Part shown: positions 1 to 64,000 of the stretch, one piece after another
How positions within the stretch are numbered: position 1 is the stretch's first letter
Layout of the letters: every line of letters starts with the position of its first letter
Virus record (IMG/VR): IMGVR_UViG_3300027759_000045
Coordinates: 1 to 64,000 of that record
Reading direction: 5' to 3' (one strand)
DNA length: 64,000 nucleotides
Translations under genes and position numbers: made by a program
Notes under the pieces: model-generated
What the model was told of the DNA's origin: nothing
What the model saw: only the letters and a program-made list of their open reading frames with translations
Databases searched by the model: none

Positions 1-1934
1 CCGGCTGCCACATGTATATCCGCGGCCCCGGTCAAGTAAATATTTACATATGCGGCAGCATCAGCAGGGTCTGGTTGTAGGTTCAAGTTACCTGTGCCAA
101 TGATATTGACGTCATTGAATGTGACATTGCCTGTTGAGATGCCAGTTAGTTGTGATCCATCACCGATAAAATAATCAGCAGTGACGTTGCCGTTGACCAC
201 AGCATCGCCATCTATCTCTGCACTATCTTGTATTTTAACAACAGTGCTGTCGTCACTGCGGATCACGTTGACTGAGAGCGTACCAATTATATTGGTATCA
301 TGCAGGTCAGTGCTGCCGTCGACACTGAGGTATCCGCCTGTGCTGAATCCTGTGCCGGTCTGTATCACACCACTGGCCACAACTTGGGCGCTGGTCAGCA
401 CGTTGCCTGCTGTGACATTGCCTGGAGCGGATAAATCACCATCTGTGCCAAACGTCCATTGATTGCTGTTGGTTCTATCGCTGATGCTGTAATTGTTGCT
501 GCCATTGCCCAAGATACCAAAGTCCCATTGTTGGGTCGCCGTCGCTTGATCCTGAACAGAAAGGTAAGCACTACGGGGTGTGTTGTAGTTGTCATCATAG
601 CCAACCACTGTTATACCTGGACCAGCCACAATGTCAAAGTCTGTGCTCTCAACACGCGGCGCACTAACTGTCACATAAGGTGTGTAGTCAACTCTTGGTT
701 GGTACGCCGTGGTGCCGTTGACGTTCAATAAACCATCACTGTCAAACTGTAAAGTGCTATAGGTATCGCCCGGTGTGCCGCCTTGATTGCTGAATCTTCC
801 TAGCCAGTTTACCTGGACTGCTCCGTTATTCCCAACAGGTATATTAAGAAGTTGGCTGCCATCGCCAATGAAATAATCCGCAGTGACGTTGCCGCGAGTT
901 TCCATGTCTCCAACCACATTAAGTCCGTCTTGAATGGTCACAAACGAACTGTCATCACTACTGATGTCATTGGTAATGATAGTGGATGCAGTGACAGTGC
1001 CATCTGTGCTGATCACCAAAGGAATGGTACTTGCTGTTCTGTTCCGGACACTAAAGGCGTTGCTGCCATTGCCCAAGATACCAAAGTCCCATTGTTGGGT
1101 TGCTGTGGCCTGATCCTGCACTGACAAATAAGCACTGCGTGGCGTATTATAAAAAACATCGTCTGCGTATCCAGTTATCTGTATAGCAGGGCCGGCTACA
1201 ATGCCAAAGTCTGTGCTTTCTACTCTAGGAGCAAGCACCTGCAAGTAAGGTGAGTAATCAACACGCTGTTGATATGCTGTGGTGCCATCCAGTGTGGGCA
1301 TGCCGTTGCTGTCAAACTGTAGTGTACTGTAGGTGTCGCCCGGAGTACCACCTTGGTTACTGAACTTACCTAGCCAGGCAACCTGTACTGCTCCGTTGTT
1401 TCCGACAGGTATGTTAAGCAGTTGGCTGCCATCACCGAGTACATAGTCCGCAGTGACATTGCCATTGGCCAAGATATCGCCGTCTACTTCTACACCATCT
1501 TGTATGTTAACAACAGTGCTGTCATCACTGCGGATTGTGTTCACTGTGAGTTCTGGGGTAATTACTGCATTGGCAAAAAGGTTACCGGACACAGTTAAAT
1601 CACCAGAATAAATTGTACCATTGGTTATGTCTACATATTTTGCGTAAATAGTACCCCAACGAGCAGTGCTACTGCCCAGGTTACGCACATTGGCTTGGTT
1701 GGGCACAATGCTAACATTGCTCTGTACTACACCTGTGCCGTTGGGTGCCAGCACCAAGTTTCCATTGGTGTTTATTGTTAAGATCGTGTTGTTGGCAATC
1801 CTAACATTGGAACCTACCGGTCCAGCAGTGTAGATTTCTGTAAAATTGCTGTTGGTTTCGGTAAACGCAGTGCGTAGCGGGTCACCGGTGCCATCGTTGG
1901 CCACTGCGCCTGTGTTGATAATCTGTTGAGCCAT
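1..1934 (-). CDS. Tail fibre/baseplate-attached protein with T4 gp9/gp10-like N-terminus (partial, runs off left edge; absent from ORF track)
   Basis: Reverse strand from CAT at 1932-1934 reads MAQQIINTGAVANDGTGDPLRTAFTETNSNFTEIY; same N-terminal motif as the 19893 protein; G/N/T/V-rich repeats; upstream TAAATA. Confidence 0.8.
   Translation of the reverse strand, partial: MAQQIINTGAVANDGTGDPLRTAFTETNSNFTEIYTAGPVGSNVRIANNTILTINTNGNLVLAPNGTGVVQSNVSIVPNQANVRNLGSSTARWGTIYAKYVDITNGTIYSGDLTVSGNLFANAVITPELTVNTIRSDDSTVVNIQDGVEVDGDILANGNVTADYVLGDGSQLLNIPVGNNGAVQVAWLGKFSNQGGTPGDTYSTLQFDSNGMPTLDGTTAYQQRVDYSPYLQVLAPRVESTDFGIVAGPAIQITGYADDVFYNTPRSAYLSVQDQATATQQWDFGILGNGSNAFSVRNRTASTIPLVISTDGTVTASTIITNDISSDDSSFVTIQDGLNVVGDMETRGNVTADYFIGDGSQLLNIPVGNNGAVQVNWLGRFSNQGGTPGDTYSTLQFDSDGLLNVNGTTAYQPRVDYTPYVTVSAPRVESTDFDIVAGPGITVVGYDDNYNTPRSAYLSVQDQATATQQWDFGILGNGSNNYSISDRTNSNQWTFGTDGDLSAPGNVTAGNVLTSAQVVASGVIQTGTGFSTGGYLSVDGSTDLHDTNIIGTLSVNVIRSDDSTVVKIQDSAEIDGDAVVNGNVTADYFIGDGSQLTGISTGNVTFNDVNIIGTGNLNLQPDPADAAAYVNIYLTGAADIHVAA
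490..1460 (-). repeat. Internal tandem duplication (~565 bp period) in the tail fibre gene
   Basis: gccattgcccaagataccaaagtcccattgttgggt at ~501 and ~1065; gttggctgccatc at 851 and 1421. Confidence 0.85.
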
Positions 1935-1960
1935 TTGGGATCCTTGTTAGCCGTTTTTAT

Positions 1961-1966
1961 TATTTA
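1961..1966 (-). promoter_or_regulatory. Late-promoter-like TAAATA box
   Basis: tattta on + strand, upstream of the minus-strand fibre gene. Confidence 0.55.
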
Positions 1967-2077
1967 TGGCTAAACTGCTATTCGAAACAGCTTGTGCATT
2001 GTGCGTTTTTATAGTACAATAGATACATGCTGTACGGTACAGCTAATGTTTATATTACTTAAGAAAGGTAACATTCT

Positions 2078-2344
2078 ATGCGTTTTAATACTGAAACAAA
2101 GACTTACAAACTGTTTTCTGCTCTTCACTCCGGTGAGACAGTGACTGCCAGCCAAGCTGCCAAGCGTTTTGGCATCAAGAACATTTCTGCAGAAGTGTCA
2201 CGTATCCGTCAAAGCGGTTTTGCAGTGTATGCAAATTCACGCAAGGCAGGTAACGGCGTTACTGTTACGGAATACGCGATTGGAAAACCCAGTCGAAAAT
2301 TGGTTGCCGCTGGTTATCGCGCCATGGCGTTAGGTTTAGTCTAA
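2078..2344 (+). CDS. Small winged-HTH DNA-binding protein
   Basis: VTASQAAKRFGIKNISAEVSRIRQSGFAV HTH pattern; AAGG SD; followed by a terminator. Confidence 0.65.
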   Translation: MRFNTETKTYKLFSALHSGETVTASQAAKRFGIKNISAEVSRIRQSGFAVYANSRKAGNGVTVTEYAIGKPSRKLVAAGYRAMALGLV

Positions 2345-2382
2345 TTTAGACTCGCTGGCTTGTTCAACAAAGCCACACCAAA

Positions 2383-2409
2383 AAAGCCTACCGCCTTGGT
2401 GGGCTTTTT
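2383..2409 (+). terminator. Rho-independent terminator
   Basis: aagcctacc-gcctt-ggtgggctt hairpin plus T-run. Confidence 0.75.
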
Positions 2410-2410
2410 A

Positions 2411-2439
2411 TTGACTTTTTATTCTGCTTGTAGTATAAT
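2411..2439 (+). promoter_or_regulatory. Sigma70-type promoter
   Basis: TTGACT-17nt-TATAAT. Confidence 0.75.
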
Positions 2440-2460
2440 TGCACAGTAAAGGAGTAGCCA

Positions 2461-2913
2461 ATGCTGTTAAAATTGTTAGAAAAACTCGGGCGTAAACGCA
2501 TCGTAATGGATCGTGTAGAGAACGAACCTTATTTGGAACGTTATTACTTGTTCCTTCGAGAGCGTGAACGATTCCCATTCAACATATTTCTACACAAGTT
2601 CCTTAAAAGTGATCCGGATGATGTACACGATCATCCGTGGCCCTATGCTACACTTGTACTAAAAGGCGGCTACTGGGAATGGATTCCGCATTTTGATACT
2701 GTGGGAAGAAAAATTGGTGAGTATCAAGTGTGGCGAGGCCCAGGGCATTTTAGAGTCAGCAAGGCCCGCAGTTTTCATCGCATTGAACTTGATCCTGACA
2801 TAACAGCATGGACCTTGTTCATGCCCGGACCCAAACAACGTGAATGGGGATTTCTGGTTCGGAACCAATGGATACAATGGGAAGAATATCTGAAACAAAG
2901 GAAATCAGTATGA
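2461..2913 (+). CDS. Cupin-fold protein
   Basis: HDHPW...GGYWE and FHRIEL metal-binding cupin motifs; AAGGAG SD. Confidence 0.65.
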   Translation: MLLKLLEKLGRKRIVMDRVENEPYLERYYLFLRERERFPFNIFLHKFLKSDPDDVHDHPWPYATLVLKGGYWEWIPHFDTVGRKIGEYQVWRGPGHFRVSKARSFHRIELDPDITAWTLFMPGPKQREWGFLVRNQWIQWEEYLKQRKSV

Positions 2914-3209
2914 AGTGGTTAAAGCGACTAATTTGGCAGTGGAATCTGGAAGGTAGAGAACTGCTTGAGTACAGCAATTCAAAACCAATTGCCAGCAGAC
3001 TTGCTATACGCAGTGGTGGCGGTGATATTGACTCTGACGAAGGGCTCAACATCACAGTTCGCAAAGCCATTGGCGGTAAGATTGTATCATTCCGCAACTA
3101 CGATAATAAACAGGACCGTGCTAGCTACAAACTGTATGTGGTATCAGACGACGTGGATTTTGACAAAGAACTGGGCAAGATGATCACACTGGAATCAATG
3201 CGAATGTAA
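2910..3209 (+). CDS. Hypothetical phage protein
   Basis: ATGA overlap with the previous stop; start moved from 2844. Confidence 0.6.
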   Translation: MKWLKRLIWQWNLEGRELLEYSNSKPIASRLAIRSGGGDIDSDEGLNITVRKAIGGKIVSFRNYDNKQDRASYKLYVVSDDVDFDKELGKMITLESMRM

Positions 3210-3224
3210 ATACGCATGAGAGAC

Positions 3225-3253
3225 TTGACAACCGGCACAATACACTATATAAT
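3225..3253 (+). promoter_or_regulatory. Consensus sigma70 promoter for the tRNA
   Basis: TTGACA-17nt-TATAAT, 10 nt before the tRNA. Confidence 0.8.
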
Positions 3254-3263
3254 AACACATAAT

Positions 3264-3339
3264 GCGCCTGTAGCTCAGGGGTCAGAGCAGGGGTCTCATA
3301 AACCCTTGGTCGTTGGTTCAAAACCAACCAGGCGCACCA
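3264..3339 (+). tRNA. tRNA with CAT anticodon (Ile2-like or elongator Met)
   Basis: Acceptor GCGCCTG/CAGGCGC, D arm TAGCTCAG..AGAGC, anticodon loop CTCATAA, GGTTCAA T-loop, encoded CCA. Confidence 0.92.
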
Positions 3340-3353
3340 ATTTTAAAAACAGT

Positions 3354-3674
3354 ATGGACGAAATAATTAATTTTCTAATTAACTTTGCAGTAGTGTATTT
3401 TTTGATACGCATTGTGTTTAGGTTAATTGCACGGCGGCTAGAAAAACAAATTGTGCATGTTGAACACGCAGTTCAATCTGAATATGTGATTTTAGATCTA
3501 GAACACACTGACAATCAGTACTTTTGTTACGATACCCAAACTAAAGATTTTGTGTGTCAGGGTCGAGACATGGTAGAAGTTGCACGGAATTTCCGTCAAC
3601 GCTATCCGGCTCGTCGTGGAATGATTTACAATGCTGACACAAATGCCATGACTGCATTGGCGGAAGCGGTATGA
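3354..3674 (+). CDS. Hypothetical membrane-anchored protein
   Basis: Starts MDEIINFL after the tRNA; N-terminal TM segment. Confidence 0.6.
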   Translation: MDEIINFLINFAVVYFLIRIVFRLIARRLEKQIVHVEHAVQSEYVILDLEHTDNQYFCYDTQTKDFVCQGRDMVEVARNFRQRYPARRGMIYNADTNAMTALAEAV

Positions 3675-3865
3675 ACAGTGTGCTTAAATGGATTCGGTAC
3701 AGTGGAGCCAGTGTTATCATTACACTAAATCCACTGCATTGGTGTTGGATGCCTGTGGCAAAACACGAACAGAACATAGAATGGCCCAGTCCTAATGAAC
3801 ACACCTACCGGGTGGCCTGGTTATGGTTAACTGTGAGAATTTGGATAGACAACGGAGATTGGTAA
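3671..3865 (+). CDS. Hypothetical protein (Trp-rich)
   Basis: Translationally coupled ORF. Confidence 0.55.
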   Translation: MNSVLKWIRYSGASVIITLNPLHWCWMPVAKHEQNIEWPSPNEHTYRVAWLWLTVRIWIDNGDW

Positions 3866-4062
3866 TGGCAGCACAGATGCAATTGTCACGACGTCAATTG
3901 GAGCAAGTTCTCACAATGTTGGCACTGAACACCAGAATCAACACTGTTCGATTTGTCGAACAATCAAAATCTGGCATTGGACCAGACGTTACTGCGTATT
4001 TTTATGATGATAGAAATGTACCGCAACACGAAATGGACATCACAGATGTCAATACTTGGTAA
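3865..4062 (+). CDS. Hypothetical protein
   Basis: TAATG coupling; starts MAAQMQL. Confidence 0.55.
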   Translation: MAAQMQLSRRQLEQVLTMLALNTRINTVRFVEQSKSGIGPDVTAYFYDDRNVPQHEMDITDVNTW

Positions 4063-4071
4063 AGGAACACT

Positions 4072-4803
4072 ATGAAAGTTTATATCGGCGACTATCGACA
4101 CCATTGGTTCAGTCCATACACTTGGTTTGATTACATGTTTTTCTGGACTGACTGGTCAAAGTGTGCTCGAGACAAGAGCCTAGACCACGTCATCGATGAG
4201 ATGGAGGGCAAATACAAGTACGTGGATCGTCCCGACTGGGTAGAAAAATGGACAGACCGCCTTGAGCCTGTTAGCCGAGGTATCATGTGGGTGCTGGATC
4301 GTGTGCATCCTAAAATTGACTATGTGAAGATTGACAAATGGGACACCTGGAGCATGGATCATACCTTGGCTCTGATTGTGTTGCCCATGCTGAAGCAACT
4401 GCAAGCAACCAAACATGGCGCACCCAATGTGGATGACGAAGATGTGCCTGAAGGTGTTGGTCTACGTAGTACCGAAGCAGGCGCCAAAGAAAACGAATGG
4501 GACACAGACGAAAACTGGCACAAGCGGTGGGACTGGGCCCTGAAAGAAATGATCTTTGCGTTTGAGTGCAAAGTGGACGATTCATGGGAAGAAGCTTTCC
4601 GTTCCGGAGTAATGGATGTGATAACTGTTCCTGTGGATAAGGATGGCAACGAAGTGCCCAAAGGTGAACACAAATATTGGCAAATGAAAGACGGTCCTAA
4701 AAATACCTACAAATGCGATTACGAAGGCATGCGAGTGGTAGAAGCTCGTATCCAAAACGGATTCCGCTTGTTTGGCAAGTACTACCAGGCCCTTTGGGAT
4801 TGA
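4072..4803 (+). CDS. Hypothetical phage protein
   Basis: 243 aa ORF, AAGGA SD, C-terminal GFRLFGKYYQALWD. Confidence 0.7.
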   Translation: MKVYIGDYRHHWFSPYTWFDYMFFWTDWSKCARDKSLDHVIDEMEGKYKYVDRPDWVEKWTDRLEPVSRGIMWVLDRVHPKIDYVKIDKWDTWSMDHTLALIVLPMLKQLQATKHGAPNVDDEDVPEGVGLRSTEAGAKENEWDTDENWHKRWDWALKEMIFAFECKVDDSWEEAFRSGVMDVITVPVDKDGNEVPKGEHKYWQMKDGPKNTYKCDYEGMRVVEARIQNGFRLFGKYYQALWD

Positions 4804-4829
4804 CACACAATAACACTTTGTGTTATAAT
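4800..4829 (+). promoter_or_regulatory. Sigma70-type promoter with overlapping palindrome
   Basis: TTGACA-18nt-TATAAT; ataacac-ttt-gtgttat inverted repeat. Confidence 0.65.
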
Positions 4830-4855
4830 TGGTGACCCTAACTACGATAGTGTCG

Positions 4856-5107
4856 ATGTTTGATTCAATGATCCGTGAACTGCTTACACAACAGACTCCC
4901 AAAGCAGTCAGTACACCAGTGGCGCCCGACGCTTATGCTGAATGGAAAAAACTCTACACCTTCGAAGGCTTAAAAAGTCAACGTTACGGTCAGAGTTTTT
5001 GCAATCACTTTGGTATTCAAGATCATAGAATATACTATGAACCGGACTGGTCTCGCTGTGACGAAATAATACAGCGTGACTGGATAATTAAACTACATAC
5101 AGAATGA
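4856..5107 (+). CDS. Hypothetical protein
   Basis: ORF coupled to the next gene; start uncertain. Confidence 0.55.
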   Translation: MFDSMIRELLTQQTPKAVSTPVAPDAYAEWKKLYTFEGLKSQRYGQSFCNHFGIQDHRIYYEPDWSRCDEIIQRDWIIKLHTE

Positions 5108-5463
5108 CAAGATTAACAGGACTAGTACCCAAGGGGTGGGGTTCAGAGTTTATCTGGGCCACCAATGATCAGTACTGCGGCAAGTTCATGAACTTCAATG
5201 CAGGTGCAAAGTTCAGTATGCACTTTCATCAGTTCAAAGAAGAAACCTGGTATGTACAATCAGGACGGTTTATTGTGCGCTGGATTGACACTGCCACTGC
5301 TGAACACCATGAAAAAGAACTGCGTGATGGTGCAGTATGGCACAACGAACCCTGCAAGCCACATCAGTTGGAATGTCTTGAAGCAGGCACAGTAATTGAG
5401 GTCAGCACACCAGACTCAGTGGAAGATAATTACAGAGTGGCCAAGGGCGACAGTCAACGATGA
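5104..5463 (+). CDS. Cupin sugar-isomerase-like protein
   Basis: KGWGSE, SMHFHQFKEETWYV, PHQL, EVST motifs. Confidence 0.75.
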   Translation: MTRLTGLVPKGWGSEFIWATNDQYCGKFMNFNAGAKFSMHFHQFKEETWYVQSGRFIVRWIDTATAEHHEKELRDGAVWHNEPCKPHQLECLEAGTVIEVSTPDSVEDNYRVAKGDSQR

Positions 5464-5942
5464 GAACAGTATACCTAGACATGGATGATGTTGTTGCAGA
5501 CTTCAAAAGTTATGCTGTCAGTGTGCTTCGAAAGACAACCAACGAAGAACGCTGGGCACATGAGGAATGGACTAGACTACGTGACAATCCCAGACTGTAC
5601 CGAGACCTGGACAAGACAGCAGAAGCAGACCGCATTGTTGAAGCCTGCAGAGAAAAGTGCAAGACCAACAACTGGAACTTGATGTTCCTGACCGCAGTGC
5701 CCAAAGGCAATGATGTCAAGTGGGCATTTTATGACAAGGTAAATTGGGTTGCCACACACTATCCCGACATTCCGGTTATGTTTGGACCCTACAGTCATGA
5801 CAAGCATGTGCATTGTCTACCAGGAGATGTGCTGATTGATGACCGTACCAGCAACTGCGAAGAGTGGCGCAAGGCCGGAGGCGTTGCTATTCAGCATCGT
5901 GACAGTGTTGAAAACACACTGAGGGAAATTGCCGACCTATGA
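5460..5942 (+). CDS. HAD-family 5'(3')-deoxyribonucleotidase-like protein
   Basis: YLDMDDVVADF motif I; LIDDR motif IV. Confidence 0.75.
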   Translation: MRTVYLDMDDVVADFKSYAVSVLRKTTNEERWAHEEWTRLRDNPRLYRDLDKTAEADRIVEACREKCKTNNWNLMFLTAVPKGNDVKWAFYDKVNWVATHYPDIPVMFGPYSHDKHVHCLPGDVLIDDRTSNCEEWRKAGGVAIQHRDSVENTLREIADL

Positions 5943-6343
5943 CTCGAGTTGTTGTGAATGGTACATTTGACATCTTGCATGTGGGGCATCTACGATTGCT
6001 CCAGACAGCAAGGGCATACCCTGACTCATACGTGCTGGTACTGTTGGACACAGATCGACGCATTAAACAACTCAAAGGTGCCGATAGGCCTATACACAAC
6101 GAACTGGATCGTTGTACCATGATGTTTGCATTAAAGTCAGTTGACCGTGTAGAAACATTTGACAGCGACGAAGAACTGGCAAGATTAATTCGAGAATTTG
6201 ACCCCGATGTTATGGTCAAAGGCAGTGACTACAGAGACCAGCCAATCATTGGTTCTGAGTACTGCAAAAAAATACATTTTTACGATAGATACCGTGACTA
6301 CTCAACCACCAACACCATTAAGAATATTGCTAGTCGGAGATAA
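5939..6343 (+). CDS. Heptose-1-phosphate nucleotidyltransferase (HldC/RfaE domain II-like)
   Basis: NGTFDILHVGH, KGADRPI, VKGSDY, YSTT motifs. Confidence 0.8.
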   Translation: MTRVVVNGTFDILHVGHLRLLQTARAYPDSYVLVLLDTDRRIKQLKGADRPIHNELDRCTMMFALKSVDRVETFDSDEELARLIREFDPDVMVKGSDYRDQPIIGSEYCKKIHFYDRYRDYSTTNTIKNIASRR

Positions 6344-7037
6344 CTGCCTGGATGTATATCAATTCGGGACTGTGGATCGCATCAGTCCCGAAGCTCCTGT
6401 GCCTGTGTTTGTGGCAGGTCACACAGAACAACGTGCCGGAATGGCCGGCAATGTGAAGAATAACTTAGAATCACTGGGTTGTGACGTGGATTTTCTTTTT
6501 GATGGAATATCAAAAAAGACCCGACTGATTGACAGTCGTAGCAAGCAACAGATTGTACGCATTGATAACGATATGGCTTGTAAGTTCGTCGCTGTTGATT
6601 ACAATGCACTGTATTATGATGCTGTTGTGGTCAGCGACTACAACAAAGGCACAGTCAGCTATGAGATCATTGAGAAACTACGCCGAGAGTTTTCAGGTCC
6701 TATTTTTGTTGACACAAAGAAAACTGACCTGGCTAGACTGGAAGGTTGTATTGTAAAAATCAATCAACTTGAACACAGTCGCATCACCAGTACCTGCACA
6801 GATTTAATTGTGACGCTGGGCGACCAAGGCGCACGATGGAATGGAATTCATTTTACATCTAAACGTGTGGAGGTTGCAGACGTATGCGGTGCTGGCGATA
6901 CTTTTTTGGCCGCATTGGCCTACAAGTATCTGGTTGAAAACAGCATGTCACAGGCAATAAATTTTGCCATCCGAGCCAGTGCGGTAACTGTGCAACACAT
7001 TGGCAACTATGCCCCCACGTCAAAGGAAATAGCATGA
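6294..7037 (+). CDS. PfkB-family heptose-7-phosphate kinase (HldA/RfaE domain I-like)
   Basis: LVGD..LDVY, RISPEAPVPV, SDYNKG, DVCGAGDTF; start probably GTG 6294. Confidence 0.85.
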   Translation: MTTQPPTPLRILLVGDNCLDVYQFGTVDRISPEAPVPVFVAGHTEQRAGMAGNVKNNLESLGCDVDFLFDGISKKTRLIDSRSKQQIVRIDNDMACKFVAVDYNALYYDAVVVSDYNKGTVSYEIIEKLRREFSGPIFVDTKKTDLARLEGCIVKINQLEHSRITSTCTDLIVTLGDQGARWNGIHFTSKRVEVADVCGAGDTFLAALAYKYLVENSMSQAINFAIRASAVTVQHIGNYAPTSKEIA

Positions 7038-7681
7038 ATATATGCGTGATCGGTGGTGGTGGCGCTGTTGGCAAATTTGGAAGAGACTTTTGTGATCGTG
7101 CTCGACAAGACGGGCACAATGTGTATGTGTTAAGCCATCGTCCCAGTGCAGAAAACAACAGTCAGCACACCTGGGCAAACTTTGATGTAGTAACAGATGT
7201 AGTTACTGCGTTTGAACAACTCACAGCAGATCTTGATCACATTGATATTTTTGTATACAACTCCAAGCCACGACAGGAGTTTCCAGGACAACCCGAAGAT
7301 TTTGTGTCAAACAGCCGTGGCAATCCTTGGCTATGGCATAAAACCATTGACGGACATGCAGTACTGCCACACCTGTTGAGCATTGCGGCCTTGAAAAAAA
7401 TGTCCGACCGTAGCAAATTGGTTTTTTTGGTGTCAGGACTGGCAACCAATTTTGATCGAGACTACTACACTCAGTTAGTTGGGTATTCCACTGGCAAAGC
7501 GGCCCAGGCTTTTCTCATGCTGGCTTTTGCCAATCACAATGACCGTGGTGCCATATCCACAGCAGTGTCTCCGCATTTTGACAATCCAGACACTTATGAA
7601 AATATATTTGACAATACCTATCGATATATACTGACTATAGATCACGAACAAAATGGAAAAATTAAAAATTTTCACCTCTAA
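7034..7681 (+). CDS. SDR-like Rossmann oxidoreductase
   Basis: VIGGGG..GKFG glycine-rich loop; YSTGK (YxxxK). Confidence 0.6.
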   Translation: MNICVIGGGGAVGKFGRDFCDRARQDGHNVYVLSHRPSAENNSQHTWANFDVVTDVVTAFEQLTADLDHIDIFVYNSKPRQEFPGQPEDFVSNSRGNPWLWHKTIDGHAVLPHLLSIAALKKMSDRSKLVFLVSGLATNFDRDYYTQLVGYSTGKAAQAFLMLAFANHNDRGAISTAVSPHFDNPDTYENIFDNTYRYILTIDHEQNGKIKNFHL

Positions 7682-7683
7682 TT

Positions 7684-8451
7684 ATGAAAATACTACTCAC
7701 AGGTTATAAAGGCTTTATCGGCAGTCACATGTTTCGAGCATTAGAAACACAGGGGCATGATGTTTCTGTGTACGACTGGGGCGAGATACTGCCTAGCATA
7801 ATGGAACAGGATTGGGTCATCCACATGGGTGCTATCAGTTCAACCACTGAGCGTGATGTAGAAAAGGTCATGCAACAAAATGTTGACTTTACTCTGCAAT
7901 TGTATGAAGCATGCCATACGTTTGGTGTAAACTTCCAGTATTCTAGTTCAGCCAGCGTGTATGGATTGGTCAGTACATTCCGTGAAGATGCTGAACTGGA
8001 TCCACGCACTCCGTATGCTTGGAGCAAGTATTTGACCGAGCGTTATATACAAAGACATCCAATGGGTGCAAGAGCACAGATATTTCGTTACTTCAATGTG
8101 TGCGGACCCGAAGGTGAAGAACACAAAGGCAAGCAGGCCAGCCCGTATGCACAGTTCAAACGGCAAGCAGAACAAACTGGCAAAATCACTGTGTTCGAAG
8201 GCAGTGATAAGTTTTTACGTGACTTTGTGCCTGTGAGTAAAATTGTCGAAACACACTTGAAATTCTTAACAGTAAAAGAAAGCGGTGTATGGAATGTGGG
8301 CACGGGCCAGCCAAGAAGTTTTATGGACGTGGCCAAAGAGTTCAACGTTCCCATCTCAACCATTCCCATGCCGGACATCTTGAAAGACTCATATCAAAAG
8401 TACACCTGTGCTGACATGACCCGATACAACACTACCCTAAGTCGACTATGA
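7684..8451 (+). CDS. hldD: ADP-L-glycero-D-manno-heptose 6-epimerase-like protein
   Basis: TGYKGFIG, GAISSTTE, YSSSASVYG, YAWSK, FRYFNV, EEHKG, YQKYTCAD. Confidence 0.85.
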   Translation: MKILLTGYKGFIGSHMFRALETQGHDVSVYDWGEILPSIMEQDWVIHMGAISSTTERDVEKVMQQNVDFTLQLYEACHTFGVNFQYSSSASVYGLVSTFREDAELDPRTPYAWSKYLTERYIQRHPMGARAQIFRYFNVCGPEGEEHKGKQASPYAQFKRQAEQTGKITVFEGSDKFLRDFVPVSKIVETHLKFLTVKESGVWNVGTGQPRSFMDVAKEFNVPISTIPMPDILKDSYQKYTCADMTRYNTTLSRL

Positions 8452-8867
8452 AATCACTGTACTTCGCCTATGGCGCCAACATGCACCCAACCTCAATGAA
8501 AATGCGTTGCCCGGCGGCAGTTCCGTTGTGCCAATTCAATTTGCTAGATTGGAAATTGGAGTTTTATAACCATGCCACCATTGTGCCTCAAGCCGGTTGC
8601 TATGTACCGGGTGTGCTGTGGGAAATCACTGAAGATTGTGAATACGCATTGGATGCGTACGAAGGTTATCCTGCATACTATACCAAACGTGATTGGTATC
8701 AAGGCGATACAGATTTTTTCTTTTATGAAATGGCTCCTAGTAACAGGTCTGGAGCACCTGGCAGCAGTTATGTTGCCAACATTGCTGACAGTTATAGATA
8801 CTGGAATATATCCAGTAACGTGTTAAAGGCTGTGACATATGAAAACTACGCTGACCAAGCGGTCTAA
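8448..8867 (+). CDS. Gamma-glutamylcyclotransferase (AIG2-like)
   Basis: YFAYGAN, GVLW, LDAYEGYP. Confidence 0.8.
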   Translation: MKSLYFAYGANMHPTSMKMRCPAAVPLCQFNLLDWKLEFYNHATIVPQAGCYVPGVLWEITEDCEYALDAYEGYPAYYTKRDWYQGDTDFFFYEMAPSNRSGAPGSSYVANIADSYRYWNISSNVLKAVTYENYADQAV

Positions 8868-9093
8868 GACTTTTAGTTTTGAAATACGAGATGCCGAAAG
8901 TTTCAGGCACAGTATCTCAATAACCAAACCATTTGGATCACTTGATTCGGTGATAGACTGGGCCAAGACCGAACTCACGGAAGAATGGCGCTGGCAAGTG
9001 GTACGCACCAGTTCGGATCGCATGCCAGGTACCTACGTATTTTACTTTGATTCCGAATCTGATTACTTGGCATTCACAATGAAATTTGCCTGA
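8839..9093 (+). CDS. Hypothetical protein (FxLxW-terminal family)
   Basis: C-terminal FYFDSESDYLAFTMKF. Confidence 0.6.
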   Translation: MKTTLTKRSKTFSFEIRDAESFRHSISITKPFGSLDSVIDWAKTELTEEWRWQVVRTSSDRMPGTYVFYFDSESDYLAFTMKFA

Positions 9094-9097
9094 CAGG

Positions 9098-9126
9098 TTG
9101 ACAAATAATAAGAAGTTTGCTATACT
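9098..9126 (+). promoter_or_regulatory. Sigma70-type early promoter
   Basis: ggTTGACA-17nt-TATACT. Confidence 0.75.
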
Positions 9127-9152
9127 ACAAGCAATCTTACAAAGGTGTTAGA

Positions 9153-9368
9153 ATGCCATCCATTAACGGACTTACATATTACCAAAAAGACCTGCTTGAC
9201 TGCATGTGGGAAATTGATACTCCTGAGGAATTTCAAGAATGGTACCTTAATCTCGACCACTACGATCAGAAAGAAGTAGACCTGTTAAAATTGATGCTGG
9301 TGTATGATCTACTGGATGAAGTGTACAATCTTGACCAAGCCCGTGAAGTGATTGATCGAGTAAAATGA
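9153..9368 (+). CDS. Hypothetical early protein
   Basis: AAGGTG SD before MPSINGL. Confidence 0.6.
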   Translation: MPSINGLTYYQKDLLDCMWEIDTPEEFQEWYLNLDHYDQKEVDLLKLMLVYDLLDEVYNLDQAREVIDRVK

Positions 9369-9697
9369 ACCATCAATTTGTAATCATGTGGGACTGCAAC
9401 GGTCTTGAATACATTGGCGACATCACAGCAGACGATCAACGAATGATTGTGGAAAGCCTTCGAGGCAACAACAGTCCACGTCGTGCGTTGGCCAATCCGC
9501 ACCATCTGCGACTTAGAGCACAGTTCAATCCACAACGCCACTACGAGATTTACATTGTGGAAGCCACTGACGGCATCACAGAGGCGGATATCCGTGACAT
9601 GTTTGAAGCGTCACCACAAACAGCCGCTGACACCATACGTGAACTTGGTACTGTGTTTTACAGTGACCGTGCCACCCAAAAAGCGGCAATTGTCTAA
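9365..9697 (+). CDS. Hypothetical early protein
   Basis: Coupled ORF; MWDCNGLE, RAQFNPQRHYEIY. Confidence 0.65.
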   Translation: MNHQFVIMWDCNGLEYIGDITADDQRMIVESLRGNNSPRRALANPHHLRLRAQFNPQRHYEIYIVEATDGITEADIRDMFEASPQTAADTIRELGTVFYSDRATQKAAIV

Positions 9698-9722
9698 CCA
9701 ATCAGTCCGAGCAAGCTAGAGG

Positions 9723-9751
9723 TTGACGAATAAGACAATCCGTTATATAAT
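9723..9751 (+). promoter_or_regulatory. Sigma70-type promoter
   Basis: ggTTGACG-17nt-TATAAT. Confidence 0.75.
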
Positions 9752-9826
9752 ACACACATAGTTTAAATAGTTTAGACTATGTTTTATTAACCAATCCCGC
9801 ATTGTGTCGGGTAAAGAAGGAAGATT

Positions 9827-10879
9827 ATGGCACAGAAACGACTTACACGTAAACTCACGGACGTCATTGCCGAAGTTGAAACACAACTCAAAGCACATTA
9901 CGGCGTCACACAAAAAGAACTTGACGCTTGGCGGGCCCGAGCAAAAGCTCTATCACATAAATTCCCTATCAGTTCAATGATCCAAATCGAGGATCTATGG
10001 ATTGACTACGAAGTTCAACGAGATGTGCTACACAAGCACATTATCAACATCATGCGAAAATGGGATCCACGCATCTGCTCCCCCGGTTCTGCCTGTCGCT
10101 TTGGTGGAAAGCCTCCAATCTATCTGTATGACGCACAACATCGCACTATTGCCGCAGGTATTTTAGGCTTTACAGAAATCCCGTGTGCTGTGGTAGAAAC
10201 AGACGACCCTAACTTTGCTAGCTACGCATTTGAAATGCTCAACGATACAGGCGTTAAACGTCTTACACCCGGTGACCTCCATCGTAATGCCTTGGTGCGT
10301 TACAAGAACGGCAGTCCAGATGTTAAGGTAGCTCGTGCTCGCAAAATGCAAGATCAATTTGATTCCGCTGGCATTGACCTTCAAGACAAAGGTTCTCGTA
10401 ACAGCGACAACCTACGTGGTGATAACGACTACTTCTTCAGTCACTTTAAGTATGCACAAAAAGGAATCGAAGTAGATGAGAAGGGTAAAGTTTTGTTTGA
10501 AATCTTAAATTCTATTAAAATAGCCTTTCCGTTGCAAGAAGAAATTGATCAAGGTGTTTACATTGGACTTTTAGAATTGCACAAGTTGAGCCGTGCAGAA
10601 ACTACCGCATTACCAAATCAATGGATAATTGAATTACTAAATGTAGTTAAGAAAACATTCAAGAGCTCTGGGTTAATACATGCCAAAGCCAAAGTGCAAT
10701 GGGAACATGTGAACCCAGGCGGCACCTGGACTGCTCCTACTGCTATGAGCAACTTTATGCGGGAGTTGTATATTCGCAACGGTGGCACCAAATTAAACTT
10801 GCCCTATCACGGAGAAGGCGCTAAAATGGGTATTACTGAAGGCAATGTTGCCCCAGGTTTATTCCCAGAGGAGAATTGA
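9827..10879 (+). CDS. ParB/Srx-fold DGQHR-like protein
   Basis: IDYEVQRD and LYDAQHRT motifs, then F..LN. Confidence 0.65.
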   Translation: MAQKRLTRKLTDVIAEVETQLKAHYGVTQKELDAWRARAKALSHKFPISSMIQIEDLWIDYEVQRDVLHKHIINIMRKWDPRICSPGSACRFGGKPPIYLYDAQHRTIAAGILGFTEIPCAVVETDDPNFASYAFEMLNDTGVKRLTPGDLHRNALVRYKNGSPDVKVARARKMQDQFDSAGIDLQDKGSRNSDNLRGDNDYFFSHFKYAQKGIEVDEKGKVLFEILNSIKIAFPLQEEIDQGVYIGLLELHKLSRAETTALPNQWIIELLNVVKKTFKSSGLIHAKAKVQWEHVNPGGTWTAPTAMSNFMRELYIRNGGTKLNLPYHGEGAKMGITEGNVAPGLFPEEN

Positions 10880-10880
10880 A

Positions 10881-11393
10881 ATGAGTCACTTTCTTTATAT
10901 ACACAAGGACATGTCCAATGTTGCCGGCGTTTGGAAAGTAGGAGTGGCAATGACCCCTTACTCTGCGGTACGGGCACGACAAAAATTTTGTTGGAACAAA
11001 TTCCATCTTGACTATCTTTATTTTGGATTACCCGGGCATGTTAAGTCGTTGGAAAAAACTATCAAATATAGATTCAACCATCTTACTGGTAAACAGGCAC
11101 AGGGCACCAGTGCCAACACAGAAATGATCAAAATAGATATTGAGATTTTGCTAAAAGAAATTAAAGAGATAATCGAAGAACATGATCTCAAAATTCATCA
11201 ATTGGAATTGGCCGATCCGTATAGCGCCGCTAAAAGTGGTGATTGTCCGTTTGGGATTCCTTCGGAAGTATATGCCGTTGCCTGGTTGCAACGCAAAGCA
11301 AAACATTTCTTTAAAACAGAAGATCTTGAATACCCTCGAAAAATCAAACTCAACGCTAGAACAATGTTTAATGAATTGTTTGCAGTATGTTAA
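10881..11393 (+). CDS. GIY-YIG/T5orf172-like nuclease-domain protein
   Basis: FLYI...WKVG...R..Q...LEK.I pattern; GAGGAG SD. Confidence 0.5.
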   Translation: MSHFLYIHKDMSNVAGVWKVGVAMTPYSAVRARQKFCWNKFHLDYLYFGLPGHVKSLEKTIKYRFNHLTGKQAQGTSANTEMIKIDIEILLKEIKEIIEEHDLKIHQLELADPYSAAKSGDCPFGIPSEVYAVAWLQRKAKHFFKTEDLEYPRKIKLNARTMFNELFAVC

Positions 11394-11947
11394 AAGAATC
11401 TTTAGATAATTTTACTGCACCTGTGTATGGTAAGACCAAGCGCAGTGCCGAAACTTACCGGACTGTGGCAAAGCATTGCCGTACTCATCTTGAACGGTTG
11501 GTTAGTGAATATCAAACAGTTAAGAATGACCAACAATGGTTGCGTGAAATTCGCAACGACATTGATTACTATCTGCGCCGTTATCATGAATACTGTATCC
11601 AACAACGTGATGGAATGAAAGCACACTATCATGAAGTTGGTGCAGACGACGACTGTGACTTTGAACACCTGATTCCGGCCAGTCGTATTCGTGACCTGTT
11701 GTTGGCCAGTGCTGTCACAGTTGAGCAGGCATTAAATGCTCCAACTGTGAGATTGAGCCGTGCCAAACACATGGCATTAAAAGATGCTGGGTGGGCGGCC
11801 AAGACTCCGGACATGTGGCTACCATTTAAACGCTACACCAACGTATTTGAGGCCACGTATCAAACGCACGATGGCACGGAAATAGATCCAGAAACTTGGA
11901 CTTTGGAACGGCATTTTGACTATTTTAAGCACTTGGTTATAGGGTAA
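11387..11947 (+). CDS. Putative HNH/His-Me finger-like protein
   Basis: DFEHLIP motif followed by N..T..L...KH. Confidence 0.45.
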   Translation: MLKESLDNFTAPVYGKTKRSAETYRTVAKHCRTHLERLVSEYQTVKNDQQWLREIRNDIDYYLRRYHEYCIQQRDGMKAHYHEVGADDDCDFEHLIPASRIRDLLLASAVTVEQALNAPTVRLSRAKHMALKDAGWAAKTPDMWLPFKRYTNVFEATYQTHDGTEIDPETWTLERHFDYFKHLVIG

Positions 11948-11974
11948 TTTTGTTGTGTAAAAACAACACTAGTT

Positions 11975-12006
11975 CGGTTGACCAATTATTGCCATTTTGC
12001 TATAAT
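11975..12006 (+). promoter_or_regulatory. Sigma70 promoter, copy 1 of a 32-bp repeat
   Basis: cggTTGACCaattattgccattttgcTATAAT. Confidence 0.8.
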
Positions 12007-12012
12007 TAGTGT

Positions 12013-12213
12013 ATGAAAAATGCAACATTATCCCGTCCCGAACTGCTAAACGAGTTCGAAGTGCTCCAAGTCGCTGACTACATGGAGCAAAAACATCCTG
12101 ATTTACACTACACAATGACACCGGGAAACCAGTGCATTTGGGTGTACTACCAAAGTATTAACTTGTATTTTGTGTTTCGAGCCGGAAAAATCGCTGACAT
12201 CCAAATAGATTAA
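12013..12213 (+). CDS. Hypothetical early protein
   Basis: ATG 6 nt after TATAAT. Confidence 0.6.
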   Translation: MKNATLSRPELLNEFEVLQVADYMEQKHPDLHYTMTPGNQCIWVYYQSINLYFVFRAGKIADIQID

Positions 12214-12215
12214 AA

Positions 12216-12247
12216 CGGTTGACCAATTATTCCCAATTTGCTATAAT
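12216..12247 (+). promoter_or_regulatory. Sigma70 promoter, copy 2 of a 32-bp repeat
   Basis: cggTTGACCaattattcccaatttgcTATAAT, 30/32 identical to copy 1. Confidence 0.8.
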
Positions 12248-12278
12248 AGAAGTATAGTAAGTAAAAAGGAGTTAAAAA

Positions 12279-12557
12279 ATGTCATACGTAATCGTAGCTA
12301 AAGGTACCGGATTAATTGTCACAGACGGTCCCAATAAAACCCGTGCATACAAAACTTTTGGTGCCGCCAAAGCCACCAGAACTCGGTTGTGTAACAAAGC
12401 AGGTTGGAACGAAAGCCAACTGAACATTGTAAGCCGTGCAACCTACACCGCACCCAAGATCACTGTTCGCAACATGATGACGGGCAAGTCTGTGGAAATT
12501 GACGCAGACACACCTTGGGCTTGCCGAGTTGACAGCGAAGCATTTTGGAGCAATTGA
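12279..12557 (+). CDS. Hypothetical early protein
   Basis: AAGGAG SD; C-terminal TPWAC..DSEAFWS. Confidence 0.7.
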   Translation: MSYVIVAKGTGLIVTDGPNKTRAYKTFGAAKATRTRLCNKAGWNESQLNIVSRATYTAPKITVRNMMTGKSVEIDADTPWACRVDSEAFWSN

Positions 12558-12558
12558 T

Positions 12559-12792
12559 ATGATGCACAAAAACGTACAAAAACTTATCAATGATTATCAG
12601 ACAATTCTGGACCGAGATCCCTTGGATCAGATGGAAGACACGCAGAGCATTCTCGCTCGCTTTGCTCAACAGTTGGCCACCGAGCTAGGTGAAATCGTAG
12701 TAGCAAGTCCGTTCAATGAAGGTACTCGCATGTACTTTGACGAGAAGATTGCTCGCTACGAAATTAAAAAGAGTGTGGGTTTGGTTGACTAA
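12559..12792 (+). CDS. Hypothetical protein
   Basis: ORF immediately after the previous stop. Confidence 0.55.
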   Translation: MMHKNVQKLINDYQTILDRDPLDQMEDTQSILARFAQQLATELGEIVVASPFNEGTRMYFDEKIARYEIKKSVGLVD

Positions 12793-12813
12793 CAAATCCC
12801 CGTTTGCTACAAT
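12785..12813 (+). promoter_or_regulatory. Sigma70-type promoter
   Basis: ggTTGACT-17nt-TACAAT. Confidence 0.7.
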
Positions 12814-12842
12814 ACTTGTATAGAAATTAAAAAGGATTTCAA

Positions 12843-13079
12843 ATGATTTTAGACCTACACATGAGGCCCACTATTTGTTTTGACAGCGCAAATCATCAAC
12901 ATCGCAGATGGTTCGCTGAGTTTCAAAAAAATCGCACATGGAGCAAGTGCCCAGTTCGATTTGCAGTGCCAGGCGACAGCAGTGGCGGTGACTTGGTTGC
13001 AATGATCCAAAAATCTCTGTTGGTATATTACGTTTCCAAAGAGTTTTCTCCACGTAAACAGAAAGTGAAAGCATCATGA
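12843..13079 (+). CDS. Hypothetical early protein
   Basis: AAGGA SD; W..CPVRF motif. Confidence 0.65.
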   Translation: MILDLHMRPTICFDSANHQHRRWFAEFQKNRTWSKCPVRFAVPGDSSGGDLVAMIQKSLLVYYVSKEFSPRKQKVKAS

Positions 13080-13201
13080 GATTCGTTATAGGATTTGTAT
13101 TGGGGTTGGTAGTGGCCAGTGTGGGCTTTTCGGGTATTGCCCGTATGCTGGACCGTGGTGTCCAAACTATCCAAACTCAAAGTCAAGAATTGGCCAAGTG
13201 A
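13076..13201 (+). CDS. Small membrane protein (41 aa; not in ORF track)
   Basis: MRFVIGFVLGLVVASVGFSGIARMLDRGV...; ATGA overlap. Confidence 0.6.
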   Translation: MRFVIGFVLGLVVASVGFSGIARMLDRGVQTIQTQSQELAK

Positions 13202-13229
13202 TTTTGGCAAACCAGAATACACTTTGTGG

Positions 13230-13258
13230 TTGACAATCTAAACAAGATCAACTACAAT
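13230..13258 (+). promoter_or_regulatory. Sigma70-type promoter
   Basis: ggTTGACA-17nt-TACAAT. Confidence 0.7.
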
Positions 13259-13327
13259 ATGTATATGTTGAGCAGTAAGGCACAGCATTTTTTTAAACTT
13301 AGATAGGCAACATTAAAAGGCAACATT

Positions 13328-13675
13328 ATGACAGAAAAACTCTTTACAGTGGCAGGTACCGCAACTAACGCAGATGGTACCACAAAGGCTCGTTTTGCTA
13401 ACGACTTGGTGGCTCGCATCAAGATCCTCAACAAGGCCAAATGCACTGCCATTAACTTGGTAGAGCTGCCCCATGCAATGACCAAGCTCGAGGCTCTGCA
13501 GTTCTTGCAGGACACACAGGGCTACACAGGTGACGCCAGTTACGCTGTGGCTAACAAATTGGCTGAGAAAACCAAAGTCGCTAAAAAAGGCGAAGTTACA
13601 ATCTCTGCCAAGAGTGCCAAGCCCAGCAAGAGCACAGTGACTGCCAAGCAATTGGTAGAAGCTGCCAAAGCCTAA
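13328..13675 (+). CDS. Hypothetical Lys/Ala-rich protein
   Basis: FTVAG..KARFAND, ELPHAMTK; own promoter and terminator. Confidence 0.7.
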   Translation: MTEKLFTVAGTATNADGTTKARFANDLVARIKILNKAKCTAINLVELPHAMTKLEALQFLQDTQGYTGDASYAVANKLAEKTKVAKKGEVTISAKSAKPSKSTVTAKQLVEAAKA

Positions 13676-13693
13676 ACAACTTGGGCACAACAC

Positions 13694-13717
13694 AAAGCGG
13701 CTTCGGCCGCTTTTTTT
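13694..13717 (+). terminator. Rho-independent terminator
   Basis: aaagcggc-ttcg-gccgc-ttttttt. Confidence 0.9.
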
Positions 13718-13739
13718 ATTAAGTGTTATAACTAATACT

Positions 13740-13979
13740 ATGCTAGACGACGACGAAAAACTAGATGAAGATATCCGTGCCCATGTGCTGAGTTTAATGT
13801 ATGTACTTTATGAGTACGGATTACGAGACGTTCACATGGGAGGCCTGTTGCGCATACTGGGAGTGCCAGATACCGTGGCCGCAGGGTTTGATGACCGGGT
13901 ATTGGGACTAGATGCTGACTTTGCTAAGTATATGAACGACATTCAGTCGGGCAGAGACTTGAGCCAAACACTACATTAA
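13740..13979 (+). CDS. Hypothetical protein
   Basis: ORF 5 nt after TAACTA. Confidence 0.6.
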   Translation: MLDDDEKLDEDIRAHVLSLMYVLYEYGLRDVHMGGLLRILGVPDTVAAGFDDRVLGLDADFAKYMNDIQSGRDLSQTLH

Positions 13980-14224
13980 TGACCGTACCCTCCTACAAAA
14001 GCAACACCGCACTTTATATCATAGCACTGAGAGATGATGATGCCAAAAGCAAACTCACTAAATGGGTAAACTCGCATTCCAATGCCAGTGCCCGAGTTGA
14101 GGAGCATCGTCTCCAAATTTACGATCAAAACACCTTGAACCTTTTTGTGGTATCCTGGACTCACGGTATCGGCAACCTTACAGTTTGGGATTGTTGGAAT
14201 CGGCGACATATCTACTTAGATTAG
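13979..14224 (+). CDS. Hypothetical protein
   Basis: TAATG coupling. Confidence 0.6.
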   Translation: MTVPSYKSNTALYIIALRDDDAKSKLTKWVNSHSNASARVEEHRLQIYDQNTLNLFVVSWTHGIGNLTVWDCWNRRHIYLD

Positions 14225-14253
14225 TTGACACACAGAAAAAAATGCTGTATACT
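14225..14253 (+). promoter_or_regulatory. Sigma70-type promoter
   Basis: TTGACA-17nt-TATACT. Confidence 0.7.
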
Positions 14254-14299
14254 GTACACAGTGTTAAGTAAACACGTTATAACTTTTAAAGGAACAAAA

Positions 14300-14491
14300 A
14301 TGACACAACATGAACAAATCGTAGCCGCTTATGAATCTTACCTCGCTGAAAACGAGAAGTTTACTGCCAAAGGTGTTAAGGCCGCTGCCGCTCGTGCCCG
14401 CAAAGCACTACAGGAAATGAGCAAAGGCATCAAAGAACGCCGCAAAGAAATCACAGCAGAAAAAGAAGCCCTGGCCACCACTGCCAAGTGA
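14300..14491 (+). CDS. Histone H1-like (Hc1-family) small basic protein
   Basis: KGVKAAAARARKALQEM...ERRK motif; AAGGA SD. Confidence 0.7.
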   Translation: MTQHEQIVAAYESYLAENEKFTAKGVKAAAARARKALQEMSKGIKERRKEITAEKEALATTAK

Positions 14492-14495
14492 TCCA

Positions 14496-14660
14496 ATGAA
14501 CACACGCACCGTGCAAGTGGTCGAAGATCCGGAAAATCCGGAAGAGCTACTTCTGGATCTAGGCAATGAATTATGTGCCGAACTTGGGTGGCAAGTCGGC
14601 GACACAGTTACATGGACAGATAACAAGGACGGCACATGGACTCTACACAAAAACAACTAG
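14496..14660 (+). CDS. AbrB/MazE-like small protein (54 aa; not in ORF track)
   Basis: ELLLDLGNELCAELGWQVGDTVTW swapped-hairpin pattern. Confidence 0.6.
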   Translation: MNTRTVQVVEDPENPEELLLDLGNELCAELGWQVGDTVTWTDNKDGTWTLHKNN

Positions 14661-15127
14661 ATCTATGGGACTATGGTACTGATACCATTACCATTACCGG
14701 TAGCGGATCGTCTGGCAATGTGTTAACAACCGATACCATTGATCTGAGTTCACTAGACTTGAGCAGTACATTTGATTATAGTAGTTTATCAAACACTATT
14801 ATAAGCCAGTCTCATACCGGAAGATACACCTATGACACAGGTATGTCTCCTAACCTGACTGTAGGCACATCAATTAATACCAGTGGCACAATAGATCTGC
14901 GTGGCGACAATGCTGACATTGTGGTAAACGGTGTCAGCCTGATGGACAAACTTGATGCCATTGCTGAGCGTCTTAACCTGTTAGACGTCAACAAAGAACT
15001 TGAAGCAGAATGGGATCAACTTCGAGAGCTGCGTGAACGCTATCGACAACTTGAGCAAGATCTCAAAATCAAGTCGGCGATGTGGAAAACACTAAAAACC
15101 AAAACGCCCAGTAAACCGCGCAGTTAA
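14636..15127 (+). CDS. Hypothetical protein (S/T-rich N-terminus, coiled-coil C-terminus)
   Basis: 163 aa ORF. Confidence 0.6.
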   Translation: MDSTQKQLDLWDYGTDTITITGSGSSGNVLTTDTIDLSSLDLSSTFDYSSLSNTIISQSHTGRYTYDTGMSPNLTVGTSINTSGTIDLRGDNADIVVNGVSLMDKLDAIAERLNLLDVNKELEAEWDQLRELRERYRQLEQDLKIKSAMWKTLKTKTPSKPRS

Positions 15128-15194
15128 CGGCAAAAGTGTTTCGTTTCAGCCCGGTTTGTCCGGGGATCTACAACCATTGAGTAAGTACAAGCCT

Positions 15195-15773
15195 ATGGAA
15201 ACAAACTTAATTTTTAAAAATATCGACTTCGTACCTTGGCTCTCGCGAGCGTTAAAGACTGTGGGATTGGCTGGAGTGGCAATCGCAGTAGTAGCAGTTT
15301 GCCAAGCACGACTAGACAACCTGCGACTAGCACAGAATAACATGCCGCCTGGATATGTCACTGCCGCAGAACAGACACGTCAGTTAGAATGCCTAACTCG
15401 CAACATCTATTGGGAAGCTGCATCAGAGCCATTTGAAGGCAAAGTAGCAGTGGCCCAGGTCACACTGAATCGCATGCAATCGGGCAAGTTTGCAGATTCA
15501 GTCTGTGGAGTTGTACATCAAAAGAATGTGTTCTACGAAAAGGTAGTATGCCAATTTTCCTGGTACTGCGAAGGCAATCACAAAGTAAAAGCCATACACA
15601 AACCCATGTGGCGCGAATCTGAAGAAGTGGCCAAGAAGGTCTTGCTTGAGGGATTTAGATTACCCAGTTTGCATAAAGCACTGTACTATCATGCAGACTA
15701 TGTAAACCCCGGATGGAAACATCCTAAAATTGAAAAAATTGGTCGTCATATTTTTTACGGAGAACGCTCATGA
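15195..15773 (+). CDS. Cell wall hydrolase (SleB/Hydrolase_2 family)
   Basis: CLTRNIYWEA.SEP..GKVAVAQV.LNR, CQFSW, YYHADYVNP.W, IGRHIFY. Confidence 0.9.
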   Translation: METNLIFKNIDFVPWLSRALKTVGLAGVAIAVVAVCQARLDNLRLAQNNMPPGYVTAAEQTRQLECLTRNIYWEAASEPFEGKVAVAQVTLNRMQSGKFADSVCGVVHQKNVFYEKVVCQFSWYCEGNHKVKAIHKPMWRESEEVAKKVLLEGFRLPSLHKALYYHADYVNPGWKHPKIEKIGRHIFYGERS

Positions 15774-16066
15774 ACATCGAATCAGTACGCAACTTTCTTT
15801 CCACAACCCTTACCAAAATCTCTGCAGAAACACTGGGTTGGTTGGCAGCCATTGTAATCCACGCTGCCACTATTCCTACCCTGCTGGCCTTGATGACTGG
15901 ACTGAGTGATCGTACACCCAATTTGGATGTTGTACTGTTTGCCTGGGCCGGGCTGGTATTACTGTTCTTTAGAGCAGTGGTGCTCAAAGATTTATTAAAC
16001 ATCATCACAATTGGCCTGGGTTTTATTATCCAAGCCGTGTTGATGGCTTTGATTCTTTTTAAATGA
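15770..16066 (+). CDS. Small multi-pass membrane protein
   Basis: Three hydrophobic segments. Confidence 0.65.
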   Translation: MNIESVRNFLSTTLTKISAETLGWLAAIVIHAATIPTLLALMTGLSDRTPNLDVVLFAWAGLVLLFFRAVVLKDLLNIITIGLGFIIQAVLMALILFK

Positions 16067-16788
16067 CCATACCCAACTTTGTGGTACTAGACAGCATACA
16101 TGGTCGGTTTATTGTGAACCGACACTGTGCTTTCCAAGCTGAAGCACTGGTCAAAACAGGTGCCACCCACATCGAAGGTGAACTTGCCAACATCTTTGTG
16201 TTGATAGATACCTTGCCCACAGGTGCTGTGATCATTGATGGTGGCGCCAATGCTGGATTCTTTACTATCCCAGTGGCCAACAGAATCCGTGGCCGCGGGC
16301 AACGAATCATCAGCTTTGAACCGCAACTGACACTGTTCCGTGCGCTGTCTGGCAGCCTGGCCTTGAACGACATTGACTTTTGTGATTTACGCTATGCTGG
16401 ACTTGGTGATGCACCTGGCACAGCTCGGGTTCCGGATATCGATTACGGAACACCACAGGACTTTGGCACAGTACAGATCAGTGCAACCGGTTCTGGCACA
16501 CCTGTTGAAGTTACAACGATTGACAGCTTGGGATTGGAACGTGTAGACTTTATCAAGTTAGATGTAGAAGGCTACGAGTGTGCCGCATTGGCCGGCGGAA
16601 TTGGTATGATCCAACAGCACCGGCCCTACATCTGGATAGAGTTCTTTATCACCGGCAAGGAACCAATTAAGGCTAGTTTGGCTGGAGTGCCAGATTACGC
16701 CTTTTTCCAAGTGGATTACCAAAACATGCTGTGTATTCCAAGAGAACGCTTGCCCGAAATTAAGTTTTCCGGCGTGGCCGAATGCTAG
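16063..16788 (+). CDS. FkbM-family SAM methyltransferase
   Basis: IDGGANAG, SFEPQ, FIKLDVEGYE. Confidence 0.85.
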   Translation: MTIPNFVVLDSIHGRFIVNRHCAFQAEALVKTGATHIEGELANIFVLIDTLPTGAVIIDGGANAGFFTIPVANRIRGRGQRIISFEPQLTLFRALSGSLALNDIDFCDLRYAGLGDAPGTARVPDIDYGTPQDFGTVQISATGSGTPVEVTTIDSLGLERVDFIKLDVEGYECAALAGGIGMIQQHRPYIWIEFFITGKEPIKASLAGVPDYAFFQVDYQNMLCIPRERLPEIKFSGVAEC

Positions 16789-16817
16789 TTGACTATTAAA
16801 TCTTGGTGTGCTATAAT
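16789..16817 (+). promoter_or_regulatory. Sigma70-type promoter
   Basis: TTGACT-17nt-TATAAT with extended TG. Confidence 0.75.
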
Positions 16818-16843
16818 ACTAGCATGATTAACAGAGTTCAATT

Positions 16844-17083
16844 ATGACCAATACTAAAAAACCAATGAAGGTAGAATTTGCTCCCGGAGCCCTTGATCAT
16901 CTTGACGTGGAGGATCAAGCAGAACTGGATGCTGTGATGAAAGAAATTACAGAAATGTTTGCCAACATGACGCCAGAAGAACTTGAAGCACAGAGTCGTC
17001 CCATTGACTGGGACAGTCTTGATGACGAAGAACGTGTTATCCTCGAGCAGGCAATCAACAATGAACCAAGGAAACTACAATGA
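16844..17083 (+). CDS. Hypothetical acidic protein
   Basis: 79 aa ORF. Confidence 0.6.
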   Translation: MTNTKKPMKVEFAPGALDHLDVEDQAELDAVMKEITEMFANMTPEELEAQSRPIDWDSLDDEERVILEQAINNEPRKLQ

Positions 17084-17472
17084 GCATGCATCTTGAACAT
17101 CCTGCACTAAGCTATAACGGCAAGAAAAAAGGCAAGATTAAATTCCGCAACGCAGAAGAAGCACGTAAGGCACGTGAGCTTGACGCATCATGGAAAGAAC
17201 TACAGGCCAAGTGGGAATTAGATGCCAATGAAAAACGTCGTCAACGTGCGCTGGCAGCCGAACCCCTAAGCTACAGTTTGAACACACCCATTGGTCGTAC
17301 AAACACACACCACATTCCCAGCCGTGTGACCCCGGGTTCTTCAACTGCACCTGTTCATAAAGTGTACACAGGTACAAAAGTTCTTGGCATTGGCACCATG
17401 CACAAATCCAATGCAGTACCTATCTTTTCCAACGAAGAGGCACATGACATTGCCACAATGAGGAGAGGATAA
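17080..17472 (+). CDS. Conserved phage hypothetical protein
   Basis: C-terminal YTGTKVLGIGTMHKSNAVP motif typical of large myophages. Confidence 0.7.
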   Translation: MSMHLEHPALSYNGKKKGKIKFRNAEEARKARELDASWKELQAKWELDANEKRRQRALAAEPLSYSLNTPIGRTNTHHIPSRVTPGSSTAPVHKVYTGTKVLGIGTMHKSNAVPIFSNEEAHDIATMRRG

Positions 17473-17741
17473 TGATGCATCCGGCAGCACTTAATAACTT
17501 GGTGCATGAAACCTTTATTGACATGCCCAAACGTGTGCAGGTTCACAAATGGTGTGAACAACAGTTTGGCCGTGCCTGGGAACCATTCAACAATCGAGAA
17601 GGACGTTGGACCATGATCTGGGGCGGACATGACGAAGACACTCGAACCCTGATCAATGAGAAACTCACCAAATCTAACAAGTACAAAGTTTGCTTTGAGG
17701 ATGAACAAGATTTGGCTGTGTTTAAACTGACCTGGTCATGA
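17472..17741 (+). CDS. Hypothetical protein (FxLxW family)
   Basis: WC..QFG...FEDEQDLAVFKLTWS. Confidence 0.65.
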   Translation: MMHPAALNNLVHETFIDMPKRVQVHKWCEQQFGRAWEPFNNREGRWTMIWGGHDEDTRTLINEKLTKSNKYKVCFEDEQDLAVFKLTWS

Positions 17742-18061
17742 AAACTTCTGATGTTGATCGTATCATTGATAATCTTGGTGAACAGATAGTCCGGGATATT
17801 GACACCCAGGTTATGATGTCTGCACTGGGATGGATGGCATTTGAGATTAGTGAAGGCACAGTGTACGGACAAAAATACTTGACTGTACACCCAACCAGTG
17901 GCACCAGATGGGACGACATGATGGAGTGGACAGTCAAAACATTTGGCCCCAGTGCTTGGGATGGTGTATGGACTCCGGACCAGCGTTGGTATGCCAACAA
18001 TGCTAAATTTTGGTTCCGCGATGCCAAAGACCTAGAGTGGTTCATGTTGAAGTGGTCATGA
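17738..18061 (+). CDS. Hypothetical protein (FxLxW family)
   Basis: W...TFG...FRDAKDLEWFMLKWS. Confidence 0.65.
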   Translation: MKTSDVDRIIDNLGEQIVRDIDTQVMMSALGWMAFEISEGTVYGQKYLTVHPTSGTRWDDMMEWTVKTFGPSAWDGVWTPDQRWYANNAKFWFRDAKDLEWFMLKWS

Positions 18062-18270
18062 CCATTGTAAAACTACACAACAAGCGTGTGGATGAAATGT
18101 TGTTGATTGTGCATGACCTAAAGCATCAAGGGCTACGACAAGGAGCAGATTTTGATTTTGCGTATTATCAGCCTAGGTGGGACAACATGACAGGAGATGT
18201 TCCGGGTTATGTTGAATTTAGATTTTATGACAGTAAATGGGCAAGCTGGTTCAGTTTAAAATGGACATGA
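18058..18270 (+). CDS. Hypothetical protein (FxLxW family)
   Basis: FRFYDSKWASWFSLKWT. Confidence 0.6.
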   Translation: MTIVKLHNKRVDEMLLIVHDLKHQGLRQGADFDFAYYQPRWDNMTGDVPGYVEFRFYDSKWASWFSLKWT

Positions 18271-18308
18271 AGAAAAAACGTTTATTAACCTATAGAGGAG
18301 AAAGTGAA

Positions 18309-18728
18309 ATGGCCGCAGACATGTGGGAAAAGCAAGAAGTGGTTCGTCTGCTCCGAGGAGCACCGGGCACACAATATCAAGAAGCAGATGACACAAACCG
18401 ACATGTCATACGTGACTGGGTACGAGGTCTGTTGCAACAACAACCTATCACAGTGACATTTACCAAAGCAGACGGCACAGATCGTAGTATGCGATGCACA
18501 CTGAACTGGGATTTGATTCCAGAAAAACCCCCAATGGCTTTTATATCACACAGTGCTTCTATTGTAGGGCGTGTTGATGGGCTAGTAACAGAAACCAAAA
18601 AATCACGAAAAGAACCAAAAGAACCCGATCCTGCTGTGATCAAAGTGTGGGATCTGGACGCCGGATCCTGGCGCAGTTTCCGAATGGACCGACTGAAGAA
18701 GATCACAGCAGAACTCAGTTTCGAATAA
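18309..18728 (+). CDS. WYL_2/Sm-like SH3-barrel phage protein
   Basis: VTFTKADGTDRSMRCTL and VWDLDAGSWRSFR; start 18309 (GAGGAG SD) or 18267. Confidence 0.7.
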   Translation: MAADMWEKQEVVRLLRGAPGTQYQEADDTNRHVIRDWVRGLLQQQPITVTFTKADGTDRSMRCTLNWDLIPEKPPMAFISHSASIVGRVDGLVTETKKSRKEPKEPDPAVIKVWDLDAGSWRSFRMDRLKKITAELSFE

Positions 18729-18738
18729 GTAATTGCTT

Positions 18739-18957
18739 ATGGCAAAAGAAGAAACAATCAACATGGAAGGTCGGGTGGAGGAGATTTTACCAGCTGCCAT
18801 GTTTAGAATTAAATTAGACAGTGTAGATAACATAGTGTTAGGGCATCTAAGCGGACGTATGCGTACCAACAACATCAAAGTGTTGCTGGGCGACCGCGTA
18901 GAAATTGAATTTACTCCGTATGATCTAACTCGTGGACGTATTACACGTAGGAAATAA
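18739..18957 (+). CDS. infA: Translation initiation factor IF-1
   Basis: [17 protein letters not shown]...[24 protein letters not shown]. Confidence 0.95.
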
Positions 18958-18960
18958 ATA
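18955..18960 (+). promoter_or_regulatory. TAAATA late-type box overlapping the infA stop codon
   Basis: TAAATA-caac-ATG. Confidence 0.6.
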
Positions 18961-18964
18961 CAAC

Positions 18965-19513
18965 ATGGAACTACGTGATCATATTAATCTGCTGGAAGCC
19001 AGCACTCGTCCAGCCAAACTGGAAACTACACCACTACCTTACGGTGAAAAAGACCTTGAGCCAGTGTTGAGTAAAGAAAGTTTAGAATACCATTATGGGC
19101 ATTTGGCCCGAGGCTATGCCAAGCGTTACAACGCAGGCGAAGGCAACGCAGATTTTAATCGTGCTGGTAGTTTTTTACACAACAAATTCTTCCCTCAGCT
19201 TAGGGCTCCCAAAGGCGCCAACAGACCAAAGGGCGCAGTGTTGGCACTGATAGAAGAACATTTTACCACTTACGAAGACTTCAAAGATGCAGTGAAAGAA
19301 ACTGCCATGAAAATCCAAGGCTCTGGATGGGTTTATCTCAGCACCAGTGGCACAATTAAAACAATTGCTAACCATGCAGTACGCACAGATATATGTGTGC
19401 TTATTGATTGGTGGGAACATGTGTGGGCACTGGACTACCAGTGGGACAAAGAAAAATACCTGGACAATATCTGGAAGATTATTGACTGGGATGTTTGTAA
19501 CGAAAGACTATAA
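18965..19513 (+). CDS. Fe/Mn superoxide dismutase
   Basis: LPY...LEP, EYHY, LHNKFF, GSGW, DWWEH metal ligands. Confidence 0.9.
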   Translation: MELRDHINLLEASTRPAKLETTPLPYGEKDLEPVLSKESLEYHYGHLARGYAKRYNAGEGNADFNRAGSFLHNKFFPQLRAPKGANRPKGAVLALIEEHFTTYEDFKDAVKETAMKIQGSGWVYLSTSGTIKTIANHAVRTDICVLIDWWEHVWALDYQWDKEKYLDNIWKIIDWDVCNERL

Positions 19514-19836
19514 TGATATTAGAATCCAGCGCAATAGTAAAACTCAAAGACTTATTGGCAGAAGAAAACAACCCGGATATTAAACTACGTGTGTTTGTTC
19601 AGGGCGGCGGCTGTTCGGGAATGAGCTATGGGTTTACACTGGACGAAGTACAAAACGAAGACGACATGGACTTTGAATATGATTCAGTGCGAGTGCTGGT
19701 AGACAGCATCAGCTATCAATACCTGGAAAAAGCCAGCATTCGTTACGAAGAAGGCCCAATGGGCAGTAGTTTTGCCATCAACAACCCCGAAGCAGTTTCA
19801 ACTTGCGGGTGTGGCAGTAGTTTTAGTCCGGGCTAA
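19513..19836 (+). CDS. erpA: A-type Fe-S carrier (ErpA/IscA/HesB family)
   Basis: LRVFVQGGGCSG..YGF and NP.A..TCGCGSSF. Confidence 0.88.
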   Translation: MILESSAIVKLKDLLAEENNPDIKLRVFVQGGGCSGMSYGFTLDEVQNEDDMDFEYDSVRVLVDSISYQYLEKASIRYEEGPMGSSFAINNPEAVSTCGCGSSFSPG

Positions 19837-19864
19837 CACAAAACACCGAGCGTGAGTAATCTGG

Positions 19865-19870
19865 TAAATA
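19865..19870 (+). promoter_or_regulatory. TAAATA late-type box
   Basis: Upstream of the structural operon. Confidence 0.6.
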
Positions 19871-19892
19871 CAATACCAGAGGACTCAAATAT

Positions 19893-21845
19893 ATGGCTCG
19901 TGAAATTATCAATGTAGGTGCGGCTCCGAATGACGGACAAGGCGATCCCATACGCACTGCGTTTACTAAAACAAACAACAATTTTGGAGAACTTTACTCC
20001 AGAATTCAAACTGTACCTCCTGTTGCGTTAACAGGCAGCGTAGGCGATGTTGCAGGCATGACTGCGTACGACGCAGAATATTACTATTATTGTTTTGCAA
20101 ATTACAACGGATCCAGTATAATTTGGAGAGAAGTTCCAAATGCCGCCCAGGCCAATATCACTGCTTTGTCGGCAACCGGCAACATCACAGCCAGTTATTA
20201 CATTGGTAATGGCAGCCAACTCACTGGGGTAATAGCCACCGCTGGTCCGGCTATTGTCAATGGCAATACCAATATTACCCTGGCCAACAACGGCAATGCA
20301 ACCATAACAATCAACGGTACATCAAACGTTGCTGTGTTCACAACCACAGGTGTTGCCATATCTGGTAATGTCACTGCTGGCACACTCAGTACAACCGGCA
20401 ATGTCAGTGCTGGAAACTTGCGCACAACTGGTGCTGTAAGTGCCACTGGTATTGTTTATTCAGCAGGTGGATTGGAGACAGCAGGCGCAGCCAGTGCAAC
20501 TGGTACTGTGACCGGCGGTAATGTTGTGACCGGAGGCTTAGTAAGTGCAACTGGAAATGCCACACTAGGAAATATCACAACCGGCGGCACAATAAGTTCT
20601 GTTGGAAATATCAACACATCTGCAAATGTTGTTGCTGTTGGAAACGTCTCTGGCACCTACATCATTGGCGACGGCGGCTATCTAAGCAATGTCACTGTGG
20701 TCAGCAACGTGGCTGTGACACAGATTGCCAATGGCACATCTATTCTGTCAGTTGCAGGGTCGGCTGGAAATATTGTGGTCAACGTCAATGGTGTTTCAAA
20801 TGTGGCACAGTTTGTACCCAATGGCATAGAAGTCCTGGGCAATGTAAATTCTGCAAATATCTATCTGACAGGAAGATTTGTAAGTGTTGGCAATGTCACT
20901 GGCAGTAACTTATTGGCCACTTCTGGTGTTATTGCCACCGGAAATGTCACCGGTGCGCATGTAAACTCAGATTTGACCATGTCGGCCTCGGGCAACATCA
21001 CCGGAGGCAACCTACGCACCGTTGGAAGTGTCAGTGCCACAGGTAATGTCACCAGCGGCAATGTTGTAACAGGTGGATTGATCAGTGCGACTGGAAATAT
21101 ATTTGGCAACATTATCAGTGCCACTGGCAATGTCAATGCTGCAGATGCATATCTGTCAGGACGATTTGTAAGTGTTGGTAACGTCACTGGCAGTAACTTA
21201 AGGGCTACTTCTGATGTTGTGGCCACTGGAAATGTCACTGGCGGCCAGGTAATCTCAAATTCAACCATGTCAGCCGTGGGCAACATCACTGGCAGCTATT
21301 TCTTTGGCAATGGTAGTCAATTAACTGGCGTAGTTGCCAACAGCACAGGCACCTTGGCCTCACTGAGTGTGACTGGAAACACAACCACTGGCAATTTATT
21401 CACCAGCGGTGCGGTAAGCGCCACCGGCAATGTGATTGGGTCATATTTTGTTGGTACTGCTACCTCAGCACAATACGCTGACATAGCAGAAAACTACACA
21501 GCAGATGCTGAGTATGAGCCTGGCACAGTGCTGGAATTTGGTGGTAACAAAGAAGTTACCATTGCCACAGACGAAACTGCACGAGTTGCAGGAATTGTAT
21601 CCACTCAACCTGCACATTTGATGAACAGCATGTTGAACAGTGAGCATGTGGTGGCAGTGGCTTTATTGGGCCGAGTTCCATGTCGAGTGCGTGGCACAGT
21701 TGTCAAAGGCGACATGCTTGTATCAACAGGCAACGGATATGCTCGAGCTAAACAAAACCCAATGATGGGCACTGTGATTGGCAAAGCGTTAGAAGCATCA
21801 ACTGGTGATCACAGTATTATTGAAGTTGTTGTTGGAAGACTATAA
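19893..21845 (+). CDS. Tail fibre protein with gp9/10-like N-terminus and C-terminal intramolecular chaperone-like domain
   Basis: INVGAAPNDGQGDPIRTAF; SATGNVTGGN repeats; YADIAENY..D..YEPGTV, VAL.GRVP. Confidence 0.8.
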   Translation: MAREIINVGAAPNDGQGDPIRTAFTKTNNNFGELYSRIQTVPPVALTGSVGDVAGMTAYDAEYYYYCFANYNGSSIIWREVPNAAQANITALSATGNITASYYIGNGSQLTGVIATAGPAIVNGNTNITLANNGNATITINGTSNVAVFTTTGVAISGNVTAGTLSTTGNVSAGNLRTTGAVSATGIVYSAGGLETAGAASATGTVTGGNVVTGGLVSATGNATLGNITTGGTISSVGNINTSANVVAVGNVSGTYIIGDGGYLSNVTVVSNVAVTQIANGTSILSVAGSAGNIVVNVNGVSNVAQFVPNGIEVLGNVNSANIYLTGRFVSVGNVTGSNLLATSGVIATGNVTGAHVNSDLTMSASGNITGGNLRTVGSVSATGNVTSGNVVTGGLISATGNIFGNIISATGNVNAADAYLSGRFVSVGNVTGSNLRATSDVVATGNVTGGQVISNSTMSAVGNITGSYFFGNGSQLTGVVANSTGTLASLSVTGNTTTGNLFTSGAVSATGNVIGSYFVGTATSAQYADIAENYTADAEYEPGTVLEFGGNKEVTIATDETARVAGIVSTQPAHLMNSMLNSEHVVAVALLGRVPCRVRGTVVKGDMLVSTGNGYARAKQNPMMGTVIGKALEASTGDHSIIEVVVGRL

Positions 21846-24362
21846 ATGACAGCGCAACCAGTGTGGCTTACTCCTGCAGGTAATTTAGGAACATATCCTG
21901 AGGGTGTGTTCTTTCAATTGCCATTACTAGCAGAAGTTGTAGATGACACTCTGTACTACAGATTGATTGCTGGAGAATTACCTGCAGGTGTACAATTGAC
22001 AGATCTTGGTGCAATCGTAGGAATCCCGTCAGTTGATGTACAAGGTGTTCCTGGTCTGGTGTCCAGAGATACAGTTAGTAAGTTTGCAGTTCGTGCCTAT
22101 ACAAAGAAAACAGTTGGTACGGTTACTGTGGTCAACAGACTTGCCGATCGAACATTTAGCATAACAGTGTCCGGACAAAACGTTCCGGAGTTCATCACAC
22201 CGCCTGGAAACATTGCCACATATTTTGATGGCAGTCAAGTGACAGATTTGCAAATTCAGTACACTGACACCGACCCATTGGATGTGGTAATTGTGAGACT
22301 GATTGCAGGAACGTTGCCGCCCGGAACCACTATAACTACCAAAGGAGTTATATCAGGATTTATTACTCCGGAAGCGCCAAGCGGTGGTGTTGCAGGATTT
22401 TCTAGGGATGGTCAGGGATATGATGAATATGATTTCGACTTTTCCACAAATAGTTTAAATATAAATTATGAATTTATTCTCGAAGTCACTGATGGCAAAG
22501 CCAGTAATATACGTACATTTAGCATTCAAGTATACAGTCGAGACAGTTTGACTGCGGACACAACAGATTTTACTGCAGATAACACATTCATCACAGCCGA
22601 CGGTACTCCGATACGTCCACCCATACTGCTAACACCAGAAGGCAGCATTGGAACTGTTCGCAACGACAACTTCTTTGCATTCAAATTTGACGGAATCGAC
22701 CTCGACGATAATGCAATTGTATATGATATTATTGTAGGTCAGGGGGTTGGCTACGACTCAGATCCGTACGACACAACAGGATTTGATCGCGGCGCTTATG
22801 AGTTACCGCCTGGTGTGACTCTTGATCCAAACAGTGGTTGGTTATATGGTTATATTCCTGACACTGGATTGACCGAACAAACATACTATTTTACTGTGCG
22901 TGTTTCCCAACTTGATAATCCTGATATAAGTAGTCCTTATCAAAGTTACAGTTTGACCATCATTGGACAAATTGGCACAGACATAGTTTGGACAACACCC
23001 GGCACAGCAGTTGATCGCGCTAAAGACCCCAGCCCATTGGGAACTATCAACACCGGCTCAATAAGCACACTGTACGTTGCTGCCGTTAACGTAGACGGCA
23101 TTGGCCTAGAATACAGACTTAAATCTGGCAGTGACAGTAGTTTGCCGCAGGGGTTAGAGTTGATGCCTTCGGGCAACATTGTCGGGCGTGTCAGTTTTAA
23201 TACATTTGCCGTGGATGGTGGCACAACAACTTTTGACGTGGCCAGTGTCAATCGTACCGTGACCAGTCCAACAACATTTGACATGGAATTTGTTTTCACA
23301 GTCGAAGCATTCAATGGTGGTAGTAATGTCAGTGTGTATAAAACTTTCTCTGTGGTTGTGAATAGAGCATTTAATACTCCCTACGAGAATTTGTATATTC
23401 AAGCAATGCCGCCACAGAACGATCGAGATCTGATCAACAATTTGTTGCAAGATTCAGTTGTTATTCCGATTGAATCATTATATCGACGGGATGATCCAAA
23501 CTTTGGCCGTGCCACACAGGTGGTTTATGATCACGCTTATGGATTGACCGCGGCCACTTATATAGATTATGTGTCTAGTTTGTATCTGAATCATTACTGG
23601 AAAAACCTAGTACTGGGAGAAATTTCCACAGCACGGGCATTGGATCCTGTCACTGGCGCTGTTGTGTATGAAGTTGTGTACAGCCGCGTGATTGACAATT
23701 TGGTCAACAATTCGGGTCAAAGCGTTGGCAAACAAGTTGTTATTCCTTATCCAATAGATCCAAATACCCTGGCAGAAATTGATGTGGTATATCCCAACAG
23801 CTTGATAAACATGCGTGATCAAGTGATTGATGTTGTTGGACAAGAAAGTAATTTGTTACCATTATGGATGTTGTCGAAACAAACTGATGGCCGTGTGTTG
23901 GGATTTACACCAGCCTGGGTTATTGCCTATGTGAATCCAGGACAAAGCGGACAAGTTGCTTATAATATACGTACACAATTTGGAGCAAGATTAAATCTAA
24001 TAGACTTCCAGGTTGACCGTTACGAATTAGATCGTGCATTGACACACAACTGGAGTCCTGAATACGAACAGTGGGAGCCACAGCCGCCGGCAGAAACAAC
24101 ATTTGATCTGTCGCCTGGGCCGCAGACTGTGTTCGATGGCGGAAGTTTACGATTCATCACTCCTGTGGATATATACCTTGACAGCAACACACAAGACTAC
24201 GACAAGTATCTGGTGTTCCCAAGAAGAAACATTATTTCTCCAGTTACTCCGATTATTCCTTCACAACCAGTGGGATGGACTAATAATTCTGTCCAACCAG
24301 TTGAATGGGTCAACGATGATACCGATGCAGTTGAATGGATAAATGATCCATCGCAACTTTAA
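21846..24362 (+). CDS. Baseplate/structural protein with Ig-like repeats
   Basis: Repeated W.TP.G.LG and LP.G..L...G.I.G motifs. Confidence 0.7.
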   Translation: MTAQPVWLTPAGNLGTYPEGVFFQLPLLAEVVDDTLYYRLIAGELPAGVQLTDLGAIVGIPSVDVQGVPGLVSRDTVSKFAVRAYTKKTVGTVTVVNRLADRTFSITVSGQNVPEFITPPGNIATYFDGSQVTDLQIQYTDTDPLDVVIVRLIAGTLPPGTTITTKGVISGFITPEAPSGGVAGFSRDGQGYDEYDFDFSTNSLNINYEFILEVTDGKASNIRTFSIQVYSRDSLTADTTDFTADNTFITADGTPIRPPILLTPEGSIGTVRNDNFFAFKFDGIDLDDNAIVYDIIVGQGVGYDSDPYDTTGFDRGAYELPPGVTLDPNSGWLYGYIPDTGLTEQTYYFTVRVSQLDNPDISSPYQSYSLTIIGQIGTDIVWTTPGTAVDRAKDPSPLGTINTGSISTLYVAAVNVDGIGLEYRLKSGSDSSLPQGLELMPSGNIVGRVSFNTFAVDGGTTTFDVASVNRTVTSPTTFDMEFVFTVEAFNGGSNVSVYKTFSVVVNRAFNTPYENLYIQAMPPQNDRDLINNLLQDSVVIPIESLYRRDDPNFGRATQVVYDHAYGLTAATYIDYVSSLYLNHYWKNLVLGEISTARALDPVTGAVVYEVVYSRVIDNLVNNSGQSVGKQVVIPYPIDPNTLAEIDVVYPNSLINMRDQVIDVVGQESNLLPLWMLSKQTDGRVLGFTPAWVIAYVNPGQSGQVAYNIRTQFGARLNLIDFQVDRYELDRALTHNWSPEYEQWEPQPPAETTFDLSPGPQTVFDGGSLRFITPVDIYLDSNTQDYDKYLVFPRRNIISPVTPIIPSQPVGWTNNSVQPVEWVNDDTDAVEWINDPSQL

Positions 24363-24377
24363 CAAAGAAAGATAACA

Positions 24378-26078
24378 ATGACCGTTCCTTTTAATTTCGC
24401 AACACAATCCGGCAACATACCACTCAGTGAGTTGGATGCAAACTTTGCCAATGTGAGTGCTAGTACTATCACAGCAACTTATGTAACTGGCAATAACCAA
24501 AGCAATATTACCGATGTTGGCACACTGAACAGTTTGGCTGTGTACGGCAATGTGTCGGCTGGTAATGTCTCTACCAATGGTATTGTTAGAGCCAATGCTG
24601 TAATTGGGGTCAACTATACAGGTACAAATGTAAGTGTCACAGGCAACATCACAGGTAGTAATATTTCAGCCACTAGTTATACAGGTACCACTGTCAGTGT
24701 CACAGGCAATGTAACTGGCGGTAATATGCGAACTAGTGGTATCGTAAGTGCCACAGGTAACATCACAGGTGGGAATGTTCTGACAGGTAATCTTACGGTC
24801 AATAATATTTCCAGCGATGACTCAACATACGTGACTGTTACCAATGGATTAGAAATATTTGGCGAGTTAATTTCTGAAGCACTTGATGTAACAGGCAATT
24901 CTATCATGAACAATTTAACAGTTACCGGAAACTTTATTGGTACCGATATCACTGTTAACAGTATCAAAAATGGATCAAGTAATGTTGACATTACCAACAC
25001 AAACGGTAACGTAACAATTGGAGTAGATGGAGTTAGTAATGTGTTGGTTGTGACCAGCACAGGTACTAACGTTGCAGGCACAATTAATGCCACTGGTAAT
25101 ATAACTGCTGGCAACTTGGAATCTGTTAACCTTCTAATCAACCGCATCTCCAGCGATGACTCAACTGCAATAACTGTGTTAGATGGGTTATCAGTGCATG
25201 GTGATATTGATGTAATTGGAGATATATCTGCTACTGGCAATGTAACAGGTGCGGCAATAAGTGCTGTTGGCAATGTAACAGGTGGCAATTTGATAATACC
25301 AATTGGGGGGAAGATAAGAGGTAATTTCTCGACCTCAGTTGCCGCAGGCAGAACAATATTCCAAACATCTGTTGCCAACAACGCTACTATACTTACTGCT
25401 ATTCCCAATGGCACAGGCATCACTGCAGGATTGGTGGCATACAATACAAGCGACACAGTCAATTTTGTAAGCGGAGCAATCCTGGCAAACGCCACTGCTA
25501 TTTCAATTAGATCTTCAAATGTTGGCAACACCGCGCCTCTACCAATATTGTTTGAAACCGGCAATGTAGTTCGGGCCACATTTGATGTTAATGGCAATGT
25601 TGGCATTGGCAACACCACACCTGTTGACACACTCAGCGTGGGAGGCAATGCGTATGTGTCGGGTAATATAACAAGTGGTAACTTGGCAGCCACTAACCAC
25701 ACAGGAACCACAGTAAGTGTGTCGGGTAATGTCACAGGAGGTAATTTGATTACTGTAGGACAAATTAAGAATACTGGATTAGAAGTGGTAGGTGTTAATT
25801 ATGCAACCATAACTGCCAATGCTGCCACATCAAATCTAAGTGCCACTATTTCTACTAACATATTGATTGCTAACAACACAGGGTACACACACACTGTAAA
25901 TATGCCTACAAGCCCAGTTGACGGACAAGTGACACAATTTACAATTTTGGGCAACACAGTAACACTGTTAGTAGGAACAGGTACTGTTACTCCAAGTTTT
26001 GCAGGTAGCACCACTGCAGGTTCTGGGTACACATATGTGTACAGGAATACTGATACCACATGGTACAGATCAATCTGA
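24378..26078 (+). CDS. Tail fibre-like protein
   Basis: IPLSELDANF N-terminus; GNVTGGN repeats; SSDDST modules; GNVGIGNTTP. Confidence 0.75.
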   Translation: MTVPFNFATQSGNIPLSELDANFANVSASTITATYVTGNNQSNITDVGTLNSLAVYGNVSAGNVSTNGIVRANAVIGVNYTGTNVSVTGNITGSNISATSYTGTTVSVTGNVTGGNMRTSGIVSATGNITGGNVLTGNLTVNNISSDDSTYVTVTNGLEIFGELISEALDVTGNSIMNNLTVTGNFIGTDITVNSIKNGSSNVDITNTNGNVTIGVDGVSNVLVVTSTGTNVAGTINATGNITAGNLESVNLLINRISSDDSTAITVLDGLSVHGDIDVIGDISATGNVTGAAISAVGNVTGGNLIIPIGGKIRGNFSTSVAAGRTIFQTSVANNATILTAIPNGTGITAGLVAYNTSDTVNFVSGAILANATAISIRSSNVGNTAPLPILFETGNVVRATFDVNGNVGIGNTTPVDTLSVGGNAYVSGNITSGNLAATNHTGTTVSVSGNVTGGNLITVGQIKNTGLEVVGVNYATITANAATSNLSATISTNILIANNTGYTHTVNMPTSPVDGQVTQFTILGNTVTLLVGTGTVTPSFAGSTTAGSGYTYVYRNTDTTWYRSI

Positions 26079-26095
26079 CCACGGTACAACCGCGC

Positions 26096-26101
26096 TAAAT
26101 A
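26096..26101 (+). promoter_or_regulatory. TAAATA late-type box
   Basis: Upstream of a structural gene. Confidence 0.55.
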
Positions 26102-26124
26102 CACTAACAAATTAGGATAAACAA

Positions 26125-27072
26125 ATGTCATCAAACATTAACCCAAACAACATCGACGGCGCATACCCTGTAGCCGGGCAAGATAACAATTCGCAAGGTT
26201 TTCGTGATAACTTCACCAACACCAAAACCAATTTTCAGTTTGCTGCCGACGAAATTAGCCAATTGCAATCTTACGCTGTGTTAAAGGCAGCACTTACAGG
26301 AACTGTGCTTGACAACAACATGAACGGATCTGTGCTGAGTAATGCGCAATTACAAGACATGTCATTGACTCGTGTGGCATTGGGTACACTAAGTGGAAGT
26401 GTTGGTATCAACTATTCCGCTGGTCATTACCAAACTGTAACAACTGCTGGCAGCATTAGTTTAGCATTCACTAACTTTTCTGCCGCAGGAACGTTGAGTT
26501 TTGTCACTGTACGAGTCACTGTGACAAGTACTGCACACACATTGACGTTGCCGGCGCAAGTTGGAAATGCTAGTGCCAGCACCAGCATCTTGGGTATCGA
26601 AGGCATTGCCAGCAACATTATCACGTTTGCCGAAACAGGCACATACGAATTCCAATTCCACACAGATGACGGTGGCAACACTGTTTATCTAAGTGAGTTG
26701 ACTCGTCCACGAAACTATTTCACTAATAAAATTACAGTGGCTGGCGGCATTACTGTGACCAATGGTGTAGTCGTTGTTGCTGGATCTGAAGATTTGGCAG
26801 CTTCAGCAGCCGCTAGTTTGACCGTACCAACCAGTTACTTCACAACTGCCACTGCCGAAACAGCAACATTGGCAGCAGGTACAAATGGACAAATTAAAAC
26901 ATTTGCCATGTACGGAGACGGTGGTGACATGGTCATTACTGTGACCAACGCAGGATGGAAGTCCAGTGGCACCGGAACTATTACATTTAACACAATCGGC
27001 CAGGCATGTACTTTACAGTACATCAATTCAAAATGGTTCTGTGTCGGCAACAACGGAACAGTGTTTGCTTAA
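26125..27072 (+). CDS. Virion structural protein (baseplate/tail-associated)
   Basis: YPVAGQDNNSQGFRDNF N-terminus; beta-rich. Confidence 0.7.
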   Translation: MSSNINPNNIDGAYPVAGQDNNSQGFRDNFTNTKTNFQFAADEISQLQSYAVLKAALTGTVLDNNMNGSVLSNAQLQDMSLTRVALGTLSGSVGINYSAGHYQTVTTAGSISLAFTNFSAAGTLSFVTVRVTVTSTAHTLTLPAQVGNASASTSILGIEGIASNIITFAETGTYEFQFHTDDGGNTVYLSELTRPRNYFTNKITVAGGITVTNGVVVVAGSEDLAASAAASLTVPTSYFTTATAETATLAAGTNGQIKTFAMYGDGGDMVITVTNAGWKSSGTGTITFNTIGQACTLQYINSKWFCVGNNGTVFA

Positions 27073-27077
27073 CCAAA

Positions 27078-27110
27078 CAGGTTGATCTTTACATCAACCT
27101 GCTGTACAAT
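27078..27110 (+). promoter_or_regulatory. Sigma70-type promoter overlapped by a 9-bp inverted repeat
   Basis: caggttgat-ctttac-atcaacctg; TTGATC-17nt-TACAAT. Confidence 0.6.
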
Positions 27111-27116
27111 TAACGC

Positions 27117-27365
27117 ATGGAACATCCGTTAATACCCAGTGTAGACTCGTTGACCATTGACGAGCTGGGCGGTAAAATATCAGAACTCAACAAAAAAATG
27201 GGCATTGCTCTCCGTATGGGCAATACCGAACTGGTACGTCAAATTCAAATGGCAATTGAAACGTATCAGACCAAATACACAGAAAAATCCACAGCTCTGT
27301 TCAACAAGCAAAACAACAAAGATGGATCAGGTCCCAACTTTGATCAAATCATCGACATATCATGA
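27117..27365 (+). CDS. Hypothetical protein
   Basis: 82 aa ORF. Confidence 0.65.
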   Translation: MEHPLIPSVDSLTIDELGGKISELNKKMGIALRMGNTELVRQIQMAIETYQTKYTEKSTALFNKQNNKDGSGPNFDQIIDIS

Positions 27366-27973
27366 ACGTAAGATTACAATACTCCGTTGACTTCTTGGCA
27401 GGATGTTACTTTGATGGCACACTCAGAATGAACAACTACACTGTTCGTTTATGGATGATGACCACCACAATGGATGGCGAAAGTCATAATGTTGCGTTTG
27501 ATCGCATCAAGTTCTTCATTGCCGACTCGTTAGATTCAAGTGTGTTTATCAATGGCAGCAACGAAGAGCAGTGTAAACTGTTGGCCAATGCTGGTGTTAA
27601 AATTACCACATTACCGGATGAACCAGTTGACCAACTGATTGGTATTATGCTATACTGCAAACTAAATGCCATTTGCGAGGATCGCATGGTTATTGGCGAA
27701 GTTGAAGTCAGTAGTGAACTCGGTGGCGGAGTAACTTACATGCACAGTGACGAAGAGCCCATTGGTCCTTATGATCAAAAGGGCTGGTGGCACGACGCCA
27801 ACTTGATGCACTATAATAACAAGATATCCGAAACAGAAAACATCATGAGTTTAGGCGCTATCTCATCCTGGAGAGAACTAGAATTACAATGGCCCGAAGA
27901 CGACGCCCCTGTTTCTGAGGACACTGGTAACACTATTGTGTTTGTTAATTTTAATAAAGATGAAACAAAATAA
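27362..27973 (+). CDS. Hypothetical protein, possibly degenerate QueD/PTPS T-fold
   Basis: Spacing pattern F.A..N.Y.V..F..IK..LD..F.N..P..I..Y..L; no His ligands. Confidence 0.4.
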   Translation: MNVRLQYSVDFLAGCYFDGTLRMNNYTVRLWMMTTTMDGESHNVAFDRIKFFIADSLDSSVFINGSNEEQCKLLANAGVKITTLPDEPVDQLIGIMLYCKLNAICEDRMVIGEVEVSSELGGGVTYMHSDEEPIGPYDQKGWWHDANLMHYNNKISETENIMSLGAISSWRELELQWPEDDAPVSEDTGNTIVFVNFNKDETK

Positions 27974-28469
27974 CGTTGGTGAGTTAATTTACACAGAAGA
28001 AGATGTATGCGATCTTGTAATGAAAGGTCACACGCCTGTGGAACTCAGCGGAATGATTGTTGATTCCACTGTGGAATTAACATATCTAACTGAACTGTTG
28101 GATCCGGTGCCGCAGTGGTTTCTTGAGCAAGAACATATCAATCCTGCAGAGTTCCATGCACAGCAACAGGCCGTATGGCACATGCCCGAGCAGTATCAGA
28201 GCATGGACATTGCGGCACATGTACTGGGATTGTGCAGTACAGAAGCAGAACTGCAACGTTGTGGCAAAGAGTTGCTACTGTATCAAGAACGTGATCTGTT
28301 TGACCTGCTACGTTTTATGGTGTATATAGTTGACACAATGACTGAACACCGGATAATATGGGGTGTCGGACGTGGATCCAGTGTGGCCAGTTATGTACTG
28401 TACAAATTACAGGTACACCGAATCGACAGCATGTACTATAATTTAGATGTGGAAGAGTTTCTACGTTAA
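27960..28469 (+). CDS. DNA polymerase III alpha (DnaE) fragment
   Basis: R...EL...L.F..Y, WGVGRGSSVASYVLY.L..HRID...Y.L..EEFL; stops before the PDxDxD motif. Confidence 0.8.
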   Translation: MKQNNVGELIYTEEDVCDLVMKGHTPVELSGMIVDSTVELTYLTELLDPVPQWFLEQEHINPAEFHAQQQAVWHMPEQYQSMDIAAHVLGLCSTEAELQRCGKELLLYQERDLFDLLRFMVYIVDTMTEHRIIWGVGRGSSVASYVLYKLQVHRIDSMYYNLDVEEFLR

Positions 28470-28496
28470 ATATATGTATATTTCAAAGGAATAGTT

Positions 28497-29066
28497 ATGG
28501 CACAAAAAATATATAAATCGGCTATGGGGCGTGTGGTTGACATCGGAGCACTGATGTTAGAAAACGAAAATGTCCGTGCAGTTGGCAACATGAATGTTAA
28601 TGCTCGTGGTGACACACTGGACAGTGCTAACCGCGTGATTGAGTCCAAGACTAAACAGGTACAAAAACACTATCAGAAACAAAGCACAAACACATCAGCA
28701 ATGGAGCCCACTACCAGCACAATAGTTGCCAAAAAACAACAGGCAGAAAAAGCCAAGATTAAGAAACGCAAAGAAAAGGTTGTAAGTGATTCAGTGTTGG
28801 ATGTATACAATGATGAGCGGTTAGTATCTGTGCATGATAAGACTCAGCCAGACCCTGTTGAAGTTGAAGAAATTCCAGAAATTGAATCATTAGAAGAACT
28901 TGCAGAACTAGAAGCTGTTGTTCCAGAACTAGCACAAGAACCCGCAAAAACTATTCCACGCGGCGGCCTGGCAGCTGCCATTGCCAAAGCACAAACAGTC
29001 AAACAAGAACTACTTACCACACCACGTCAAATGGCACAAAACAAGCCAGGCGTCAACAAAATCTAA
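28497..29066 (+). CDS. Hypothetical late protein
   Basis: AVGNMNVNARGD motif; TAAATA upstream. Confidence 0.7.
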   Translation: MAQKIYKSAMGRVVDIGALMLENENVRAVGNMNVNARGDTLDSANRVIESKTKQVQKHYQKQSTNTSAMEPTTSTIVAKKQQAEKAKIKKRKEKVVSDSVLDVYNDERLVSVHDKTQPDPVEVEEIPEIESLEELAELEAVVPELAQEPAKTIPRGGLAAAIAKAQTVKQELLTTPRQMAQNKPGVNKI

Positions 29067-29075
29067 GAGGAATCA

Positions 29076-29468
29076 ATGAACAAAGCCGCATTTGCACCAT
29101 ATAAATTATCAGCTGACAGTCTCGAGCCATTGAGAGATGCAGTGATTGTGAGAGACATGTCGTTTGACATGCGTCAAACATCCGCGGGTATTGTGTTATT
29201 AAACGACAACGGAACAGGACTAGGTATCCGTCCACGCTGGGCACAGGTCTATGCGGTTGGCCCAGAGCAACAGGATGTTCGGCCCGGTGACTGGATCTGC
29301 GTGGCCCACGGTCGTTGGACACGTGGAATTGAAATTGACGACAACGGTACTGAACGCACCATCCGACGAGTTGATCCCGGTGACATTTTACTAGTGTCAG
29401 ATGAACAGCCGCAAGATGACACAATGAGCACAGCCGAACATGTGGAATCCAAGCATAGATTTGCATAA
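29076..29468 (+). CDS. groES: GroES-like co-chaperonin
   Basis: LEPLRDAVIV, TSAGIVL mobile loop, VYAVGP..V.PGD. Confidence 0.8.
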   Translation: MNKAAFAPYKLSADSLEPLRDAVIVRDMSFDMRQTSAGIVLLNDNGTGLGIRPRWAQVYAVGPEQQDVRPGDWICVAHGRWTRGIEIDDNGTERTIRRVDPGDILLVSDEQPQDDTMSTAEHVESKHRFA

Positions 29469-29947
29469 TGATTTTCAATCACATCAAAGAACTAAAAGCT
29501 CAAGGCAAAAAGATTGGTATCACTTTCAGTACCTTTGATATGTTGCATGCCGGGCATGTTGCTATGCTGAGTGAAGCAAAGAATCATTGTGATTATCTAA
29601 TCTGTGGACTGCAAACAGATCCCACAATCGATCGCCCCGACACCAAAAACAAACCTATTCAAAGTATTGTAGAACGTCAAATTCAATTGGCCGCTTGCCG
29701 TTATGTAGACGAAGTTGTTGTGTACCAAACTGAACAGGATCTAATTGACTTACTGTTAATTCTTCCTTTGGATGTGCGTATACTGGGTGTAGAATATCAA
29801 GACCAAGAGTTCACTGGAAGATACGAAGGCAGCGAACGAGGTATCGAACTGGTGTTTAACGGTCGCGATCATTCTTTTTCATCAAGCAGTCTCCGCAAAC
29901 GTGTGGCAGCTGCCGAAACATTTAAAGCATTAACTGCTCCAAACTAG
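29468..29947 (+). CDS. Cytidylyltransferase (TagD-like)
   Basis: TFDMLHAGH, SIVER, YVDEV, FSSSSLR. Confidence 0.85.
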   Translation: MIFNHIKELKAQGKKIGITFSTFDMLHAGHVAMLSEAKNHCDYLICGLQTDPTIDRPDTKNKPIQSIVERQIQLAACRYVDEVVVYQTEQDLIDLLLILPLDVRILGVEYQDQEFTGRYEGSERGIELVFNGRDHSFSSSSLRKRVAAAETFKALTAPN

Positions 29948-30007
29948 TAGACACACATCGCCACAGATGTTATAATTGTCAACAATGAAACAACAAATTG
30001 CAATAAC

Positions 30008-30928
30008 ATGAAACAACTCTGGACAGAAAAATATAGACCAAATGTAGTCAGCGATTATGTGTTTATTGATGATAACCATAAGCAACAAGTGGCAGCCTGG
30101 ATTACAGACGGAACCATTCCGCATTTGATGTTTTCGGGCGGTCCTGGCACAGGAAAAACCACCTTGGCCAAAGTGTTGATCAACGAACTGGGCATAGACG
30201 AGTATGATGTACTGTATGCCAATGGTAGTAAAGAAGCACGTAAAGTTGAATGGGTTGACAAACTGATCAGTTTCTGTCAGACCATGCCATTTGGCAAGTT
30301 CAAGGTGGTACTGATTGACGAAGCAGACTACATGAATCCCAACTCAGTGCAACCGGCCATGCGTAACTTGATGGAAGACTACAGTCACAGTGTGCGTTTT
30401 ATTTTAACGTGCAACTATCCCAACAAGATTTTGCCGCCAATACATAGTCGTTGTCAGCATATTGCTATTCCCAAAACTGATCACACAGAGTTCACTGCCC
30501 GGGCGGCCACTGTGTTGGTCACAGAAGGTGTGGAGTTTGACATTGACACACTAGACAGCTATGTCAAAGCCACTTATCCGGATCTGCGCAAGTGTTTGAA
30601 TCTGACACAGCAAAACAGTCAAACTGGCACACTGTTGGCACCCAGTGTAGGCGATAGGTCAGTGGGTGACTGGAAGTTGGACTGTGTAGGCCTGTTCAAA
30701 ACAGGCCGGATCCGTGAAGCACGTACACTGCTGTGTCAACAAAGCACTCCGGAAGAAGCAGATGTCACATTCCGTTGGATGTACGACAATCTTGATCTGT
30801 GGAGCCAGGATGTTGAAAAACAAGACCAGGCAATTATCATTATTCGTAATGGCATAGCCAACATTCCTTTGGTAGCAGATCAAGAAATTAATTTAAGTGC
30901 AACATTGATTGAATTGGCAAACTTATGA
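30008..30928 (+). CDS. Clamp loader AAA+ subunit (RFC/gp44-like)
   Basis: WTEKYRP, GGPGTGKT, IDEAD, FILTCNY, SRC. Confidence 0.92.
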   Translation: MKQLWTEKYRPNVVSDYVFIDDNHKQQVAAWITDGTIPHLMFSGGPGTGKTTLAKVLINELGIDEYDVLYANGSKEARKVEWVDKLISFCQTMPFGKFKVVLIDEADYMNPNSVQPAMRNLMEDYSHSVRFILTCNYPNKILPPIHSRCQHIAIPKTDHTEFTARAATVLVTEGVEFDIDTLDSYVKATYPDLRKCLNLTQQNSQTGTLLAPSVGDRSVGDWKLDCVGLFKTGRIREARTLLCQQSTPEEADVTFRWMYDNLDLWSQDVEKQDQAIIIIRNGIANIPLVADQEINLSATLIELANL

Positions 30929-31197
30929 GATACCTGATCCTTACCTACTATAAAAAAGCCAATGGTCAAACTGACGAAGTTATGACTGTGGCCACAAGAT
31001 TAAAAACAAACGACATTCAAACTGCCAGTGTGATTTTAGATTTCAAACTGCTCCGAGTTGAAAAGTGCAGTATGAATGGTGTTCAAGTTCCTAGAGTTTG
31101 GGACACTGTTGTAAGTTATTATTACCAGCACTATGCCAATATTATCGAACGCTTGTTCAATGAAAATGGCCATCCAATTGATATAAAATCAGACTAA
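30925..31197 (+). CDS. Hypothetical protein
   Basis: Coupled ORF. Confidence 0.6.
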   Translation: MRYLILTYYKKANGQTDEVMTVATRLKTNDIQTASVILDFKLLRVEKCSMNGVQVPRVWDTVVSYYYQHYANIIERLFNENGHPIDIKSD

Positions 31198-31198
31198 T

Positions 31199-31903
31199 AT
31201 GAAATTTCATCAAACCGAATCATTTAAAAATTTAAACAATTATAAAGGCATGCGACTTAATTTTGAATTGTTGCTAATCTTTAAATTGATCAAATATTTT
31301 AAATTAAATAAAATTTTAGAGATAGGGTTTAGGCAAGGAAAATCATTTGGTGCAATGATAGAAGCCACTAATGATGTTGGTGATCTAACCGCAGTTGACA
31401 TTGTAATGGATCGAACATTGTATGATAAAATATATCATTGTAGTTCAATTATTAATAATAAAAAAATCAATTTAGTAACTATGCCAAGCTCAGACTTTGT
31501 TGACCATCCTGCCTCGTATGATTTTATCAATGTTGACGGTGATCACACCATGCCGCAGGTGCTAGATGATATAATTATGTCATCCAAACTGATCAAACAA
31601 AATGGTATAATTATGGTTGACGATTATAGAGTACCCGATGTTAACATAGCAATTGATAAGTTTTTAACATTGAATACTGATTTTGTTCCATTTTTAATAG
31701 ACGAACAGGCTATATTTTTTCATCATACATCACACAACGCTTCTGATTTTTTGGACATTGAATTGGAAAAGATATTTTCATCATTTGCTTCGTTGGACAA
31801 TATTACATATAAATCATTTATAGTTAAAAAAATCAAATGTTTACCAGCAGTAACAACACATGAGGATATCTTTTCATTAATCTGCCAACGCTACAATTTA
31901 TAG
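31199..31903 (+). CDS. Class I SAM methyltransferase (Methyltransf_24-like), AT-rich
   Basis: ILEIG...G.S, DFINVDGDH, GIIMVDDY. Confidence 0.8.
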   Translation: MKFHQTESFKNLNNYKGMRLNFELLLIFKLIKYFKLNKILEIGFRQGKSFGAMIEATNDVGDLTAVDIVMDRTLYDKIYHCSSIINNKKINLVTMPSSDFVDHPASYDFINVDGDHTMPQVLDDIIMSSKLIKQNGIIMVDDYRVPDVNIAIDKFLTLNTDFVPFLIDEQAIFFHHTSHNASDFLDIELEKIFSSFASLDNITYKSFIVKKIKCLPAVTTHEDIFSLICQRYNL

Positions 31904-31913
31904 GTGTTTTTAA

Positions 31914-31945
31914 CGGTTGACCATTAATTCCATTTCTAGTATAAT
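31914..31945 (+). promoter_or_regulatory. Sigma70 promoter related to the 11975/12216 repeats
   Basis: cggTTGACC-17nt-TATAAT. Confidence 0.75.
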
Positions 31946-31951
31946 AATAAT

Positions 31952-32557
31952 ATGAAGAAATACAAAAATTTAGATAAAGTAATCTTAGCCGATTGTGATG
32001 GTGTGTTGTTAGATTGGGAATGGGCGTTTAATGTTTGGATGCAGGAACACGGATTTGAAGAAGTTCCGGGTAGTAAACTCAACTATGACATGTCAATGCG
32101 ATATGGCATACCCAAAGAGCAGGTTAAAAAATTAATACGCTTGTTCAACGAATCGGCCGCAATTGGCTTTTTGCCTGCACTGCGTGATGCCATGTACTAT
32201 GTTAAACGACTGCATGAAGAACACGGATTTAGATTTCACTGTATCACCAGTTTGAGTCTAGATCCCAATGCACAAAAACTTCGTGAAATGAATCTAAACA
32301 AACTGTTTGGAACATCGGCATTTGAACGTATTGTGTGCTTGGACACTGGAGCCGACAAAGATGAAGTGCTACAAGAATATGAAGGTACTGGGTGTTACTG
32401 GCTTGAAGACAAAATTGAAAATGCCGAAGCCGGATACCGCGCAGGATTAAGGAGCCTTCTGGTAGAGCACGGACATAACATGCACCACTACCATGAAGGC
32501 ATCACAACTGTTAAAAACTGGAAAGAAATTTACCAGTTAATAACTGATCAAGAGTAA
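31952..32557 (+). CDS. HAD-family nucleotidase-like protein
   Basis: LADCDGVLLDW; WLEDK..NA. Confidence 0.8.
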   Translation: MKKYKNLDKVILADCDGVLLDWEWAFNVWMQEHGFEEVPGSKLNYDMSMRYGIPKEQVKKLIRLFNESAAIGFLPALRDAMYYVKRLHEEHGFRFHCITSLSLDPNAQKLREMNLNKLFGTSAFERIVCLDTGADKDEVLQEYEGTGCYWLEDKIENAEAGYRAGLRSLLVEHGHNMHHYHEGITTVKNWKEIYQLITDQE

Positions 32558-33279
32558 AGTTTTAACACTGAACCAATGATAGCATGACGTTGAACATCTC
32601 TTGCTTCCATTGGGCACACTGCAATACCCTCCACATCTTGACGATCTAACTTGACACACAGATCCAGTAGGCCGTTGTTACTGCCCGGACGGTCAGTTTG
32701 TTCCACATCGCCTGTGACCACAATCTTACTGCCTACACCAATGCGTGTCATCAGCATTTTCATCTGATTAGGCGTGGCGTTCTGCATTTCGTCAGCAATG
32801 ATCCAACTGTGCTTGAACGTGCGCCCACGCATGAATGCCAAGGGTGATATTTCTATCAGTTGATTTTCAATCATGGCAGCTATGTCCTGTGGACGATAGG
32901 TCTCACGTAGCACATCTATCAGGGGTCTGGTCCAGGGTTCCATTTTCTGGTTAAGGTCCCCGGGTAGGAATCCATGTGATTCATCCTCTACGCCCACCGC
33001 CGGGCGTGTTAATACTATACGTTCGCAGGTGCCTTCTTTAAGGGCTTTTACTGCGGCTTGCATGGCTAGATAGGTTTTGCCAGTGCCTGCCGGTCCTGCT
33101 GTTACTACGATGTGTTGGTGTTCATCCAACAACGCTAACACAAGTCGTTCTTGATTGCGAGTCCGTGGCACAAGTGCAATCGCTTTTGGGCGATGATACT
33201 GTTGTGCCTGGGAAAAATCAATTGTGTTTTCTACTTGTGCCATACGTTTCTGTGCTTTTGCGGCTCTTTGTCTGCTCAA
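32548..33279 (-). CDS. phoH: PhoH-family ATPase
   Basis: GPAGTGKT, LTRP, GFLPG, FMRGRT, DEMQN, TGD..Q.D. Confidence 0.93.
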   Translation of the reverse strand: MSRQRAAKAQKRMAQVENTIDFSQAQQYHRPKAIALVPRTRNQERLVLALLDEHQHIVVTAGPAGTGKTYLAMQAAVKALKEGTCERIVLTRPAVGVEDESHGFLPGDLNQKMEPWTRPLIDVLRETYRPQDIAAMIENQLIEISPLAFMRGRTFKHSWIIADEMQNATPNQMKMLMTRIGVGSKIVVTGDVEQTDRPGSNNGLLDLCVKLDRQDVEGIAVCPMEARDVQRHAIIGSVLKLYS

Positions 33280-33455
33280 GGTACTTCTCCAAAGTTGAGG
33301 GTTTTGTCTGACAGCAACATGCTGTCCTGAGTATTTAGGCTATAACTTTTTGAATTCTCTGGGCGGTGATAACGGACTTTTACGGCATAAGTATTAGGCT
33401 AACCGAGACACAATTCCAAAATACCCCACACAGTGTCAATGCCATAAATAACTGT

Positions 33456-34046
33456 ATGGATTTAGCAGACGAAAAAGTATTCAAAGACGGTTCAGATTAC
33501 TGGCAAGTGGCAGAGAACATCCGCGACATTTACATGTCAGAAGGAAGTTTGCTGACCTTGTTGGATTTTGAGCGTGTTATTGACGAACTAGACTTATACG
33601 CATTTCAAAACTGGGCGATCGGCGAACTAGTGGCTGGACCAGACATTGGCAAATACACAGTGACTTGTGTGTTCATGTGGCCCGAAAAGCGCATGCCCGA
33701 TCCACGTGGCGCACGTAGATTGCTGCCGTTTGACTGCACAGTAAAGTTCAAGAAAACCACAATGAAAGTGCCGGTAAAGATCGAAACACCCAGTGACTAT
33801 CGTCCCGGCACACACAAAGCAAGAATAATGGAACAGAAGATTTGGCTGGTGGAAATTACCATGCCAAAGAGTCTGATGAGTGATATCCGCACAGGATCCA
33901 TAGAACTGGAAGATCAAGACATTGATCTAGCAGACCTAGATGATGCCTACGAACAAGACATTGATCAGGATGAATACCAAAATGACCAGCAAGCACAAAA
34001 TGCACAAGACAACCTTTCCCAACAGCCTCAGCAACCTGCTGTCTGA
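33456..34046 (+). CDS. Hypothetical late protein
   Basis: TAAATA-5nt-ATG; DFERVIDE, MPDP.G motifs. Confidence 0.7.
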   Translation: MDLADEKVFKDGSDYWQVAENIRDIYMSEGSLLTLLDFERVIDELDLYAFQNWAIGELVAGPDIGKYTVTCVFMWPEKRMPDPRGARRLLPFDCTVKFKKTTMKVPVKIETPSDYRPGTHKARIMEQKIWLVEITMPKSLMSDIRTGSIELEDQDIDLADLDDAYEQDIDQDEYQNDQQAQNAQDNLSQQPQQPAV

Positions 34047-34566
34047 AAGCCTTAATTACAAGGACCTAGAAGGCTTGATGAAGCCCACTATTCACGTTGA
34101 CGAGTTTAGCAGTAAAATGGGCGACGATGACGACATTATTGTTGTGAGTTTCTTTGTGCGTGATCCACAAGCAGCCAAGGATCTAATGGCCTGGTTTGAA
34201 AAGGGCTATGACTTTGTGCTGGACGCAGACAAGAGCCCCGGAGAAGTCAAACCCAATCGTTACCTAGTATACGTGGAAATACGTCGTCGTAGCACAGCAG
34301 GTCAGCATGTAGAAACCTTATTGAATGATCTAAACACTTTAACAGAGTATGAGCCAGATGACTGGACCATGCACTACAAAGGTGACTCTGTGCCGTTCAG
34401 CAGAGATACATTTGACAGTACAGTTCCCACCAGCCCCAAGGCCTACAGAGAACGCTACGAAAAAGATCTCAACGAAGTACGTGTGTCAGCCGGACTGCCT
34501 TACAAGCAGATCTATGAAACTGACGCAGAACTAAAATCCCTACAAACAGCCGCCGGCCTGCGTTAA
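34000..34566 (+). CDS. Hypothetical protein
   Basis: IHVDEFSSKMG.DDD, FEKGY.FVLDAD; start uncertain. Confidence 0.65.
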   Translation: MHKTTFPNSLSNLLSESLNYKDLEGLMKPTIHVDEFSSKMGDDDDIIVVSFFVRDPQAAKDLMAWFEKGYDFVLDADKSPGEVKPNRYLVYVEIRRRSTAGQHVETLLNDLNTLTEYEPDDWTMHYKGDSVPFSRDTFDSTVPTSPKAYRERYEKDLNEVRVSAGLPYKQIYETDAELKSLQTAAGLR

Positions 34567-34604
34567 TTTACGCCCTGCTCCGTAAAGTAGGTATATAACT
34601 ACCT

Positions 34605-35327
34605 ATGAATTTAAAAAGTTTTGGTTGCAGTTTTATCTTTGGCACGGAACTAAGTGACGATGGACAAAACAATCGATACGCCCGATACGTCCGAGACAAC
34701 GGCGTCTGGCGAGGTTGTCCTGTTGGCAGTCGACTAACATGGCCTGCACACCTGGCTACTCACCTTGGGTACAAATATCTAACTTATTCACGCCCTGGCA
34801 GCGGTAATCTGCAAATTGCAGAACGAGTGCTGTCACATTTGACCACCAATGAACAGGCATTTTTTGTGATTGGGTGGACATACATAGATCGGTTTGATTA
34901 CGTTGATGCTGCTACTTCCAATGGCTTCCCAGGTACACCATGGTCAACACTTATGCCAGTTGATACTACAGATATAGCAGCCGCATACTATAAAAACTTA
35001 CATTCTGAAATACGAGATAAACTAACAACACTTATGAGTATCCGATTGGTTATTGATGCACTTAAACAAAAAAGTTGCCCATTTATAATGACCTACATAG
35101 ATGATCTCATGTTTGATACTCAATGGAATACCTCTCCTGCAATTACAGATTTACAAGACTATATTCGTCCACACATGACCACATTCGAAGGATTAAACTT
35201 TCAGGCATGGAGCAAAAAGAATGGACACGCTATAACTGATATAGGGCATCCATTGGAATCAGCACATCGTGCCGCAGGCGAGTTAATGATCAAAGTTTTT
35301 GATACACAAAATACAATCGATCGTTAG
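34605..35327 (+). CDS. SGNH/GDSL-like protein
   Basis: FGCSF..G, WP, GSGN, GHP...AH. Confidence 0.55.
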   Translation: MNLKSFGCSFIFGTELSDDGQNNRYARYVRDNGVWRGCPVGSRLTWPAHLATHLGYKYLTYSRPGSGNLQIAERVLSHLTTNEQAFFVIGWTYIDRFDYVDAATSNGFPGTPWSTLMPVDTTDIAAAYYKNLHSEIRDKLTTLMSIRLVIDALKQKSCPFIMTYIDDLMFDTQWNTSPAITDLQDYIRPHMTTFEGLNFQAWSKKNGHAITDIGHPLESAHRAAGELMIKVFDTQNTIDR

Positions 35328-36015
35328 CGTCTTTCTTGAACGTTTCCAGTCGAAGATTATACTTTTCAGCAAAGTCGTTTACTACTTCAAATGTCCAGGG
35401 AAATATTTCCACATAAGGACCTGTGCGGTGTGTGATGCCTGGGTTAGCACGTAAAAAGAACTTGCCATCTGTTTTTAACAAATCTACACAATGACTGAAT
35501 CTAGCTTCAATTTCATCACGTGAGTTGAAGTTAATTGACCCCAGTGCCAAGATAACATCGTACTGATGTTTTACTCGGTACTCTAGAATGTCTACTTCAT
35601 AGTCTGCGCAGTTATTATATGGATCAATACCAACCAGATTTGTGATACGGCCTTTGAATGGATGGTATCCGCAACCAACATCTAGCACACGTTCTGGGTT
35701 CAGCTTGTTGATTTCTTCTACCAGTTCCCAGCCCGAATGTTCGTATTCGCCGGTTCTGGGTTTCCATATTTCGCCAAAGAACCGTAGTATGTAACGCTCA
35801 TTAAGATCATCCACAATACTTCTTACGGTACCTACATAATCGCAGGATAGACTTAGTTCTGCTTCCACAGCGTCCTTGAACTTGCGATAACGTGCAGGTG
35901 TCCAAGGCAGGGCCTGTACCTGAGTATCTGCATCAATTGTGATATCGGCGTACTTGGGCAGGCTAAAAGAGTCCTGCAAATTTTTGCAGATTAGGTTAAA
36001 AATTTTGGTGTTCAT
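35290..36015 (-). CDS. Class I SAM methyltransferase with small helical N-terminal domain
   Basis: VLDVGCG, GIDP, YDVILALGSINF. Confidence 0.75.
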   Translation of the reverse strand: MNTKIFNLICKNLQDSFSLPKYADITIDADTQVQALPWTPARYRKFKDAVEAELSLSCDYVGTVRSIVDDLNERYILRFFGEIWKPRTGEYEHSGWELVEEINKLNPERVLDVGCGYHPFKGRITNLVGIDPYNNCADYEVDILEYRVKHQYDVILALGSINFNSRDEIEARFSHCVDLLKTDGKFFLRANPGITHRTGPYVEIFPWTFEVVNDFAEKYNLRLETFKKDANDRLYFVYQKL

Positions 36016-36107
36016 AGAAAAATTTAATAAATAAAGTAGAATTTTTAACAAACCAGCAAATTATTTGCCAGGCGTTTAAAAATCAAGCATACTATTTAAG
36101 GAACTAT

Positions 36108-37085
36108 ATGTCAATCAAAAAATTATTTGCTGTGCTATTATTAGCACCTGCCCTGGCGTTTGCTTGGGAACCCACAAAGCCTGTCACTGTGTATATTGGT
36201 AACACACCCGGTGCTGGCAATGAAATGGCCTTTCGGAAACTGGCTGATATTGTACAAAAATCCAACCCTAAATTTGTTTATGTTGTGCAGAACATACCCG
36301 GTGCTGATAGTGTCATTGCCAACAACCGGTTTTTGGAAGTGGCCAATGATGGCTACACCATCAACTTGCCCAGCCATATGTCAAGCTATGTGACAAATGA
36401 TATCTGGGAAAAGTCGATTAAAAAGTACAACTACGACAGCTTCGTGGATGTGTTGACCATGGGCAAAAGCCCACTGGTATTAGTTGCCAGTCCTCGAAGC
36501 GGCATTAACACTCCGCAGGAGTTTGCAAAGTATATTCAATCAGGTAGAACAATCAACATTGCCATTGGTGGTGGCGCACATCGCACAGCGTTTGAATACT
36601 TGATGGACAAAGGTCGTGGCAACAAAGACACTGTAAAACCGATCAAATTCAATGGTCCAATGCCAGCAGTGACCAGTGCCGCAAGCTATGACGGCAAAAC
36701 AGGCACAGAATTTGCCATCATACCTATTGCAGTGGCCAAAGCACTAGTAGATGCTGGTAAGGTCAAACCAATTGGATTCACTGGCACACAGAAAATGTCG
36801 CAGTTTCCCACGGTTCCATTGCTTAATACAATAGCACCAGGCATCAATGTATATGCGGCCTGGTCAATTCAATTGCCGCCTGGCACAGATCGAGAAATTG
36901 TTGCCTGGTATCAACAACAATTTAGTCGTGCAGTTCGTTCAGCAGAATACAAAGAGTACACGGATGCCAATGTTATATTCTACGTGGAAGATGAATTAAC
37001 TCCTGCAGGGCTAAAGCGTCACATGGACGATTTAAGAGCTGCCTTTATTCCTGTACTGAGTCGAATTGATTTAAATAAAGAATGA
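36108..37085 (+). CDS. Bug/TctC-family periplasmic solute-binding protein
   Basis: Signal peptide, P.KPV, NIPGA, DGYT, PLVLV, P.VP, W...LPPGT. Confidence 0.85.
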   Translation: MSIKKLFAVLLLAPALAFAWEPTKPVTVYIGNTPGAGNEMAFRKLADIVQKSNPKFVYVVQNIPGADSVIANNRFLEVANDGYTINLPSHMSSYVTNDIWEKSIKKYNYDSFVDVLTMGKSPLVLVASPRSGINTPQEFAKYIQSGRTINIAIGGGAHRTAFEYLMDKGRGNKDTVKPIKFNGPMPAVTSAASYDGKTGTEFAIIPIAVAKALVDAGKVKPIGFTGTQKMSQFPTVPLLNTIAPGINVYAAWSIQLPPGTDREIVAWYQQQFSRAVRSAEYKEYTDANVIFYVEDELTPAGLKRHMDDLRAAFIPVLSRIDLNKE

Positions 37086-37708
37086 AATATATCTTTGTGG
37101 CCGGTGCTCCGGGCTCAAAATGGAGCAGTGTAGTTAAAAATATCTACTACAGTCCTGACATTGATCGGTCAGACTACAGAGATGAATGGACTTATTATCA
37201 CGATGCGTCTGGCACTCGCGAACTCATGCACCTGGGTGCGTATTTTGATCCGGGCATGGCCTCTGCATTGCCCGAGGATTTGACCACACTGACTAGATCT
37301 GAATTAGAAAAAATCTTTGCTGAACCATTTAAATTCAAAGAATCTCATAGCACACGAATTATCAAAAGTCATGTGTTCTCAACGCATCTTGAGTATCTGC
37401 GAGAACAGTTTCCGGAGTCGCCCATTGTGTTGGTGCATCGCCCAGACGATGCTTGCCTGGGCTGGTGGGTCAAGTGCGGGCACTTTGACATAACATATCC
37501 CTCCTATGACATATATTATAAAAACTTAAAGACTATGGCCACGATAATTAAACAACAGAATGTGGGAATTGTCAATGCTTCATTAAAGTACCCAGGACAA
37601 CATCCGTTGACCAATCAACAGTTGGCACGAATGCTGGGTATAGCAGTACCGCCAAAGGAGTATGAACAAAGCTATGGCGCAAGCGACATAAGGGTAACAG
37701 TAATATGA
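37082..37708 (+). CDS. Sulfotransferase-like P-loop protein
   Basis: FVAGAPGSKWSS, IIKSH, VLVHR. Confidence 0.5.
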   Translation: MKYIFVAGAPGSKWSSVVKNIYYSPDIDRSDYRDEWTYYHDASGTRELMHLGAYFDPGMASALPEDLTTLTRSELEKIFAEPFKFKESHSTRIIKSHVFSTHLEYLREQFPESPIVLVHRPDDACLGWWVKCGHFDITYPSYDIYYKNLKTMATIIKQQNVGIVNASLKYPGQHPLTNQQLARMLGIAVPPKEYEQSYGASDIRVTVI

Positions 37709-38367
37709 TAACAGAAGAATTTAAAAGCAGTTGGGATTTTACCAAGAGCCGCAGTACATATCACTTTGATAGTACTGTAAAAGATGCACCGGAATCTGTG
37801 CTCACACACTTAGGGCACATTGAGCCTACTTGGCAAGCAGACATAGCAGACATTGTCAATCATTCTACACCAGCCACCTGGGAAACACGTGGCTACAAAG
37901 GAGAAGGCGTGCTGCCACCACGTGAAGATTTGCTTGCTGAAGAGTACGATGTCTCTCGTGTGGGTGCTGATCCCAAAATGATCATTACACACTTGAACTG
38001 GCAGATACCAGATTCACTGAAAGCAATTACTGCGGCATTTGGACTAGATGACTGTATGGAACGCATACACATACAACAGCCAGGCGAAGTGTGGAATCTG
38101 CACATGGACAAACTGCAAAAATGGTCGCCTGAAGATCCCAGTCGTGTGGGCCGGTACTTTGTTCAACTAACAGACTGGCAACCTGGACAGTTCTGGGAGT
38201 ACGGCAACTATCACTGGAATCAATGGTCAGCAGGAGATGTATCAACTTTTGACTGGGCAAACATACCACACAGCACTGCCAATGCTGGCCATCATCCTCG
38301 GGTGACATTTCAATTAACTGGTGTTATTACAGATCAGACTCGCCGCTTCCTAGCATCTCTACAATGA
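37705..38367 (+). CDS. 2OG-Fe(II)/Asp-hydroxylase-like double-stranded beta-helix oxygenase
   Basis: QQPG...LHMD, PHSTAN.G..PR..FQ. Confidence 0.7.
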   Translation: MITEEFKSSWDFTKSRSTYHFDSTVKDAPESVLTHLGHIEPTWQADIADIVNHSTPATWETRGYKGEGVLPPREDLLAEEYDVSRVGADPKMIITHLNWQIPDSLKAITAAFGLDDCMERIHIQQPGEVWNLHMDKLQKWSPEDPSRVGRYFVQLTDWQPGQFWEYGNYHWNQWSAGDVSTFDWANIPHSTANAGHHPRVTFQLTGVITDQTRRFLASLQ

Positions 38368-38588
38368 ACAAGTATCATGTTAGATTCAACACCAAGCACA
38401 ACGGCAGTGAGTTAGTGTGGCGCATCTTTGAAAATGGTCAGGAGCATCTAGCCTCTGATGTTCGCATCATTGGAGAAACCTACACCGAATGCACAAACGA
38501 ACACGGCGAAACAAAATGGAACATTGCTTGTGAAGGTCGAATGGTCTGGGTTGATCAAGTTGCTGTAATTGTCACAGACAAAGACTAA
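38364..38588 (+). CDS. Hypothetical protein
   Basis: 74 aa coupled ORF. Confidence 0.6.
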   Translation: MNKYHVRFNTKHNGSELVWRIFENGQEHLASDVRIIGETYTECTNEHGETKWNIACEGRMVWVDQVAVIVTDKD

Positions 38589-38622
38589 CAATGAAAAAAC
38601 ACTTTTAAAAAGAATTGGATAG

Positions 38623-39408
38623 ATGACTAATTGGGCACTGCAATATTCCGGCGGATCTGGTGGATTTCTATTGTTACATCTTTTGTTATTGTCGGACAAG
38701 TTTTACACTGCATTTGACAGAAATATACCACTGGCCCAACTAATTCAAGAACACTGGAATATAAAATCTCCTGATCAATGGAAAAGCACTGAAATATGGC
38801 CAGATGCTCAAATCACACTAGACGCCCGGGTTGATTTTGATAAAATCTATTTTCAATGCAATCCATTTGAATACGATTACAACACTGTCTTGAAAGAATT
38901 AGTTTATAAAAAAATTGTTATCTATACAGATTACCAAAGCCAATTGTTATTAGCTCATTATAAAAAAGCAAATTGGTATATTAGTGTCCCTGGGCAAGAT
39001 TTAAAATATATTAAATTTAAAAAAGTTTTAAACAACTGGAAAGACCATTACGCCAATATAAAAGATCCATTGTGGCCAAAATGTCTCAGTGTCAGACATA
39101 TCGATCGTCTACCTGAGAATATACAAAAAGAAATATTAGCAGATCCGTATACTGAATATTTTTTAAATCTTACATATCAGGATCCTAGTGCGTATTTTAA
39201 CAATGAACTGGTGCATGAACCTATGATACCCTATTTAGAATCAGCCGATGTGGCTGTTAAATTGCAAGATTTAGTTAACAGCAATGGAAAAATTTTAGAA
39301 ACATTGTTCGACATACCTAAAATTAATAATAAACAACTGTTGTTGTTAAAAAAATGGAAACAACATCATACCAATGAGTTATTAATCAGCATAGGAATAA
39401 CCCCATAA
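38623..39408 (+). CDS. Sulfotransferase-like/P-loop protein (AT-rich) with DPxWP module
   Basis: YSGGSGGFLL N-terminal loop; YANIKDPLWPKC..LPE.I..EI. Confidence 0.45.
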   Translation: MTNWALQYSGGSGGFLLLHLLLLSDKFYTAFDRNIPLAQLIQEHWNIKSPDQWKSTEIWPDAQITLDARVDFDKIYFQCNPFEYDYNTVLKELVYKKIVIYTDYQSQLLLAHYKKANWYISVPGQDLKYIKFKKVLNNWKDHYANIKDPLWPKCLSVRHIDRLPENIQKEILADPYTEYFLNLTYQDPSAYFNNELVHEPMIPYLESADVAVKLQDLVNSNGKILETLFDIPKINNKQLLLLKKWKQHHTNELLISIGITP

Positions 39409-39421
39409 TACTTTTAATAAA

Positions 39422-40051
39422 ATGTCAAAAACACTTTTAATTTTAACAGGCCCACAGGGATCTGGCAATCATTTATGGAGTAAAATATTTGCACAGCACC
39501 CTGATGTGTACGGATGGCATGCACTGTTGCATGAATACTGGATAGGGCATGATCAAGAGCCCTTTGCTGAATACTGGGAAAATCCTGATTTACTCAAAGA
39601 CTTTGACTGGAGCCGCTGTGATTACTTTGTCACCAGTGTCAGCACACCTTACATGTTCAATGGTGAACGCACAGTACCCGACATTGTGCGTTTTGCTGCC
39701 ACTGCCATGGGCCTGGGTATCTGTGTAAAAATTGCTGTGATTGGACGAGATTGCAACATACTAAACTATCAACAAACTCGTGTGCGCGGCGAGCCCACTG
39801 TTGATATTGCACTTGCTGAATACAAAAAACTACGCACTTGGGATCCGGTATTTTTAAGTTATGAATTATTGCACTTGTACCGAGAAGATTACCTGCGTCA
39901 GATTGCAAAGCAGTTGGAATTCCCAATGGATTTTACGCATCCGCAGTTAACAAATATTCTAGTAGATGATACCAACAGTAAATACTTTCACCCTGTGGCG
40001 CATCATGCCACAGATGATCTAGCACAACATGCTTCAAGGCAATGGCGATAA
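39422..40051 (+). CDS. Sulfotransferase-like P-loop protein
   Basis: ILTGPQGSGNHLW, VIGRD, FLSYE.L. Confidence 0.55.
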   Translation: MSKTLLILTGPQGSGNHLWSKIFAQHPDVYGWHALLHEYWIGHDQEPFAEYWENPDLLKDFDWSRCDYFVTSVSTPYMFNGERTVPDIVRFAATAMGLGICVKIAVIGRDCNILNYQQTRVRGEPTVDIALAEYKKLRTWDPVFLSYELLHLYREDYLRQIAKQLEFPMDFTHPQLTNILVDDTNSKYFHPVAHHATDDLAQHASRQWR

Positions 40052-40890
40052 TTCACCCAATTTTTCTGTCAGAATTATATTTGTCTACTTATGCTGATAC
40101 ACATTGGCACAACTCTGGTCTGGACAGTCCAGAGTTGTGTTCAAATCGTCAACATTATTTTTCATACCCGCATAAAGTTGAGTATTGTTATAATAGTCGA
40201 GGCTTCAGAGATGCAGAATGGCCTGATGATCTAGCCGATGTAATATGGTGCGTCGGCGATAGCTTCACAGTGGGACTGGGAAGTCCGCGTGAACACACAT
40301 GGCCTTATATACTACAGCAACGCTTGGGTCGGCGCACAATAAATCTCAGCCTGGATGGAGCAAGCAATAATTGGATTGCCAGGATTGGATCTGCCATCCT
40401 AGCGGAATTCCCCAATGCGGTTATTGTGACCCAATGGAGTTTCCTACACAGAAGAGAGTTATCTGTGGAAGCATCGTTAAAAAAAGGATTCCCAGAGTTT
40501 TATAAAGCAGTAGCAGATCACAGTTGGCCGCTGTGCAATAATTTAGATGATTTCAAAGAATTACCCGAATGGATAAAACAAGAAATAAAACAACTGCACA
40601 ATTGGCCAGACTGCCTGACTACTAGTGAAAAGAGACGGGCATATTATATAAATTCCACAACCGAAGAGGATGTTGTTAATACTCAATTCTGCATACAACA
40701 ACTTCAAGGCAATGTTGTGCATTCTGCTATTCCAAATTGGGCACCACCCGGAATTGATTTAAACTATGATAATATAATATTAACCAAGCAGTTGGATCGT
40801 GCTCGCGACGACTTTCATTATGACATTCTTACTAGCAATTCCTTAATAGATCAAATTATTCCAGCCTTGGCATCGAATGCCAGGTACTAA
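40042..40890 (+). CDS. SGNH-like protein with DxxWP module
   Basis: YNSRGFRD, GDSFT.G, NLS.DGASN, ARDDFHY. Confidence 0.55.
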   Translation: MAIIHPIFLSELYLSTYADTHWHNSGLDSPELCSNRQHYFSYPHKVEYCYNSRGFRDAEWPDDLADVIWCVGDSFTVGLGSPREHTWPYILQQRLGRRTINLSLDGASNNWIARIGSAILAEFPNAVIVTQWSFLHRRELSVEASLKKGFPEFYKAVADHSWPLCNNLDDFKELPEWIKQEIKQLHNWPDCLTTSEKRRAYYINSTTEEDVVNTQFCIQQLQGNVVHSAIPNWAPPGIDLNYDNIILTKQLDRARDDFHYDILTSNSLIDQIIPALASNARY

Positions 40891-41983
40891 TTTCATCCAG
40901 TGCAATTTTCTTGATATCAGCATCTGTATAAAGATTGCCTACTCCGCTTTGCTTGACCCAGTTATTGTATGCTTCTGCGCATTGATCAAAGTTGCGTATT
41001 AGTCGGCGTTTTTCCATCATGGTTTGCAATTTAATGGGAACACCTGTGACCATTATTTTATGCTGAACTAACTCATTGATTGCTTTGTAACTGTCAATAT
41101 ACTTGCCGGTATGGTGTTGTAAAAACTGTTTATCACCGGCGCTTAGACTATTGAGAATTGCATTTCTAGTCAACACAGGTGCTAGATCTACACTGTCCAG
41201 CTGGTCCGTAGAGTCGAACGTGATTTTTAAGTTGTCAGGCGCAGGCAACTGCGCACTTATACCGCTTATGTCGCTGGCAAGATAATGACATCGATTCCAG
41301 TCTTGAAATTCAATGCCAAATGTGTCATGCCAGGATTTTGTTTGTTGTCCACCAAATATATCTAAACCTAATATATACTCTTCAATTTTAAGCATGTGTG
41401 TTTCGTATTCAAAATAGGAACTTACAGTAAAATGATCATTGACCCACTGTAAATAATTAACATACTTGTTAAGATATGACAGCATTACATTTACATCAAC
41501 GGTAATTCTATTTTGATATATGCCAGCAAATGCATCGATCTTTTCTTGGTGCGTATAAACATTTAACTTTTTTGAATGTCCTTGAATACACCAACTCAGT
41601 GCGTGTTCTAGTAGATTTTTTCGTTGAGCACTGATTATAAAAAAGTTATCGTTTAGGTATTGATAAAACGGTACTTGATTGGCCAATGAATCTTGTCGAT
41701 TCACAATGTGATAATGTGCCAATCGTGCTGTCTTATAGTGATCTGTACTGTGCAAGTGTTCAATTATTTCATTGAGTGTTTGATAATATCCCCAAGGGCG
41801 GTCAGTTGGTTTACCCAGCACTTCTTGATTGAACACAGGACTGTAGTATTTCATTAGCCCGTTTGTGAGTTCATGCAAATTGATTACAGGGCGATCGTAC
41901 GTGTGCGATTGCATGTACACTGTGATCAGACGTTGCAATAGTGTGCTGCCAACTCGGTCCGGGGTTAAAATTAATACATTCAT
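40856..41983 (-). CDS. Sulfotransferase-like (Stf0-like) protein
   Basis: LTPDRVGSTLL PAPS-loop-like motif; R.NLLEHALSW. Confidence 0.6.
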   Translation of the reverse strand: MNVLILTPDRVGSTLLQRLITVYMQSHTYDRPVINLHELTNGLMKYYSPVFNQEVLGKPTDRPWGYYQTLNEIIEHLHSTDHYKTARLAHYHIVNRQDSLANQVPFYQYLNDNFFIISAQRKNLLEHALSWCIQGHSKKLNVYTHQEKIDAFAGIYQNRITVDVNVMLSYLNKYVNYLQWVNDHFTVSSYFEYETHMLKIEEYILGLDIFGGQQTKSWHDTFGIEFQDWNRCHYLASDISGISAQLPAPDNLKITFDSTDQLDSVDLAPVLTRNAILNSLSAGDKQFLQHHTGKYIDSYKAINELVQHKIMVTGVPIKLQTMMEKRRLIRNFDQCAEAYNNWVKQSGVGNLYTDADIKKIALDEISTWHSMPRLE

Positions 41984-41988
41984 GCAAT

Positions 41989-42001
41989 TACTTAGTAAAT
42001 A
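41989..42001. promoter_or_regulatory. Back-to-back late-type boxes (TAAGTA minus, TAAATA plus)
   Basis: Each lies 5 nt from its ATG. Confidence 0.6.
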
Positions 42002-42006
42002 GCACT

Positions 42007-42801
42007 ATGACACAACGTATTTTAATCATGGGCTTACCAGGAGCCGGCAAAACATATCTGGCACAACACATTGTAGATCACTTACAAGCAGAAAAGAAAC
42101 GGGTAGGTTGGCTCAACGCTGACGATGTACGTAAAAAGTACAACGACTGGGACTTTAGCGAAGCAGGCCGTATTCGACAAAGTCTACGTATGAGAGAACT
42201 GGCAGACACAATGGCCGATGTTGATTATGTGATCTGCGACTTTGTTGCTCCATTGGTTGAGATGCGCAACAACTTCAAAGCAGACTGGACTGTGTGGGTT
42301 GATACCATTGACAAAGGTAGATACGAAGACACTAACCGGGCATTTGTTCCTCCTGAACAGTATGATTTTAGAATCACAGAACAGCACAGTGAGAAATGGG
42401 GCGAGTTTATTGCCGCGCATATCTTAGACAACCGTCGTAGACCGGTGTTTGACTGGCAAAAGGAAACTGTTGAACAACTTGGCAGATGGCAACCTTGGCA
42501 TGCAGGTCACCGTGCGTTGTTTGACAGACTGATACAAAAAACAGGGCAAGTATGCATTATGATTCGTGATTGTCAAGGATGGCAAGGTTCAAATCCATTT
42601 GCAATTGATCAGGTCAAAAACGCTATCAAACGAGATTTAGACATGATGTATCAAGGTCAATACGAAATACTGGTAGTTCCTAATATTACTCATATTGGAT
42701 ACGGTCGCGGAGTAGGCTACACAATGGCAGAAGAAAAATTCGACGAATCTATTACAAACATATCCGGGACAGAGATCCGCAAAAGCCTGGGATTAAAGTA
42801 A
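42007..42801 (+). CDS. Adenylylsulfate-kinase-like domain fused to an HxGH nucleotidyltransferase domain
   Basis: MGLPGAGKT, LNAD.VR..DFS..GR, FVAP..MR; GRWQPWHAGH, THIGYGR, ISGTEIR. Confidence 0.75.
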   Translation: MTQRILIMGLPGAGKTYLAQHIVDHLQAEKKRVGWLNADDVRKKYNDWDFSEAGRIRQSLRMRELADTMADVDYVICDFVAPLVEMRNNFKADWTVWVDTIDKGRYEDTNRAFVPPEQYDFRITEQHSEKWGEFIAAHILDNRRRPVFDWQKETVEQLGRWQPWHAGHRALFDRLIQKTGQVCIMIRDCQGWQGSNPFAIDQVKNAIKRDLDMMYQGQYEILVVPNITHIGYGRGVGYTMAEEKFDESITNISGTEIRKSLGLK

Positions 42802-42858
42802 TTTCCTAAATCGCGCACTCTTTGTTGTTCGCTAAATACTTCCATATAAGGTATACGT

Positions 42859-43332
42859 ATGTCGCAACTTGCATGGATGTTTAGTTTAATTCCAGATTTT
42901 ATTTTTGTACTCATTGCCTGGGCCGCTGCTGTAGGCGGGGTTGGACTATTTTTAGCCAGCAAAGCAGTGCGTTGGATTCCCGGTATTGCACTGTACCGAA
43001 CACCTGCTGAGTTAGCAGGCGTTGTGTTGTTGGTCATTGGTGCCTGGATGCTGGGCGGGCAAGCTGCCGATGCACGTTGGCAAGCAAAAGTTGTAGAAGT
43101 TGAAGCAAAGTTAAAAATTGCCGAAGAACAATCTGTTGTTGCCAACACAGAAATAGAAACCAAAACCCGAGAAACAATCAAATACATTCGTGGTCGCACA
43201 GAGATTGTTAAACAATATGTTGACCGCGAAGTGGTCAAGTACGACACCAAGTTCATGCCAGGCGGCATTTGTGAAATACCTCGAGAATTTGTCAAGGCAC
43301 ACAATGATGCCGCAGAAGGACCTAAAAAATGA
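42859..43332 (+). CDS. Putative inner-membrane spanin (Rz-like)
   Basis: N-terminal TM helices, coiled coil, C-terminal Cys; lysis context. Confidence 0.6.
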   Translation: MSQLAWMFSLIPDFIFVLIAWAAAVGGVGLFLASKAVRWIPGIALYRTPAELAGVVLLVIGAWMLGGQAADARWQAKVVEVEAKLKIAEEQSVVANTEIETKTRETIKYIRGRTEIVKQYVDREVVKYDTKFMPGGICEIPREFVKAHNDAAEGPKK

Positions 43333-43901
43333 GAGCTAATGAATTTGTAACTGAAGAACCCAGAACAGCGGCCCCAAAGCCCGAAATAGTATCAGTACAG
43401 GACGATGGCAAAACGATCACAATTAAAGTACGCGGCCATGACGGGGCTGTGCGAGCAATTGCAAATTCGAACCCAGCGGTGTTACAACAACAGTTGAATC
43501 TCAAATACGGGCTAAGACTGCCACACAGCATTGCTAAAAAGTTTGCAGGAATGCCAGCTGCAATGGCCGAAGATCAAGCAGACAATCCCGACAGTTGGCA
43601 GTCACAGGCAGCAGATGCCGAACGTGATGAAGAAACTGCTAAGATGGCTGCGCAAGATGCTGAGGCAGGTGGATTGGCAGAAGAACAACTAGACGAAAAA
43701 AGTACTAGCCAAGCACAGTTCCGCACAATGGCAGCAGCCGCACACAATCCCAAGTTTGCCAAGAAAGTTGGCATCAGCCCGGATGTGGCTCGAGAATTCC
43801 ACGGTGCTGATCGTAAACAAAATTATAAATCATTGCCCCGGAAAGCCGCAGAAGACGCATCCTGGGGAATGGCACCCGAAAGTCGAGGCTACAAGAAATG
43901 A
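43329..43901 (+). CDS. Putative virion internal protein
   Basis: MRANEFVTE leader; QAQFRTMAAAAHNPKFAKKVGI module. Confidence 0.55.
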   Translation: MRANEFVTEEPRTAAPKPEIVSVQDDGKTITIKVRGHDGAVRAIANSNPAVLQQQLNLKYGLRLPHSIAKKFAGMPAAMAEDQADNPDSWQSQAADAERDEETAKMAAQDAEAGGLAEEQLDEKSTSQAQFRTMAAAAHNPKFAKKVGISPDVAREFHGADRKQNYKSLPRKAAEDASWGMAPESRGYKK

Positions 43902-44179
43902 TCAACAAACGTGTCGTAGCTAGTTTAGTCGTACTTGTGACACTTGCAGGATGCTCAACCGCAGTACCAGTTACTGCACGGTTTCCAGAACCTCCTGGGC
44001 TAAACTCTTTAGAACGTTGCCCCAACTTGGAAAAATTAAAAGATACACCTGTGCTGAGTGATGTTGCTAGAACAGTAACCATCAACTATGGCACCTACTA
44101 TGAGTGCGCCGTAAAAGCAGATGCTTGGCAACAGTGGTATCAGATACAAAAAAATATATTTGAAGGAGCCGTTAAATGA
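43898..44179 (+). CDS. Putative outer-membrane spanin lipoprotein (Rz1-like)
   Basis: Lipobox LAGC; Pro-rich; NY..YYEC. Confidence 0.7.
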   Translation: MINKRVVASLVVLVTLAGCSTAVPVTARFPEPPGLNSLERCPNLEKLKDTPVLSDVARTVTINYGTYYECAVKADAWQQWYQIQKNIFEGAVK

Positions 44180-44793
44180 GTAGCATACTAGCACTGGACC
44201 AACTAAAACAGATGGTCAAGAATCCCTACATTGATCATTGGCACGACGCACTGGATCAGTTGTTAGATGATTACGAAATCAATACACCACTGCGTGTGGC
44301 GCACTTTATTGCACAGTGCGCACACGAGTCGGGCAACTTTGTGTTCATTAAAGAAAACTTAAACTACAAGGCCGCAAGTTTGATGACGGTGTTTAAAAAG
44401 TATTTCCCTACACCGGACTTGGCACAACAATATGCCAACAAACCCGAGCGCATTGCCAACAGAGTATATGCTAATCGTATGGGCAATGGTGATGAAGCAT
44501 CTGGCGACGGATTCCGCTATTGTGGACGTGGACTTATTCAGTTGACCGGCAAAGACAACTACACATTCTTTGCCGGAAGTTTAAATATCAGTGTGGAAGA
44601 GGCCGCAGAATACTTGGCCACCTTTGAAGGTGCCGCACAGAGTGCCTGCTGGTACTGGGAACAAAACAAACTAAATCGCTTTGCTGACGCAGACGATACC
44701 AAGGGGCTCACACGAGCCATCAACGGTGGCTACATTGGTCTAGAAGATCGAATCCAGCATACTGAACACGCATTACATATACTAGGAGCATAA
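44176..44793 (+). CDS. Endolysin, glycoside hydrolase family 19
   Basis: FIAQCAHES, ENLNY, YANRMGNG, GRGLIQLTGK.NY, INGG..G..DR. Confidence 0.92.
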   Translation: MSSILALDQLKQMVKNPYIDHWHDALDQLLDDYEINTPLRVAHFIAQCAHESGNFVFIKENLNYKAASLMTVFKKYFPTPDLAQQYANKPERIANRVYANRMGNGDEASGDGFRYCGRGLIQLTGKDNYTFFAGSLNISVEEAAEYLATFEGAAQSACWYWEQNKLNRFADADDTKGLTRAINGGYIGLEDRIQHTEHALHILGA

Positions 44794-44795
44794 AT

Positions 44796-44915
44796 ATGTT
44801 AGAAACACTATTTTGGTTGGCATTAGGAGCATTTGTTGGATGGAATTTTCCGCAACCAGACTTTGCAAAACGCATACAGGCCCGCGTCATGGCCGCATTT
44901 CGAAAGGATCAATAA
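44796..44915 (+). CDS. Small membrane protein (39 aa; not in ORF track)
   Basis: MLETLFWLALGAFVGWNFPQP...; AGGAG SD. Confidence 0.6.
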   Translation: MLETLFWLALGAFVGWNFPQPDFAKRIQARVMAAFRKDQ

Positions 44916-44916
44916 A

Positions 44917-45858
44917 ATGACAAAGACAAATTTTTTAGCAACAATTATTTTGGCCTTGGCACCCGTGGTGTCCATGAGTCAAAGTCAAACACCAATTAAT
45001 ATCACAGCAGTTACTCCACAAGGCAGTCCTGCTCAGTTTACCAATTATAGTGGTCTGAATGCTACATTTACTTTTCAAACACAAAACACATTGAATAGTC
45101 CATTTTGTAATACCGGTGCAGGCGATATTTGTACCTTGCCAACTGCAACGGCCGGGGTGAATGCATATCCCATTGCCAACACTCGCTGGGGAACATATAA
45201 ACTTAATAACCCCAATGCAGGTTCATGTGCGCCTGGCATTATGTTTGGCGGTGCTCAATACTGCTTGCTAGAGTTTCACTTTCATGGACCTGCAGAACAC
45301 TGGGTCAACAACTCAGTAACTGATTTAGAAGTACACTTTGTCTATTTTAAACTGGCTGATTTTACAGGTCCTTATGGATTGTGTAATGCAGACAGTTTGT
45401 TGGTGTTGGGTCAGCGCATGGTTGGTAATGGCAATACAGCAAACGCAGCCTGGACCACGGTGTTCAATGCAATACCGGCTGCCAATGCCAGCGGCGCAAA
45501 TTCTGGACAGACCGTGAGTTTCAACATTGCAAGCATGATGGGCATGGCCAACTTTAACACAGCACCAAGCTATAGATACAGCGGTGGATTGACTGCACCA
45601 ATTTCAATTGGTACATTAGGCGCCAACAGTACTTGTGTAGCAACTACTAACCCTGCCAATGGTCGTCCATGGTGGGGCAATCCACAACGTCAACTGACTC
45701 AACAAGCATACCCACAAATTGTTTCTTGGGTGTTGTTTAGACAACCAATACAGTTGTCTGTAGCACAGGTAGCACAATTTAAAACTGTGTTCCCTGATGG
45801 CAATGCTCGTGCTGTACAACCACAAGGTTCTACTGTTTATTTTGCCAATCCAAATTGA
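44917..45858 (+). CDS. Secreted alpha-class carbonic anhydrase
   Basis: Signal peptide, QTPINI, EFHFH.PAEH, LEVHFV, YRYSGGLTAP, V.WVLF, NARAVQP. Confidence 0.85.
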   Translation: MTKTNFLATIILALAPVVSMSQSQTPINITAVTPQGSPAQFTNYSGLNATFTFQTQNTLNSPFCNTGAGDICTLPTATAGVNAYPIANTRWGTYKLNNPNAGSCAPGIMFGGAQYCLLEFHFHGPAEHWVNNSVTDLEVHFVYFKLADFTGPYGLCNADSLLVLGQRMVGNGNTANAAWTTVFNAIPAANASGANSGQTVSFNIASMMGMANFNTAPSYRYSGGLTAPISIGTLGANSTCVATTNPANGRPWWGNPQRQLTQQAYPQIVSWVLFRQPIQLSVAQVAQFKTVFPDGNARAVQPQGSTVYFANPN

Positions 45859-45878
45859 TATAAAAAAGAAAATTAAAA

Positions 45879-46415
45879 ATGATCGAAGAAAAGAAACCCT
45901 TATCACGCAGTGAACGTGAAGCTCAGATCAAAGACAAAGCCGGCCTGGTCATTGTGTTTATGGCCTTGTTCCTGGCAGCAAATACATATCTTGCCAATGG
46001 GTTTAGTAGCACAGCACAAACTAACCTGTTACAGGCCAGTAACACATATGGTTTTTATCAGAGCAAAAGTATCAAACAAACTCTTGCTGAAGGACAATTA
46101 GAAGAAGCTAAGAAGGGCACTGATAAAGCTCGCATTGAGAAACTGGAAGCCAAGATTGCTCGTTACGAAAGTGAACCGGCCACTGGCGAAGGCAAACGAG
46201 AACTGCTTGAAAAAGCACGGGCACAAGACGCCGCACGTGAAGAAGCCAGAGCACACAGTCCTTGGTTAACATTCTCCGGCATGTTGTTTCAACTGGCCAT
46301 TGTACTGTTAAGTGCTAGTATTTTGTCGGTGAACAACCGGATGTACCGGGCCAGTTTAGGTGTTGGTGCAGTTGGATTAGTGCTGATGGCCCAGGGCTAT
46401 TGGTTGTGGTTTTAA
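45879..46415 (+). CDS. DUF4337-like membrane protein
   Basis: FYQSKSIKQ, coiled coil, FQLAIVL.S. Confidence 0.65.
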   Translation: MIEEKKPLSRSEREAQIKDKAGLVIVFMALFLAANTYLANGFSSTAQTNLLQASNTYGFYQSKSIKQTLAEGQLEEAKKGTDKARIEKLEAKIARYESEPATGEGKRELLEKARAQDAAREEARAHSPWLTFSGMLFQLAIVLLSASILSVNNRMYRASLGVGAVGLVLMAQGYWLWF

Positions 46416-46430
46416 TAACAAGGAGTTGGC

Positions 46431-46994
46431 ATGACACAAAAAATAAGTGAGTCAGAAAAGAAAAAAGAAGATTGGATGAACTCTAAATGGCGTCCGGCCA
46501 TGGGTTGGTTGTACATGTTTGTATGTTTCTTTGATTTTGTACTTGCGCCCATCCTTTGGAGTCTAGTACAGGCCTTATACAAGGGCGGAATTAATTTGCA
46601 ATGGCAACCACTGACGCTACAAGGCGCTGGATTGTTTCATATTTCCATGGGTGCTGTGTTGGGTCTTGCCGCATATGGCAGAACACAAGAAAAACTAAAT
46701 GGAGCAAACAATGGCGGAATCAACTTACCGCCAAATGTCGGTACAACATATACGCCACCGGGAGCAGTCACGCAGGCCGGGCCCGGTGCGTTTGGTGCAC
46801 CAACAGCAACAACAGTTACCCAGTCCTGGGGAACAACACCCATTGGTAGCGGGTTTGGAGGTTCATCCTCCGGCTTTGGCGCAGTACCGCCAGCACCAGC
46901 CGTATTCGGCAACGACTTTGGGGCACCAGTGGGTGTGACCACAGGATTTGGCGGCAAGCCGGCGCCTGTAATTCCACCATTCCCAGAACGCTGA
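46431..46994 (+). CDS. Putative holin (3TM/GTA-holin-like) with G/P-rich tail
   Basis: KWRPAMGW.Y, GAVLG..AYGRTQEK. Confidence 0.65.
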   Translation: MTQKISESEKKKEDWMNSKWRPAMGWLYMFVCFFDFVLAPILWSLVQALYKGGINLQWQPLTLQGAGLFHISMGAVLGLAAYGRTQEKLNGANNGGINLPPNVGTTYTPPGAVTQAGPGAFGAPTATTVTQSWGTTPIGSGFGGSSSGFGAVPPAPAVFGNDFGAPVGVTTGFGGKPAPVIPPFPER

Positions 46995-47620
46995 TGCACA
47001 TACAACTAGGCCAACGTCACATACACATAGTGCCACAACAGCCAGGCCATTTAAGTGGCATGTATGATAATGTGTTTTGGGAAGTTGAACTAGTTGATGC
47101 TCCTGATTGTTCGAATGAATTACTTCGCACAGACATCTGGGTTGATAATACAACATCAGCTATCGGCCACCAACGAAAACAGTGTCACGCAGATTGCAAG
47201 TCAGATATGTTGAAAGAAATATTACAGGTGCCTAGCCAACAACGTGCAGAATTTCTTGGTGCTGCTGCTCAGGCAGATACGGATACAGGCAAGGCTTATT
47301 TTAGAAAGCTCTGGCACAGAGATCTTGATTCCTATGTCAATTCCACTCGTACCGTAACTGTTATAAATCATGATGCTCCGGGATTTGCAATGGGTACTCA
47401 TTGTGACAACAATCATATTATTCTACAGATGATTGTTAATTTAACTGACAACGATACTGGAACCGAACTGTTTGATATCATTTCACCAGACCCCTACTAC
47501 ACAATGACCGGACAACGTAACAAAGGCATTATGTTTCTCAACGGTGCAGGCACACTGCACAATATACGCAATATAAATAAAGACAGGTACACATTATACT
47601 CGGCTGTAATGATTGGATAA
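46994..47620 (+). CDS. 2OG-Fe(II) oxygenase-like protein
   Basis: HCD, GT, LH, RYT motifs. Confidence 0.6.
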   Translation: MHIQLGQRHIHIVPQQPGHLSGMYDNVFWEVELVDAPDCSNELLRTDIWVDNTTSAIGHQRKQCHADCKSDMLKEILQVPSQQRAEFLGAAAQADTDTGKAYFRKLWHRDLDSYVNSTRTVTVINHDAPGFAMGTHCDNNHIILQMIVNLTDNDTGTELFDIISPDPYYTMTGQRNKGIMFLNGAGTLHNIRNINKDRYTLYSAVMIG

Positions 47621-47637
47621 AATAAAGGAAAAACAAA

Positions 47638-47850
47638 ATGAAAAAAATCGTATTAGCATTAGCATTGGCCCTAGGTAGTCAATTTGCAGTGGCCGAAGAA
47701 CCAAAAGAAAAAACACGAGTTTGTGTTGATGTCAAAGACAAAGAAGGCCGGGATGTAATTGATCCAAAAACCAAAAAAGTCAAACAAAACTGCAAAGAAG
47801 TCAAAGTACACAAGAAGCTAGAAGGACATGAAGTTCCTGTTAAGAAGTAA
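47638..47850 (+). CDS. Small secreted protein
   Basis: Signal peptide, two Cys, Lys-rich. Confidence 0.65.
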   Translation: MKKIVLALALALGSQFAVAEEPKEKTRVCVDVKDKEGRDVIDPKTKKVKQNCKEVKVHKKLEGHEVPVKK

Positions 47851-47899
47851 TTGACCCGACCCAATAAGTCCTGTATAATTAACTGTACAGGACTTTTTT
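47851..47899 (+). promoter_or_regulatory. Sigma70 promoter embedded in a terminator-like hairpin
   Basis: TTGACC-17nt-TATAAT; aagtcctgta/tacaggactt stem plus T-run. Confidence 0.65.
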
Positions 47900-47900
47900 C

Positions 47901-48677
47901 ATGATAGATTACTATTCAACGTTGGGTGTGAGCCGGACTGCCACACAAGATGAAATCAAACGGGCTTTTCGTAAGTTGGCCAGCCAGCATCATCCAGACA
48001 AAGGCGGAGACACTGCTAAGTTCCAAGAAATACAAGCTGCCTATGATACCTTAGGTGACAGTGCCAAACGACAACAGTACGACAACCCAAGGCCGCAGTT
48101 TAACAACTTTAACCAGCCAGGCGGACAACAGTTTGATTTTGACACAATCTTTAATGTATTTGGTGCAAAATTTGGGCATCAACAAAGACAGCAACCAGCA
48201 GTTAGTCGTGCAAACTTAACTATTACGTTGGCAGATGTGGCAACAGGTGGCAAACGTACAATCGGCATTGGCGCATCCACAGTAGAAATAGAAATTCCCA
48301 TGGGTATCAACGATGGTGACAGTGTTCAGTACCGGGGCATTGGACCACACGGAAGTGATCTTGTGATAACTTTTAGAATTGCACCCAGTCCAACATGGGG
48401 CCGACAAGGATCAAACTTGTTAACCGAACATGAAGTAAACATTTGGGATCTTATACTAGGCAGTGAAACCACAGTTAAAGACCTGCTCGGCAACGAAATA
48501 ACTATCGTTGTGCCAAAAGACACACAGCCCGGTGCCAAGCTACGCTTACGTGGCAGAGGATTGCCCGGGCGAACCGGGCCTGGGGATATGATTGTGCAAA
48601 TACAAGCAGTCATTCCCAAAGACATACCACAGGATCTGTTGGACATGATACAACAAAAACGAACAAGTATCACTTGA
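47901..48677 (+). CDS. DnaJ/CbpA-like J-domain protein
   Basis: DYY..LGV, HPD, F.EI..AY..L; no Zn finger. Confidence 0.9.
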
Positions 48678-48731
48678 TATATAAAACAAATTGCTGTATA
48701 ATAATATATACACGAACTATAAAAGGAACCG

Positions 48732-51020
48732 ATGCAAAATAATCCTGAAATTGAAAAAATTGTCAACAATGCTGTGGCCATTGCAAAAGCTCACAATCAT
48801 GCTTATGTGATAACCGAACATGTACTGATGGCAATGATTCAACACGCACCATTTCGAGCATTGTTGGTGAAATATGGCACAGCCGTTGAACAGTTCGAAG
48901 GCGAACTAAGTGCATATATTCTAGCGCAGGTTAGTTTAATAACCAGCAAAGAAGATGTTACACCTCGCAAAACCAATGGCCTTGAGCGCATGTTTAATCG
49001 TGCGCTGACACAGGTACTGTTTACCGGACGCAGATCAATCACATTGCTGGATCTGTACCTGGCCATGATGGCAGAAAATAACAGCCATGCACATTACTTT
49101 TTGTTGAAGTATGGCGTTCACAAAACTGAATTTGCTGAGTTCTATCAGAAAAATCATGCCTCTGCCTCTAAAGAGTTGAGCAATGAAACTGCAAACGAAA
49201 TCCTGGATCAACACTGTACAAATCTAAGCAAACGAGCTGCCGACGGACAATTAGAACCCATGATCGGCCGGGCCGCAGAACTGGAAGAAATGATCACTGT
49301 GTTGGCTCGCAAGTTCAAGGCCAACGTGCTGATGGTGGGCGATCCTGGTGTGGGCAAAACTGCCATCATTGACGGACTAGCACAGGAGATCAACGCTGGC
49401 CGTGTTCCAGAGTTTCTTAAAGGTTCTGAAGTTTGGGGATTAGAGATTGGTTCGCTGTTGGCTGGCAGCAAATACCGTGGTGAGTTTGAAGAAAAGTTCA
49501 AAGACGTTATCTCTGCACTGGAAACTAAAAAGAACTGTGTGCTGTTTATCGACGAAGCGCACACCATGATGGGCGCAGGAACTTCGGGATCAAGCAGTTT
49601 AGACTTTGCCAACATGATCAAACCAGCAATTACCAAGGGCAACATCAAGGTAATTGCGAGTACCACATGGGAAGAATACTACGAGAGCTTTGAAAAAGAT
49701 CGTGCGCTGATGCGCAGATTCCACAGAGTCAATATTGGTGAGCCTGATTCAGCCACCACAGAGCAAATTCTAATTGGCATTAGCCCGCGTCTAGAAACAT
49801 TCCACAATGTACTGATTGACACAGAAGCAATGACAGCGGCTGTGGAATTGAGTGGACGCTACATTCATGATCGTAAGAATCCTGACAAGTCAATCGACCT
49901 GTTGGATGGCGCCTGTGCTGGAGAGCGTGTGAAAGACCTGGGCACAGTTACCATCAACCGTGACATGATCATGGCGCAACTCAGTCGTGTTACCGGAGTT
50001 CCTTTAGATAGATTGCAAAACGAACGCAGTACCAAGGTTACCGAGCTGGAAGGTAACATCAAGCAGTTCTTATACGGGCAAGACCAAGCCATTGACACTG
50101 TGCTAGAACGTATCTACATCAACTTCTCCGGCATTGGCAATGCTAAAAAGCCTGTGGCCAGTTTCTTGTTCCTGGGTCCAACCGGCACAGGTAAAACAGA
50201 ACTGGCCAAACTGCTGTCGCAAAATCTAGACATGCACCTGTTGAAATATGACATGAGTGAGTTCCAAGAGAAGCACAGCATTGCCAGTTTGATTGGTGCC
50301 CCTCCTGGATACGTGGGCTTTGATGACGGCAACGTGGGCGGCGGCAAGTTGATCAGCGACATTTCCAAGCACCCGTTCAGTATCCTGTTGTTTGACGAAA
50401 TTGAAAAGGCACACCCAGATGTGGTCAACATCATGTTGCAGATGCTGGATGAAGCCCGGATCACTGGCAGCAGTGGCAAGTCAGTGGATGTCAAGAACTG
50501 TATCATTATTATGACCAGTAACCTAGGTGCCAGAGACAATGAAAACAACAACATCGGCTTTGGTCAGTCGTTAGAAAAGACCGGCGAAGAAGACCGTGCT
50601 ATGAAAGAGTTCTTCAAGCCGGAACTGCGCAATCGCATTGACAAGGTGTGCAAATTCAACAAGTTAGACAAGCTAGCCATCAAGAAGATTGTGGTCAAGT
50701 TCACAGCAGAGTTACAAGAAACACTGTTGAACAAGAACATTCGTCTTACATTTGCTGAAGATGTGATCGACATGCTGGCAGACAAAGGCTACGATCCCAA
50801 GATGGGTGCTCGTCCATTGGGTCGCAAGATTGACGAACTGATCCGTGTACCACTTAGTAAGCGTATCTTGTTTGATCAAATTGCTGACTGTGCAATTCAT
50901 GCCAGTATGGTCAATGATACAGTGGAATTCACAACCACATCATTGCTGACTGTGCCTGGCCCAGGCGTCAACGACGAAGGATACATTGTAATTGATCAAT
51001 TTACACCCAACATTCAATAA
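48732..51020 (+). CDS. clpA: ClpA-like ATP-dependent chaperone
   Basis: Two AAA+ modules (GDPGVGKT, GPTGTGKT), KYRGEFEE, IGF loop, no ClpB middle domain. Confidence 0.88.
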   Translation: MQNNPEIEKIVNNAVAIAKAHNHAYVITEHVLMAMIQHAPFRALLVKYGTAVEQFEGELSAYILAQVSLITSKEDVTPRKTNGLERMFNRALTQVLFTGRRSITLLDLYLAMMAENNSHAHYFLLKYGVHKTEFAEFYQKNHASASKELSNETANEILDQHCTNLSKRAADGQLEPMIGRAAELEEMITVLARKFKANVLMVGDPGVGKTAIIDGLAQEINAGRVPEFLKGSEVWGLEIGSLLAGSKYRGEFEEKFKDVISALETKKNCVLFIDEAHTMMGAGTSGSSSLDFANMIKPAITKGNIKVIASTTWEEYYESFEKDRALMRRFHRVNIGEPDSATTEQILIGISPRLETFHNVLIDTEAMTAAVELSGRYIHDRKNPDKSIDLLDGACAGERVKDLGTVTINRDMIMAQLSRVTGVPLDRLQNERSTKVTELEGNIKQFLYGQDQAIDTVLERIYINFSGIGNAKKPVASFLFLGPTGTGKTELAKLLSQNLDMHLLKYDMSEFQEKHSIASLIGAPPGYVGFDDGNVGGGKLISDISKHPFSILLFDEIEKAHPDVVNIMLQMLDEARITGSSGKSVDVKNCIIIMTSNLGARDNENNNIGFGQSLEKTGEEDRAMKEFFKPELRNRIDKVCKFNKLDKLAIKKIVVKFTAELQETLLNKNIRLTFAEDVIDMLADKGYDPKMGARPLGRKIDELIRVPLSKRILFDQIADCAIHASMVNDTVEFTTTSLLTVPGPGVNDEGYIVIDQFTPNIQ

Positions 51021-51666
51021 TGTCAGTAAAGATCGGTTGTTTTACGATCAATACCGATACTGCATGACAGGTGAACTGCGTGAAGCAGGTTGTATGCGCA
51101 AACTTGATCATGCCGCAATTGATCATGTTGTGTCAGTGCGCAAAGAATGGACAGGTCGATTACATGATTACTATTCTTCAAATCGTGCTATCACAGATGA
51201 TGTAGTAAAAAATTTACACAACATGTGTGACGTGTTGATCAATACTAAACGGCAGCATAAATTAATAATAGAGCATGGCCAAATACGTGTGTACGCCAAT
51301 GAGCCCGAACTGTTCACAGAGATAATTGATCATGTACCAGGCCTTAAATATCCAGCATACACACAGGCTGTGATTGATCGCCCCAGAGACTCTATTCGTC
51401 TTAAAGAATCTGCATACTCACATCGCACATACCTGCGATCAGTTGTGGTAAACGATCAACAAAAACGATCAATTGGTCAACTACTAAGGAATCAAGAAGG
51501 TATCAGATTAAGTCCTGGATTAAAGTCCTGGGCATCAACTATCAGCTGGCGCGGCTGGACTGAATCGTATTACTTTGTGGATCACACGGATACAGGCTGG
51601 ATGACCATGTTGAGTTTGGTATATCCTGGCCTGATAAAAAACACAATTCAAATCATAAAAGCATAA
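50992..51666 (+). CDS. Hypothetical protein
   Basis: 224 aa ORF. Confidence 0.65.
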   Translation: MINLHPTFNNVSKDRLFYDQYRYCMTGELREAGCMRKLDHAAIDHVVSVRKEWTGRLHDYYSSNRAITDDVVKNLHNMCDVLINTKRQHKLIIEHGQIRVYANEPELFTEIIDHVPGLKYPAYTQAVIDRPRDSIRLKESAYSHRTYLRSVVVNDQQKRSIGQLLRNQEGIRLSPGLKSWASTISWRGWTESYYFVDHTDTGWMTMLSLVYPGLIKNTIQIIKA

Positions 51667-51676
51667 GTAATACACT

Positions 51677-51841
51677 ATGGCAAAAATACACGAAGAAATA
51701 GTTGTGATCAAACTATCAAAATTGGTCCGAGATACAGATGCTGGCACCGAAATTGCCACAGCTGACATTGTTACAGCCCTACAAAGCGTGGCAGAAGAAC
51801 TGGCTGGCACAGGTGTTGTGGTAGAAGCGGAACGAGCATAA
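51677..51841 (+). CDS. Hypothetical protein (54 aa; not in ORF track)
   Basis: MAKIHEEIVVIKLSKLV...; TAAGTA-7nt-ATG. Confidence 0.6.
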   Translation: MAKIHEEIVVIKLSKLVRDTDAGTEIATADIVTALQSVAEELAGTGVVVEAERA

Positions 51842-51842
51842 C

Positions 51843-52226
51843 ATGACTATCACAACGTTGACATTACTAAGCGACCTAGTGACCGGCACACCCAGCGGCA
51901 ACTACGATGGTAGCACTGTTGACTTTGAAAGCGATCCTGTTAAAGCAGTGGGCTACTATCAAGGGCAAGGCAGTTTAGAAACTGTGTTTATCACTGTGGA
52001 AAACTTTCCGGGTAAAATAACCCTGCAAGCCACACTGGATTTTGATCCTGCTGATGCCAACTGGTTTACAGTGTTTGAATATGGTGATGGATCTACGCCT
52101 GCAACTGACTTTAGATATCCGGTTAATTTGACCGGTAATTTTTCCTGGTTAAAAGCAGTGGTAACCAGCTTTGAAGAATACGAAAGCGGACTGGCTTACA
52201 TCAACAGTGTGACAGTTTCGTACTAA
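51843..52226 (+). CDS. Putative structural beta-sandwich protein
   Basis: KAVGYY, G...LQATL..P...WF, N.TGNF.W. Confidence 0.55.
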   Translation: MTITTLTLLSDLVTGTPSGNYDGSTVDFESDPVKAVGYYQGQGSLETVFITVENFPGKITLQATLDFDPADANWFTVFEYGDGSTPATDFRYPVNLTGNFSWLKAVVTSFEEYESGLAYINSVTVSY

Positions 52227-52235
52227 GGAATAATT

Positions 52236-52670
52236 ATGGATAAAATAACAGTCTCTTTTGACCTCACCTCCTCTGACTATGCCGCCGTGCTGGGATTTGA
52301 AGTGTTGCTTGATGATGTTTTGCTACTTTCAATTGATCACGTGACAGAACCAATGCCTGTGAGTTTAGAAATTCTCGATGATGAAACTGAGCACGAGTTT
52401 AAGTTTGTAATGAAAAACAAAACTCCGGAGCACACAGTTGTAGATGACAATGGTAATATTACCAAAGACGCAATGTTGTCCATTGCTAACGTAGCATTTG
52501 ATGACATTGAACTGGGTCAGGTGTTTGTTGACCAAAGTGTGTACCATCACAGTTTTAACGGATCACAAGCACCTATCGAAGACAAATTCTTTGGAGATAT
52601 GGGCTGTAATGGTCATGTTAGTTTACCGTTTACAACACCAATTTACCTGTGGTTGCTAGAAAACATGTAA
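52236..52670 (+). CDS. Hypothetical protein
   Basis: MG.NG...F.TPIYLWLLENM C-terminus. Confidence 0.65.
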   Translation: MDKITVSFDLTSSDYAAVLGFEVLLDDVLLLSIDHVTEPMPVSLEILDDETEHEFKFVMKNKTPEHTVVDDNGNITKDAMLSIANVAFDDIELGQVFVDQSVYHHSFNGSQAPIEDKFFGDMGCNGHVSLPFTTPIYLWLLENM

Positions 52671-52686
52671 GCATAAATATGCTATA

Positions 52687-53442
52687 ATGAATTATCTAGT
52701 AATTTACCCAGGACGTTTTCACCCATTCCACAAAGGTCACAAGGCCAGTTATGATTGGCTGAACAAACAGTTTAGCAACGACAGTGTTTTTATTGCCACC
52801 AGTGGTGTACAAGCACCTGTTACAAGTCCGTTCAGTTATTCCGACAAAGTAATGATGATGACCAAACTGGGCATTCCTGCTGGTCGCATTGTCAACGTAA
52901 AAAATCCATATCAAGCTGTTGAAATTACCAGTGCTGTTCCCGATGAAGAAAAGGCCAACACAGTATTGGTGTTTGCTGTGAGTGCTAAAGATGCAGAACG
53001 TTTTAATTTTGCTCCTAAAAAAGATGGCACCCCTGGGTATCTACAACCATTGCCTAAAAATAAAAAGTCAATAAAGCCCATGACCAAACATGGCTACGTT
53101 GTGATCACTCCCACTATCAACTTTCGAGTAAATGGCGTAGATGCCAACTCTGCATCCGAAATACGCAAAATGTATCTCAAAGGCAACGACCGTGACAAAG
53201 ATCAAGTGATTGCTGATTTATATGGTCAACCAGATTTGGCAATTCGCGCAGTGTTTGATAAGAAATTGGGCATTTCGGAACAGGCCCAAAACTATATTCG
53301 CGAAGCCAGGCAATTTGGCAATGTCAAGGTTGTGGAATGGCTGGAGAATGTGTTACAATTAGAAAAACAAGTAAACAGCGTCCACGCTGATTTCGCACAC
53401 ATCAACCCTGATTACATAGACGAAAAAACATATAATCGATAA
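52687..53442 (+). CDS. HxGH cytidyltransferase-like protein
   Basis: YPGRFHPFHKGH, SPF, SASEIR. Confidence 0.75.
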   Translation: MNYLVIYPGRFHPFHKGHKASYDWLNKQFSNDSVFIATSGVQAPVTSPFSYSDKVMMMTKLGIPAGRIVNVKNPYQAVEITSAVPDEEKANTVLVFAVSAKDAERFNFAPKKDGTPGYLQPLPKNKKSIKPMTKHGYVVITPTINFRVNGVDANSASEIRKMYLKGNDRDKDQVIADLYGQPDLAIRAVFDKKLGISEQAQNYIREARQFGNVKVVEWLENVLQLEKQVNSVHADFAHINPDYIDEKTYNR

Positions 53443-53459
53443 TACTTGGAGTACGGAGT

Positions 53460-54314
53460 ATGAAGATAGCAGTAGCCAGTGACGTCCACCTAGAATTCGG
53501 TGACTTAGACCTAACCAACAACAACAACGCAGAAGTATTAATTCTGTCTGGAGATATTCTTGTGGCCAAGGATATCACACAACGTGACCCCAACGGAATT
53601 ATGGGACCAGAATACCGCAGTAATCGTTATCACGATTTTATGCAAAGATGTTCTGCACAGTTTCCACATGTGATTTACATCATGGGCAATCACGAGCATT
53701 ACAACGGCAACTTTGCCACTACAGAAACGCACTTAAAGAATGTGCTTGGGTACTTGCCCAACGTGTATCTGTTGGAAAAAGAAATTAAGGTCATTGACAA
53801 TATCACGTTTATTGGCGGCACACTGTGGACAGACATGAACAACGGTGATGGAATAACGCTGTATCACATGAAGAGTATGATGAATGACTTCCGTTGTGTT
53901 GCCAACAGCACAGCCCCGGTACACTTTAAAACACAACAAGGCGAATTCAAAACTCGTGTTGGCAAATTTAGTCCCGAAGATGCCATGGAAGAACATGTAA
54001 AATTCCGAGGCTATATTCAACAAATCATCGAAGGCAACCCAGCCCAAAAGTTTGTGGTTTGTGGGCATCACAGTCCCAGCAAATTGAGCACACATCCACG
54101 CTATGCAGATGATGTGATCATGAACGGTGGCTACAGTAGTGATATGAATGATTATATCCTGGATCATCCGCAAATTAAACTGTGGACACACGGGCATACA
54201 CATCACCCATTTGATTACCGGATTGGTTCTACACGTATCGTGTGTAACCCACGTGGGTATGTTGGCTACGAAGATCGTGCTGACGAATTTGAATTAATCA
54301 CCGTAGAAATTTAA
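53460..54314 (+). CDS. Calcineurin-like metallophosphoesterase
   Basis: SDVHLE, GD, GNHE, HH.P, HGHTH, CNPRGY. Confidence 0.9.
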   Translation: MKIAVASDVHLEFGDLDLTNNNNAEVLILSGDILVAKDITQRDPNGIMGPEYRSNRYHDFMQRCSAQFPHVIYIMGNHEHYNGNFATTETHLKNVLGYLPNVYLLEKEIKVIDNITFIGGTLWTDMNNGDGITLYHMKSMMNDFRCVANSTAPVHFKTQQGEFKTRVGKFSPEDAMEEHVKFRGYIQQIIEGNPAQKFVVCGHHSPSKLSTHPRYADDVIMNGGYSSDMNDYILDHPQIKLWTHGHTHHPFDYRIGSTRIVCNPRGYVGYEDRADEFELITVEI

Positions 54315-54364
54315 CCTGGGTAGGCAACTGGTAGTAAATATCTGACTAACTTTTTAAGGAAAAC

Positions 54365-55267
54365 ATGGCTGAAGAACAAAACGTAACAGGCAAAATGCCA
54401 GATGTTGTGCCCACAACAGAAATTCCATCAACACCACAACAGGTGGGTGGGCAACAACAGATACAAGTAAACATTGATTACTTAAAAACCACAAGAGTTC
54501 ACATTTGTATGCCATGTTACGGCGGTATGTTGACTGAGTCAACATTTATGAGCTACATCAAATGGTCAAACACAGCCCGCCAACTAGGCATTGACTGGAC
54601 CATGGAAACACTCACAAACGAAAGTTTGATCAGTCGTGCTCGCAACACCATGGTGGCCAAGTTTTTGGCCAACCCTGACTCAACACACTTGATGTTTGTA
54701 GATGCTGATATTGGCTGGGAGCCATGGCACCTGTTGGTCATGTTGAACCGTGACGTGGACGTTATTGGCGGATTGTACCCAATGAAAAGCCTGCCAATCA
54801 AGTGGTGTGTGAATGGATTTGATGGTGCCGAAGAAGGTGCAGATGGCCTGCAAGAAGTTAGTAAAACAGGCACAGGTTTCTTCTTGGTCAAGCGGCATGT
54901 GTTTGACAAGTTAAATGCACACCCTGCAACCAAGCCGTTTATCAACGACATTGGCTTGCCAGTGGAACTTAATCCCTATATGAAAACCTACTTTGACACA
55001 GCAGTGCGTGAAAATCGCTACTATTCAGAAGACTGGACATTCTGTGAAAACTGGCGTGACCTAGGTGGTCGTGTCTGGGTTGACAAACGTGTGTTACTAC
55101 GTCACACTGGCACATACACATTTGCACATGAAACACAAGAGAAACTGATCACTGATGTTACACCAATGGTTGAAGCACGACAAGTTGCCGCTAGAGCCGC
55201 TGCCGTGCCTGCGCCAGCTGAAACCAAAGTGTTGGCATCAAACAAAAAAGCCAGCAAAAAGAAATAA
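54365..55267 (+). CDS. GT-A fold (family 2-like) glycosyltransferase
   Basis: SLISRARN, FVDAD, GTGF.L, SEDWTFC, L.H.G. Confidence 0.75.
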   Translation: MAEEQNVTGKMPDVVPTTEIPSTPQQVGGQQQIQVNIDYLKTTRVHICMPCYGGMLTESTFMSYIKWSNTARQLGIDWTMETLTNESLISRARNTMVAKFLANPDSTHLMFVDADIGWEPWHLLVMLNRDVDVIGGLYPMKSLPIKWCVNGFDGAEEGADGLQEVSKTGTGFFLVKRHVFDKLNAHPATKPFINDIGLPVELNPYMKTYFDTAVRENRYYSEDWTFCENWRDLGGRVWVDKRVLLRHTGTYTFAHETQEKLITDVTPMVEARQVAARAAAVPAPAETKVLASNKKASKKK

Positions 55268-55290
55268 ACTGCTAGTTTAATTCCGATTCC

Positions 55291-55317
55291 AAAAGCCACT
55301 TTGCCCAGTGGCTTTTT
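55291..55317 (+). terminator. Rho-independent terminator
   Basis: aaaagccact-ttgccc-agtggcttttt. Confidence 0.85.
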
Positions 55318-55340
55318 CATTTGCGCTAAATATTACAATC

Positions 55341-58300
55341 ATGAATATTTCTGAACTAGATTCCTACAACCTTGCTGATGCTGTTAAATTTAATGAACAG
55401 TTGAACCCACGTATCTGGCAGGGCAATAAAATGCGCCCACAGGTGCGGGCCACGCTGTTAAAAATTGCTGAAGACTTTAAACAAAGTTTGGGGATTGGCG
55501 ATTTGAACGTCAAAGACATCACCTTGTCCGGCAGCAATGCTGGTTACACATATACTCCACATAGTGACATAGATCTACACCTGGTGGTGGACCTACCCGA
55601 AGCAGATGTGAGTGAAGTGTATCGCGAGTTGTTTGATGCTAAAAAGTTTCAGTACAACGAAACACACAATATCAAAATTGGTGGCTACGATGTAGAACTC
55701 TATGTGGAAAACGCCAACAAATCGGCAGTGAGTCAAGGCATATTCAGTGTGCTGAATAACGACTGGATCAACATTCCACTGAAAAAACGTTCTACAATAA
55801 ACGACACTGCGGTCAAGAGCAAGTACGATGTGATCAAGCATCGCATTGAATCAGCAGTGAAATCTGGCAGTCTAAAACGACTGACCAACACTGCTGCCAA
55901 GATTAAAAAGATGCGTCAAGCCGGACTTGATCAGCACGGTGAACTGGGTCCAGAAAACATTGCGTACAAGATGTTGCGTTCACAAGGTGTTATACAACAA
56001 CTGTATGATGCCAGAACCAAGGCCAAAGATCGAGCACTGAGTCTTAAAGAACGGTCTATTGAAATTGATAAACCATTTAAATTCACCTACGGATTCAAAG
56101 CCACAGAAGATGTTGGTGCTTCATGGGATGGAGTAAGTCCCACAACACAGATGTTCTTGAATGAAGAACCCAAGTCAGATGAAGATATACTCACAGACTT
56201 TGTGGAGTTTTGTGTTGCAGAACTAGAGATTGAACAGATGCCACGTGTTCGCCTGCGTAAAGATCCGCAGTGGCCTGTGCGGCACAAGACGTTTGGTCGC
56301 TACAACGACAATGAAAAAATGTTAGAAGTGGCCTGGGGTCAACGACACATCATGGATGTGTTGCGCACAGTGGCACATGAACTCACACACAAGCATCAAC
56401 ACGAACGTGATGGCAGTGATATGGGATCTGACGCAGGTGAAACTGGCAGTCCTTACGAAAACGAAGCCAATGCTCGTGCCGGTGTACTCATGCGTGACTA
56501 TGCCAAACTGCACCCGGAACATTTTGCCGCCGGCCAAACAGATGATTTAGCAGAAGCATCAGGATACATCCCCACAAAGAAGCAGGCAAAGGACCCACGC
56601 TTTAGCATGGCCTTGACTCGAGATGTACGTCCAGGTGCGGTGGGTAAGGAAGCAAACAAACTAGGACTAAAGACTGACAATCAAGGACATCCAGGATTGT
56701 TAATGACTGGTTTGGCCAATGCACTGCGTGAGTTTAAAGAAACTGGGCAGATGCCGCTGATATACGAAGATGAGTTGTTTGAAATCAACATGAGCACAGG
56801 TAGCTTACGTCGCGAAGCTGCCAAGACCGGCGCTATTGCTGGCATGGAATTTGAAATGATTGTGCCCAATGTGGAAGGTGGCGACGATGATGGCCAACAG
56901 GAACCTGATTATGAGTATGACGAAGGTGTTAGTAGTATCCAAGACGCATATGACTTCTTCTACGACGGTGATTACAACAGCCGAGGTGATGTTACTCGAC
57001 TGCGTGAGAAGATGCAAAATGAATATTACGAATGGCTAGGTGAGTCGTTTGATACTCGTTGGGACGGTGACGAGTCAGAGTTTGTGTACAACTACCTTAA
57101 AGAAAACGCCAGTGCAGATGAAATTGCAGAAATACTAAGCACAGAACCCGACGCAGACGGTGAATACCCAGAGCCTGATAAACAGGCATATCGCGATGCC
57201 ACAGAAAAAGTTGTCGAAGAAAGCTACGGCAACTACTGGTATGATGCAGCACGTGAAAGTGCGCAGGAAGATTTTAATCAGAATGCAGACCTAGAATCAG
57301 AATGGTTAGAAGATCGAGACTTGAACCGCATGTCAGACATTGAAAATGAATACAACATGAGTTGGCCGCACTGGCAGTCAATGGGCAATGGTGGCGAAGC
57401 CAGCATCGAAGATGTTGCCCAAGAGTTTGAAAATGCCATAGACCGTCCTGTTCAAGCCAGCGGTAACTATCACTCCGGCGGCGTGCGAAGACCCAGCCCA
57501 ACAGCACAGCACTATCTAGTAGAACCTGATGGCAGTTTAGAAGCCAATGACAGCGATGATGTAGGCCTAGAGTTTGTAAGTCCACCTTTGCCTATTGACG
57601 ATATATTAAGTGACTTGAACAAAGTCAAGGCCTGGGCCAAACAATACGGATGCTACACCAACGATTCAACAGGCCTACACATCAACATCTCAGTGCCGGA
57701 CTACAGTAGAGAAAACTTGGACTTTGTTAAACTAGCTCTGTTAATGGGCGACGAGTATGTGCTGGACAACTTTGGTCGTGCTGGCAATACCTACGCTAAA
57801 TCAGCAATGAAATTAGTACGCGATCAAGTGCGCACTAAACCCGACGAAGCTGAACGTTTGTTGGATAAAATGAAAGGCAACCTGGACAGTTTGGCAAGCA
57901 AGGCCATACACTCGGGCGTGACCAGCAAGTACACCAGTATCAACACCAAGGACGGACATATTGAATTCCGCTCACCCGGTGGTGACTGGTTAGATGACAA
58001 CTTTGACAAGATTGAAAACACATTATTGCGTTTTACAGTGGCCATGAGTGCGGCTCTAAATCCAGAAATGTATCGCGAAGAATACCTGAAGAAACTGTAC
58101 AAGTTGTTGACACAGGACAACAAGGGTTCTGACACCATCAAGTACTTCAGTGAATATGTAGCAGGCAAGATTCCTGCAGCCGCACTGCGTAGTTTTGTTA
58201 AGCAGGCACAGTTGGAACGCAAGTTGAAGAAAGATCCAACAGGCGGTGAAAAATATTGGTGGAGTGTTCGTAGTCCTGGCAATAGCAATGCTGGTATAGA

Positions 58301-59072
58301 AGTTGTTGCCTCATCTAAAGAAGAAGCAATTGAAAAAGCCATTGGTGGTTATCCAAGTTGGGCTAACTATCGAAGTTCGTTGGTTGCCAAGCCAATGCGT
58401 CCATATGAACAATCTGCAAAAACTGTTCGCTACGAAATCTACAACAAACAGACTGGCAACTCAGTAGAGGATGCCGATGGAATTACCAATGATGAAGAGG
58501 CATTGGTTCGTCTCAATGATTATATTGAACACGGTCCGCATAGCCTACAACGAGGCCAGGCCACTGCTATGTTTGGTATACGTACTACCGGTGGAGTTGG
58601 AATTGTTGATATAGACATGCCAATAGCCCAGGGTCGTGCTGCCACAAGCCCAACTGGACAGTGGAAAATGATTGACGGATTAAATCGTGAATTATATCGT
58701 TTCCGTCCTGCAGAAAACACAAGAACAAGAGCCAATTACTTGGCAAGAGTATGGGCAGAAACACATAACTTTGACGGTAACTATCAAGTTGATCCAGTGG
58801 AAGAAAACGATGTGGTGCCGCAACCGGACGTGATCCCGCTACAGCAACCAACACCCGTTCCAGGCAGTACCGCAGACCTAGCACAACGCCGAGCACAAGG
58901 TGGCGAGTTTACCGGTGCTTGGAAGATTGTAGATTCTGATGGTAATGAACTGCATAGATTTTCCGGCATAGGCAATCAACAGCGTGACGCTAATCGTGTG
59001 GCCACACAGTGGTTGACCGACAATGGCTACAGCTATGGCACAGATGTCACTGTGCTACCAATAGTGAGTTAA
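55341..59072 (+). CDS. Polyvalent protein: Pol-beta-type nucleotidyltransferase + zincin metallopeptidase + amidoligase (COOH-NH2 ligase) + C-terminal repeats
   Basis: GSNA..SDIDLH; AHELTH..Q..ENEANA; GMEFE, DGSL, LEFVSP, TGLHINIS, KY.SIN, IEFR. Confidence 0.75.
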   Translation: MNISELDSYNLADAVKFNEQLNPRIWQGNKMRPQVRATLLKIAEDFKQSLGIGDLNVKDITLSGSNAGYTYTPHSDIDLHLVVDLPEADVSEVYRELFDAKKFQYNETHNIKIGGYDVELYVENANKSAVSQGIFSVLNNDWINIPLKKRSTINDTAVKSKYDVIKHRIESAVKSGSLKRLTNTAAKIKKMRQAGLDQHGELGPENIAYKMLRSQGVIQQLYDARTKAKDRALSLKERSIEIDKPFKFTYGFKATEDVGASWDGVSPTTQMFLNEEPKSDEDILTDFVEFCVAELEIEQMPRVRLRKDPQWPVRHKTFGRYNDNEKMLEVAWGQRHIMDVLRTVAHELTHKHQHERDGSDMGSDAGETGSPYENEANARAGVLMRDYAKLHPEHFAAGQTDDLAEASGYIPTKKQAKDPRFSMALTRDVRPGAVGKEANKLGLKTDNQGHPGLLMTGLANALREFKETGQMPLIYEDELFEINMSTGSLRREAAKTGAIAGMEFEMIVPNVEGGDDDGQQEPDYEYDEGVSSIQDAYDFFYDGDYNSRGDVTRLREKMQNEYYEWLGESFDTRWDGDESEFVYNYLKENASADEIAEILSTEPDADGEYPEPDKQAYRDATEKVVEESYGNYWYDAARESAQEDFNQNADLESEWLEDRDLNRMSDIENEYNMSWPHWQSMGNGGEASIEDVAQEFENAIDRPVQASGNYHSGGVRRPSPTAQHYLVEPDGSLEANDSDDVGLEFVSPPLPIDDILSDLNKVKAWAKQYGCYTNDSTGLHINISVPDYSRENLDFVKLALLMGDEYVLDNFGRAGNTYAKSAMKLVRDQVRTKPDEAERLLDKMKGNLDSLASKAIHSGVTSKYTSINTKDGHIEFRSPGGDWLDDNFDKIENTLLRFTVAMSAALNPEMYREEYLKKLYKLLTQDNKGSDTIKYFSEYVAGKIPAAALRSFVKQAQLERKLKKDPTGGEKYWWSVRSPGNSNAGIEVVASSKEEAIEKAIGGYPSWANYRSSLVAKPMRPYEQSAKTVRYEIYNKQTGNSVEDADGITNDEEALVRLNDYIEHGPHSLQRGQATAMFGIRTTGGVGIVDIDMPIAQGRAATSPTGQWKMIDGLNRELYRFRPAENTRTRANYLARVWAETHNFDGNYQVDPVEENDVVPQPDVIPLQQPTPVPGSTADLAQRRAQGGEFTGAWKIVDSDGNELHRFSGIGNQQRDANRVATQWLTDNGYSYGTDVTVLPIVS

Positions 59073-59073
59073 C

Positions 59074-60060
59074 ATGCGAGCCAGTGAATTTTTAATCGAA
59101 TATAGAGATAGACTATTACAATATGTCAAGAGTCTGTTGCCCACTTGGCCTGAATATGTTCTCAAAGATTGGTTGGTGCCCAACAAAGGTGACTTTAGTA
59201 ATTTACCAGATACTGAACTTAAAAATGGTATAATGGAAAAATTAAAAGGACAAGGTCTTTCTCCGAGTACTAAATGGCAACTTGTACCCGATATGAAGTT
59301 TACAATGGACATGTTTGAGCCAATGACTACACAGCGATTGGTTGGTCGTGCAGGTGGCAAAAGTGATTTAGGCATGAAAATTCCAAAGGATGCCGAACGA
59401 CACGCTACACAAGCCGCCCTGGCACAACAGCAAGGCGGTGTGCGTAAAGAACCTGTGCTACTAATAAAAACAGCCAATGGATATGAACTATTAGAAGGTT
59501 GGCATAGAACAATACAGCACTTTGCTCGGTATCCTAATGGATATACAGGCCCTGCGTATGTGGCAGTGGCACAAGGTCAGCAAGGTGTGGCGGAAGGCTC
59601 GGAACATTACAATGGCATTGAAATCTCCATGGAAAAGGAAGATGATGAAATTATGGTAAAGGCAATAATGCCAGGCGGTCGCGAACTTGGACATGTATTA
59701 TTTGTACAAGAGGGTGATTACTTAATGCCACAAGATTTAGAAGTTGATGAACGCTATCAAGGCCAAGGCATTGCCGCCACAATGTACGACTATATAAAAA
59801 GCAAAGGATACAAGATACGCCGCAGTGGTCAACAAACAGATGCAGGTGCAGGCTTCTGGGACAAACATCGTCCTGAGCAAAACGTTTGGGAAAACTTTGC
59901 GGATGGCAAAAATCCTGGACGCAAAGGCTTGAGCAAGCGAGTGGGAATTCCTAAAAAAGCCACCTTGGGCAAACTGGAAAAGATTGCAAAGTCCAGCACA
60001 GGCGAACGCCGCAGGATGGCACAGTGGCAACTAAATATGAGACGAGGTAAGAAAAAATGA
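59074..60060 (+). CDS. Multi-module protein: ParB-like + GNAT acetyltransferase + basic tail
   Basis: EPVLL..LLEGWHR; V...YQGQGIA..MY, QT.AG..FW. Confidence 0.65.
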   Translation: MRASEFLIEYRDRLLQYVKSLLPTWPEYVLKDWLVPNKGDFSNLPDTELKNGIMEKLKGQGLSPSTKWQLVPDMKFTMDMFEPMTTQRLVGRAGGKSDLGMKIPKDAERHATQAALAQQQGGVRKEPVLLIKTANGYELLEGWHRTIQHFARYPNGYTGPAYVAVAQGQQGVAEGSEHYNGIEISMEKEDDEIMVKAIMPGGRELGHVLFVQEGDYLMPQDLEVDERYQGQGIAATMYDYIKSKGYKIRRSGQQTDAGAGFWDKHRPEQNVWENFADGKNPGRKGLSKRVGIPKKATLGKLEKIAKSSTGERRRMAQWQLNMRRGKKK

Positions 60061-60381
60061 GATCAAGTGAATTCGTATTTGAAAAGTGGAGCGAAAAATA
60101 CAAAAGCAGTATTAACTGTAGCCACCCTCGAGGCTTTTCACAAAAAGCACACTGTGCCGGTAAAAACAAACAGAATGAATCAGTTGAGATGGAAATGGTG
60201 TGCGAAGATTGTGGCATGTGTGAAACACATGGCAATGTAAATGAAATTAAAAAAGGTGCTAAAGACTCAAATGGCTATACCCGTTGCTGGCCTGGCAAAC
60301 ATGCTGAAGGCACCAAAAAGGGCAAGAATGGCGGACAAGTTCGCAACTGTGTGCCCAATGAATCGCAAGGTGTGGCGGAAG
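59580..60381 (+). repeat. 17-bp direct repeat GCAAGGTGTGGCGGAAG (59580-59596 and 60365-60381)
   Basis: Identical copies, both encoding QGVAE at module junctions. Confidence 0.8.
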
Positions 60382-60794
60382 AATTATCAAAAGAGTTTGA
60401 TCTTATTGAAAGTATCATCGAAGGTATTGCTGAGCACAATGGTGTAGATGCCGAAACAGTATGGGAGGACCTAGAAAGCCTGACTGAAGATGAACTGTAT
60501 GCGTTTGCTGTGACTTCGCAACTGAACGAAGACTGGCAAAAGGCCAACAAGCGAGACAAGACCGATGGCATGAGCCAAAAGGCTGTGAATGCTTATCGCA
60601 GAGAGAATCCCGGATCGAAACTAAAGACTGCTGTGACCACTAAACCTTCGAAGCTAAAGAAAGGCTCTAAAGCCTCCAAGCGCAGATCAAGCTATTGCTC
60701 ACGCAGCCGTGGACAAATGAAAATGCATAGTATCTCATGTGCCAAAACTCCAGACAAAGCCATCTGCAAAGCACGACGTCGTTGGAACTGCTGA
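60057..60794 (+). CDS. Putative virion internal multi-module protein
   Basis: MRSSEFVFE leader; SINCSHPRGFSQKAHC, CWPG..NCVP, YRRENPGSKL..SYC.RS modules. Confidence 0.6.
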   Translation: MRSSEFVFEKWSEKYKSSINCSHPRGFSQKAHCAGKNKQNESVEMEMVCEDCGMCETHGNVNEIKKGAKDSNGYTRCWPGKHAEGTKKGKNGGQVRNCVPNESQGVAEELSKEFDLIESIIEGIAEHNGVDAETVWEDLESLTEDELYAFAVTSQLNEDWQKANKRDKTDGMSQKAVNAYRRENPGSKLKTAVTTKPSKLKKGSKASKRRSSYCSRSRGQMKMHSISCAKTPDKAICKARRRWNC

Positions 60795-60982
60795 TGAAGG
60801 TCAAAGAAGTCGTTAAAAGTGCAAAGCAATGGACTGCCAAGGTGCGTGTTCAGAATCCTGGATATGTGGGCTGGGTCGATGCAGTGGTCTGGGCTCCTAA
60901 CACTCATGTGGCCAGACAAATGATCAAAGCACAGTACCGAATTGAAGATTGGCACGTGGGCTCAATCAAAGAACTGCGTTAA
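60794..60982 (+). CDS. Hypothetical protein
   Basis: TGATG coupling; MKVKEVV. Confidence 0.55.
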   Translation: MKVKEVVKSAKQWTAKVRVQNPGYVGWVDAVVWAPNTHVARQMIKAQYRIEDWHVGSIKELR

Positions 60983-61683
60983 CTACGTAAGCGAGCCAGT
61001 CCTACTAGTCTAAATACACCAAGCCACATCCATCCTGCATCAAATTCAAACCAACGACGACTCAGTCTAGGGTTAGCAGGATCCAGATGATGGTTATTAT
61101 GCAGGCATTCCCCACCAACAACAATATCCCAAGGCACAATGTTTCTGCTGTGATCTTTAGTTTCGCCATTTCTATATCCCCACCAATGTCCAATGCCGTT
61201 GATAACTCCGGCCGCCCACCAAGGTATCCATGCCATTTGTATACCCCAAATCAGCACTCCCCACACACCAAACAACGCAACATCGATCGCAAGCATTAAT
61301 AAGATGCCTAGTCTGCTGTGGCGAGTGTAAACGTTGCGTTCAATCCAGTCATCCGGTGTGCCTGCGCCATACTGTGCAACCATCTCTGCGTCTCGGCTGG
61401 CTGAGTGATACAGGCCTGCACCTTTAAACAATACACGCCCAATTCCGTATACGTGTGGGCTGTGCGGATCACCTTCTGCATCACTGAATCTGTGATGCTT
61501 GCGATGGATAGCTACCCATTGCTTTGTAACCATGCCTGTGGTGAGCCATAGCCAGGCTCGCATGAAGTGTTCCAGTACAGGAGTAAAAACGATACCGCGA
61601 TGTGCTTGGCCACGGTGTAGGTACAATGTAACACAGATTATGGTAATGTGTGTGACTATTAAGGTATAGATAAGTTCTGTCAT
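60979..61683 (-). CDS. Membrane fatty-acid (delta-9-type) desaturase
   Basis: His boxes HRGQAH, HRKHH, HNNHH; GDPHSP. Confidence 0.9.
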   Translation of the reverse strand: MTELIYTLIVTHITIICVTLYLHRGQAHRGIVFTPVLEHFMRAWLWLTTGMVTKQWVAIHRKHHRFSDAEGDPHSPHVYGIGRVLFKGAGLYHSASRDAEMVAQYGAGTPDDWIERNVYTRHSRLGILLMLAIDVALFGVWGVLIWGIQMAWIPWWAAGVINGIGHWWGYRNGETKDHSRNIVPWDIVVGGECLHNNHHLDPANPRLSRRWFEFDAGWMWLGVFRLVGLARLRS

Positions 61684-61751
61684 AGTGTATTTAAGTAAAA
61701 CTATTGCCAAATTGCTAATTTAACTATACAGTTAACGGCACTAAATACAGC

Positions 61752-62033
61752 ATGAAACAGTTTATTCGTGTGCTATGTGACGTTGATTGTGCTTGGGCAG
61801 GTACTGAGCCAGTGTATCGCGTTTATGTTGATGACGAATTATTTGCTGAAAGAACCTGGCGCTGGCAAGATGTGTATCTAGAAGAAATGATACAGATCGA
61901 AGCAGAGCCGGGAGAATATGTAATCAGTTATGAACTTGTTGATTCTCCCGGTGCCACGCTACGTGTGTCAAACATGCGTGTGGATTATGGTCCCGGAAGA
62001 ATTAAAGGAAATCTACTAAAGATACTCACATGA
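61752..62033 (+). CDS. Hypothetical late protein
   Basis: YRVYVDDELFAERTW; TAAATA-4nt-ATG. Confidence 0.65.
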   Translation: MKQFIRVLCDVDCAWAGTEPVYRVYVDDELFAERTWRWQDVYLEEMIQIEAEPGEYVISYELVDSPGATLRVSNMRVDYGPGRIKGNLLKILT

Positions 62034-62230
62034 GAGCTCAGGAATTTATCAAAGAAAATGCGTCAGTTGGTGCCACCAGTTCCGGCAGCGTTGCCACAGT
62101 GGCCATGCCCATGGGTGGCATGCAGTCAAGAAATCCCGATAGTTTCTTTTCTGGTAAATATACAAATGACCCTTTTCCCAACACACCGAAAAGTATGAGA
62201 AAGAAAGCAAGGAAAACAAATGTTAAGTGA
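62030..62230 (+). CDS. Small putative virion protein
   Basis: MRAQEFIKE leader; GATSSGSVA. Confidence 0.55.
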   Translation: MRAQEFIKENASVGATSSGSVATVAMPMGGMQSRNPDSFFSGKYTNDPFPNTPKSMRKKARKTNVK

Positions 62231-62660
62231 TTTACTAAAGACCTATTTGGCCAGTACATTTTCGTACTATTTGAAGGCACACTATTTTCATTGGAATGTG
62301 GAAGGACCTGACTTTGGTGAATTACATGAATTCTTTTCCAACATCTACGAAGATGCCTATTCAGCTGTGGATCCCATTGCTGAGTACATCCGTACCACAG
62401 AAGAATATGCTCCTGGCAGTCTCAGCCGCTTTTTAGAACTAACACAAGTACCAGATCAAACCAAAGTGCCACGTGCTCGTTTGATGCTGGAAGAATTACT
62501 CGCAGACACCCAAATAATGATCAACCTTAGCCGCCAAGTTTTCGAAGCCAGTGCTGCCGAAGGTCGTGAAGACATTGCAAACTTTGCCGCAGAACGCCAA
62601 AGCCAACACGGCAAGTATCAGTGGCAACTGAAAAGTTACTTGAAGGACGCGAGGGCATAA
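62220..62660 (+). CDS. dps: Dps/ferritin-like protein
   Basis: KAHYFHWNVEG..F..LHEFF..IY, D.IAE.IR, H.K..WQL. Confidence 0.9.
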   Translation: MLSDLLKTYLASTFSYYLKAHYFHWNVEGPDFGELHEFFSNIYEDAYSAVDPIAEYIRTTEEYAPGSLSRFLELTQVPDQTKVPRARLMLEELLADTQIMINLSRQVFEASAAEGREDIANFAAERQSQHGKYQWQLKSYLKDARA

Positions 62661-62661
62661 C

Positions 62662-63360
62662 ATGGATGAAATTTACACGATAATGCAGAGACTTGCATTG
62701 ATTGAAAGCACTATCACACCAGATAATGTTACCAAGGGATTGAACGCACAACAAAAATCTGTGCCGCAGATGCCTGCACTGTTTAAAATGCCTGATCAAG
62801 GTCCTGTGTTGGGTGGCGATCCTGATAAGAAAGCCTCCAGTGCTGGTTACATGGTTGGCTCCAATGAAAGTGAAGAACCTGAGCAGGATGCACTGGAAGA
62901 AGAAGTGGCCAGTGAAGACAAGCTGGACCGAGTTAAAAAGTCATTTGCCGATTACCTTGACAGCATTTCCGACGAAAAGAAAGACAGTGACTTAAAAGAC
63001 CGGGTCCGAGTAGATCGTGACATCAGCAAGCGGCCTGCGAAAGATGCCAGCATCATTGCCAAACAAGTTGTAGGTGTTGCAGAAGATCCCACAGAAGAAG
63101 ATCCCATTGTACAAATGCCCACAACCCCGGTACAAGAACCTACCTATGCTGAATCAGCGCCGGTTAAAACCGTTGCACTAGAAGACGGTCGTTCATGTGA
63201 AATACACGGAGACGAACGTGCGGGATTTGAAATTCGACACGCGGGCCGTTCATTGAAGAGTCGCTTTAAGAACTTGGACCAAGCACAGATGGCACTGGAA
63301 ATGTACCAGGCTAGACAACGCCGACAAGACGAATCAGCCGACTACGTAGAGGAAGCATAA
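62662..63360 (+). CDS. Acidic putative virion protein
   Basis: 232 aa ORF, Glu-rich junction motifs. Confidence 0.55.
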   Translation: MDEIYTIMQRLALIESTITPDNVTKGLNAQQKSVPQMPALFKMPDQGPVLGGDPDKKASSAGYMVGSNESEEPEQDALEEEVASEDKLDRVKKSFADYLDSISDEKKDSDLKDRVRVDRDISKRPAKDASIIAKQVVGVAEDPTEEDPIVQMPTTPVQEPTYAESAPVKTVALEDGRSCEIHGDERAGFEIRHAGRSLKSRFKNLDQAQMALEMYQARQRRQDESADYVEEA

Positions 63361-64000
63361 TGAACCTAAATGACCTATATGAAATGAGAGACTCACGTGA
63401 CGCATACGAACGTGATGTTGATAACAGCCAAGCGGGTATGGGCAAGCAGTCTCGTTCGGACGTCACAGGCGAGGAAGAACCCAGCGGTGTTTTTACTGTT
63501 GTGATCAACGGTAAACCTTGGAAAACTGGCTCGAGCAATGAAATGTTTGCTCTTGCCAGTCGTGTTGCCGACAAGCACTCTGACAAAAAAGTTGCTGTTA
63601 AATGGCCCACAGGTGAATTAAACACAGTTAAATCACGTGATGTAACCGAAGGTTATCATAATTCTAAAACAATAATCACTGAAGCGTTAATTACACAAAA
63701 ATTATGGGAAAATGCTGGCCGTAAGTTGATGGAAGCACAGTTAACTGCTGACCAAATTAATCAAATCTTTCAACAGGTAGAACAAGGTGCCACTGCCGCA
63801 GGCGGTAATCGTACCTTGATTGGTAAAGGCAAAGATGCTGCCGAAGCTGTTAACAAAGCCTGGGAAGATTTAAAGACCAAAGTACAGAACTCAGGACCTA
63901 TCAAAGGTGTTGATGCCATGTATGACCAAGCCGCTGAGAAACTAAAGCAAGCAACAGGCGGTGATCAAGGCGTGATGAAATACGTTCAAAAGTATCGTGA
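63360..64000 (+). CDS. Putative virion protein (partial, runs off right edge)
   Basis: MNLNDLYEMRDSRDAYERD..., open to the window end. Confidence 0.65.
   Translation, partial: MNLNDLYEMRDSRDAYERDVDNSQAGMGKQSRSDVTGEEEPSGVFTVVINGKPWKTGSSNEMFALASRVADKHSDKKVAVKWPTGELNTVKSRDVTEGYHNSKTIITEALITQKLWENAGRKLMEAQLTADQINQIFQQVEQGATAAGGNRTLIGKGKDAAEAVNKAWEDLKTKVQNSGPIKGVDAMYDQAAEKLKQATGGDQGVMKYVQKYR

What the first reader, a model, noticed from the sequence alone, without database searches (positions are those of the whole stretch)
9723..11947. DGQHR/ParB + GIY-YIG-like + EHxxP HNH-like cassette: possible split GmrSD-type nuclease system on a phage
Seen: three tightly packed genes with their own sigma70 promoter, bounded by the next promoter. 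Gene 1 has VQRD and YDAQHR, gene 2 a T5orf172/GIY-YIG-like N-terminus, gene 3 DFEHLIP. Established: GmrSD/SspE-type modification-dependent enzymes pair a ParB/Srx DGQ(Q/H)R NTPase (DUF262) with an EHxxP HNH domain (DUF1524), and DndB shares DGQHR. Inference: an undescribed phage-borne system that degrades host or competitor-phage DNA; the middle gene may be a partner or an inserted homing nuclease.
Basis: partly seen in the sequence, partly recalled or inferred. Interest (0 to 1): 0.7.

Follow-up and report, generated by a model that had tools for sequence, protein, structure and literature searches.

The report
Phage nuclease gene pair, split
A family of roughly 350-kb lake phages carries a conserved pair of genes, a ParB-like nucleotide-binding protein followed by a small HNH-like DNA-cutting protein, and in this genome a selfish "homing endonuclease" gene has landed between them; what the pair cuts is still unknown.

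Summary
A strong sigma-70-like promoter at 9723-9751 is followed by three tightly packed + strand genes, g1 (9827-10879), g2 (10881-11393) and g3 (11387-11947). The next such promoter is at 11978-12006. The motifs VQRD, YDAQHR and DFEHLIP are all present.

The cassette is not a three-gene system.
- **g1 and g3 are a conserved pair.** g1 lies directly upstream of g3 in 57 of 63 distinct related phage loci, and the pairing holds down to about 45% identity.
- **The slot between them is variable.** It is empty in 16 loci. In 40 it holds one of at least four unrelated small genes, three of them endonuclease-like.
- **g2 is a mobile insert.** It is one of those occupants (T5orf172/GIY-YIG-like) and is absent from 5 of 5 near-complete related genomes.

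g1 has a ParB/Srx fold with the QR, DGQHR-type and FxxxN motifs. g3 founds an unnamed family of about 1000 proteins. Its confident model best matches the phage T5 nicking endonuclease SciA, and its invariant His94 lines up with the catalytic His of SciA and of GmrSD.

Best reading: a two-part, nucleotide-gated DNA nickase or endonuclease, GmrSD-like in layout but not a family member. Its target is unknown.

The parts
9723..9751 (+). sigma-70-like promoter (TTGACG, 17 nt, TATAAT) ahead of g1
   Evidence: 11 of 12 consensus positions. It sits 76 nt upstream of the g1 start codon. This is a consensus match only; no transcript start was mapped.
9827..10879 (+). g1: 350-aa ParB/Srx-fold, DGQHR-type putative NTP-binding DNA-binding protein (structurally DUF6551-like)
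10881..11393 (+). g2: 170-aa T5orf172/MUG113 (GIY-YIG clan)-like free-standing homing-endonuclease-type gene, inserted in the g1-g3 spacer
   Evidence: It hits phrog_681 'endonuclease' at E 6.8e-5. Its homologue in L008 hits the same family at 4.9e-9 and MUG113 at 3.4e-4. Atlas feature neighbours are T5orf172/MUG113 at 0.93-0.94. It has only 88 homologues, is absent from 5 of 5 near-complete relatives, and the slot is empty or holds other genes in the relatives. A lake contig leaves the window at 10883 and rejoins at 11393.
11387..11947 (+). g3: 186-aa protein of an unnamed family. An N-terminal helical hairpin is followed by a putative zinc-less His-Me (HNH-like) nuclease core with E93-H94.
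11978..12006 (+). next sigma-70-like promoter (TTGACC, 17 nt, TATAAT), which marks the downstream boundary of the unit
   Evidence: The genes downstream of g3 differ between related loci, with more than 30 families.

Best explanation
g1 and g3 form a conserved two-gene module in a clade of roughly 320-360-kb freshwater jumbo phages.

g1 is a ParB/Srx-fold protein of the DGQHR type with a helical C-terminal domain. It is inferred to bind a nucleotide triphosphate and DNA. g3 is a small, zinc-less His-Me-finger (HNH-like) enzyme. It is inferred to nick or cut DNA, using His94 as general base and residue 128 (Asp, His or Asn across the family) as a metal ligand.

The two are inferred to work together as a nucleotide-gated DNA nickase or endonuclease. 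This is the division of labour seen in GmrSD/BrxU-type enzymes, but built from different, more distant family members. The substrate is not known. It could be host DNA, a competing phage's DNA, or specific sites in the phage's own genome, as with the T5 nickase.

g2 is not part of the module. It is a T5orf172/GIY-YIG-type free-standing homing-endonuclease gene that sits exactly in the short g1-g3 spacer. Relatives have the spacer empty or filled by other small genes, most of them endonuclease-like.

What is shown: the anatomy, the folds, the conservation, the linkage, and the mobility of g2. What is inferred: NTP binding, nuclease activity, cooperation between g1 and g3, and the target.
For: **Linkage of g1 and g3**
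- g1 is directly upstream of g3 in 57 of 63 distinct loci that have enough upstream sequence.
- When the slot is empty the gap is only 4-19 nt.
- In a 349-kb relative the pair persists at 46% and 43% identity (L058).
- In L059 a far more divergent 401-aa gene carrying MQRE and WDGQHT overlaps the start of a 37%-identical g3 by ATGA.
- The genes downstream of g3 change freely between loci, with more than 30 families.
- g1 and g3 identities to the window co-vary (Pearson 0.76, n = 57).
- The module's divergence is uncoupled from the genome backbone. In one relative the ClpA-like protein is 72% identical while g1 and g3 are 46% and 43%. In another it is 54% while they are 72% and 81%.

**g1**
- Fold, motif and profile evidence.
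- The QR / DGQHR / FxxxN triad is the stated signature of DGQHR domains and of GmrS (PMC4619093).
- Two phage ParB-fold proteins fused to DUF6551 bound nucleotide in vitro, one CTP and one ATP (bioRxiv 10.1101/2025.10.10.680097).

**g3**
- Evidence: - The single segment that hhalign aligns to T5 SciA puts g3 His94 on SciA His42, the residue mutated in the 9qgx crystal.

**g2 as a mobile insert**
Against: - No nuclease, NTPase or binding activity was measured.
- The complex prediction gave no answer, with score 0.00.
- g3 occurs without a recognisable g1 within 4 kb in 5 or 6 loci (L018, L046, L048, L049, L055 and arguably L059). It may therefore act alone or with other partners. Those contigs are only 16-35% complete where completeness was estimated.
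- Close conservation (g1 mean column identity 68% over 30 sequences) is unusual for arms-race genes. That argues for a housekeeping DNA transaction rather than warfare.
Confidence: 0.5

Rival explanations
1. This is a true split GmrSD/SspE-type Type IV enzyme. g1 stands for GmrS (DUF262) and g3 for GmrD (DUF1524). Together they form a modification-dependent nuclease that the phage uses against competitor phages with modified DNA, or against the host.
For: - g1 has the DGQHR-type triad.
- g3 has EHxxP.
- hhalign against 24 real GmrSD proteins matches g1 to the DUF262 half (probability 29%, E 5.7e-4) and g3 to the DUF1524 half (probability 5%, E 0.008, with EH, strand and metal-ligand positions in register). 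Mismatched controls give probability <= 0.5% and E 0.11-0.37.
- GmrSD_C is among the nearest named Atlas feature neighbours of g3.
- GmrS and GmrD can be separate proteins (PMC4619093).
- The phage's own genome lacks N6/N4 methyltransferase, ThyA-family and TGT genes. A nuclease aimed at modified DNA would therefore spare it.
Against: - No DUF262, DndB, DUF1524, PADLOC or NCBIfam model hit for any of the proteins or for 64 g3 relatives.
- g1 lacks the roughly 100-residue stretch that separates DGQQR from FExLN in DUF262.
- The best structural match for g3 is T5 SciA, not a GmrSD.
- The N-N part of the E/D-H-N-N motif is not conserved in g3 relatives.
- The pair is a well-conserved core-like module of a phage clade, not a defence-island gene.
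Confidence: 0.2
2. This is a self-directed nicking system. g3 is a site-specific nickase like T5 SciA and puts single-strand interruptions into the jumbo phage's own DNA, for replication, recombination or packaging. g1 loads it or restricts it to particular sites.
For: - T5 nicking genetics names two genes, sciA and sciB (PMC3517423).
- High conservation fits a housekeeping role.
- ParB-type proteins recognise specific DNA sites (established knowledge).
Against: - The similarity to SciA is structural only and weak; hhalign probability is 0.1%.
- g3 lacks SciA's zinc-binding cysteines.
- T5 has no ParB_N-type gene, so the second T5 gene is not shown to resemble g1.
- T5 sciA lies in the late morphogenesis region, two genes from the large terminase gene, among head genes. 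This module sits behind a sigma-70-type promoter among small, variable genes.
- No nicks have been looked for.
Confidence: 0.15
3. g1 and g3 are neighbours without a shared mechanism. g1 is a ParB/KorB-like DNA-binding switch that organises the genome or regulates transcription. g3 is a non-catalytic or unrelated protein whose Glu-His is structural.
For: - The closest solved structures to g1 include the CTP-dependent clamps ParB, Noc and KorB, with alignments running into their helix-turn-helix region.
- The complex prediction found no interface.
- g3 is found without g1 in a few loci.
- All nuclease evidence for g3 is weak.
Against: - Adjacency, translational coupling and co-divergence persist while the genes downstream of g3 turn over freely and the upstream neighbours are only partly conserved.
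- Invariant E93/H94 at the end of a strand, with a D/H/N position 34 residues later on a helix, is the His-Me layout.
- ParB-fold domains recur fused to HNH domains in bacteria.
Confidence: 0.12
4. All three genes form one system, with g2 as a required partner.
For: The three genes are tightly packed behind one promoter in this genome.
Against: - g2 is missing from 5 of 5 near-complete relatives that keep g1 and g3.
- The slot is empty in 16 loci and holds unrelated genes in most others.
- In L062 a g2 homologue sits after g3 instead of between the two.
- Both alleles occur in one lake sample.
Confidence: 0.03

Closest known systems
GmrSD / BrxU / SspE-type Type IV restriction enzymes (DUF262 + DUF1524)
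   Same: - A ParB/Srx-fold NTPase-type domain with the QR, DG(A)Q(Q/H)R and FxxxN motifs is paired with an (E/D)HxxP His-Me nuclease in the same N-to-C (here 5'-to-3') order.
- These enzymes can exist as two proteins.
- Profile matches are weak but in the same register.
   Different: - No family-model hits.
- g1 lacks the long insert between the DGQQR and FExLN motifs, and has A in place of G in the pentapeptide.
- g3 is half the size of GmrD, starts with a helical hairpin, and does not conserve the N-N positions.
- It is encoded as a conserved module of lytic-type jumbo phages, not in bacterial defence islands.
- Dependence on DNA modification is untested.
Phage T5 nicking endonuclease SciA (T5.153; PDB 9qgv/9qgx; Pfam PF26848)
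   Same: It is the best structural match to the g3 core (residues 53-157) in both the PDB and the ESM Atlas. Both are small phage HNH-type enzymes with a helix directly after the catalytic His. g3 His94 aligns with SciA His42.
   Different: - No significant sequence similarity.
- SciA has CxxC...C zinc ligands and an HH pair. g3 has none of the cysteines and uses EH.
- SciA is encoded among T5 late head genes, two genes from the large terminase gene.
- T5 has no ParB-like partner detectable with ParB_N.
DUF6551 / ParB_N phage proteins and ParB-CTPase-fold switches (ParB, Noc, KorB)
   Same: The fold of g1 residues 45-165 matches, and whole-protein shape similarity to DUF6551 clusters reaches TM 0.58-0.67. 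Two phage ParB-fold proteins fused to DUF6551 bound nucleotide in vitro, one CTP and one ATP.
   Different: g1 does not reach the DUF6551 or ParB_N models by sequence. Its third motif resembles DUF262 (FExLNxxGxxLxxxDLxxN) rather than the ParB ENxxR box. There is no ParA partner and no sign of a segregation role.
Free-standing homing endonuclease genes of large phages (seg/mob genes of T4-like phages; T5orf172-type genes)
   Same: g2 is a small endonuclease-like gene inserted precisely between two conserved genes. It is sporadic among relatives, and other small genes, most of them endonuclease-like, alternate at the same site.
   Different: Cleavage of the empty site and homing have not been demonstrated. 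The g2 match to T5orf172/MUG113 is below the curated cut-offs.

Membership tests
GmrSD family (DUF262 + DUF1524) | N-terminal part matches the DUF262 (PF03235) or DGQHR/DndB models | tested here: not met
   No Pfam hit at E <= 1, no NCBIfam hit at E <= 5, and no PADLOC hit for g1 or for its 46%-identical relative in L058.
GmrSD family (DUF262 + DUF1524) | QR pair, DGQ(Q/H)R pentapeptide and FxxxN motif (PMC4619093) | tested here: met
   Q64-R65, D102-A-Q-H-R106 (Ala in place of Gly) and F135-E-M-L-N139 are all invariant in 30 homologues. The distant L059 protein has MQRE and WDGQHT.
GmrSD family (DUF262 + DUF1524) | C-terminal part matches DUF1524/GmrSD_C (PF07510) | tested here: not met
   g3 has no hit. 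None of 64 family members hits PF07510 at E <= 0.1.
GmrSD family (DUF262 + DUF1524) | Conserved E/D-H-N-N catalytic motif in the nuclease part | tested here: inconclusive
   E93 is nearly invariant and H94 invariant. N117 is not conserved. Position 128 is D, H or N and aligns with a GmrSD Asn.
GmrSD family (DUF262 + DUF1524) | Profile-profile homology to bona fide GmrSD halves | tested here: inconclusive
   g1 against the DUF262 half gives probability 29%, E 5.7e-4. g3 against the DUF1524 half gives probability 5%, E 0.008. Mismatched controls give probability <= 0.5%.
GmrSD family (DUF262 + DUF1524) | NTP-stimulated cleavage of modified DNA | not testable with these tools
   This needs biochemistry.
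ParB/Srx fold | Structural match of the NTP-binding domain to Srx/ParB/SerK | tested here: met
DUF6551 (PF20188) | Match to the family model, or failing that whole-protein structural similarity | tested here: inconclusive
   No model hit. Shape similarity is TM 0.58-0.67 to clusters in which 11-57% of members carry DUF6551, and feature similarity is 0.97.
His-Me finger / HNH nucleases | beta-beta-alpha metal-finger core with the catalytic His at the end of a strand | tested here: inconclusive
Phage T5 nicking endonuclease family (PF26848) | Match to the family model; zinc-binding cysteines flanking the HNH core | tested here: not met
   The model is not in the local library. hhalign against T5 SciA gives probability 0.1%. 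SciA has C28, C29, C32 and C90. g3 relatives have no conserved cysteine.
T5orf172 / MUG113 (GIY-YIG clan), for g2 | Match to PF10544 or PF13455 | tested here: inconclusive
   Window g2 has no Pfam hit. Its 46%-identical homologue in L008 scores 21.6 bits on MUG113 (cut-off 22.3) and 16.8 bits on T5orf172 (cut-off 20). phrog_681 'endonuclease' hits at E 6.8e-5 and 4.9e-9. Atlas neighbours are T5orf172/MUG113 at 0.93-0.94.
Free-standing homing endonuclease gene, for g2 | Sporadic presence at a fixed intergenic site between conserved genes, with empty and alternatively occupied alleles | tested here: met
   There are 16 empty and 40 occupied slots, and four gene families among the occupants. g2 is absent from 5 of 5 near-complete relatives. 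Allele boundaries fall at 10883 and 11393 in a lake metagenome.
Free-standing homing endonuclease gene, for g2 | Cleaves the empty allele and is copied into it | not testable with these tools
   This needs an in vitro cleavage assay or a co-infection assay.

The most novel reading that the evidence does not exclude
The g1-g3 pair is a new kind of phage enzyme. A ParB-type CTP/ATP switch loads on or slides along DNA and licenses a minimal, zinc-less HNH nickase. Jumbo phages use it either to place programmed nicks in their own genome or to destroy rival or host DNA. The g3 family would then be a new branch of His-Me nucleases, linking the T5 nickase and the GmrSD nuclease domain.
Probability: 0.2. 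Interest if true: 0.7.

Novelty: new variant of a known kind. Interest (0 to 1): 0.5.

Why it matters
ParB/Srx-fold nucleotide switches paired with His-Me nucleases recur in bacterial defence (GmrSD, BrxU, SspE) and as uncharacterised ParB-HNH fusions. How the nucleotide switch controls the nuclease is still poorly understood.

Here the same pairing appears as two small, separately encoded, well-conserved proteins on the phage side, with about a thousand natural variants. That makes it a compact system for dissecting the coupling.

It could also explain a DNA transaction of abundant, uncultured lake jumbo phages, whether programmed nicking, host DNA breakdown or exclusion of rival phages.

The hot spot between the two genes is a clean natural example of small mobile genes, mostly endonuclease-like, competing for a single intergenic site.

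Tried and rejected
**Searches that found nothing**
- Nucleotide and protein searches of the 50,697-record phage collection with the cassette, g1 and g3: no match. No cultured relative could be used.
- Profile searches of PDB sequences with the g1 and g3 alignments: only chance hits.
- Pfam scan of all 64 g3 relatives: no consistent family.
- PADLOC and NCBIfam: nothing meaningful.
- Foldseek of the g3 model against the PDB and BFVD: no match at E <= 0.001. The best BFVD hit, at E 0.028, is an unnamed cyanophage protein. The PDB second look was dominated by helical bundles matching the N-terminal hairpin.
- g1 profile against five partial contigs that have g3 without g1: none found, but those contigs are only 16-35% complete.
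- Pfam on the small neighbouring genes: nothing.

**Runs that gave no usable result**
- The complex prediction of g1 with g3 returned 'no answer' and is not used either way.
- Alignment-driven locus searches with the g3 family failed for lack of a conserved 7-residue stretch.
- Context look-ups of distant g3 relatives gave only 0.9-2.4-kb contigs.

**Leads checked and dropped**
- I checked whether T5 offers a ParB-like 'SciB' partner for its nickase. T5 has no ParB_N match, so that parallel is not supported.
- Locating T5 sciA took several tries before T5.153 matched 9qgv/9qgx.

**Rejected**
- The three-gene-system reading (see the rival explanations).
- The Haliscomenobacter genome-bin hit as a host assignment. 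The promoters here are of the TTGACA/TATAAT type, and binning a phage contig with a genome is unreliable.
Full report
**1. Where this sits**

The window is the first 64 kb of a 346,856-bp IMG/VR virus record with direct terminal repeats, rated 100% complete. GC content is about 44%.

- Near-identical DNA is found in many lake and freshwater metagenomes from 2017 to 2025.
- No record in the 50,697-record phage collection matches the cassette, g1 or g3.
- A ClpA-like protease gene elsewhere in the window is 39% identical to that of PA5oct-type Pseudomonas jumbo phages. This is therefore an uncultured jumbo-phage lineage.

**2.

| Feature | Coordinates | Notes |
|---|---|---|
| Promoter | 9723-9751 | TTGACG, 17 nt, TATAAT |
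| g1 | 9827-10879 | 350 aa |
| g2 | 10881-11393 | 170 aa from the ATG behind GAGGAG; starts one base after the g1 stop |
| g3 | 11387-11947 | 186 aa; overlaps the end of g2 by 7 nt |
| Next promoter | 11978-12006 | TTGACC, 17 nt, TATAAT |

The motifs VQRD, YDAQHR and DFEHLIP are present as described. All three proteins have many homologues: 1073, 88 and 963. None is named, and none has a precomputed Pfam domain.

**3. g1 and g3 are a pair; g2 is a visitor**

I fetched 74 related loci from IMG/VR and placed g1, g2, g3 and their neighbours on them.

- 63 distinct loci have room upstream of g3. In 57 of them g1 lies directly upstream.
- The g1-g3 gap is 4-19 nt in 15 loci and 79 nt in one more. 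These 16 are the empty slots. In 40 loci it is 353-563 nt, and in one it is 103 nt.
- The longer gaps hold one + strand gene, belonging to at least four unrelated families:
  - **Family A** (28 of the first 54 loci): endonuclease VII/HNH type, matching phrog_3322 at E 1.4e-24 and phrog_1035 at 8.7e-19.
  - **The g2 family**: T5orf172/MUG113-like, matching phrog_681.
  - **A third family**: matching phrog_1111 'endonuclease'.
  - **A fourth family**: no match.
- g2 homologues occur in only three other loci. In one of these (L062) the gene lies after g3 rather than before it.
- Five related genomes, 93-100% complete, all have g1 and g3. None has g2.
- In one lake metagenome a contig carries g2, while another follows the window up to 10883, diverges, and rejoins at 11393. 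Those are exactly the borders of g2.

This is the pattern expected of free-standing homing endonuclease genes that compete for one intergenic site between two conserved genes.

**4. The pair behaves as a unit**

- The genes downstream of g3 differ among loci, with more than 30 families. Upstream genes are only partly conserved.
- The pair persists at 46% and 43% identity in a 349-kb relative, with an 80-nt gap (L058).
- In L059 a 401-aa gene sits directly upstream of a 37%-identical g3 and overlaps its start by ATGA. tblastn no longer recognises it as g1, but it carries 'MQRE' and 'WDGQHT'. hhalign aligns its first motif region to g1 at E 0.016.
- g1 and g3 identities to the window co-vary across loci (Pearson 0.76, Spearman 0.47, n = 57). 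The loci are related to one another, so this is descriptive only.
- The module's divergence is uncoupled from the rest of the genome. One relative has the ClpA-like protein at 72% but g1 and g3 at 46% and 43%. Another has it at 54% but g1 and g3 at 72% and 81%.
- g3 lacks a recognisable g1 within 4 kb in L018, L046, L048, L049/L050, L053 and L055. In those loci it is often preceded by a small HNH gene. In L018 and L049 it is followed by a methyltransferase-like gene.

**5. What g1 is**

The model has pLDDT 79.6.

- Every one of the top 50 Foldseek PDB matches is ParB, Noc, KorB, Srx, SerK or a relative, with best E 3.5e-3.
- The whole protein resembles phage clusters labelled DUF6551/ParB_N, at TM 0.58-0.67 and feature score 0.97.
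- No Pfam, NCBIfam or PADLOC model is hit. PHROGs gives a weak ParB-like hit at E 1.1e-3.
- g1 has, invariant in 30 homologues, the three signatures that Machnicka et al. give for DGQHR domains and for GmrS (PMC4619093): a QR pair (Q64-R65), the pentapeptide (here D-A-Q-H-R, 102-106) and FxxxN (F135...N139).

I built an alignment of 24 genuine GmrSD proteins from Bacteroidota genomes.

- hhalign matches g1 to their DUF262 half at probability 29%, E 5.7e-4. The match runs through 'FEMLNDTGVKRLTPGDLHRN' against 'vFEtlNarGvkLs.aDLlKN'.
- Mismatched halves give probability <= 0.5%.
- g1 lacks the roughly 100 residues that separate the two motifs in DUF262.
- Two phage ParB-fold proteins fused to DUF6551 bound nucleotide in vitro, one CTP and one ATP (bioRxiv 10.1101/2025.10.10.680097).

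**6. What g3 is**

An exhaustive search found 118 representative relatives, the more distant about 25% identical.

- In the 64-sequence alignment, Y81, H94, R149, Y150 and H176 are invariant. R64, E93, P97, P119 and L131 are nearly so. Position 128 is Asp, His or Asn.
- No member hits any Pfam nuclease family.
- The model is very confident, at pLDDT 96.8 and pTM 0.90. It has a long helical hairpin (21-72), then strand 81-83, strand 90-94 ending in E93-H94, two short helices, strand 120-124 and helix 125-133.
- Foldseek found nothing in the PDB.
- The ESM Atlas shape search independently returned 'PF26848 Phage_T5_Nicking_endo' over residues 53-157 at TM 0.54, and an HNH cluster at TM 0.37.
- AFDB clusters gave uncharacterised bacterial proteins (best E 6.7e-5) and 'HNH endonuclease' entries (E 8.8e-4).
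- The language-model neighbours with names are GH-E, GmrSD_C, HNH and ICEA, all His-Me families, at 0.72-0.75. That level is a lead only.

I identified T5.153 as SciA.

- hhalign to it is not significant. Its single aligned segment nevertheless places g3 H94 on SciA H42, the residue mutated in the crystal.
- Against the DUF1524 half of GmrSD, hhalign gives probability 5%, E 0.008 over 54 columns. EHxIP falls on EHIlP, strand TVRLS on LTLL, and position 128 on a conserved Asn. Controls gave E 0.11-0.37. Two bona fide HNH families compared with each other gave only probability 0.4%.
- g3 has none of SciA's zinc cysteines.

Taken together, several weak and independent lines agree on a zinc-less His-Me core. 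None of them is decisive alone.

**7. Mechanism**

The best-supported reading is a two-part DNA nickase or endonuclease. g3 supplies the His-Me active site. g1 supplies nucleotide-dependent DNA engagement or gating, as in GmrSD/BrxU-type enzymes and the ParB-HNH fusions noted in bacteria. NTP binding, catalysis, cooperation and target are all inferred.

- The complex prediction returned no answer.
- Expression evidence is thin. A lake metatranscriptome holds contigs identical to parts of g1 and to the g1/g2 junction, but DNA carry-over cannot be excluded.
- The own genome has no N6/N4 methyltransferase, ThyA-family or TGT gene. There is therefore no sign of the common DNA-modification routes that would protect it from a nuclease aimed at plain DNA. 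This mildly favours either a target that is modified or a site-specific action on its own DNA.
- The high conservation argues for a housekeeping role rather than an arms-race one.

**8. Comparison and novelty**

In layout the module works like GmrSD, but it fails the family-model tests. Its nuclease looks most like the T5 nickase, but it lacks that family's zinc site and shows no sequence similarity to it. Its ParB-fold part is nearest to the DUF6551 phage proteins.

'Split' GmrS/GmrD is not new in itself (PMC4619093). What is new is a widespread, unnamed g3 family, its fixed partnership with a DGQHR-type ParB-fold protein in jumbo phages, and the mobile-gene hot spot between them.

I rate it a new variant of a known kind, of moderate interest.

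Noticed in passing
window 9365-9697 (110-aa ORF); also L058:2483-2794, L059:5570-5911, L072:4947-5285: A small gene with no family match travels near the g1-g3 pair but changes sides. It is just upstream here and in L058, and downstream of g3 in L059, L072 and several others. In the two most divergent modules it is about 50% identical, which is better conserved than g1 or g3 there. It could be a third partner (an inhibitor or immunity protein?) or simply a conserved neighbour.
   Followed up: partly
L079:4001-5558 (NZ_JBBAKG010000036.1, MAG labelled Haliscomenobacter sp.): The only hit in 185,579 species genomes is a 62.5-kb contig binned with a Haliscomenobacter MAG. There g1 matches only residues 1-320 and g3 only residues 23-186, with 103 nt between them. 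That looks like a deletion across the junction. The contig is probably a phage contig in a bin. As a host hint it is weak, and it sits uneasily with the TTGACA/TATAAT-type promoters.
   Followed up: partly
downstream of g3 in L017, L019, L022, L024, L027, L049, L050, L063 (e.g. L017:4560-5708); L018:4721-5455: The region after g3 is hypervariable, with more than 30 gene families in 65 loci. The commonest occupant (8 loci) is a 382-aa protein with an SPPY motif and a weak DNA-methyltransferase PHROG hit. L018 has a clear N6_N4 methyltransferase there. In L018 and L049/L050 this coincides with the absence of g1.
   Followed up: partly
related genomes G006 and G009 (L021, L058) against window 48732-51020: The divergence of the g1-g3 module is uncoupled from the backbone. 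ClpA-like identity is 72% where g1/g3 are 46%/43%, and 54% where they are 72%/81%. This suggests the module is exchanged between phage lineages as a block.
   Followed up: partly
window 7034-8867: Three enzyme genes lie just upstream: a short-chain-dehydrogenase-like protein (215 aa), a nucleotide-sugar epimerase (phrog_540, E 8e-55) and a gamma-glutamyl cyclotransferase/AIG2-like protein (phrog_2520, E 2e-20). The cyclotransferase-like gene recurs next to the module in L049 and L040/L058. Its function in the phage is unknown.
   Followed up: no
window 9098-9126, 9723-9751, 11978-12006, 12219-12247, 12785-12813: Near-consensus sigma-70 promoters, mostly TTGAC-N17-TATAAT and several with an extended -10 TG, precede almost every small gene group in this + strand region. 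That fits an early, host-polymerase-transcribed region and a host whose main sigma factor reads E. coli-type promoters.
   Followed up: no
window 9808-10968, run X14: A lake metatranscriptome contains contigs identical to g1 (9808-9983, 10069-10412) and to the g1/g2 junction (10813-10968). None covers g3. DNA carry-over cannot be excluded.
   Followed up: partly
L062:4555-5067: A g2-type T5orf172-like gene (49% identical) sits immediately after g3 instead of between g1 and g3. The same mobile gene family therefore uses at least two intergenic sites around the module.
   Followed up: no

What the first reader, a model, noticed from the sequence alone, without database searches (positions are those of the whole stretch)
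13729..61752. Promoter boxes 4-8 nt from the ATG across the window suggest a leaderless-mRNA programme; the phage also encodes IF-1
Seen: TAAATA-N4-8-ATG at 18955, 33445, 41996, 52674, 55327, 61742 and 61693(-). TAAGTA/TAACTA variants occur at 13729, 15182, 18726, 51664 and 41994(-), and sigma70 -10-N6-ATG at 12001, 27105 and 31940. None has an SD between box and ATG. Established: T4 late promoters are TATAAATA -10-only elements with the start site a few nt downstream. Inference: many transcripts begin at or near the AUG, which could bypass host SD-dependent control; a role for the phage infA (18739) is speculative.
Basis: partly seen in the sequence, partly recalled or inferred. Interest (0 to 1): 0.6.

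Follow-up and report, generated by a model that had tools for sequence, protein, structure and literature searches.

The report
Promoters abutting start codons in jumbo phage
In this 347-kb lake-water jumbo phage and its relatives, about one gene in eight has a promoter box sitting only 4-8 bases before its ATG with no ribosome-binding site, so these genes are most likely expressed as leaderless mRNAs, an unusual layout for a T4-type late transcription system.

Summary
Genome-wide, 38 of 204 TAAATA hexamers (19%, background 1.6%, P~1e-28) lie 4-7 nt before an ATG that opens 60 or more codons.

TAAATA spacing to ATG is bimodal. At 4-8 nt there is no Shine-Dalgarno (SD) sequence. At 17-26 nt an AGGA/GGAG SD sits in the leader.

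Host-type TTGAC-N17-TATAAT promoters split the same way: N5-6-ATG without SD, or 19-34 nt leaders with SD.

The genome encodes a gp55-family late sigma factor (outside the window) and a genuine IF-1.

In IMG/VR relatives, box and spacing are kept at orthologous genes while the spacer sequence drifts. Four related genomes show the same enrichment. T4 does not.

Divergent gene pairs only 23-37 nt apart hold two back-to-back boxes, leaving no room for leaders.

Best reading: early and late promoters are placed so that transcription starts at or within a few nt of the AUG, in about 50 of about 420 genes.

Not shown: transcription start sites (TSS). The only RNA run gave short contigs.

The TAACTA variant is not supported. 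TAAGTA is supported. A role for IF-1 remains speculative.

This is a new variant of known kinds: T4-type late promoters, and phiYS40-like leaderless phage genes.

The parts
18955..18967 (+). TAAATA box (18955-18960; its TAA is the infA stop codon), 4-nt spacer, ATG 18965 of a 182-aa gene
   Evidence: In about 40 distinct relatives the infA stop is part of TAAATA-N4-7-ATG, with varying spacers.
33445..33458 (+). TAAATA-N5-ATG (ATG 33456) of a 196-aa virion structural protein, in a divergent intergenic region
   Evidence: phrog_12928, E = 5e-28.
37072..37084 (+). TAAATA-N4-ATG (ATG 37082, 208 aa). The box lies inside the end of the upstream gene.
41981..42009 (.). Divergent pair with a 23-nt intergenic region. 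Minus strand: ATG 41983, N5, TAAGTA at 41994-41989. Plus strand: TAAATA at 41996-42001, N5, ATG 42007 (kinase-like, 264 aa).
   Evidence: Orthologues of the minus-strand gene keep TA(T)AA(A/G)TA, with N5 in 7 of 10, N8 in one and N10 in two. phrog_10255.
52674..52689 (+). TAAATA-N7-ATG (ATG 52687, 251 aa, cytidylyltransferase-like)
55286..55343 (+). Terminator-like hairpin with a T run, then TAAATA at 55327-55332, an 8-nt spacer and ATG 55341 of a 1243-aa protein (nucleotidyltransferase and amidoligase domains)
   Evidence: The box is 100% conserved in 25 distinct relatives, with spacing of 4-10 nt in 24 of them.
61681..61754 (.). Divergent pair. Minus strand: TAAATA at 61693-61688, N4, ATG 61683 (234 aa). 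Plus strand: TAAATA at 61742-61747, N4, ATG 61752 (93 aa).
18726..18957 (+). TAAGTA (18726-18731; its TAA is the stop of the upstream gene), N7, then infA (18739-18957, 72 aa, IF-1)
   Evidence: PF01176, E = 1e-19. TAAGTA-N4-9-ATG lies before infA in about 25 distinct relatives, and TAAATA in two.
15182..15197 (+). TAAGTA-N7-ATG (ATG 15195, endolysin-like, 192 aa)
   Evidence: Genome-wide TAAGTA enrichment is 6 of 86.
51664..51679 (+). TAAGTA-N7-ATG (ATG 51677, 54 aa). The TAA is the stop of the upstream gene.
   Evidence: This is the weakest of the TAAGTA sites: a short ORF, with no comparative check.
13729..13742 (+). TAACTA-N5-ATG downstream of a terminator-like hairpin (13694-13713). Not supported as a promoter of this class.
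   Evidence: TAACTA is at background, 1 of 115. Hairpin.
11978..12015 (+). Sigma70-type promoter: TTGACC, N17, TATAAT at 12001-12006, N6, ATG 12013 (66 aa)
27082..27119 (+). Sigma70-type promoter: TTGATC, N17, TACAAT at 27105-27110, N6, ATG 27117 (82 aa)
31917..31954 (+). Sigma70-type promoter: TTGACC, N17, TATAAT at 31940-31945, N6, ATG 31952 (201 aa, phrog_420)
   Evidence: About 35 distinct orthologous loci keep TTGAC...TATAAT-N5-7-ATG, mostly N6.
19865..19895 (+). Leadered comparison class: TAAATA, 22 nt containing an SD, ATG 19893. The same class occurs at 26096 (to 26125), 28467 (to 28497), 42833 (to 42859), 54335 (to 54365) and 60032 (to 60057).
   Evidence: This class has a conserved A four nt after the box (66% A), taken as the likely start site.

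Best explanation
The phage uses two promoter types.

- Early genes use host sigma70-type promoters (TTGAC(C)-N17-TATAAT).
- Late genes use a minus-10-only TAAATA box, with TAAGTA as a weaker variant. This is the conserved core of the T4 late promoter TATAAATA and is read by host RNA polymerase carrying the phage's gp55-family sigma factor.

Each promoter type comes in two layouts.

- Leadered layout: a leader of about 12-30 nt carries an AAGGAG-type Shine-Dalgarno sequence.
- Abutting layout: the box sits directly against the coding sequence (TATAAT-N5-6-ATG, or TAAATA-N4-8-ATG). Transcription then starts on the A of the AUG or at most a few nt before it.

The abutting layout should give leaderless or near-leaderless mRNAs for about 50 of about 420 genes. 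These include infA itself, an endolysin-like gene, several virion proteins and auxiliary enzymes. Such mRNAs would be translated through 5'-terminal-AUG recognition (the 70S/IF2/fMet-tRNA route), not through SD pairing.

Shown here: the sequence architecture, its statistics, its conservation across the clade, the gp55 homologue and IF-1.

Inferred: the start sites, the timing classes and the mode of translation.
For: 1. Position-specific enrichment. TAAATA is the top non-SD hexamer at 4-8 nt (30 genes) and the top hexamer at 17-26 nt (31 genes) before starts. Without any gene calls, 38 of 204 sites precede an ORF-opening ATG, against 1.6% background.

2. Bimodality. The short-spacing class has SD energies near zero. 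The long-spacing class has AGGA/GGAG. Sigma70-type promoters show the same split: 9 with N5-6 and no SD, about 30 with 19-34 nt leaders and an SD.

3. Inferred start site.
- Leadered late promoters have a conserved A four nt after the box (66% A). This coincides with the A of the ATG in the N4 class.
- Under T4 geometry the box spans -13 to -6 (PMC2988020), so N5 puts +1 on the A. N4 and N5 are the modal spacings (11 and 15 sites).
- For sigma70, N6 puts +1 on the A. Leadered and unleadered early promoters share the same YAT(A/G) initiator sequence.

4. A gp55-family sigma factor lies at genome 188230-189222: phrog_12791 E = 5e-73, T4 gp55 phmmer E = 2e-9.

5. Divergent genes only 23-37 nt apart carry two back-to-back boxes, leaving no room for a leader.

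6. Conservation at orthologous genes.
- The 55341 gene: box kept in 25 of 25 distinct relatives, with spacing 4-10 nt in 24.
- The infA stop/next-gene junction: about 40 relatives.
- The 31952 gene: about 35 relatives keep TATAAT-N5-7-ATG.
- TAAGTA and TAAATA interchange at orthologous sites.
- Spacers and flanks drift throughout.

7. Four related genomes of 320-364 kb have 33-42 TAAATA-N4-7-ATG against 7-16 for the reversed pattern. T4 has 16 against 20.

8. TAAATA is depleted inside genes: sense strand 58 observed against 77 expected, antisense 40 against 89. Control hexamers are mostly near expectation.

9. ATG is essentially the only start codon in this class. The 5' coding regions are slightly less structured and more A-rich.
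Against: - No 5' ends were observed. The single metatranscriptome holds only 48-258-nt contigs on the stretch.
- Spacings of N7-N10 imply 2-6-nt leaders. In E. coli and Caulobacter such leaders reduce leaderless-type initiation (stated from general knowledge, not tested here).
- Many of these genes could also be read from upstream read-through transcripts.
- The 5' TA of the T4 octamer is not conserved.
- No gp45-like clamp was detected with T4 gp45 or PF02916. That family search rang in no control genome, so it is uninformative.
- The host is unknown, so its ability to translate leaderless mRNAs is unknown.
- My gene starts come from a home-made caller, and 109 genes without SD remain unexplained.
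Confidence: 0.7

Rival explanations
1. The boxes are real promoters, but the adjacent ATGs are translated mainly from longer read-through or polycistronic transcripts, by coupling, 70S scanning or SD-independent 30S binding. The short-leader transcripts would then be minor or poorly translated by-products of genome compaction.
For: - 19 of the short-spacing sites follow a same-strand gene.
- 75 other genes without SD sit within -10 to +5 nt of an upstream stop, so coupling is common in this genome.
- Spacing varies from N4 to N10 among orthologues. That is looser than a strict 5'-AUG requirement would predict.
Against: - 16 or more sites are in divergent pairs with no upstream same-strand gene.
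- Several follow terminator-like hairpins, for example 55286-55320.
- ATG is used exclusively.
- Spacing is invariantly N6 for the sigma70 class across about 35 relatives.
Confidence: 0.14
2. TAAATA acts at the RNA level, not as a promoter. It would be either an AU-rich SD-independent translation enhancer (S1 binding) or a cleavage site for a processing endonuclease that trims mRNAs close to the AUG.
For: The motif is AU-rich and lies just 5' of start codons. SD usage is modest overall. A 5'-monophosphate is reported to enhance translation of leaderless mRNAs (PMC9031893).
Against: - The second class, at 17-26 nt, has its own SD and does not fit a ribosome-binding role.
- Back-to-back boxes on opposite strands in 23-27-nt gaps fit promoters.
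- Depletion is strongest on the antisense strand of genes.
- A gp55 homologue is present, and the motif equals the T4 late-promoter core.
- The sigma70-type promoters show the identical layout.
Confidence: 0.05
3. The pattern is chance or an artefact: AT-rich intergenic sequence plus TAA stop codons of upstream genes lying next to the following ATG.
For: At 18955, 18726 and 51664 the TAA of the box is indeed the upstream stop codon.
Against: - Only 4 of about 40 TAAATA sites use the TAA as a stop.
- Same-composition permutation hexamers give 0-6 against 30.
- P is about 1e-28.
- The ATA after the stop is conserved in about 40 relatives.
- T4, which is more AT-rich, shows no enrichment.
Confidence: 0.01
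4. Add-on claim, not exclusive of the best explanation: the phage IF-1, possibly together with the phage initiator-type tRNA, is a functional part of the programme and raises translation of the 5'-AUG phage mRNAs.
For: - IF-1 is real and conserved in at least 275 viral contigs of this clade.
- It is itself preceded by TAAGTA-N7-ATG, and its stop codon is built into the next gene's TAAATA box.
- A review reports that IF1, IF2 and extra fMet-tRNA stimulate leaderless translation in vitro while IF3 inhibits it (PMC9031893).
- A tRNA with the C1xA72 mismatch typical of bacterial initiators lies at genome 110361-110435.
- Phage phiYS40 combines leaderless late mRNAs with altered host IF2 and IF3 levels (PMC3594737).
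Against:
- IF-1 also stimulates canonical and 70S-scanning initiation.
- IF-1 is reported in many huge phages without any link to leaderless mRNAs (PMC7162821).
- All relatives examined have both features, so there is no informative contrast apart from T4.
Confidence: 0.2

Closest known systems
T4-family late promoters (TATAAATA read by gp55-RNA polymerase, activated through gp33 and the gp45 clamp)
   Same: - A gp55-family sigma factor is encoded.
- The element is minus-10-only, with the same TAAATA core.
- There is no conserved minus-35 element.
- Late-type genes lie downstream: virion proteins and an endolysin-like gene.
- Variation at -13/-12 is already known within the T4 family (PMC2988020).
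   Different: - The first two bases (TA) are not conserved here.
- Half of the boxes abut the ATG, at 4-8 nt. T4 itself shows no such enrichment (16 against 20 in the control).
- gp45 was not detected and gp33 was not sought.
Thermus phage phiYS40 (leaderless middle and late transcripts)
   Same: A large lytic phage in which most middle and late mRNAs lack a leader, and in which initiation-factor balance is shifted during infection (as summarised in PMC3594737).
   Different: - phiYS40 infects a Deinococcus-Thermus host, where minus-10 boxes adjacent to ORFs are a common native pattern (PMC12340547).
- It uses host sigma-type promoters and changes host IF2 and IF3 levels.
- Here the late promoters are gp55-type, only about 12% of genes are affected, early genes are affected as well, and the phage carries its own IF-1.
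Bacterial genomes with leaderless transcription (Mycobacterium, Deinococcus; the GeneMarkS-2 class with a promoter box at a short fixed distance from starts)
   Same: A minus-10 box 5-8 nt before the start codon, no SD, and a bimodal distribution of signal-to-start distances (PMC6028130, PMC4007540, listed).
   Different: This is a virus. It uses two different sigma specificities, and the feature is conserved across a clade of uncultured freshwater jumbo phages.
Jumbo phages with mapped transcription start sites (phiKZ, AR9)
   Same: Large genomes with temporal promoter classes.
   Different: phiKZ showed no leaderless transcript (PMC8244752). AR9 5' UTRs are 26-491 nt (PMC5312081). Both use phage multisubunit RNA polymerases, not gp55.
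Translation genes of huge phages (IF1, IF3, S1, S21)
   Same: Phage-encoded IF-1 has been reported before (PMC7162821).
   Different: That work does not mention leaderless mRNAs. Here infA sits between two box-ATG junctions that are conserved in relatives.

Membership tests
T4-type (gp55-dependent) late promoter system | Phage encodes a gp55-family late sigma factor | tested here: met
   Genome 188230-189222 (L002:2230-3222): phrog_12791 E = 5.5e-73, phrog_234 E = 9e-23. T4 gp55 phmmer E = 1.8e-9.
T4-type (gp55-dependent) late promoter system | Conserved TATA-box core at the minus-10 position upstream of late genes | tested here: met
   TAAATA is enriched 12-fold before ORF-opening ATGs and is the top hexamer at 17-26 nt. 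It is conserved in orthologous positions.
T4-type (gp55-dependent) late promoter system | Full 8-bp consensus TATAAATA (TA at -13/-12) | tested here: not met
   The two bases before TAAATA are not conserved: A 44% at -1 and no T preference at -2. Some relatives do have TATAAATA or TATAAGTA. Variation at -13/-12 is known in the family.
T4-type (gp55-dependent) late promoter system | No minus-35 element | tested here: met
   Only weak AT-richness at -27 to -20. No position upstream of the box exceeds 0.55 bit.
T4-type (gp55-dependent) late promoter system | Sliding clamp (gp45) and co-activator (gp33) partners | tested here: inconclusive
   A gp44-like clamp loader was found at window 30008-30928. 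T4 gp45 gave no hit. PF02916 gave no hit and rang in no control genome. gp33 was not searched.
Leaderless mRNA | Transcription start at the start codon, or within 5 nt of it | not testable with these tools
   The only RNA run is kept as contigs of 48-258 nt, which cannot show 5' ends.
Leaderless mRNA | Promoter minus-10 box at a short fixed distance from the start codon, with no SD | tested here: met
   TATAAT-N5-6-ATG in 9 genes; TAAATA-N4-7-ATG at 38 sites. SD energies are near 0.
Leaderless mRNA | AUG as the start codon | tested here: met
   ATG occurs 39 times at the position. No other triplet exceeds 7, and GTG and TTG are not among the twelve commonest.
Sigma70-type promoter | TTGACA-like and TATAAT-like hexamers 16-18 bp apart | tested here: met
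   Matches of 11 out of 12 at 31917-31945 and elsewhere. There are 69 sites against 42 +/- 6.6 in shuffles over 12000-31999. Lists and conservation.
Bacterial initiation factor IF-1 (infA) | Single S1-like IF-1 domain of about 72 aa, scoring above the Pfam gathering threshold | tested here: met
   PF01176: 70.4 bits against a cut-off of 30.2, residues 8-71 of 72. 51-63% identity to bacterial IF-1 of many phyla.
Bacterial initiation factor IF-1 (infA) | Acts on ribosomes, and specifically favours leaderless mRNAs | not testable with these tools
   There is only literature context.

The most novel reading that the evidence does not exclude
A whole clade of uncultured freshwater jumbo phages may run a dedicated SD-independent expression channel. 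In this reading, gp55-type late promoters and host-type early promoters are positioned to produce 5'-AUG mRNAs. The phage-encoded IF-1 and initiator-type tRNA then shift host ribosomes towards these mRNAs. This would give the phage a private translation route that is insensitive to host or defence interference with SD-dependent initiation.
Probability: 0.15. Interest if true: 0.8.

Novelty: new variant of a known kind. Interest (0 to 1): 0.6.

Why it matters
- Transcription start sites are mapped for very few phages. The jumbo phages studied so far (phiKZ, AR9) showed no leaderless mRNAs.
- Here, sequence statistics and conservation across a clade predict that about 12% of the genes of a T4-related jumbo phage lineage are expressed without leaders, from two different sigma specificities.
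- If confirmed, this extends leaderless gene expression to gp55-type late transcription.
- It supplies a set of natural minimal promoter-plus-start cassettes of 13-38 bp.
- It would improve start-codon annotation in huge-phage metagenomes, because SD-based callers mis-start such genes. Examples are 33456 and 42007, where the longest ORF begins at an upstream GTG.
- It gives a testable context for why huge phages carry IF-1 and initiator tRNAs.

Tried and rejected
- **Phage identity.** Megablast of 4.5 kb against GenBank phages found no match. tblastn found only distant T4-like and jumbo relatives. The phage is uncultured: an IMG/VR record with direct terminal repeats, estimated 100% complete.
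- **RNA evidence.** One lake metatranscriptome (X1) held 6% of the sampled words. It gave nine short contigs, three of them exact (54781-55038, 55475-55625, 58295-58445). They carry no information on 5' ends or strand, and could even be carried-over DNA.
- **Host inference from IF-1.** The best bacterial matches are 51-63% identical and spread over many phyla, so they give no host signal. The genome search 'relatives' is not available for virus records.
- **gp45 clamp.** T4 gp45 and PF02916 found nothing, and the family search rang in no control genome, so this is uninformative.
- **TAACTA variant (13729).** At background frequency, so rejected.
- **ORF 3216-3674 with TAAATA-N3-ATG.** Rejected as a gene. 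tRNA-Met (3264-3339), with its own TTGACA-N17-TATAAT promoter, lies inside it.
- **Stop-codon confound.** Rejected.
- **Weak gp55-like tblastn hit at 18468-18653** (E = 0.01). PHROGs assigns that ORF to other families, not to a sigma factor.
- **Literature.** No paper in the held library links gp55-type late promoters to leaderless mRNAs. Absence from this library is not proof. The original phiYS40 paper is not held, so I cite a review.
- **Tools left unused.** The large profile search, structure prediction and complex prediction were not used, because no claim here rests on them. Only genetic code 11 was used.

Full report
**What the window is**

The window is the first 64 kb of a single-contig virus record of 346,856 bp. 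It has 43.6% GC and direct terminal repeats, and is estimated to be complete. It has no close match among GenBank phages. It has only distant protein similarity to T4-like and jumbo phages.

My own self-trained ORF caller gives 419 genes, 340 of them on the plus strand, covering 94% of the genome. The genome carries 27 tRNA genes and a tmRNA-like gene at 102-116 kb. It also carries a ClpA/B-like ATPase and a genuine IF-1 at window 18739-18957 (PF01176, 70.4 bits against a cut-off of 30.2).

**Checking the observation**

Genome-wide, the distance from TAAATA to the next gene start is sharply bimodal. About 30 genes have 4-8 nt and about 31 genes have 17-26 nt.

- At 4-8 nt, TAAATA is as frequent as the best Shine-Dalgarno (SD) hexamers.
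- At 17-26 nt it is the most frequent hexamer of all.
- Hexamers of the same composition give 0-6 genes. The exceptions are ATAAAT and AAATAT, which overlap the shifted box and give 15 and 12.

A test that uses no gene calls gives the same answer. Of 204 TAAATA sites on both strands, 38 are followed at 4-7 nt by an ATG that opens 60 or more codons. The figure for random hexamers is 1.6%, giving a binomial P of 1e-28.

- ATG fills that position 39 times. No other triplet does so more than 7 times.
- TAAGTA is modestly enriched: 6 of 86, P = 0.003.
- TAACTA is not enriched: 1 of 115.
- The TAA of the box is the upstream gene's stop codon in only 4 of about 40 cases.

**The two layouts**

Genes with the box at 4-8 nt have SD duplex energies near zero. 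Genes with the box at 17-26 nt almost all carry AGGA or GGAG in the leader.

Sigma70-type promoters show the same split. They have a strikingly conserved extended consensus around TTGACC-N17-TATAAT.

- Nine have N5-6-ATG and no SD. In the window these include 12001 and 31940. The 27105 site has the same N6 layout but a TTGATC -35 box, so my pattern did not list it.
- About thirty have leaders of 19-34 nt with AAAGGAG.
- The independent consensus scan finds the same high-scoring sites. It counts 69 against 42 +/- 6.6 in shuffles over 12000-31999.

**Where transcription should start**

In leadered late promoters, the base four nt after the box is A in 66% of cases. This has nothing to do with a start codon, so it is the likely +1. 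In the N4 class that position is the A of the ATG.

In T4 the 8-bp box occupies -13 to -6. TAAATA-N5 then puts +1 on the A of the ATG. N4 and N5 are the most frequent spacings, with 11 and 15 sites.

For sigma70 promoters, N6 puts +1 on the A. Leadered and unleadered early promoters share the same initiator, YAT(A/G), at that position. Sites with N7-N10 would carry leaders of 2-6 nt.

**Independent support for promoter function**

1. A gp55-family late sigma factor is encoded at genome 188230-189222: phrog_12791 E = 5.5e-73, T4 gp55 E = 1.8e-9. A gp44-like clamp loader is at window 30008-30928.
2. Divergent gene pairs separated by only 23, 27 and 37 nt contain two back-to-back boxes, each 4-6 nt from its own ATG. 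They are 41983(-)/42007(+), 100379(-)/100407(+) and 266911(-)/266949(+). There is no room for leaders.
3. TAAATA is depleted inside genes: sense strand 58 against 77 expected, antisense 40 against 89. Control hexamers are mostly near expectation. This is what selection against spurious promoters predicts.

**Comparative evidence from IMG/VR relatives**

- Orthologues of the 1243-aa gene at 55341 were found in 25 distinct upstream contexts, at 43-100% amino-acid identity. All have TAAATA, and 24 have it 4-10 nt from the ATG. The spacers differ, and the upstream sequence is either a hairpin or an upstream gene.
- The infA stop codon is embedded in TAAATA-N4-7-ATG of the next gene in about 40 distinct relatives.
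- infA itself is preceded by TAAGTA-N4-9-ATG in about 25 relatives, and by TAAATA in two. More distant relatives instead start infA at TTG behind an SD-like AAAGGA.
- Orthologues of the minus-strand gene at 41983 keep TA(T)AA(A/G)TA, with N5 in 7 of 10, N8 in one and N10 in two.
- Orthologues of the early gene at 31952 keep TTGAC...TATAAT-N5-7-ATG, mostly N6, in about 35 distinct contexts.
- Four related genomes of 320-364 kb have 33-42 TAAATA-N4-7-ATG against 7-16 for the reversed pattern. T4 has 16 against 20.

The feature therefore belongs to this clade and not to T4 itself.

**Extent and content**

By my calls, the 419 genes divide as follows.

| Class | Genes |
|---|---|
| Recognisable SD | 184 |
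| Late box at 3-9 nt, no SD | 37 |
| Minus-10-like box at 5-7 nt, no SD | 14 |
| Start within -10 to +5 nt of an upstream stop (probable coupling) | 75 |
| No SD, unexplained | 109 |

Predicted leaderless genes include virion structural proteins, an endolysin-like protein, a kinase, radical-SAM enzymes, sugar-nucleotide enzymes, a homing endonuclease, infA and many proteins of unknown function. The large, presumably abundant structural genes tend to have the leadered layout with a strong SD.

**What is not shown**

No start site was observed. The one RNA run, a lake metatranscriptome, gave nine short contigs on window 53201-59200, three of them exact. These show only that the phage or a near-identical one is present in that library.

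The host is unknown. IF-1 is 51-63% identical to proteins from many phyla.

The link to IF-1 is untested. A review states that IF1, IF2 and extra initiator tRNA stimulate leaderless translation in vitro, whereas IF3 inhibits it. The genome also has a tRNA with the C1xA72 mismatch typical of bacterial initiators. However, IF-1 also serves canonical initiation, and it has been reported in many huge phages without reference to leaderless mRNAs.

**Comparison with what is known**

- The promoter type matches the T4 late system in its sigma factor, its core motif and its lack of a minus-35 element. It lacks the conserved 5' TA, and it differs in its placement against the ATG.
- The closest functional precedent is Thermus phage phiYS40. 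Its middle and late mRNAs are mostly leaderless, and it alters host IF2 and IF3 levels.
- Bacterial precedents are Deinococcus-Thermus and mycobacteria.
- The jumbo phages with mapped start sites show no leaderless mRNAs.
- I found no paper in the held library that links gp55-type promoters with leaderless mRNAs.

**Verdict**

The promoter identity is well supported. The leaderless or near-leaderless outcome is the most likely reading (about 0.7) but awaits 5'-end mapping. The IF-1 connection remains a hypothesis (about 0.2). This is a new variant of known kinds.

Noticed in passing
genome 110361-110435 (outside the window; G000:C1): tRNA(CAT) with a C1xA72 mismatch at the top of the acceptor stem and a CGCGGGG 5' end, typical of bacterial initiator tRNA-fMet. 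Two further tRNA(CAT) genes lie at window 3264-3339 and genome 107787-107862.
   Followed up: partly
genome 110821-111310: ARAGORN calls a permuted tmRNA-like gene with a 27-residue tag peptide, inside the 27-tRNA cluster at 102.8-116.4 kb.
   Followed up: no
window 3195-3340: tRNA-Met has its own TTGACA-N17-TATAAT promoter. The 152-codon ORF 3216-3674 that overlaps it is probably spurious, although a TAAATA lies 3 nt before its ATG.
   Followed up: partly
window 12219-12280; genome 268.3-268.9 kb, 305.0-306.9 kb, 342.6-343.0 kb: More than ten near-identical early promoter-plus-leader cassettes stand in front of small genes (59-130 aa). They share an extended consensus around TTGACC...TATAAT, followed by a conserved leader ending in AAAAGGAG. 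They look like a repeated early-gene module.
   Followed up: no
genome 188170-188232 (L002): The gp55-like sigma gene starts with GTG. It is preceded by a TTGACA-N16-TATAAT promoter whose minus-10 box overlaps a TAAATA box (TATAATAAATA). This suggests host-sigma expression followed by self-activation.
   Followed up: no
window 55341-59072: A 1243-aa protein combines nucleotidyltransferase, a weak M78-peptidase-like region and amidoligase domains. It is conserved in at least 48 viral contigs. Its function is unknown.
   Followed up: no
window 48732-51020: A full-length ClpA/ClpB-like double AAA+ chaperone is encoded by the phage, behind a leadered sigma70-type promoter.
   Followed up: no
L172-L220 (relatives of infA): In more distant relatives infA begins with TTG, directly after or overlapping an upstream gene that ends with an SD-like AAAGGAT. 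The same gene therefore switches between a box-ATG layout and a coupled TTG layout within the clade.
   Followed up: partly
window 29468-29947 and genome 266156-266911: Two genes resemble heptose kinase/adenylyltransferase. Glycosyltransferase, cytidylyltransferase-like and radical-SAM genes are also present, which suggests a phage-encoded sugar-nucleotide or modification pathway.
   Followed up: no
window 54781-55038, 55475-55625, 58295-58445: Exact-match contigs occur in a 2017 lake-water metatranscriptome (run X1). The phage or a near-identical strain was therefore present in that sample, and possibly transcribed.
   Followed up: partly

What the first reader, a model, noticed from the sequence alone, without database searches (positions are those of the whole stretch)
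27960..28469. Stand-alone 169-aa DnaE piece ending just before the catalytic aspartates: an intein-less split C-family polymerase
Seen: GVGRGSSVASYVLY...ID...EEFL then a stop, with no intein-like tail, and the next gene is unrelated. Established: in DnaE, GxGRGS...FERFLNPER is directly followed by the catalytic PDxDxD. Inference: the replicase is assembled from separate polypeptides, with the rest encoded outside the window; a clamp loader lies 1.5 kb downstream.
Basis: partly seen in the sequence, partly recalled or inferred. Interest (0 to 1): 0.6.

Follow-up and report, generated by a model that had tools for sequence, protein, structure and literature searches.

The report
Two-piece minimal phage Pol III polymerase
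The 169-residue gene is real and is the first half of a tiny DNA polymerase III-like enzyme that giant phages encode as two far-apart genes without any intein; this arrangement was already described from genome comparisons in 2021, and I found no bench test of it.

Summary
Observation confirmed. Window 27960-28469(+) encodes a 169-aa protein ending ...GVGRGSS...EEFLR-stop. Its residues 71-169 match the first half of the Pol III alpha palm (E. coli alpha 277-393) and stop five residues before the catalytic aspartates.

The window lies in a 346,856-bp terminally repeated jumbo-phage record. A 192-aa ORF at genome 276307-276885, outside the window, starts MSADIDIDF. It carries all three catalytic Asp and the finger KKSH motif, and matches alpha 399-781.

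Both pieces are conserved families (phrog_11127, phrog_11778; more than 7,500 metagenomic clusters each) under purifying selection. The break falls at the same place in every complete homologue checked. The pieces co-occur and were never fused. They are predicted to pair strand-to-strand (ipSAE 0.91; best control 0.00).

There is no intein, PHP, thumb, beta-binding or OB part. The phage also has an intact 885-aa T4-type family-B polymerase, so calling this "the replicase" is not supported; it is more likely a second, minimal polymerase.

Iyer et al. 2021 (PMC7824862) already described exactly this split minimal Pol III in group 2.2 jumbo phages, so it is already known. I found no experimental study of it. 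New here are the junction statistics, the structural mapping, and compact versions in 140-160 kb phages.

The parts
27960..28469 (+). Gene for piece 1 (169 aa + TAA): the N-terminal, NTP-binding subunit of the split minimal Pol III alpha-like polymerase
   Evidence: ORF and translation. PF07733 E 3.1e-7. phrog_11127 end to end, E 1.2e-40. dN/dS about 0.15. AF2 model pLDDT 91. The partner gene (piece 2, 192 aa, MSADIDIDF...) lies outside the window at G000:C1:276307-276885(+) = L010:6307-6885.
27960..28169 (+). Residues 1-70 of piece 1: a poorly conserved, phage-specific N-terminal region with no counterpart found in solved DnaE structures
   Evidence: Structure alignments to Pol III alpha start at model residue 71-73. 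Residues 3-9, 19-32 and 66-70 are predicted to touch piece 2. The region is variable in alignments A2 and A3.
28170..28466 (+). Residues 71-169 of piece 1: the first half of the Pol-beta-like palm of C-family polymerases (equivalent to E. coli alpha 277-393)
   Evidence: VIA-align Z 10.7-12.6, rmsd 2.1-2.4 A, 94-98 residues aligned to E. coli, M. tuberculosis and Thermus Pol III alpha. The next unrelated fold scores Z 3.4. The profile matches E. coli alpha 319-392.
28362..28382 (+). G-V-G-R-G-S-S motif (residues 135-141), the nucleotide-triphosphate-binding G[GS] motif of the Pol-beta-type nucleotidyltransferase fold
   Evidence: G135, G137, R138, G139, S140 and S141 are invariant in 83 diverse homologues. 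The motif aligns to GPGRGSG of E. coli alpha. Its role in triphosphate binding is taken from established knowledge of DnaE and Pol-beta-type enzymes, not tested here.
30008..30928 (+). RFC/T4 gp44-type clamp-loader ATPase, a conserved neighbour of piece 1
   Evidence: phrog_168 E 4.5e-73, plus AAA and DNA_pol3_delta2. The same linkage occurs in phage CBB, where piece 1 is CBB_328 and the clamp loader is CBB_332. In Slickus01 the clamp loader lies between the two pieces.

Best explanation
The ORF encodes the N-terminal subunit of a two-subunit, minimal C-family (Pol III alpha-like) nucleotidyltransferase of a freshwater jumbo phage.

Piece 1 (169 aa) supplies the first half of the Pol-beta-like palm, including the GRGS triphosphate-binding motif. 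Piece 2 (192 aa) is encoded 248 kb away on the record, or about 98 kb if the map is read as a circle. It supplies the DxD strand, the third catalytic Asp (KIDFL) and a cut-down finger module (IRPxK, FKKSH..YA).

The break lies inside the catalytic fold, in the loop that in E. coli alpha joins residues 393 and 399. The two proteins must therefore associate non-covalently to make one active site, with the piece-1 strand IIWGVG pairing with the piece-2 strand DIDIDF. No intein or splicing is involved.

The enzyme lacks the PHP, thumb, beta-binding and OB/tau domains, and it sits beside an intact T4-type family-B polymerase. Most likely it is a second, specialised DNA polymerase of the phage replisome (strand-specific synthesis, gap filling or repair) rather than the main replicase.

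Shown here: homology, the split, conservation, selection, co-occurrence, and a confident predicted interface. Inferred: that the dimer forms in cells, that it polymerises DNA, and what it is used for.
For: Homology of piece 1:
- Pfam, PHROG and PDB profile matches.
- Structure Z 10.7-12.6 to alpha 277-393.

Piece 2:
- Found at G000:C1:276307-276885.
- phrog_11778 E 3.9e-52 and phrog_405 (full DnaE) E 1.2e-7.
- Collinear sub-threshold matches to DnaE chains only.
- AF2 model pLDDT 92. Foldseek top 17 hits are all C-family polymerases.
- VIA Z 9.8 to PolC, 9.4 to Thermus alpha 460-838 and 7.9 to E. coli alpha 399-781, with about 187 of 192 residues aligned; the next fold scores Z 3.0.

Active-site residues are invariant across 83 diverse sequences each:
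- Piece 1: R100, E104, G135, G137, R138, G139, S140, S141.
- Piece 2: D4, D6, D8, H35, G38, Y40, K67, D69, R137, K140, H170.

The junction is fixed:
- 80 of 80 diverse piece-1 ORFs stop 29-37 residues after GRGS.
- In 76 of 80 diverse piece-2 ORFs an ATG lies 1-10 residues before DxDxD. Two of the rest are cut by contig ends and two have the motif but no ATG ahead of it in the open frame.
- 80 of 80 close relatives start MSADID.. or MRADID...

Other support:
- Purifying selection: median dN/dS 0.15 and 0.11.
- Co-occurrence: both pieces are in all 4 large IMG/VR records and in CBB, Atu_ph07, Slickus01 and G011-G013, always as separate genes. They are found in 94 and 96 phage records with near-identical host tallies.
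- Predicted complex: ipSAE 0.91 in three runs against a best control of 0.00. The mark was reached by 58 of 80 solved complexes and 2 of 110 mismatched pairs. At least 96% of contacts agree between runs and partner pLDDT is at least 89. Contacts include piece-1 residues 134-135 with piece-2 residues 7-9.
- Replication context: clamp loader beside piece 1; primase and DnaB-type helicase beside piece 2.
- An independent published description of the same system exists (PMC7824862).
Against: - I found no biochemical or genetic data for any member.
- The thumb and about 90 residues of the fingers that grip primer-template in DnaE are missing (length accounting), so processive templated synthesis is not assured.
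- No clamp-binding motif or proofreading domain was identified.
- The piece-2 profile does not reach significance against PDB sequences by itself (best E 0.074).
- The complex score may partly reflect the model's memory of intrachain contacts in solved DnaE structures, and user-supplied alignments were used, so the calibration holds only roughly.
- Expression was seen only as short contigs of close relatives in lake RNA libraries, which may contain DNA.
Confidence: 0.75

Rival explanations
1. Pseudogene or assembly artefact: a decayed 5' fragment of a once full-length dnaE, with no function.
For: It is only 169 aa, ends just before the catalytic residues, and its neighbours are unrelated.
Against: - dN/dS is about 0.15.
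- More than 7,500 clusters at 90% identity, of about 170 aa, occur in metagenomes.
- A dedicated PHROG family matches end to end.
- 80 of 80 diverse homologues end at the same point.
- The piece is present in 94 sequenced phage records.
- The active-site motif is invariant.
- A matching second half exists in the same genome.
Confidence: 0.01
2. A split-intein DnaE, as in cyanobacteria: the two halves are joined after translation by protein trans-splicing into one polymerase chain.
For: DnaE is the classic host of a natural split intein (established knowledge; papers listed). Related phages carry an intein in their family-B polymerase (PMC6892783).
Against: - Piece 1 aligns to alpha right up to its last residue (169 = alpha 393), and piece 2 aligns from its first residue (1 = alpha 399). 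That leaves no room for the roughly 100-aa N-intein and 35-aa C-intein.
- No intein family appears in the Pfam scans of either piece.
- Piece 2 starts M-S-A-D, with no C-intein and no +1 Cys/Ser/Thr junction.
Confidence: 0.01
3. The two-piece enzyme is the main replicase, and the family-B enzyme serves repair or another role.
For: - Catalytic residues are invariant.
- Both genes sit in replication modules next to the clamp loader, primase and helicase.
- The family is extremely widespread.
Against: - An intact 885-aa T4 gp43-type polymerase with an exonuclease region is present (phrog_262, E 4e-200). One was also found in four of the five other carrier records searched; the fifth is an incomplete contig.
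- The T4-type clamp loader normally serves such a family-B enzyme (established knowledge of T4).
- The mini enzyme has no thumb, proofreading domain or clamp-binding domain.
Confidence: 0.1
4. The heterodimer is a nucleotidyltransferase that is not a templated DNA polymerase (untemplated tailing, priming-related synthesis or nucleotide-signal synthesis), or it is a non-catalytic replisome scaffold.
For: - The Pol-beta-type fold supports many transferase chemistries (established knowledge).
- The DNA-gripping thumb and much of the fingers are absent.
- No activity has been measured.
Against: - The finger motifs specific to C-family polymerases (RPxK, FKKSH..YA) are retained and nearly invariant.
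- The closest structures are only DnaE and PolC.
- The invariant metal-binding Asp triad argues against a purely structural role.
Confidence: 0.13

Closest known systems
Split minimal DNA polymerase III alpha of group 2.2 jumbo phages (Iyer, Anantharaman, Krishnan, Burroughs & Aravind 2021, Viruses 13:63, PMC7824862)
   Same: - Two stand-alone proteins from distantly located genes: an N-terminal NTP-binding part and a C-terminal Mg/template-binding part.
- No other Pol III domains.
- Accompanied by a classic family-B polymerase and an RFC-type clamp loader.
- Relatives of the window's genes are the phages of that group (RaK2, GAP32, CBB, 121Q, PA5oct, XacN1, SCTP-2, Atu_ph07).
   Different: Nothing essential differs; the window's phage is an uncultured freshwater member.

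Added here:
- The exact junction and its constancy.
- dN/dS values.
- Structural mapping onto alpha 277-393 and 399-781.
- The predicted interface.
- Compact versions, with the genes 3-18 kb apart, in contigs and in complete phages of 140-160 kb that are not jumbo.
Bacterial DnaE (Pol III alpha; e.g. E. coli 2HNH, Thermus 2HPI/3E0D, M. tuberculosis 5LEW)
   Same: The Pol-beta-like palm with the GRGS motif, the Asp triad (E. coli D401, D403, D555) and the finger NKSH motif. About 20-24% identity over the structurally aligned parts.
   Different: - DnaE is one chain of about 1,160 aa with PHP, thumb, full fingers, a beta-binding HhH domain and an OB/tau-binding tail.
- Here there are 361 aa in two chains and none of those extra parts.
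- Residues 1-70 of piece 1 have no DnaE counterpart.
Cyanobacterial split DnaE joined by the Ssp/Npu DnaE split intein
   Same: A C-family polymerase encoded by two distant genes.
   Different: - That split lies far downstream in the fingers and is healed by trans-splicing into a full-length DnaE (established knowledge).
- Here the split is inside the palm, no intein is present, and the product must remain two chains.
Family-B polymerases encoded in two pieces (adjacent ORFs in relatives of this phage; intein-containing PolB in MIJ3)
   Same: They are precedents for phage polymerases encoded in more than one piece. Slickus01, G011 and Atu_ph07 carry PolB as two adjacent ORFs. MIJ3 PolB carries an intein (PMC6892783).
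   Different: They have an unrelated fold (RRM-like palm). The pieces are adjacent and split between domains, not inside the catalytic fold.

Membership tests
C-family DNA polymerase catalytic core (Pol III alpha / PolC) | Pol-beta-like palm with the G[GS] triphosphate-binding motif | tested here: met
   GVGRGSS at residues 135-141 is invariant in 83 sequences. It aligns to E. coli GPGRGSG. Structure Z 10.7-12.6 to alpha palm 277-393.
C-family DNA polymerase catalytic core (Pol III alpha / PolC) | Three catalytic aspartates (E. coli D401, D403, D555) | tested here: met
   They are absent from the window's ORF but present in the partner: D6, D8 and D69 of piece 2, invariant in 83 sequences. They align to MPDIDIDF and KxDFL of solved DnaE chains.
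C-family DNA polymerase catalytic core (Pol III alpha / PolC) | Finger-domain motifs (..RPG.. and ..FNKSH..Y..) | tested here: met
   IRPGK (R137 and K140 invariant) and FKKSH..YA (H170 invariant; K167, K168, Y174 at 90% or more). They align to E. coli 598-641 and 743-767.
Canonical bacterial DnaE (full-length replicase subunit) | N-terminal PHP domain | tested here: not met
   PF02811 finds nothing in the 346.9-kb genome at E<=1, while all 14 control genomes ring.
Canonical bacterial DnaE (full-length replicase subunit) | Thumb, complete fingers, beta-binding HhH domain, C-terminal OB | tested here: not met
   PF17657 and PF14579 find nothing at E<=10. The full-length DnaE profile phrog_405 hits only the two small ORFs. 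192 residues span alpha 399-781. The OB domain was not searched separately.
Canonical bacterial DnaE (full-length replicase subunit) | Single polypeptide | tested here: not met
   The two ORFs are 248 kb apart on the record. They are separate in every relative examined.
Split-intein DnaE | N-intein at the end of the first half and C-intein at the start of the second | tested here: not met
   No intein families appear in the Pfam scans. Both chains align to alpha up to or from their terminal residues.
Jumbo-phage split minimal Pol III (Iyer et al. 2021, group 2.2) | [quoted passage not shown] | tested here: met
   phrog_11127 at 27960-28469 and phrog_11778 at genome 276307-276885. Description in PMC7824862.
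Jumbo-phage split minimal Pol III (Iyer et al. 2021, group 2.2) | Co-occurrence with a classic family-B polymerase and an RFC-type clamp loader in a genome over 200 kb | tested here: met
   885-aa PolB. Clamp loader at 30008-30928. The record is 346,856 bp with terminal repeats.
Jumbo-phage split minimal Pol III (Iyer et al. 2021, group 2.2) | The two proteins assemble into an active polymerase | not testable with these tools
   Only a prediction is available: ipSAE 0.91 against a best control of 0.00. The mark was reached by 58 of 80 solved complexes and 2 of 110 mismatched pairs. I found no assay in the literature searched.

The most novel reading that the evidence does not exclude
The two-chain, 361-residue enzyme is a working DNA polymerase with a dedicated replisome task (for example one strand, or gap filling after primer removal). 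It may work with the conserved neighbours of piece 2: the zinc-finger protein phrog_11058 and the opposite-strand protein phrog_11637.

It would then be the smallest known C-family polymerase and the only known one whose active site is built across two polypeptides. Its collinear, never-fused arrangement, from 3 kb apart in some contigs and 11 kb in complete phages of about 150 kb to about 100 kb apart in jumbo phages, would mark either an ancient two-subunit state of the family or a very old fission.
Probability: 0.35. Interest if true: 0.7.

Novelty: already known. Interest (0 to 1): 0.4.

Why it matters
If the two chains do form an active enzyme, it would define the minimal catalytic core of the bacterial-type replicative polymerase family. 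It would also be a natural case of an active site assembled across a break inside the Pol-beta-like fold. Finally, it would show that a very abundant group of large freshwater, marine and enterobacterial phages runs two unrelated polymerase families side by side.

The family is huge, with more than 7,500 sequence clusters per piece. It is often mis-annotated as 'hypothetical', 'putative membrane protein' or a truncated CDS, and I found no bench test of it. The open question is therefore experimental, not one of discovery: the genomic finding itself was published in 2021.

Tried and rejected
- **Nucleotide search.** A megablast of window 27000-31000 against phage records found nothing; relatives are visible only at protein level.
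- **Piece 2 against sequence libraries.** Pfam finds nothing in piece 2. Its 83-sequence profile does not reach E 0.01 against PDB sequences. The link to DnaE rests on the PHROG profile, collinear weak matches and structure.
- **Further DnaE parts in the genome.** Searches for PHP, finger, HhH_6 and the full-length DnaE profiles phrog_405 and phrog_11165 found nothing beyond the two ORFs.
- **Fused or adjacent versions.**
  - No piece-1 match lies within 3 kb of 80 close piece-2 loci, and no piece-2 match lies within 3 kb of the 13 piece-1 loci.
  - No piece-1 match lies within 1.5 kb of 80 diverse piece-2 loci, and no GxGRGS motif is found there.
  - No piece-1 ORF runs on past the junction.
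  - The word-based protein search sees only 0.55-1.75 times the query length. A fused protein of about 360 aa would have been outside its range, which is why I checked fusion at DNA level. Only the best 80 of at least 590 loci per scan were inspected.
- **Conserved opposite-strand neighbour of piece 2 (phrog_11637).** The protein-atlas feature search gave no usable lead.
- **Expression.** Lake metatranscriptome libraries hold only short contigs of close relatives (90-98% alike) over the gene. That shows presence in an RNA library, not transcription.
- **Large representative-protein search.** Not run, because family scans and the word search had already settled what the protein is.
- **Pseudogene, intein and artefact readings.** Considered and rejected (see rival explanations).
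Full report
**What is in the window.** The ORF at 27960-28469 (+) starts at ATG, stops at TAA (28467-28469) and encodes 169 aa. It ends ...IIWGVGRGSSVASYVLYKLQVHRIDSMYYNLDVEEFLR-stop. It overlaps the end of the upstream gene (27362-27973) by 14 nt. An unrelated gene of unknown function follows (28497-29066, phrog_14844), then a GroES-like gene, a cytidylyltransferase-like gene and an RFC/gp44-type clamp loader at 30008-30928.

The similarity to DnaE is not chance:
- Pfam DNA_pol3_alpha positions 24-94 of 260 match at E 3.1e-7, above the curated cut-off.
- A profile of 83 homologues aligns residues 97-170 to E. coli Pol III alpha 319-392 at E 4e-7 and hits only Pol III alpha chains.
- An AlphaFold2 model (pLDDT 91) superposes residues 71-169 on E. 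coli alpha 277-393 and M. tuberculosis DnaE1 307-413. Z is 10.7-12.6, rmsd 2.1-2.4 A, with 94-98 residues aligned. The next unrelated fold scores Z 3.4.
- Residues 1-70 have no counterpart in the solved polymerases.

**Where the window comes from.** The window is the first 64 kb of a 346,856-bp virus record with direct terminal repeats, estimated complete. At protein level its relatives are the RaK2, GAP32, CBB and 121Q group, PA5oct-like Pseudomonas phages, XacN1, SCTP-2 and Atu_ph07. Near-identical DNA occurs in freshwater and lake metagenomes from many studies.

**The missing half.** Scanning the whole genome with full-length DnaE profiles (phrog_405, phrog_11165) gave, besides the window's ORF, only weak collinear hits in one 192-aa ORF at genome 276307-276885 (+).

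Its product starts MSADIDIDFADR... It contains GYFKIDFLN and IIRPGK, and ends with YTFKKSHAISYA.... It belongs end to end to a second phage family, phrog_11778 (E 3.9e-52), and matches the DnaE profile phrog_405 at E 1.2e-7.

A profile of 83 homologues does not reach significance against PDB sequences. At a relaxed threshold, however, all nine chains listed are DnaE, with collinear segments: DIDIDF against MPDIDIDF, KIDFL against KFDFLGL, IRPxK against LFRPG, and FKKSH..YA against FNKSHSAAYA.

Its AlphaFold2 model (pLDDT 92) finds only C-family polymerases among the top 17 Foldseek hits. It aligns over about 187 of 192 residues to PolC 970-1295 (Z 9.8), Thermus alpha 460-838 (Z 9.4) and E. coli alpha 399-781 (Z 7.9). 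The next fold scores Z 3.0.

So piece 1 ends at the equivalent of alpha 393 and piece 2 begins at alpha 399. The break is in the loop between the ...FERFL helix and the catalytic DxD strand, inside the Pol-beta-like palm.

**What is absent.** PHP, the Pfam finger domain and the HhH beta-binding domain find nothing anywhere in the genome, even at permissive thresholds, while the control genomes ring. Piece 2 covers 383 residues of E. coli alpha in 192 residues. By length accounting, the thumb (58 residues between DxD and KxD, against about 150 in E. coli) and about 90 residues of the fingers are gone; this is an inference. The whole enzyme is 361 residues.

**It is a conserved, selected, two-gene system.**
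- Each piece has more than 7,500 clusters at 90% identity in public metagenomes, with lengths tightly around 170 and 192 aa.
- Among IMG/VR relatives, 80 of 80 diverse piece-1 ORFs stop 29-37 residues after GRGS.
- All 80 close piece-2 ORFs start MSADID.. or MRADID...
- In 76 of 80 diverse piece-2 ORFs an ATG lies 1-10 residues before DxDxD. Two of the other four are cut by contig ends; the other two carry the motif but have no ATG ahead of it in the open frame.
- Median pairwise dN/dS is 0.15 for piece 1 and 0.11 for piece 2.
- The residues expected to make the active site are invariant across 83 diverse sequences each. In piece 1 these are R100, E104 and G135-x-G137-R-G-S-S141. In piece 2 they are D4, D6, D8, H35, G38, Y40, K67, D69, R137, K140 and H170.

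The two genes also travel together:
- Both are in all four large IMG/VR records tested, and only a 39%-complete fragment lacked piece 1.
- Both are in CBB, Atu_ph07 and Slickus01.
- Record counts and host tallies in the phage collection are nearly identical, 94 against 96.
- They were never fused or adjacent in any locus inspected.

Their separation varies widely:
- About 85-105 kb on the circular map in close relatives.
- 34 kb in CBB and 44 kb in PA5oct.
- 11 kb in the 141.6-kb Alishewanella phage Slickus01 and in a complete 157.9-kb IMG/VR phage.
- About 3 kb in one contig.

In every compact case located by coordinates (Slickus01, G011, G012, G013, G015), piece 1 is upstream on the same strand.

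**Do they assemble?** A complex prediction with both alignments gave ipSAE 0.91, 0.90 and 0.91 in three runs against 0.00 for the best of three controls. That mark was reached by 58 of 80 solved complexes and 2 of 110 mismatched pairs in the tool's calibration. At least 96% of contacts agree between runs and partner pLDDT is at least 89.

The most confident contacts put piece-1 residues 134-135 (the strand before GRGS) against piece-2 residues 7-9 (the DIDIDF strand). Piece-1 residues 66-75 lie against piece-2 residues 41-44 and 63-65. This is what reconstitution of one palm sheet would need.

There are caveats. The model may be recalling intrachain contacts of solved DnaE structures. My own alignments were used, so the calibration holds only roughly. 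A prediction is not a measurement.

**No intein.** Neither protein has room for intein halves, because both align to alpha up to or from their terminal residues. Pfam finds no intein family.

**Is it the replicase?** Probably not the main one.
- The genome has an intact 885-aa T4 gp43-type family-B polymerase just outside the window, at genome 72874-75531 (PF00136 E 7.5e-32; phrog_262 E 4e-200 over its whole length).
- A family-B polymerase was also found in CBB, Atu_ph07, Slickus01 and the 157.9-kb phage G011. None was found in G012, a 65%-complete contig that carries both pieces.
- The clamp loader near piece 1 is of the T4/RFC type.
- The mini enzyme shows no proofreading, thumb or clamp-binding part.

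Its genes do sit in replication modules. Piece 1 is 1.5 kb upstream of the clamp loader here and in CBB. Piece 2 is next to a zinc-finger protein (phrog_11058), a possible gp62-like protein (phrog_11758), a DnaG-type primase and a DnaB-type helicase. In Slickus01 the clamp loader lies between the two pieces.

A second, specialised polymerase for one strand, gap filling or repair is the most economical reading. This step is inference.

**What is already known.** Iyer et al. [quoted passage not shown] It accompanies a family-B polymerase, and they suggest a role in synthesis of one strand or in repair.

That is this system. Weinheimer & Aylward 2022 also note PF07733 as a marker of a large marine jumbo-phage cluster (PMC9123017).

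I found no paper with biochemical, structural or genetic data on it.

**Verdict.**
It overreaches in calling the enzyme the replicase and in implying that a full DnaE is distributed over several genes.
- Novelty: already known. The window holds an ordinary member.
- Added here: the exact and constant junction, selection estimates, the structural mapping, a confident predicted interface, the phage-specific N-terminal 70 residues of piece 1, and compact collinear versions in phages well below the 200-kb jumbo threshold.

Noticed in passing
L105 (Alishewanella phage Slickus01, OQ508957.1) and IMG/VR records behind L193, L191, L192, L196: The split mini-Pol III is not confined to jumbo phages. A 141.6-kb circular phage and a complete 157.9-kb IMG/VR phage carry both pieces about 11 kb apart on one strand, with piece 1 upstream. 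In Slickus01 the clamp loader lies between them. In one 15-kb contig the pieces are only about 3 kb apart.
   Followed up: partly
L106:1986-2561 (Agrobacterium phage Atu_ph07, NC_042013.1); CBB and GAP32 piece-2 genes: Database annotation of piece 2 is often wrong. The RefSeq CDS FDI40_gp074 starts at an internal ATG and drops the catalytic DxDxD; the full ORF starts MKNIPDIDIDF. In CBB, GAP32 and several Erwinia phages the gene is labelled 'putative membrane protein' or 'hypothetical'.
   Followed up: partly
genome G000:C1:274254-277237 (L010:4254-7237), outside the window: There is a conserved gene block around piece 2: a phrog_11758 protein (its Slickus01 homologue weakly resembles the gp62-type clamp-loader small subunit), a C2H2-like zinc-finger protein phrog_11058, a 304-aa ORF with no family, piece 2, and on the opposite strand a 124-aa phrog_11637 protein with a WWWESNRxIPINIFL motif. 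The zinc-finger protein and the opposite-strand protein recur beside piece 2 in Atu_ph07 and a CBB-like contig. They may be further subunits.
   Followed up: partly
genome G000:C1:72874-75531 (L011:487-3144), just outside the window; L271, L272: The family-B polymerase is one 885-aa ORF in this phage. In Slickus01, the 157.9-kb IMG/VR phage and Atu_ph07 it is carried as two separate ORFs (adjacent in Slickus01 and Atu_ph07, about 9 kb apart in the IMG/VR phage). The PA5oct relative MIJ3 is reported to have an intein in it.
   Followed up: no
window 21846-27072: Three large ORFs precede the finding: 838 aa, 566 aa with many repeats of the kind GN(V/I)(S/T)..., and 315 aa. They look like tail-fibre or other virion proteins. 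The 566-aa ORF has a long overlapping antisense open frame (24677-25735), which is probably an effect of the repeats.
   Followed up: no
window 3264-3339; 29076-29947; 32548-33279: A single tRNA-Met (CAT) gene. A GroES-like gene and a cytidylyltransferase-like gene lie between piece 1 and the clamp loader. By eye, a PhoH-like ATPase ORF lies on the minus strand; this was not scanned.
   Followed up: no
window 27908-28309: Lake-water metatranscriptome libraries contain short contigs (151-160 nt, 92-98% alike) over the piece-1 gene of close relatives. Freshwater and lake DNA metagenomes from about 16 studies hold part of this stretch: two runs hold 0.68-0.92 of the sampled words, and the rest about a third.
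   Followed up: partly
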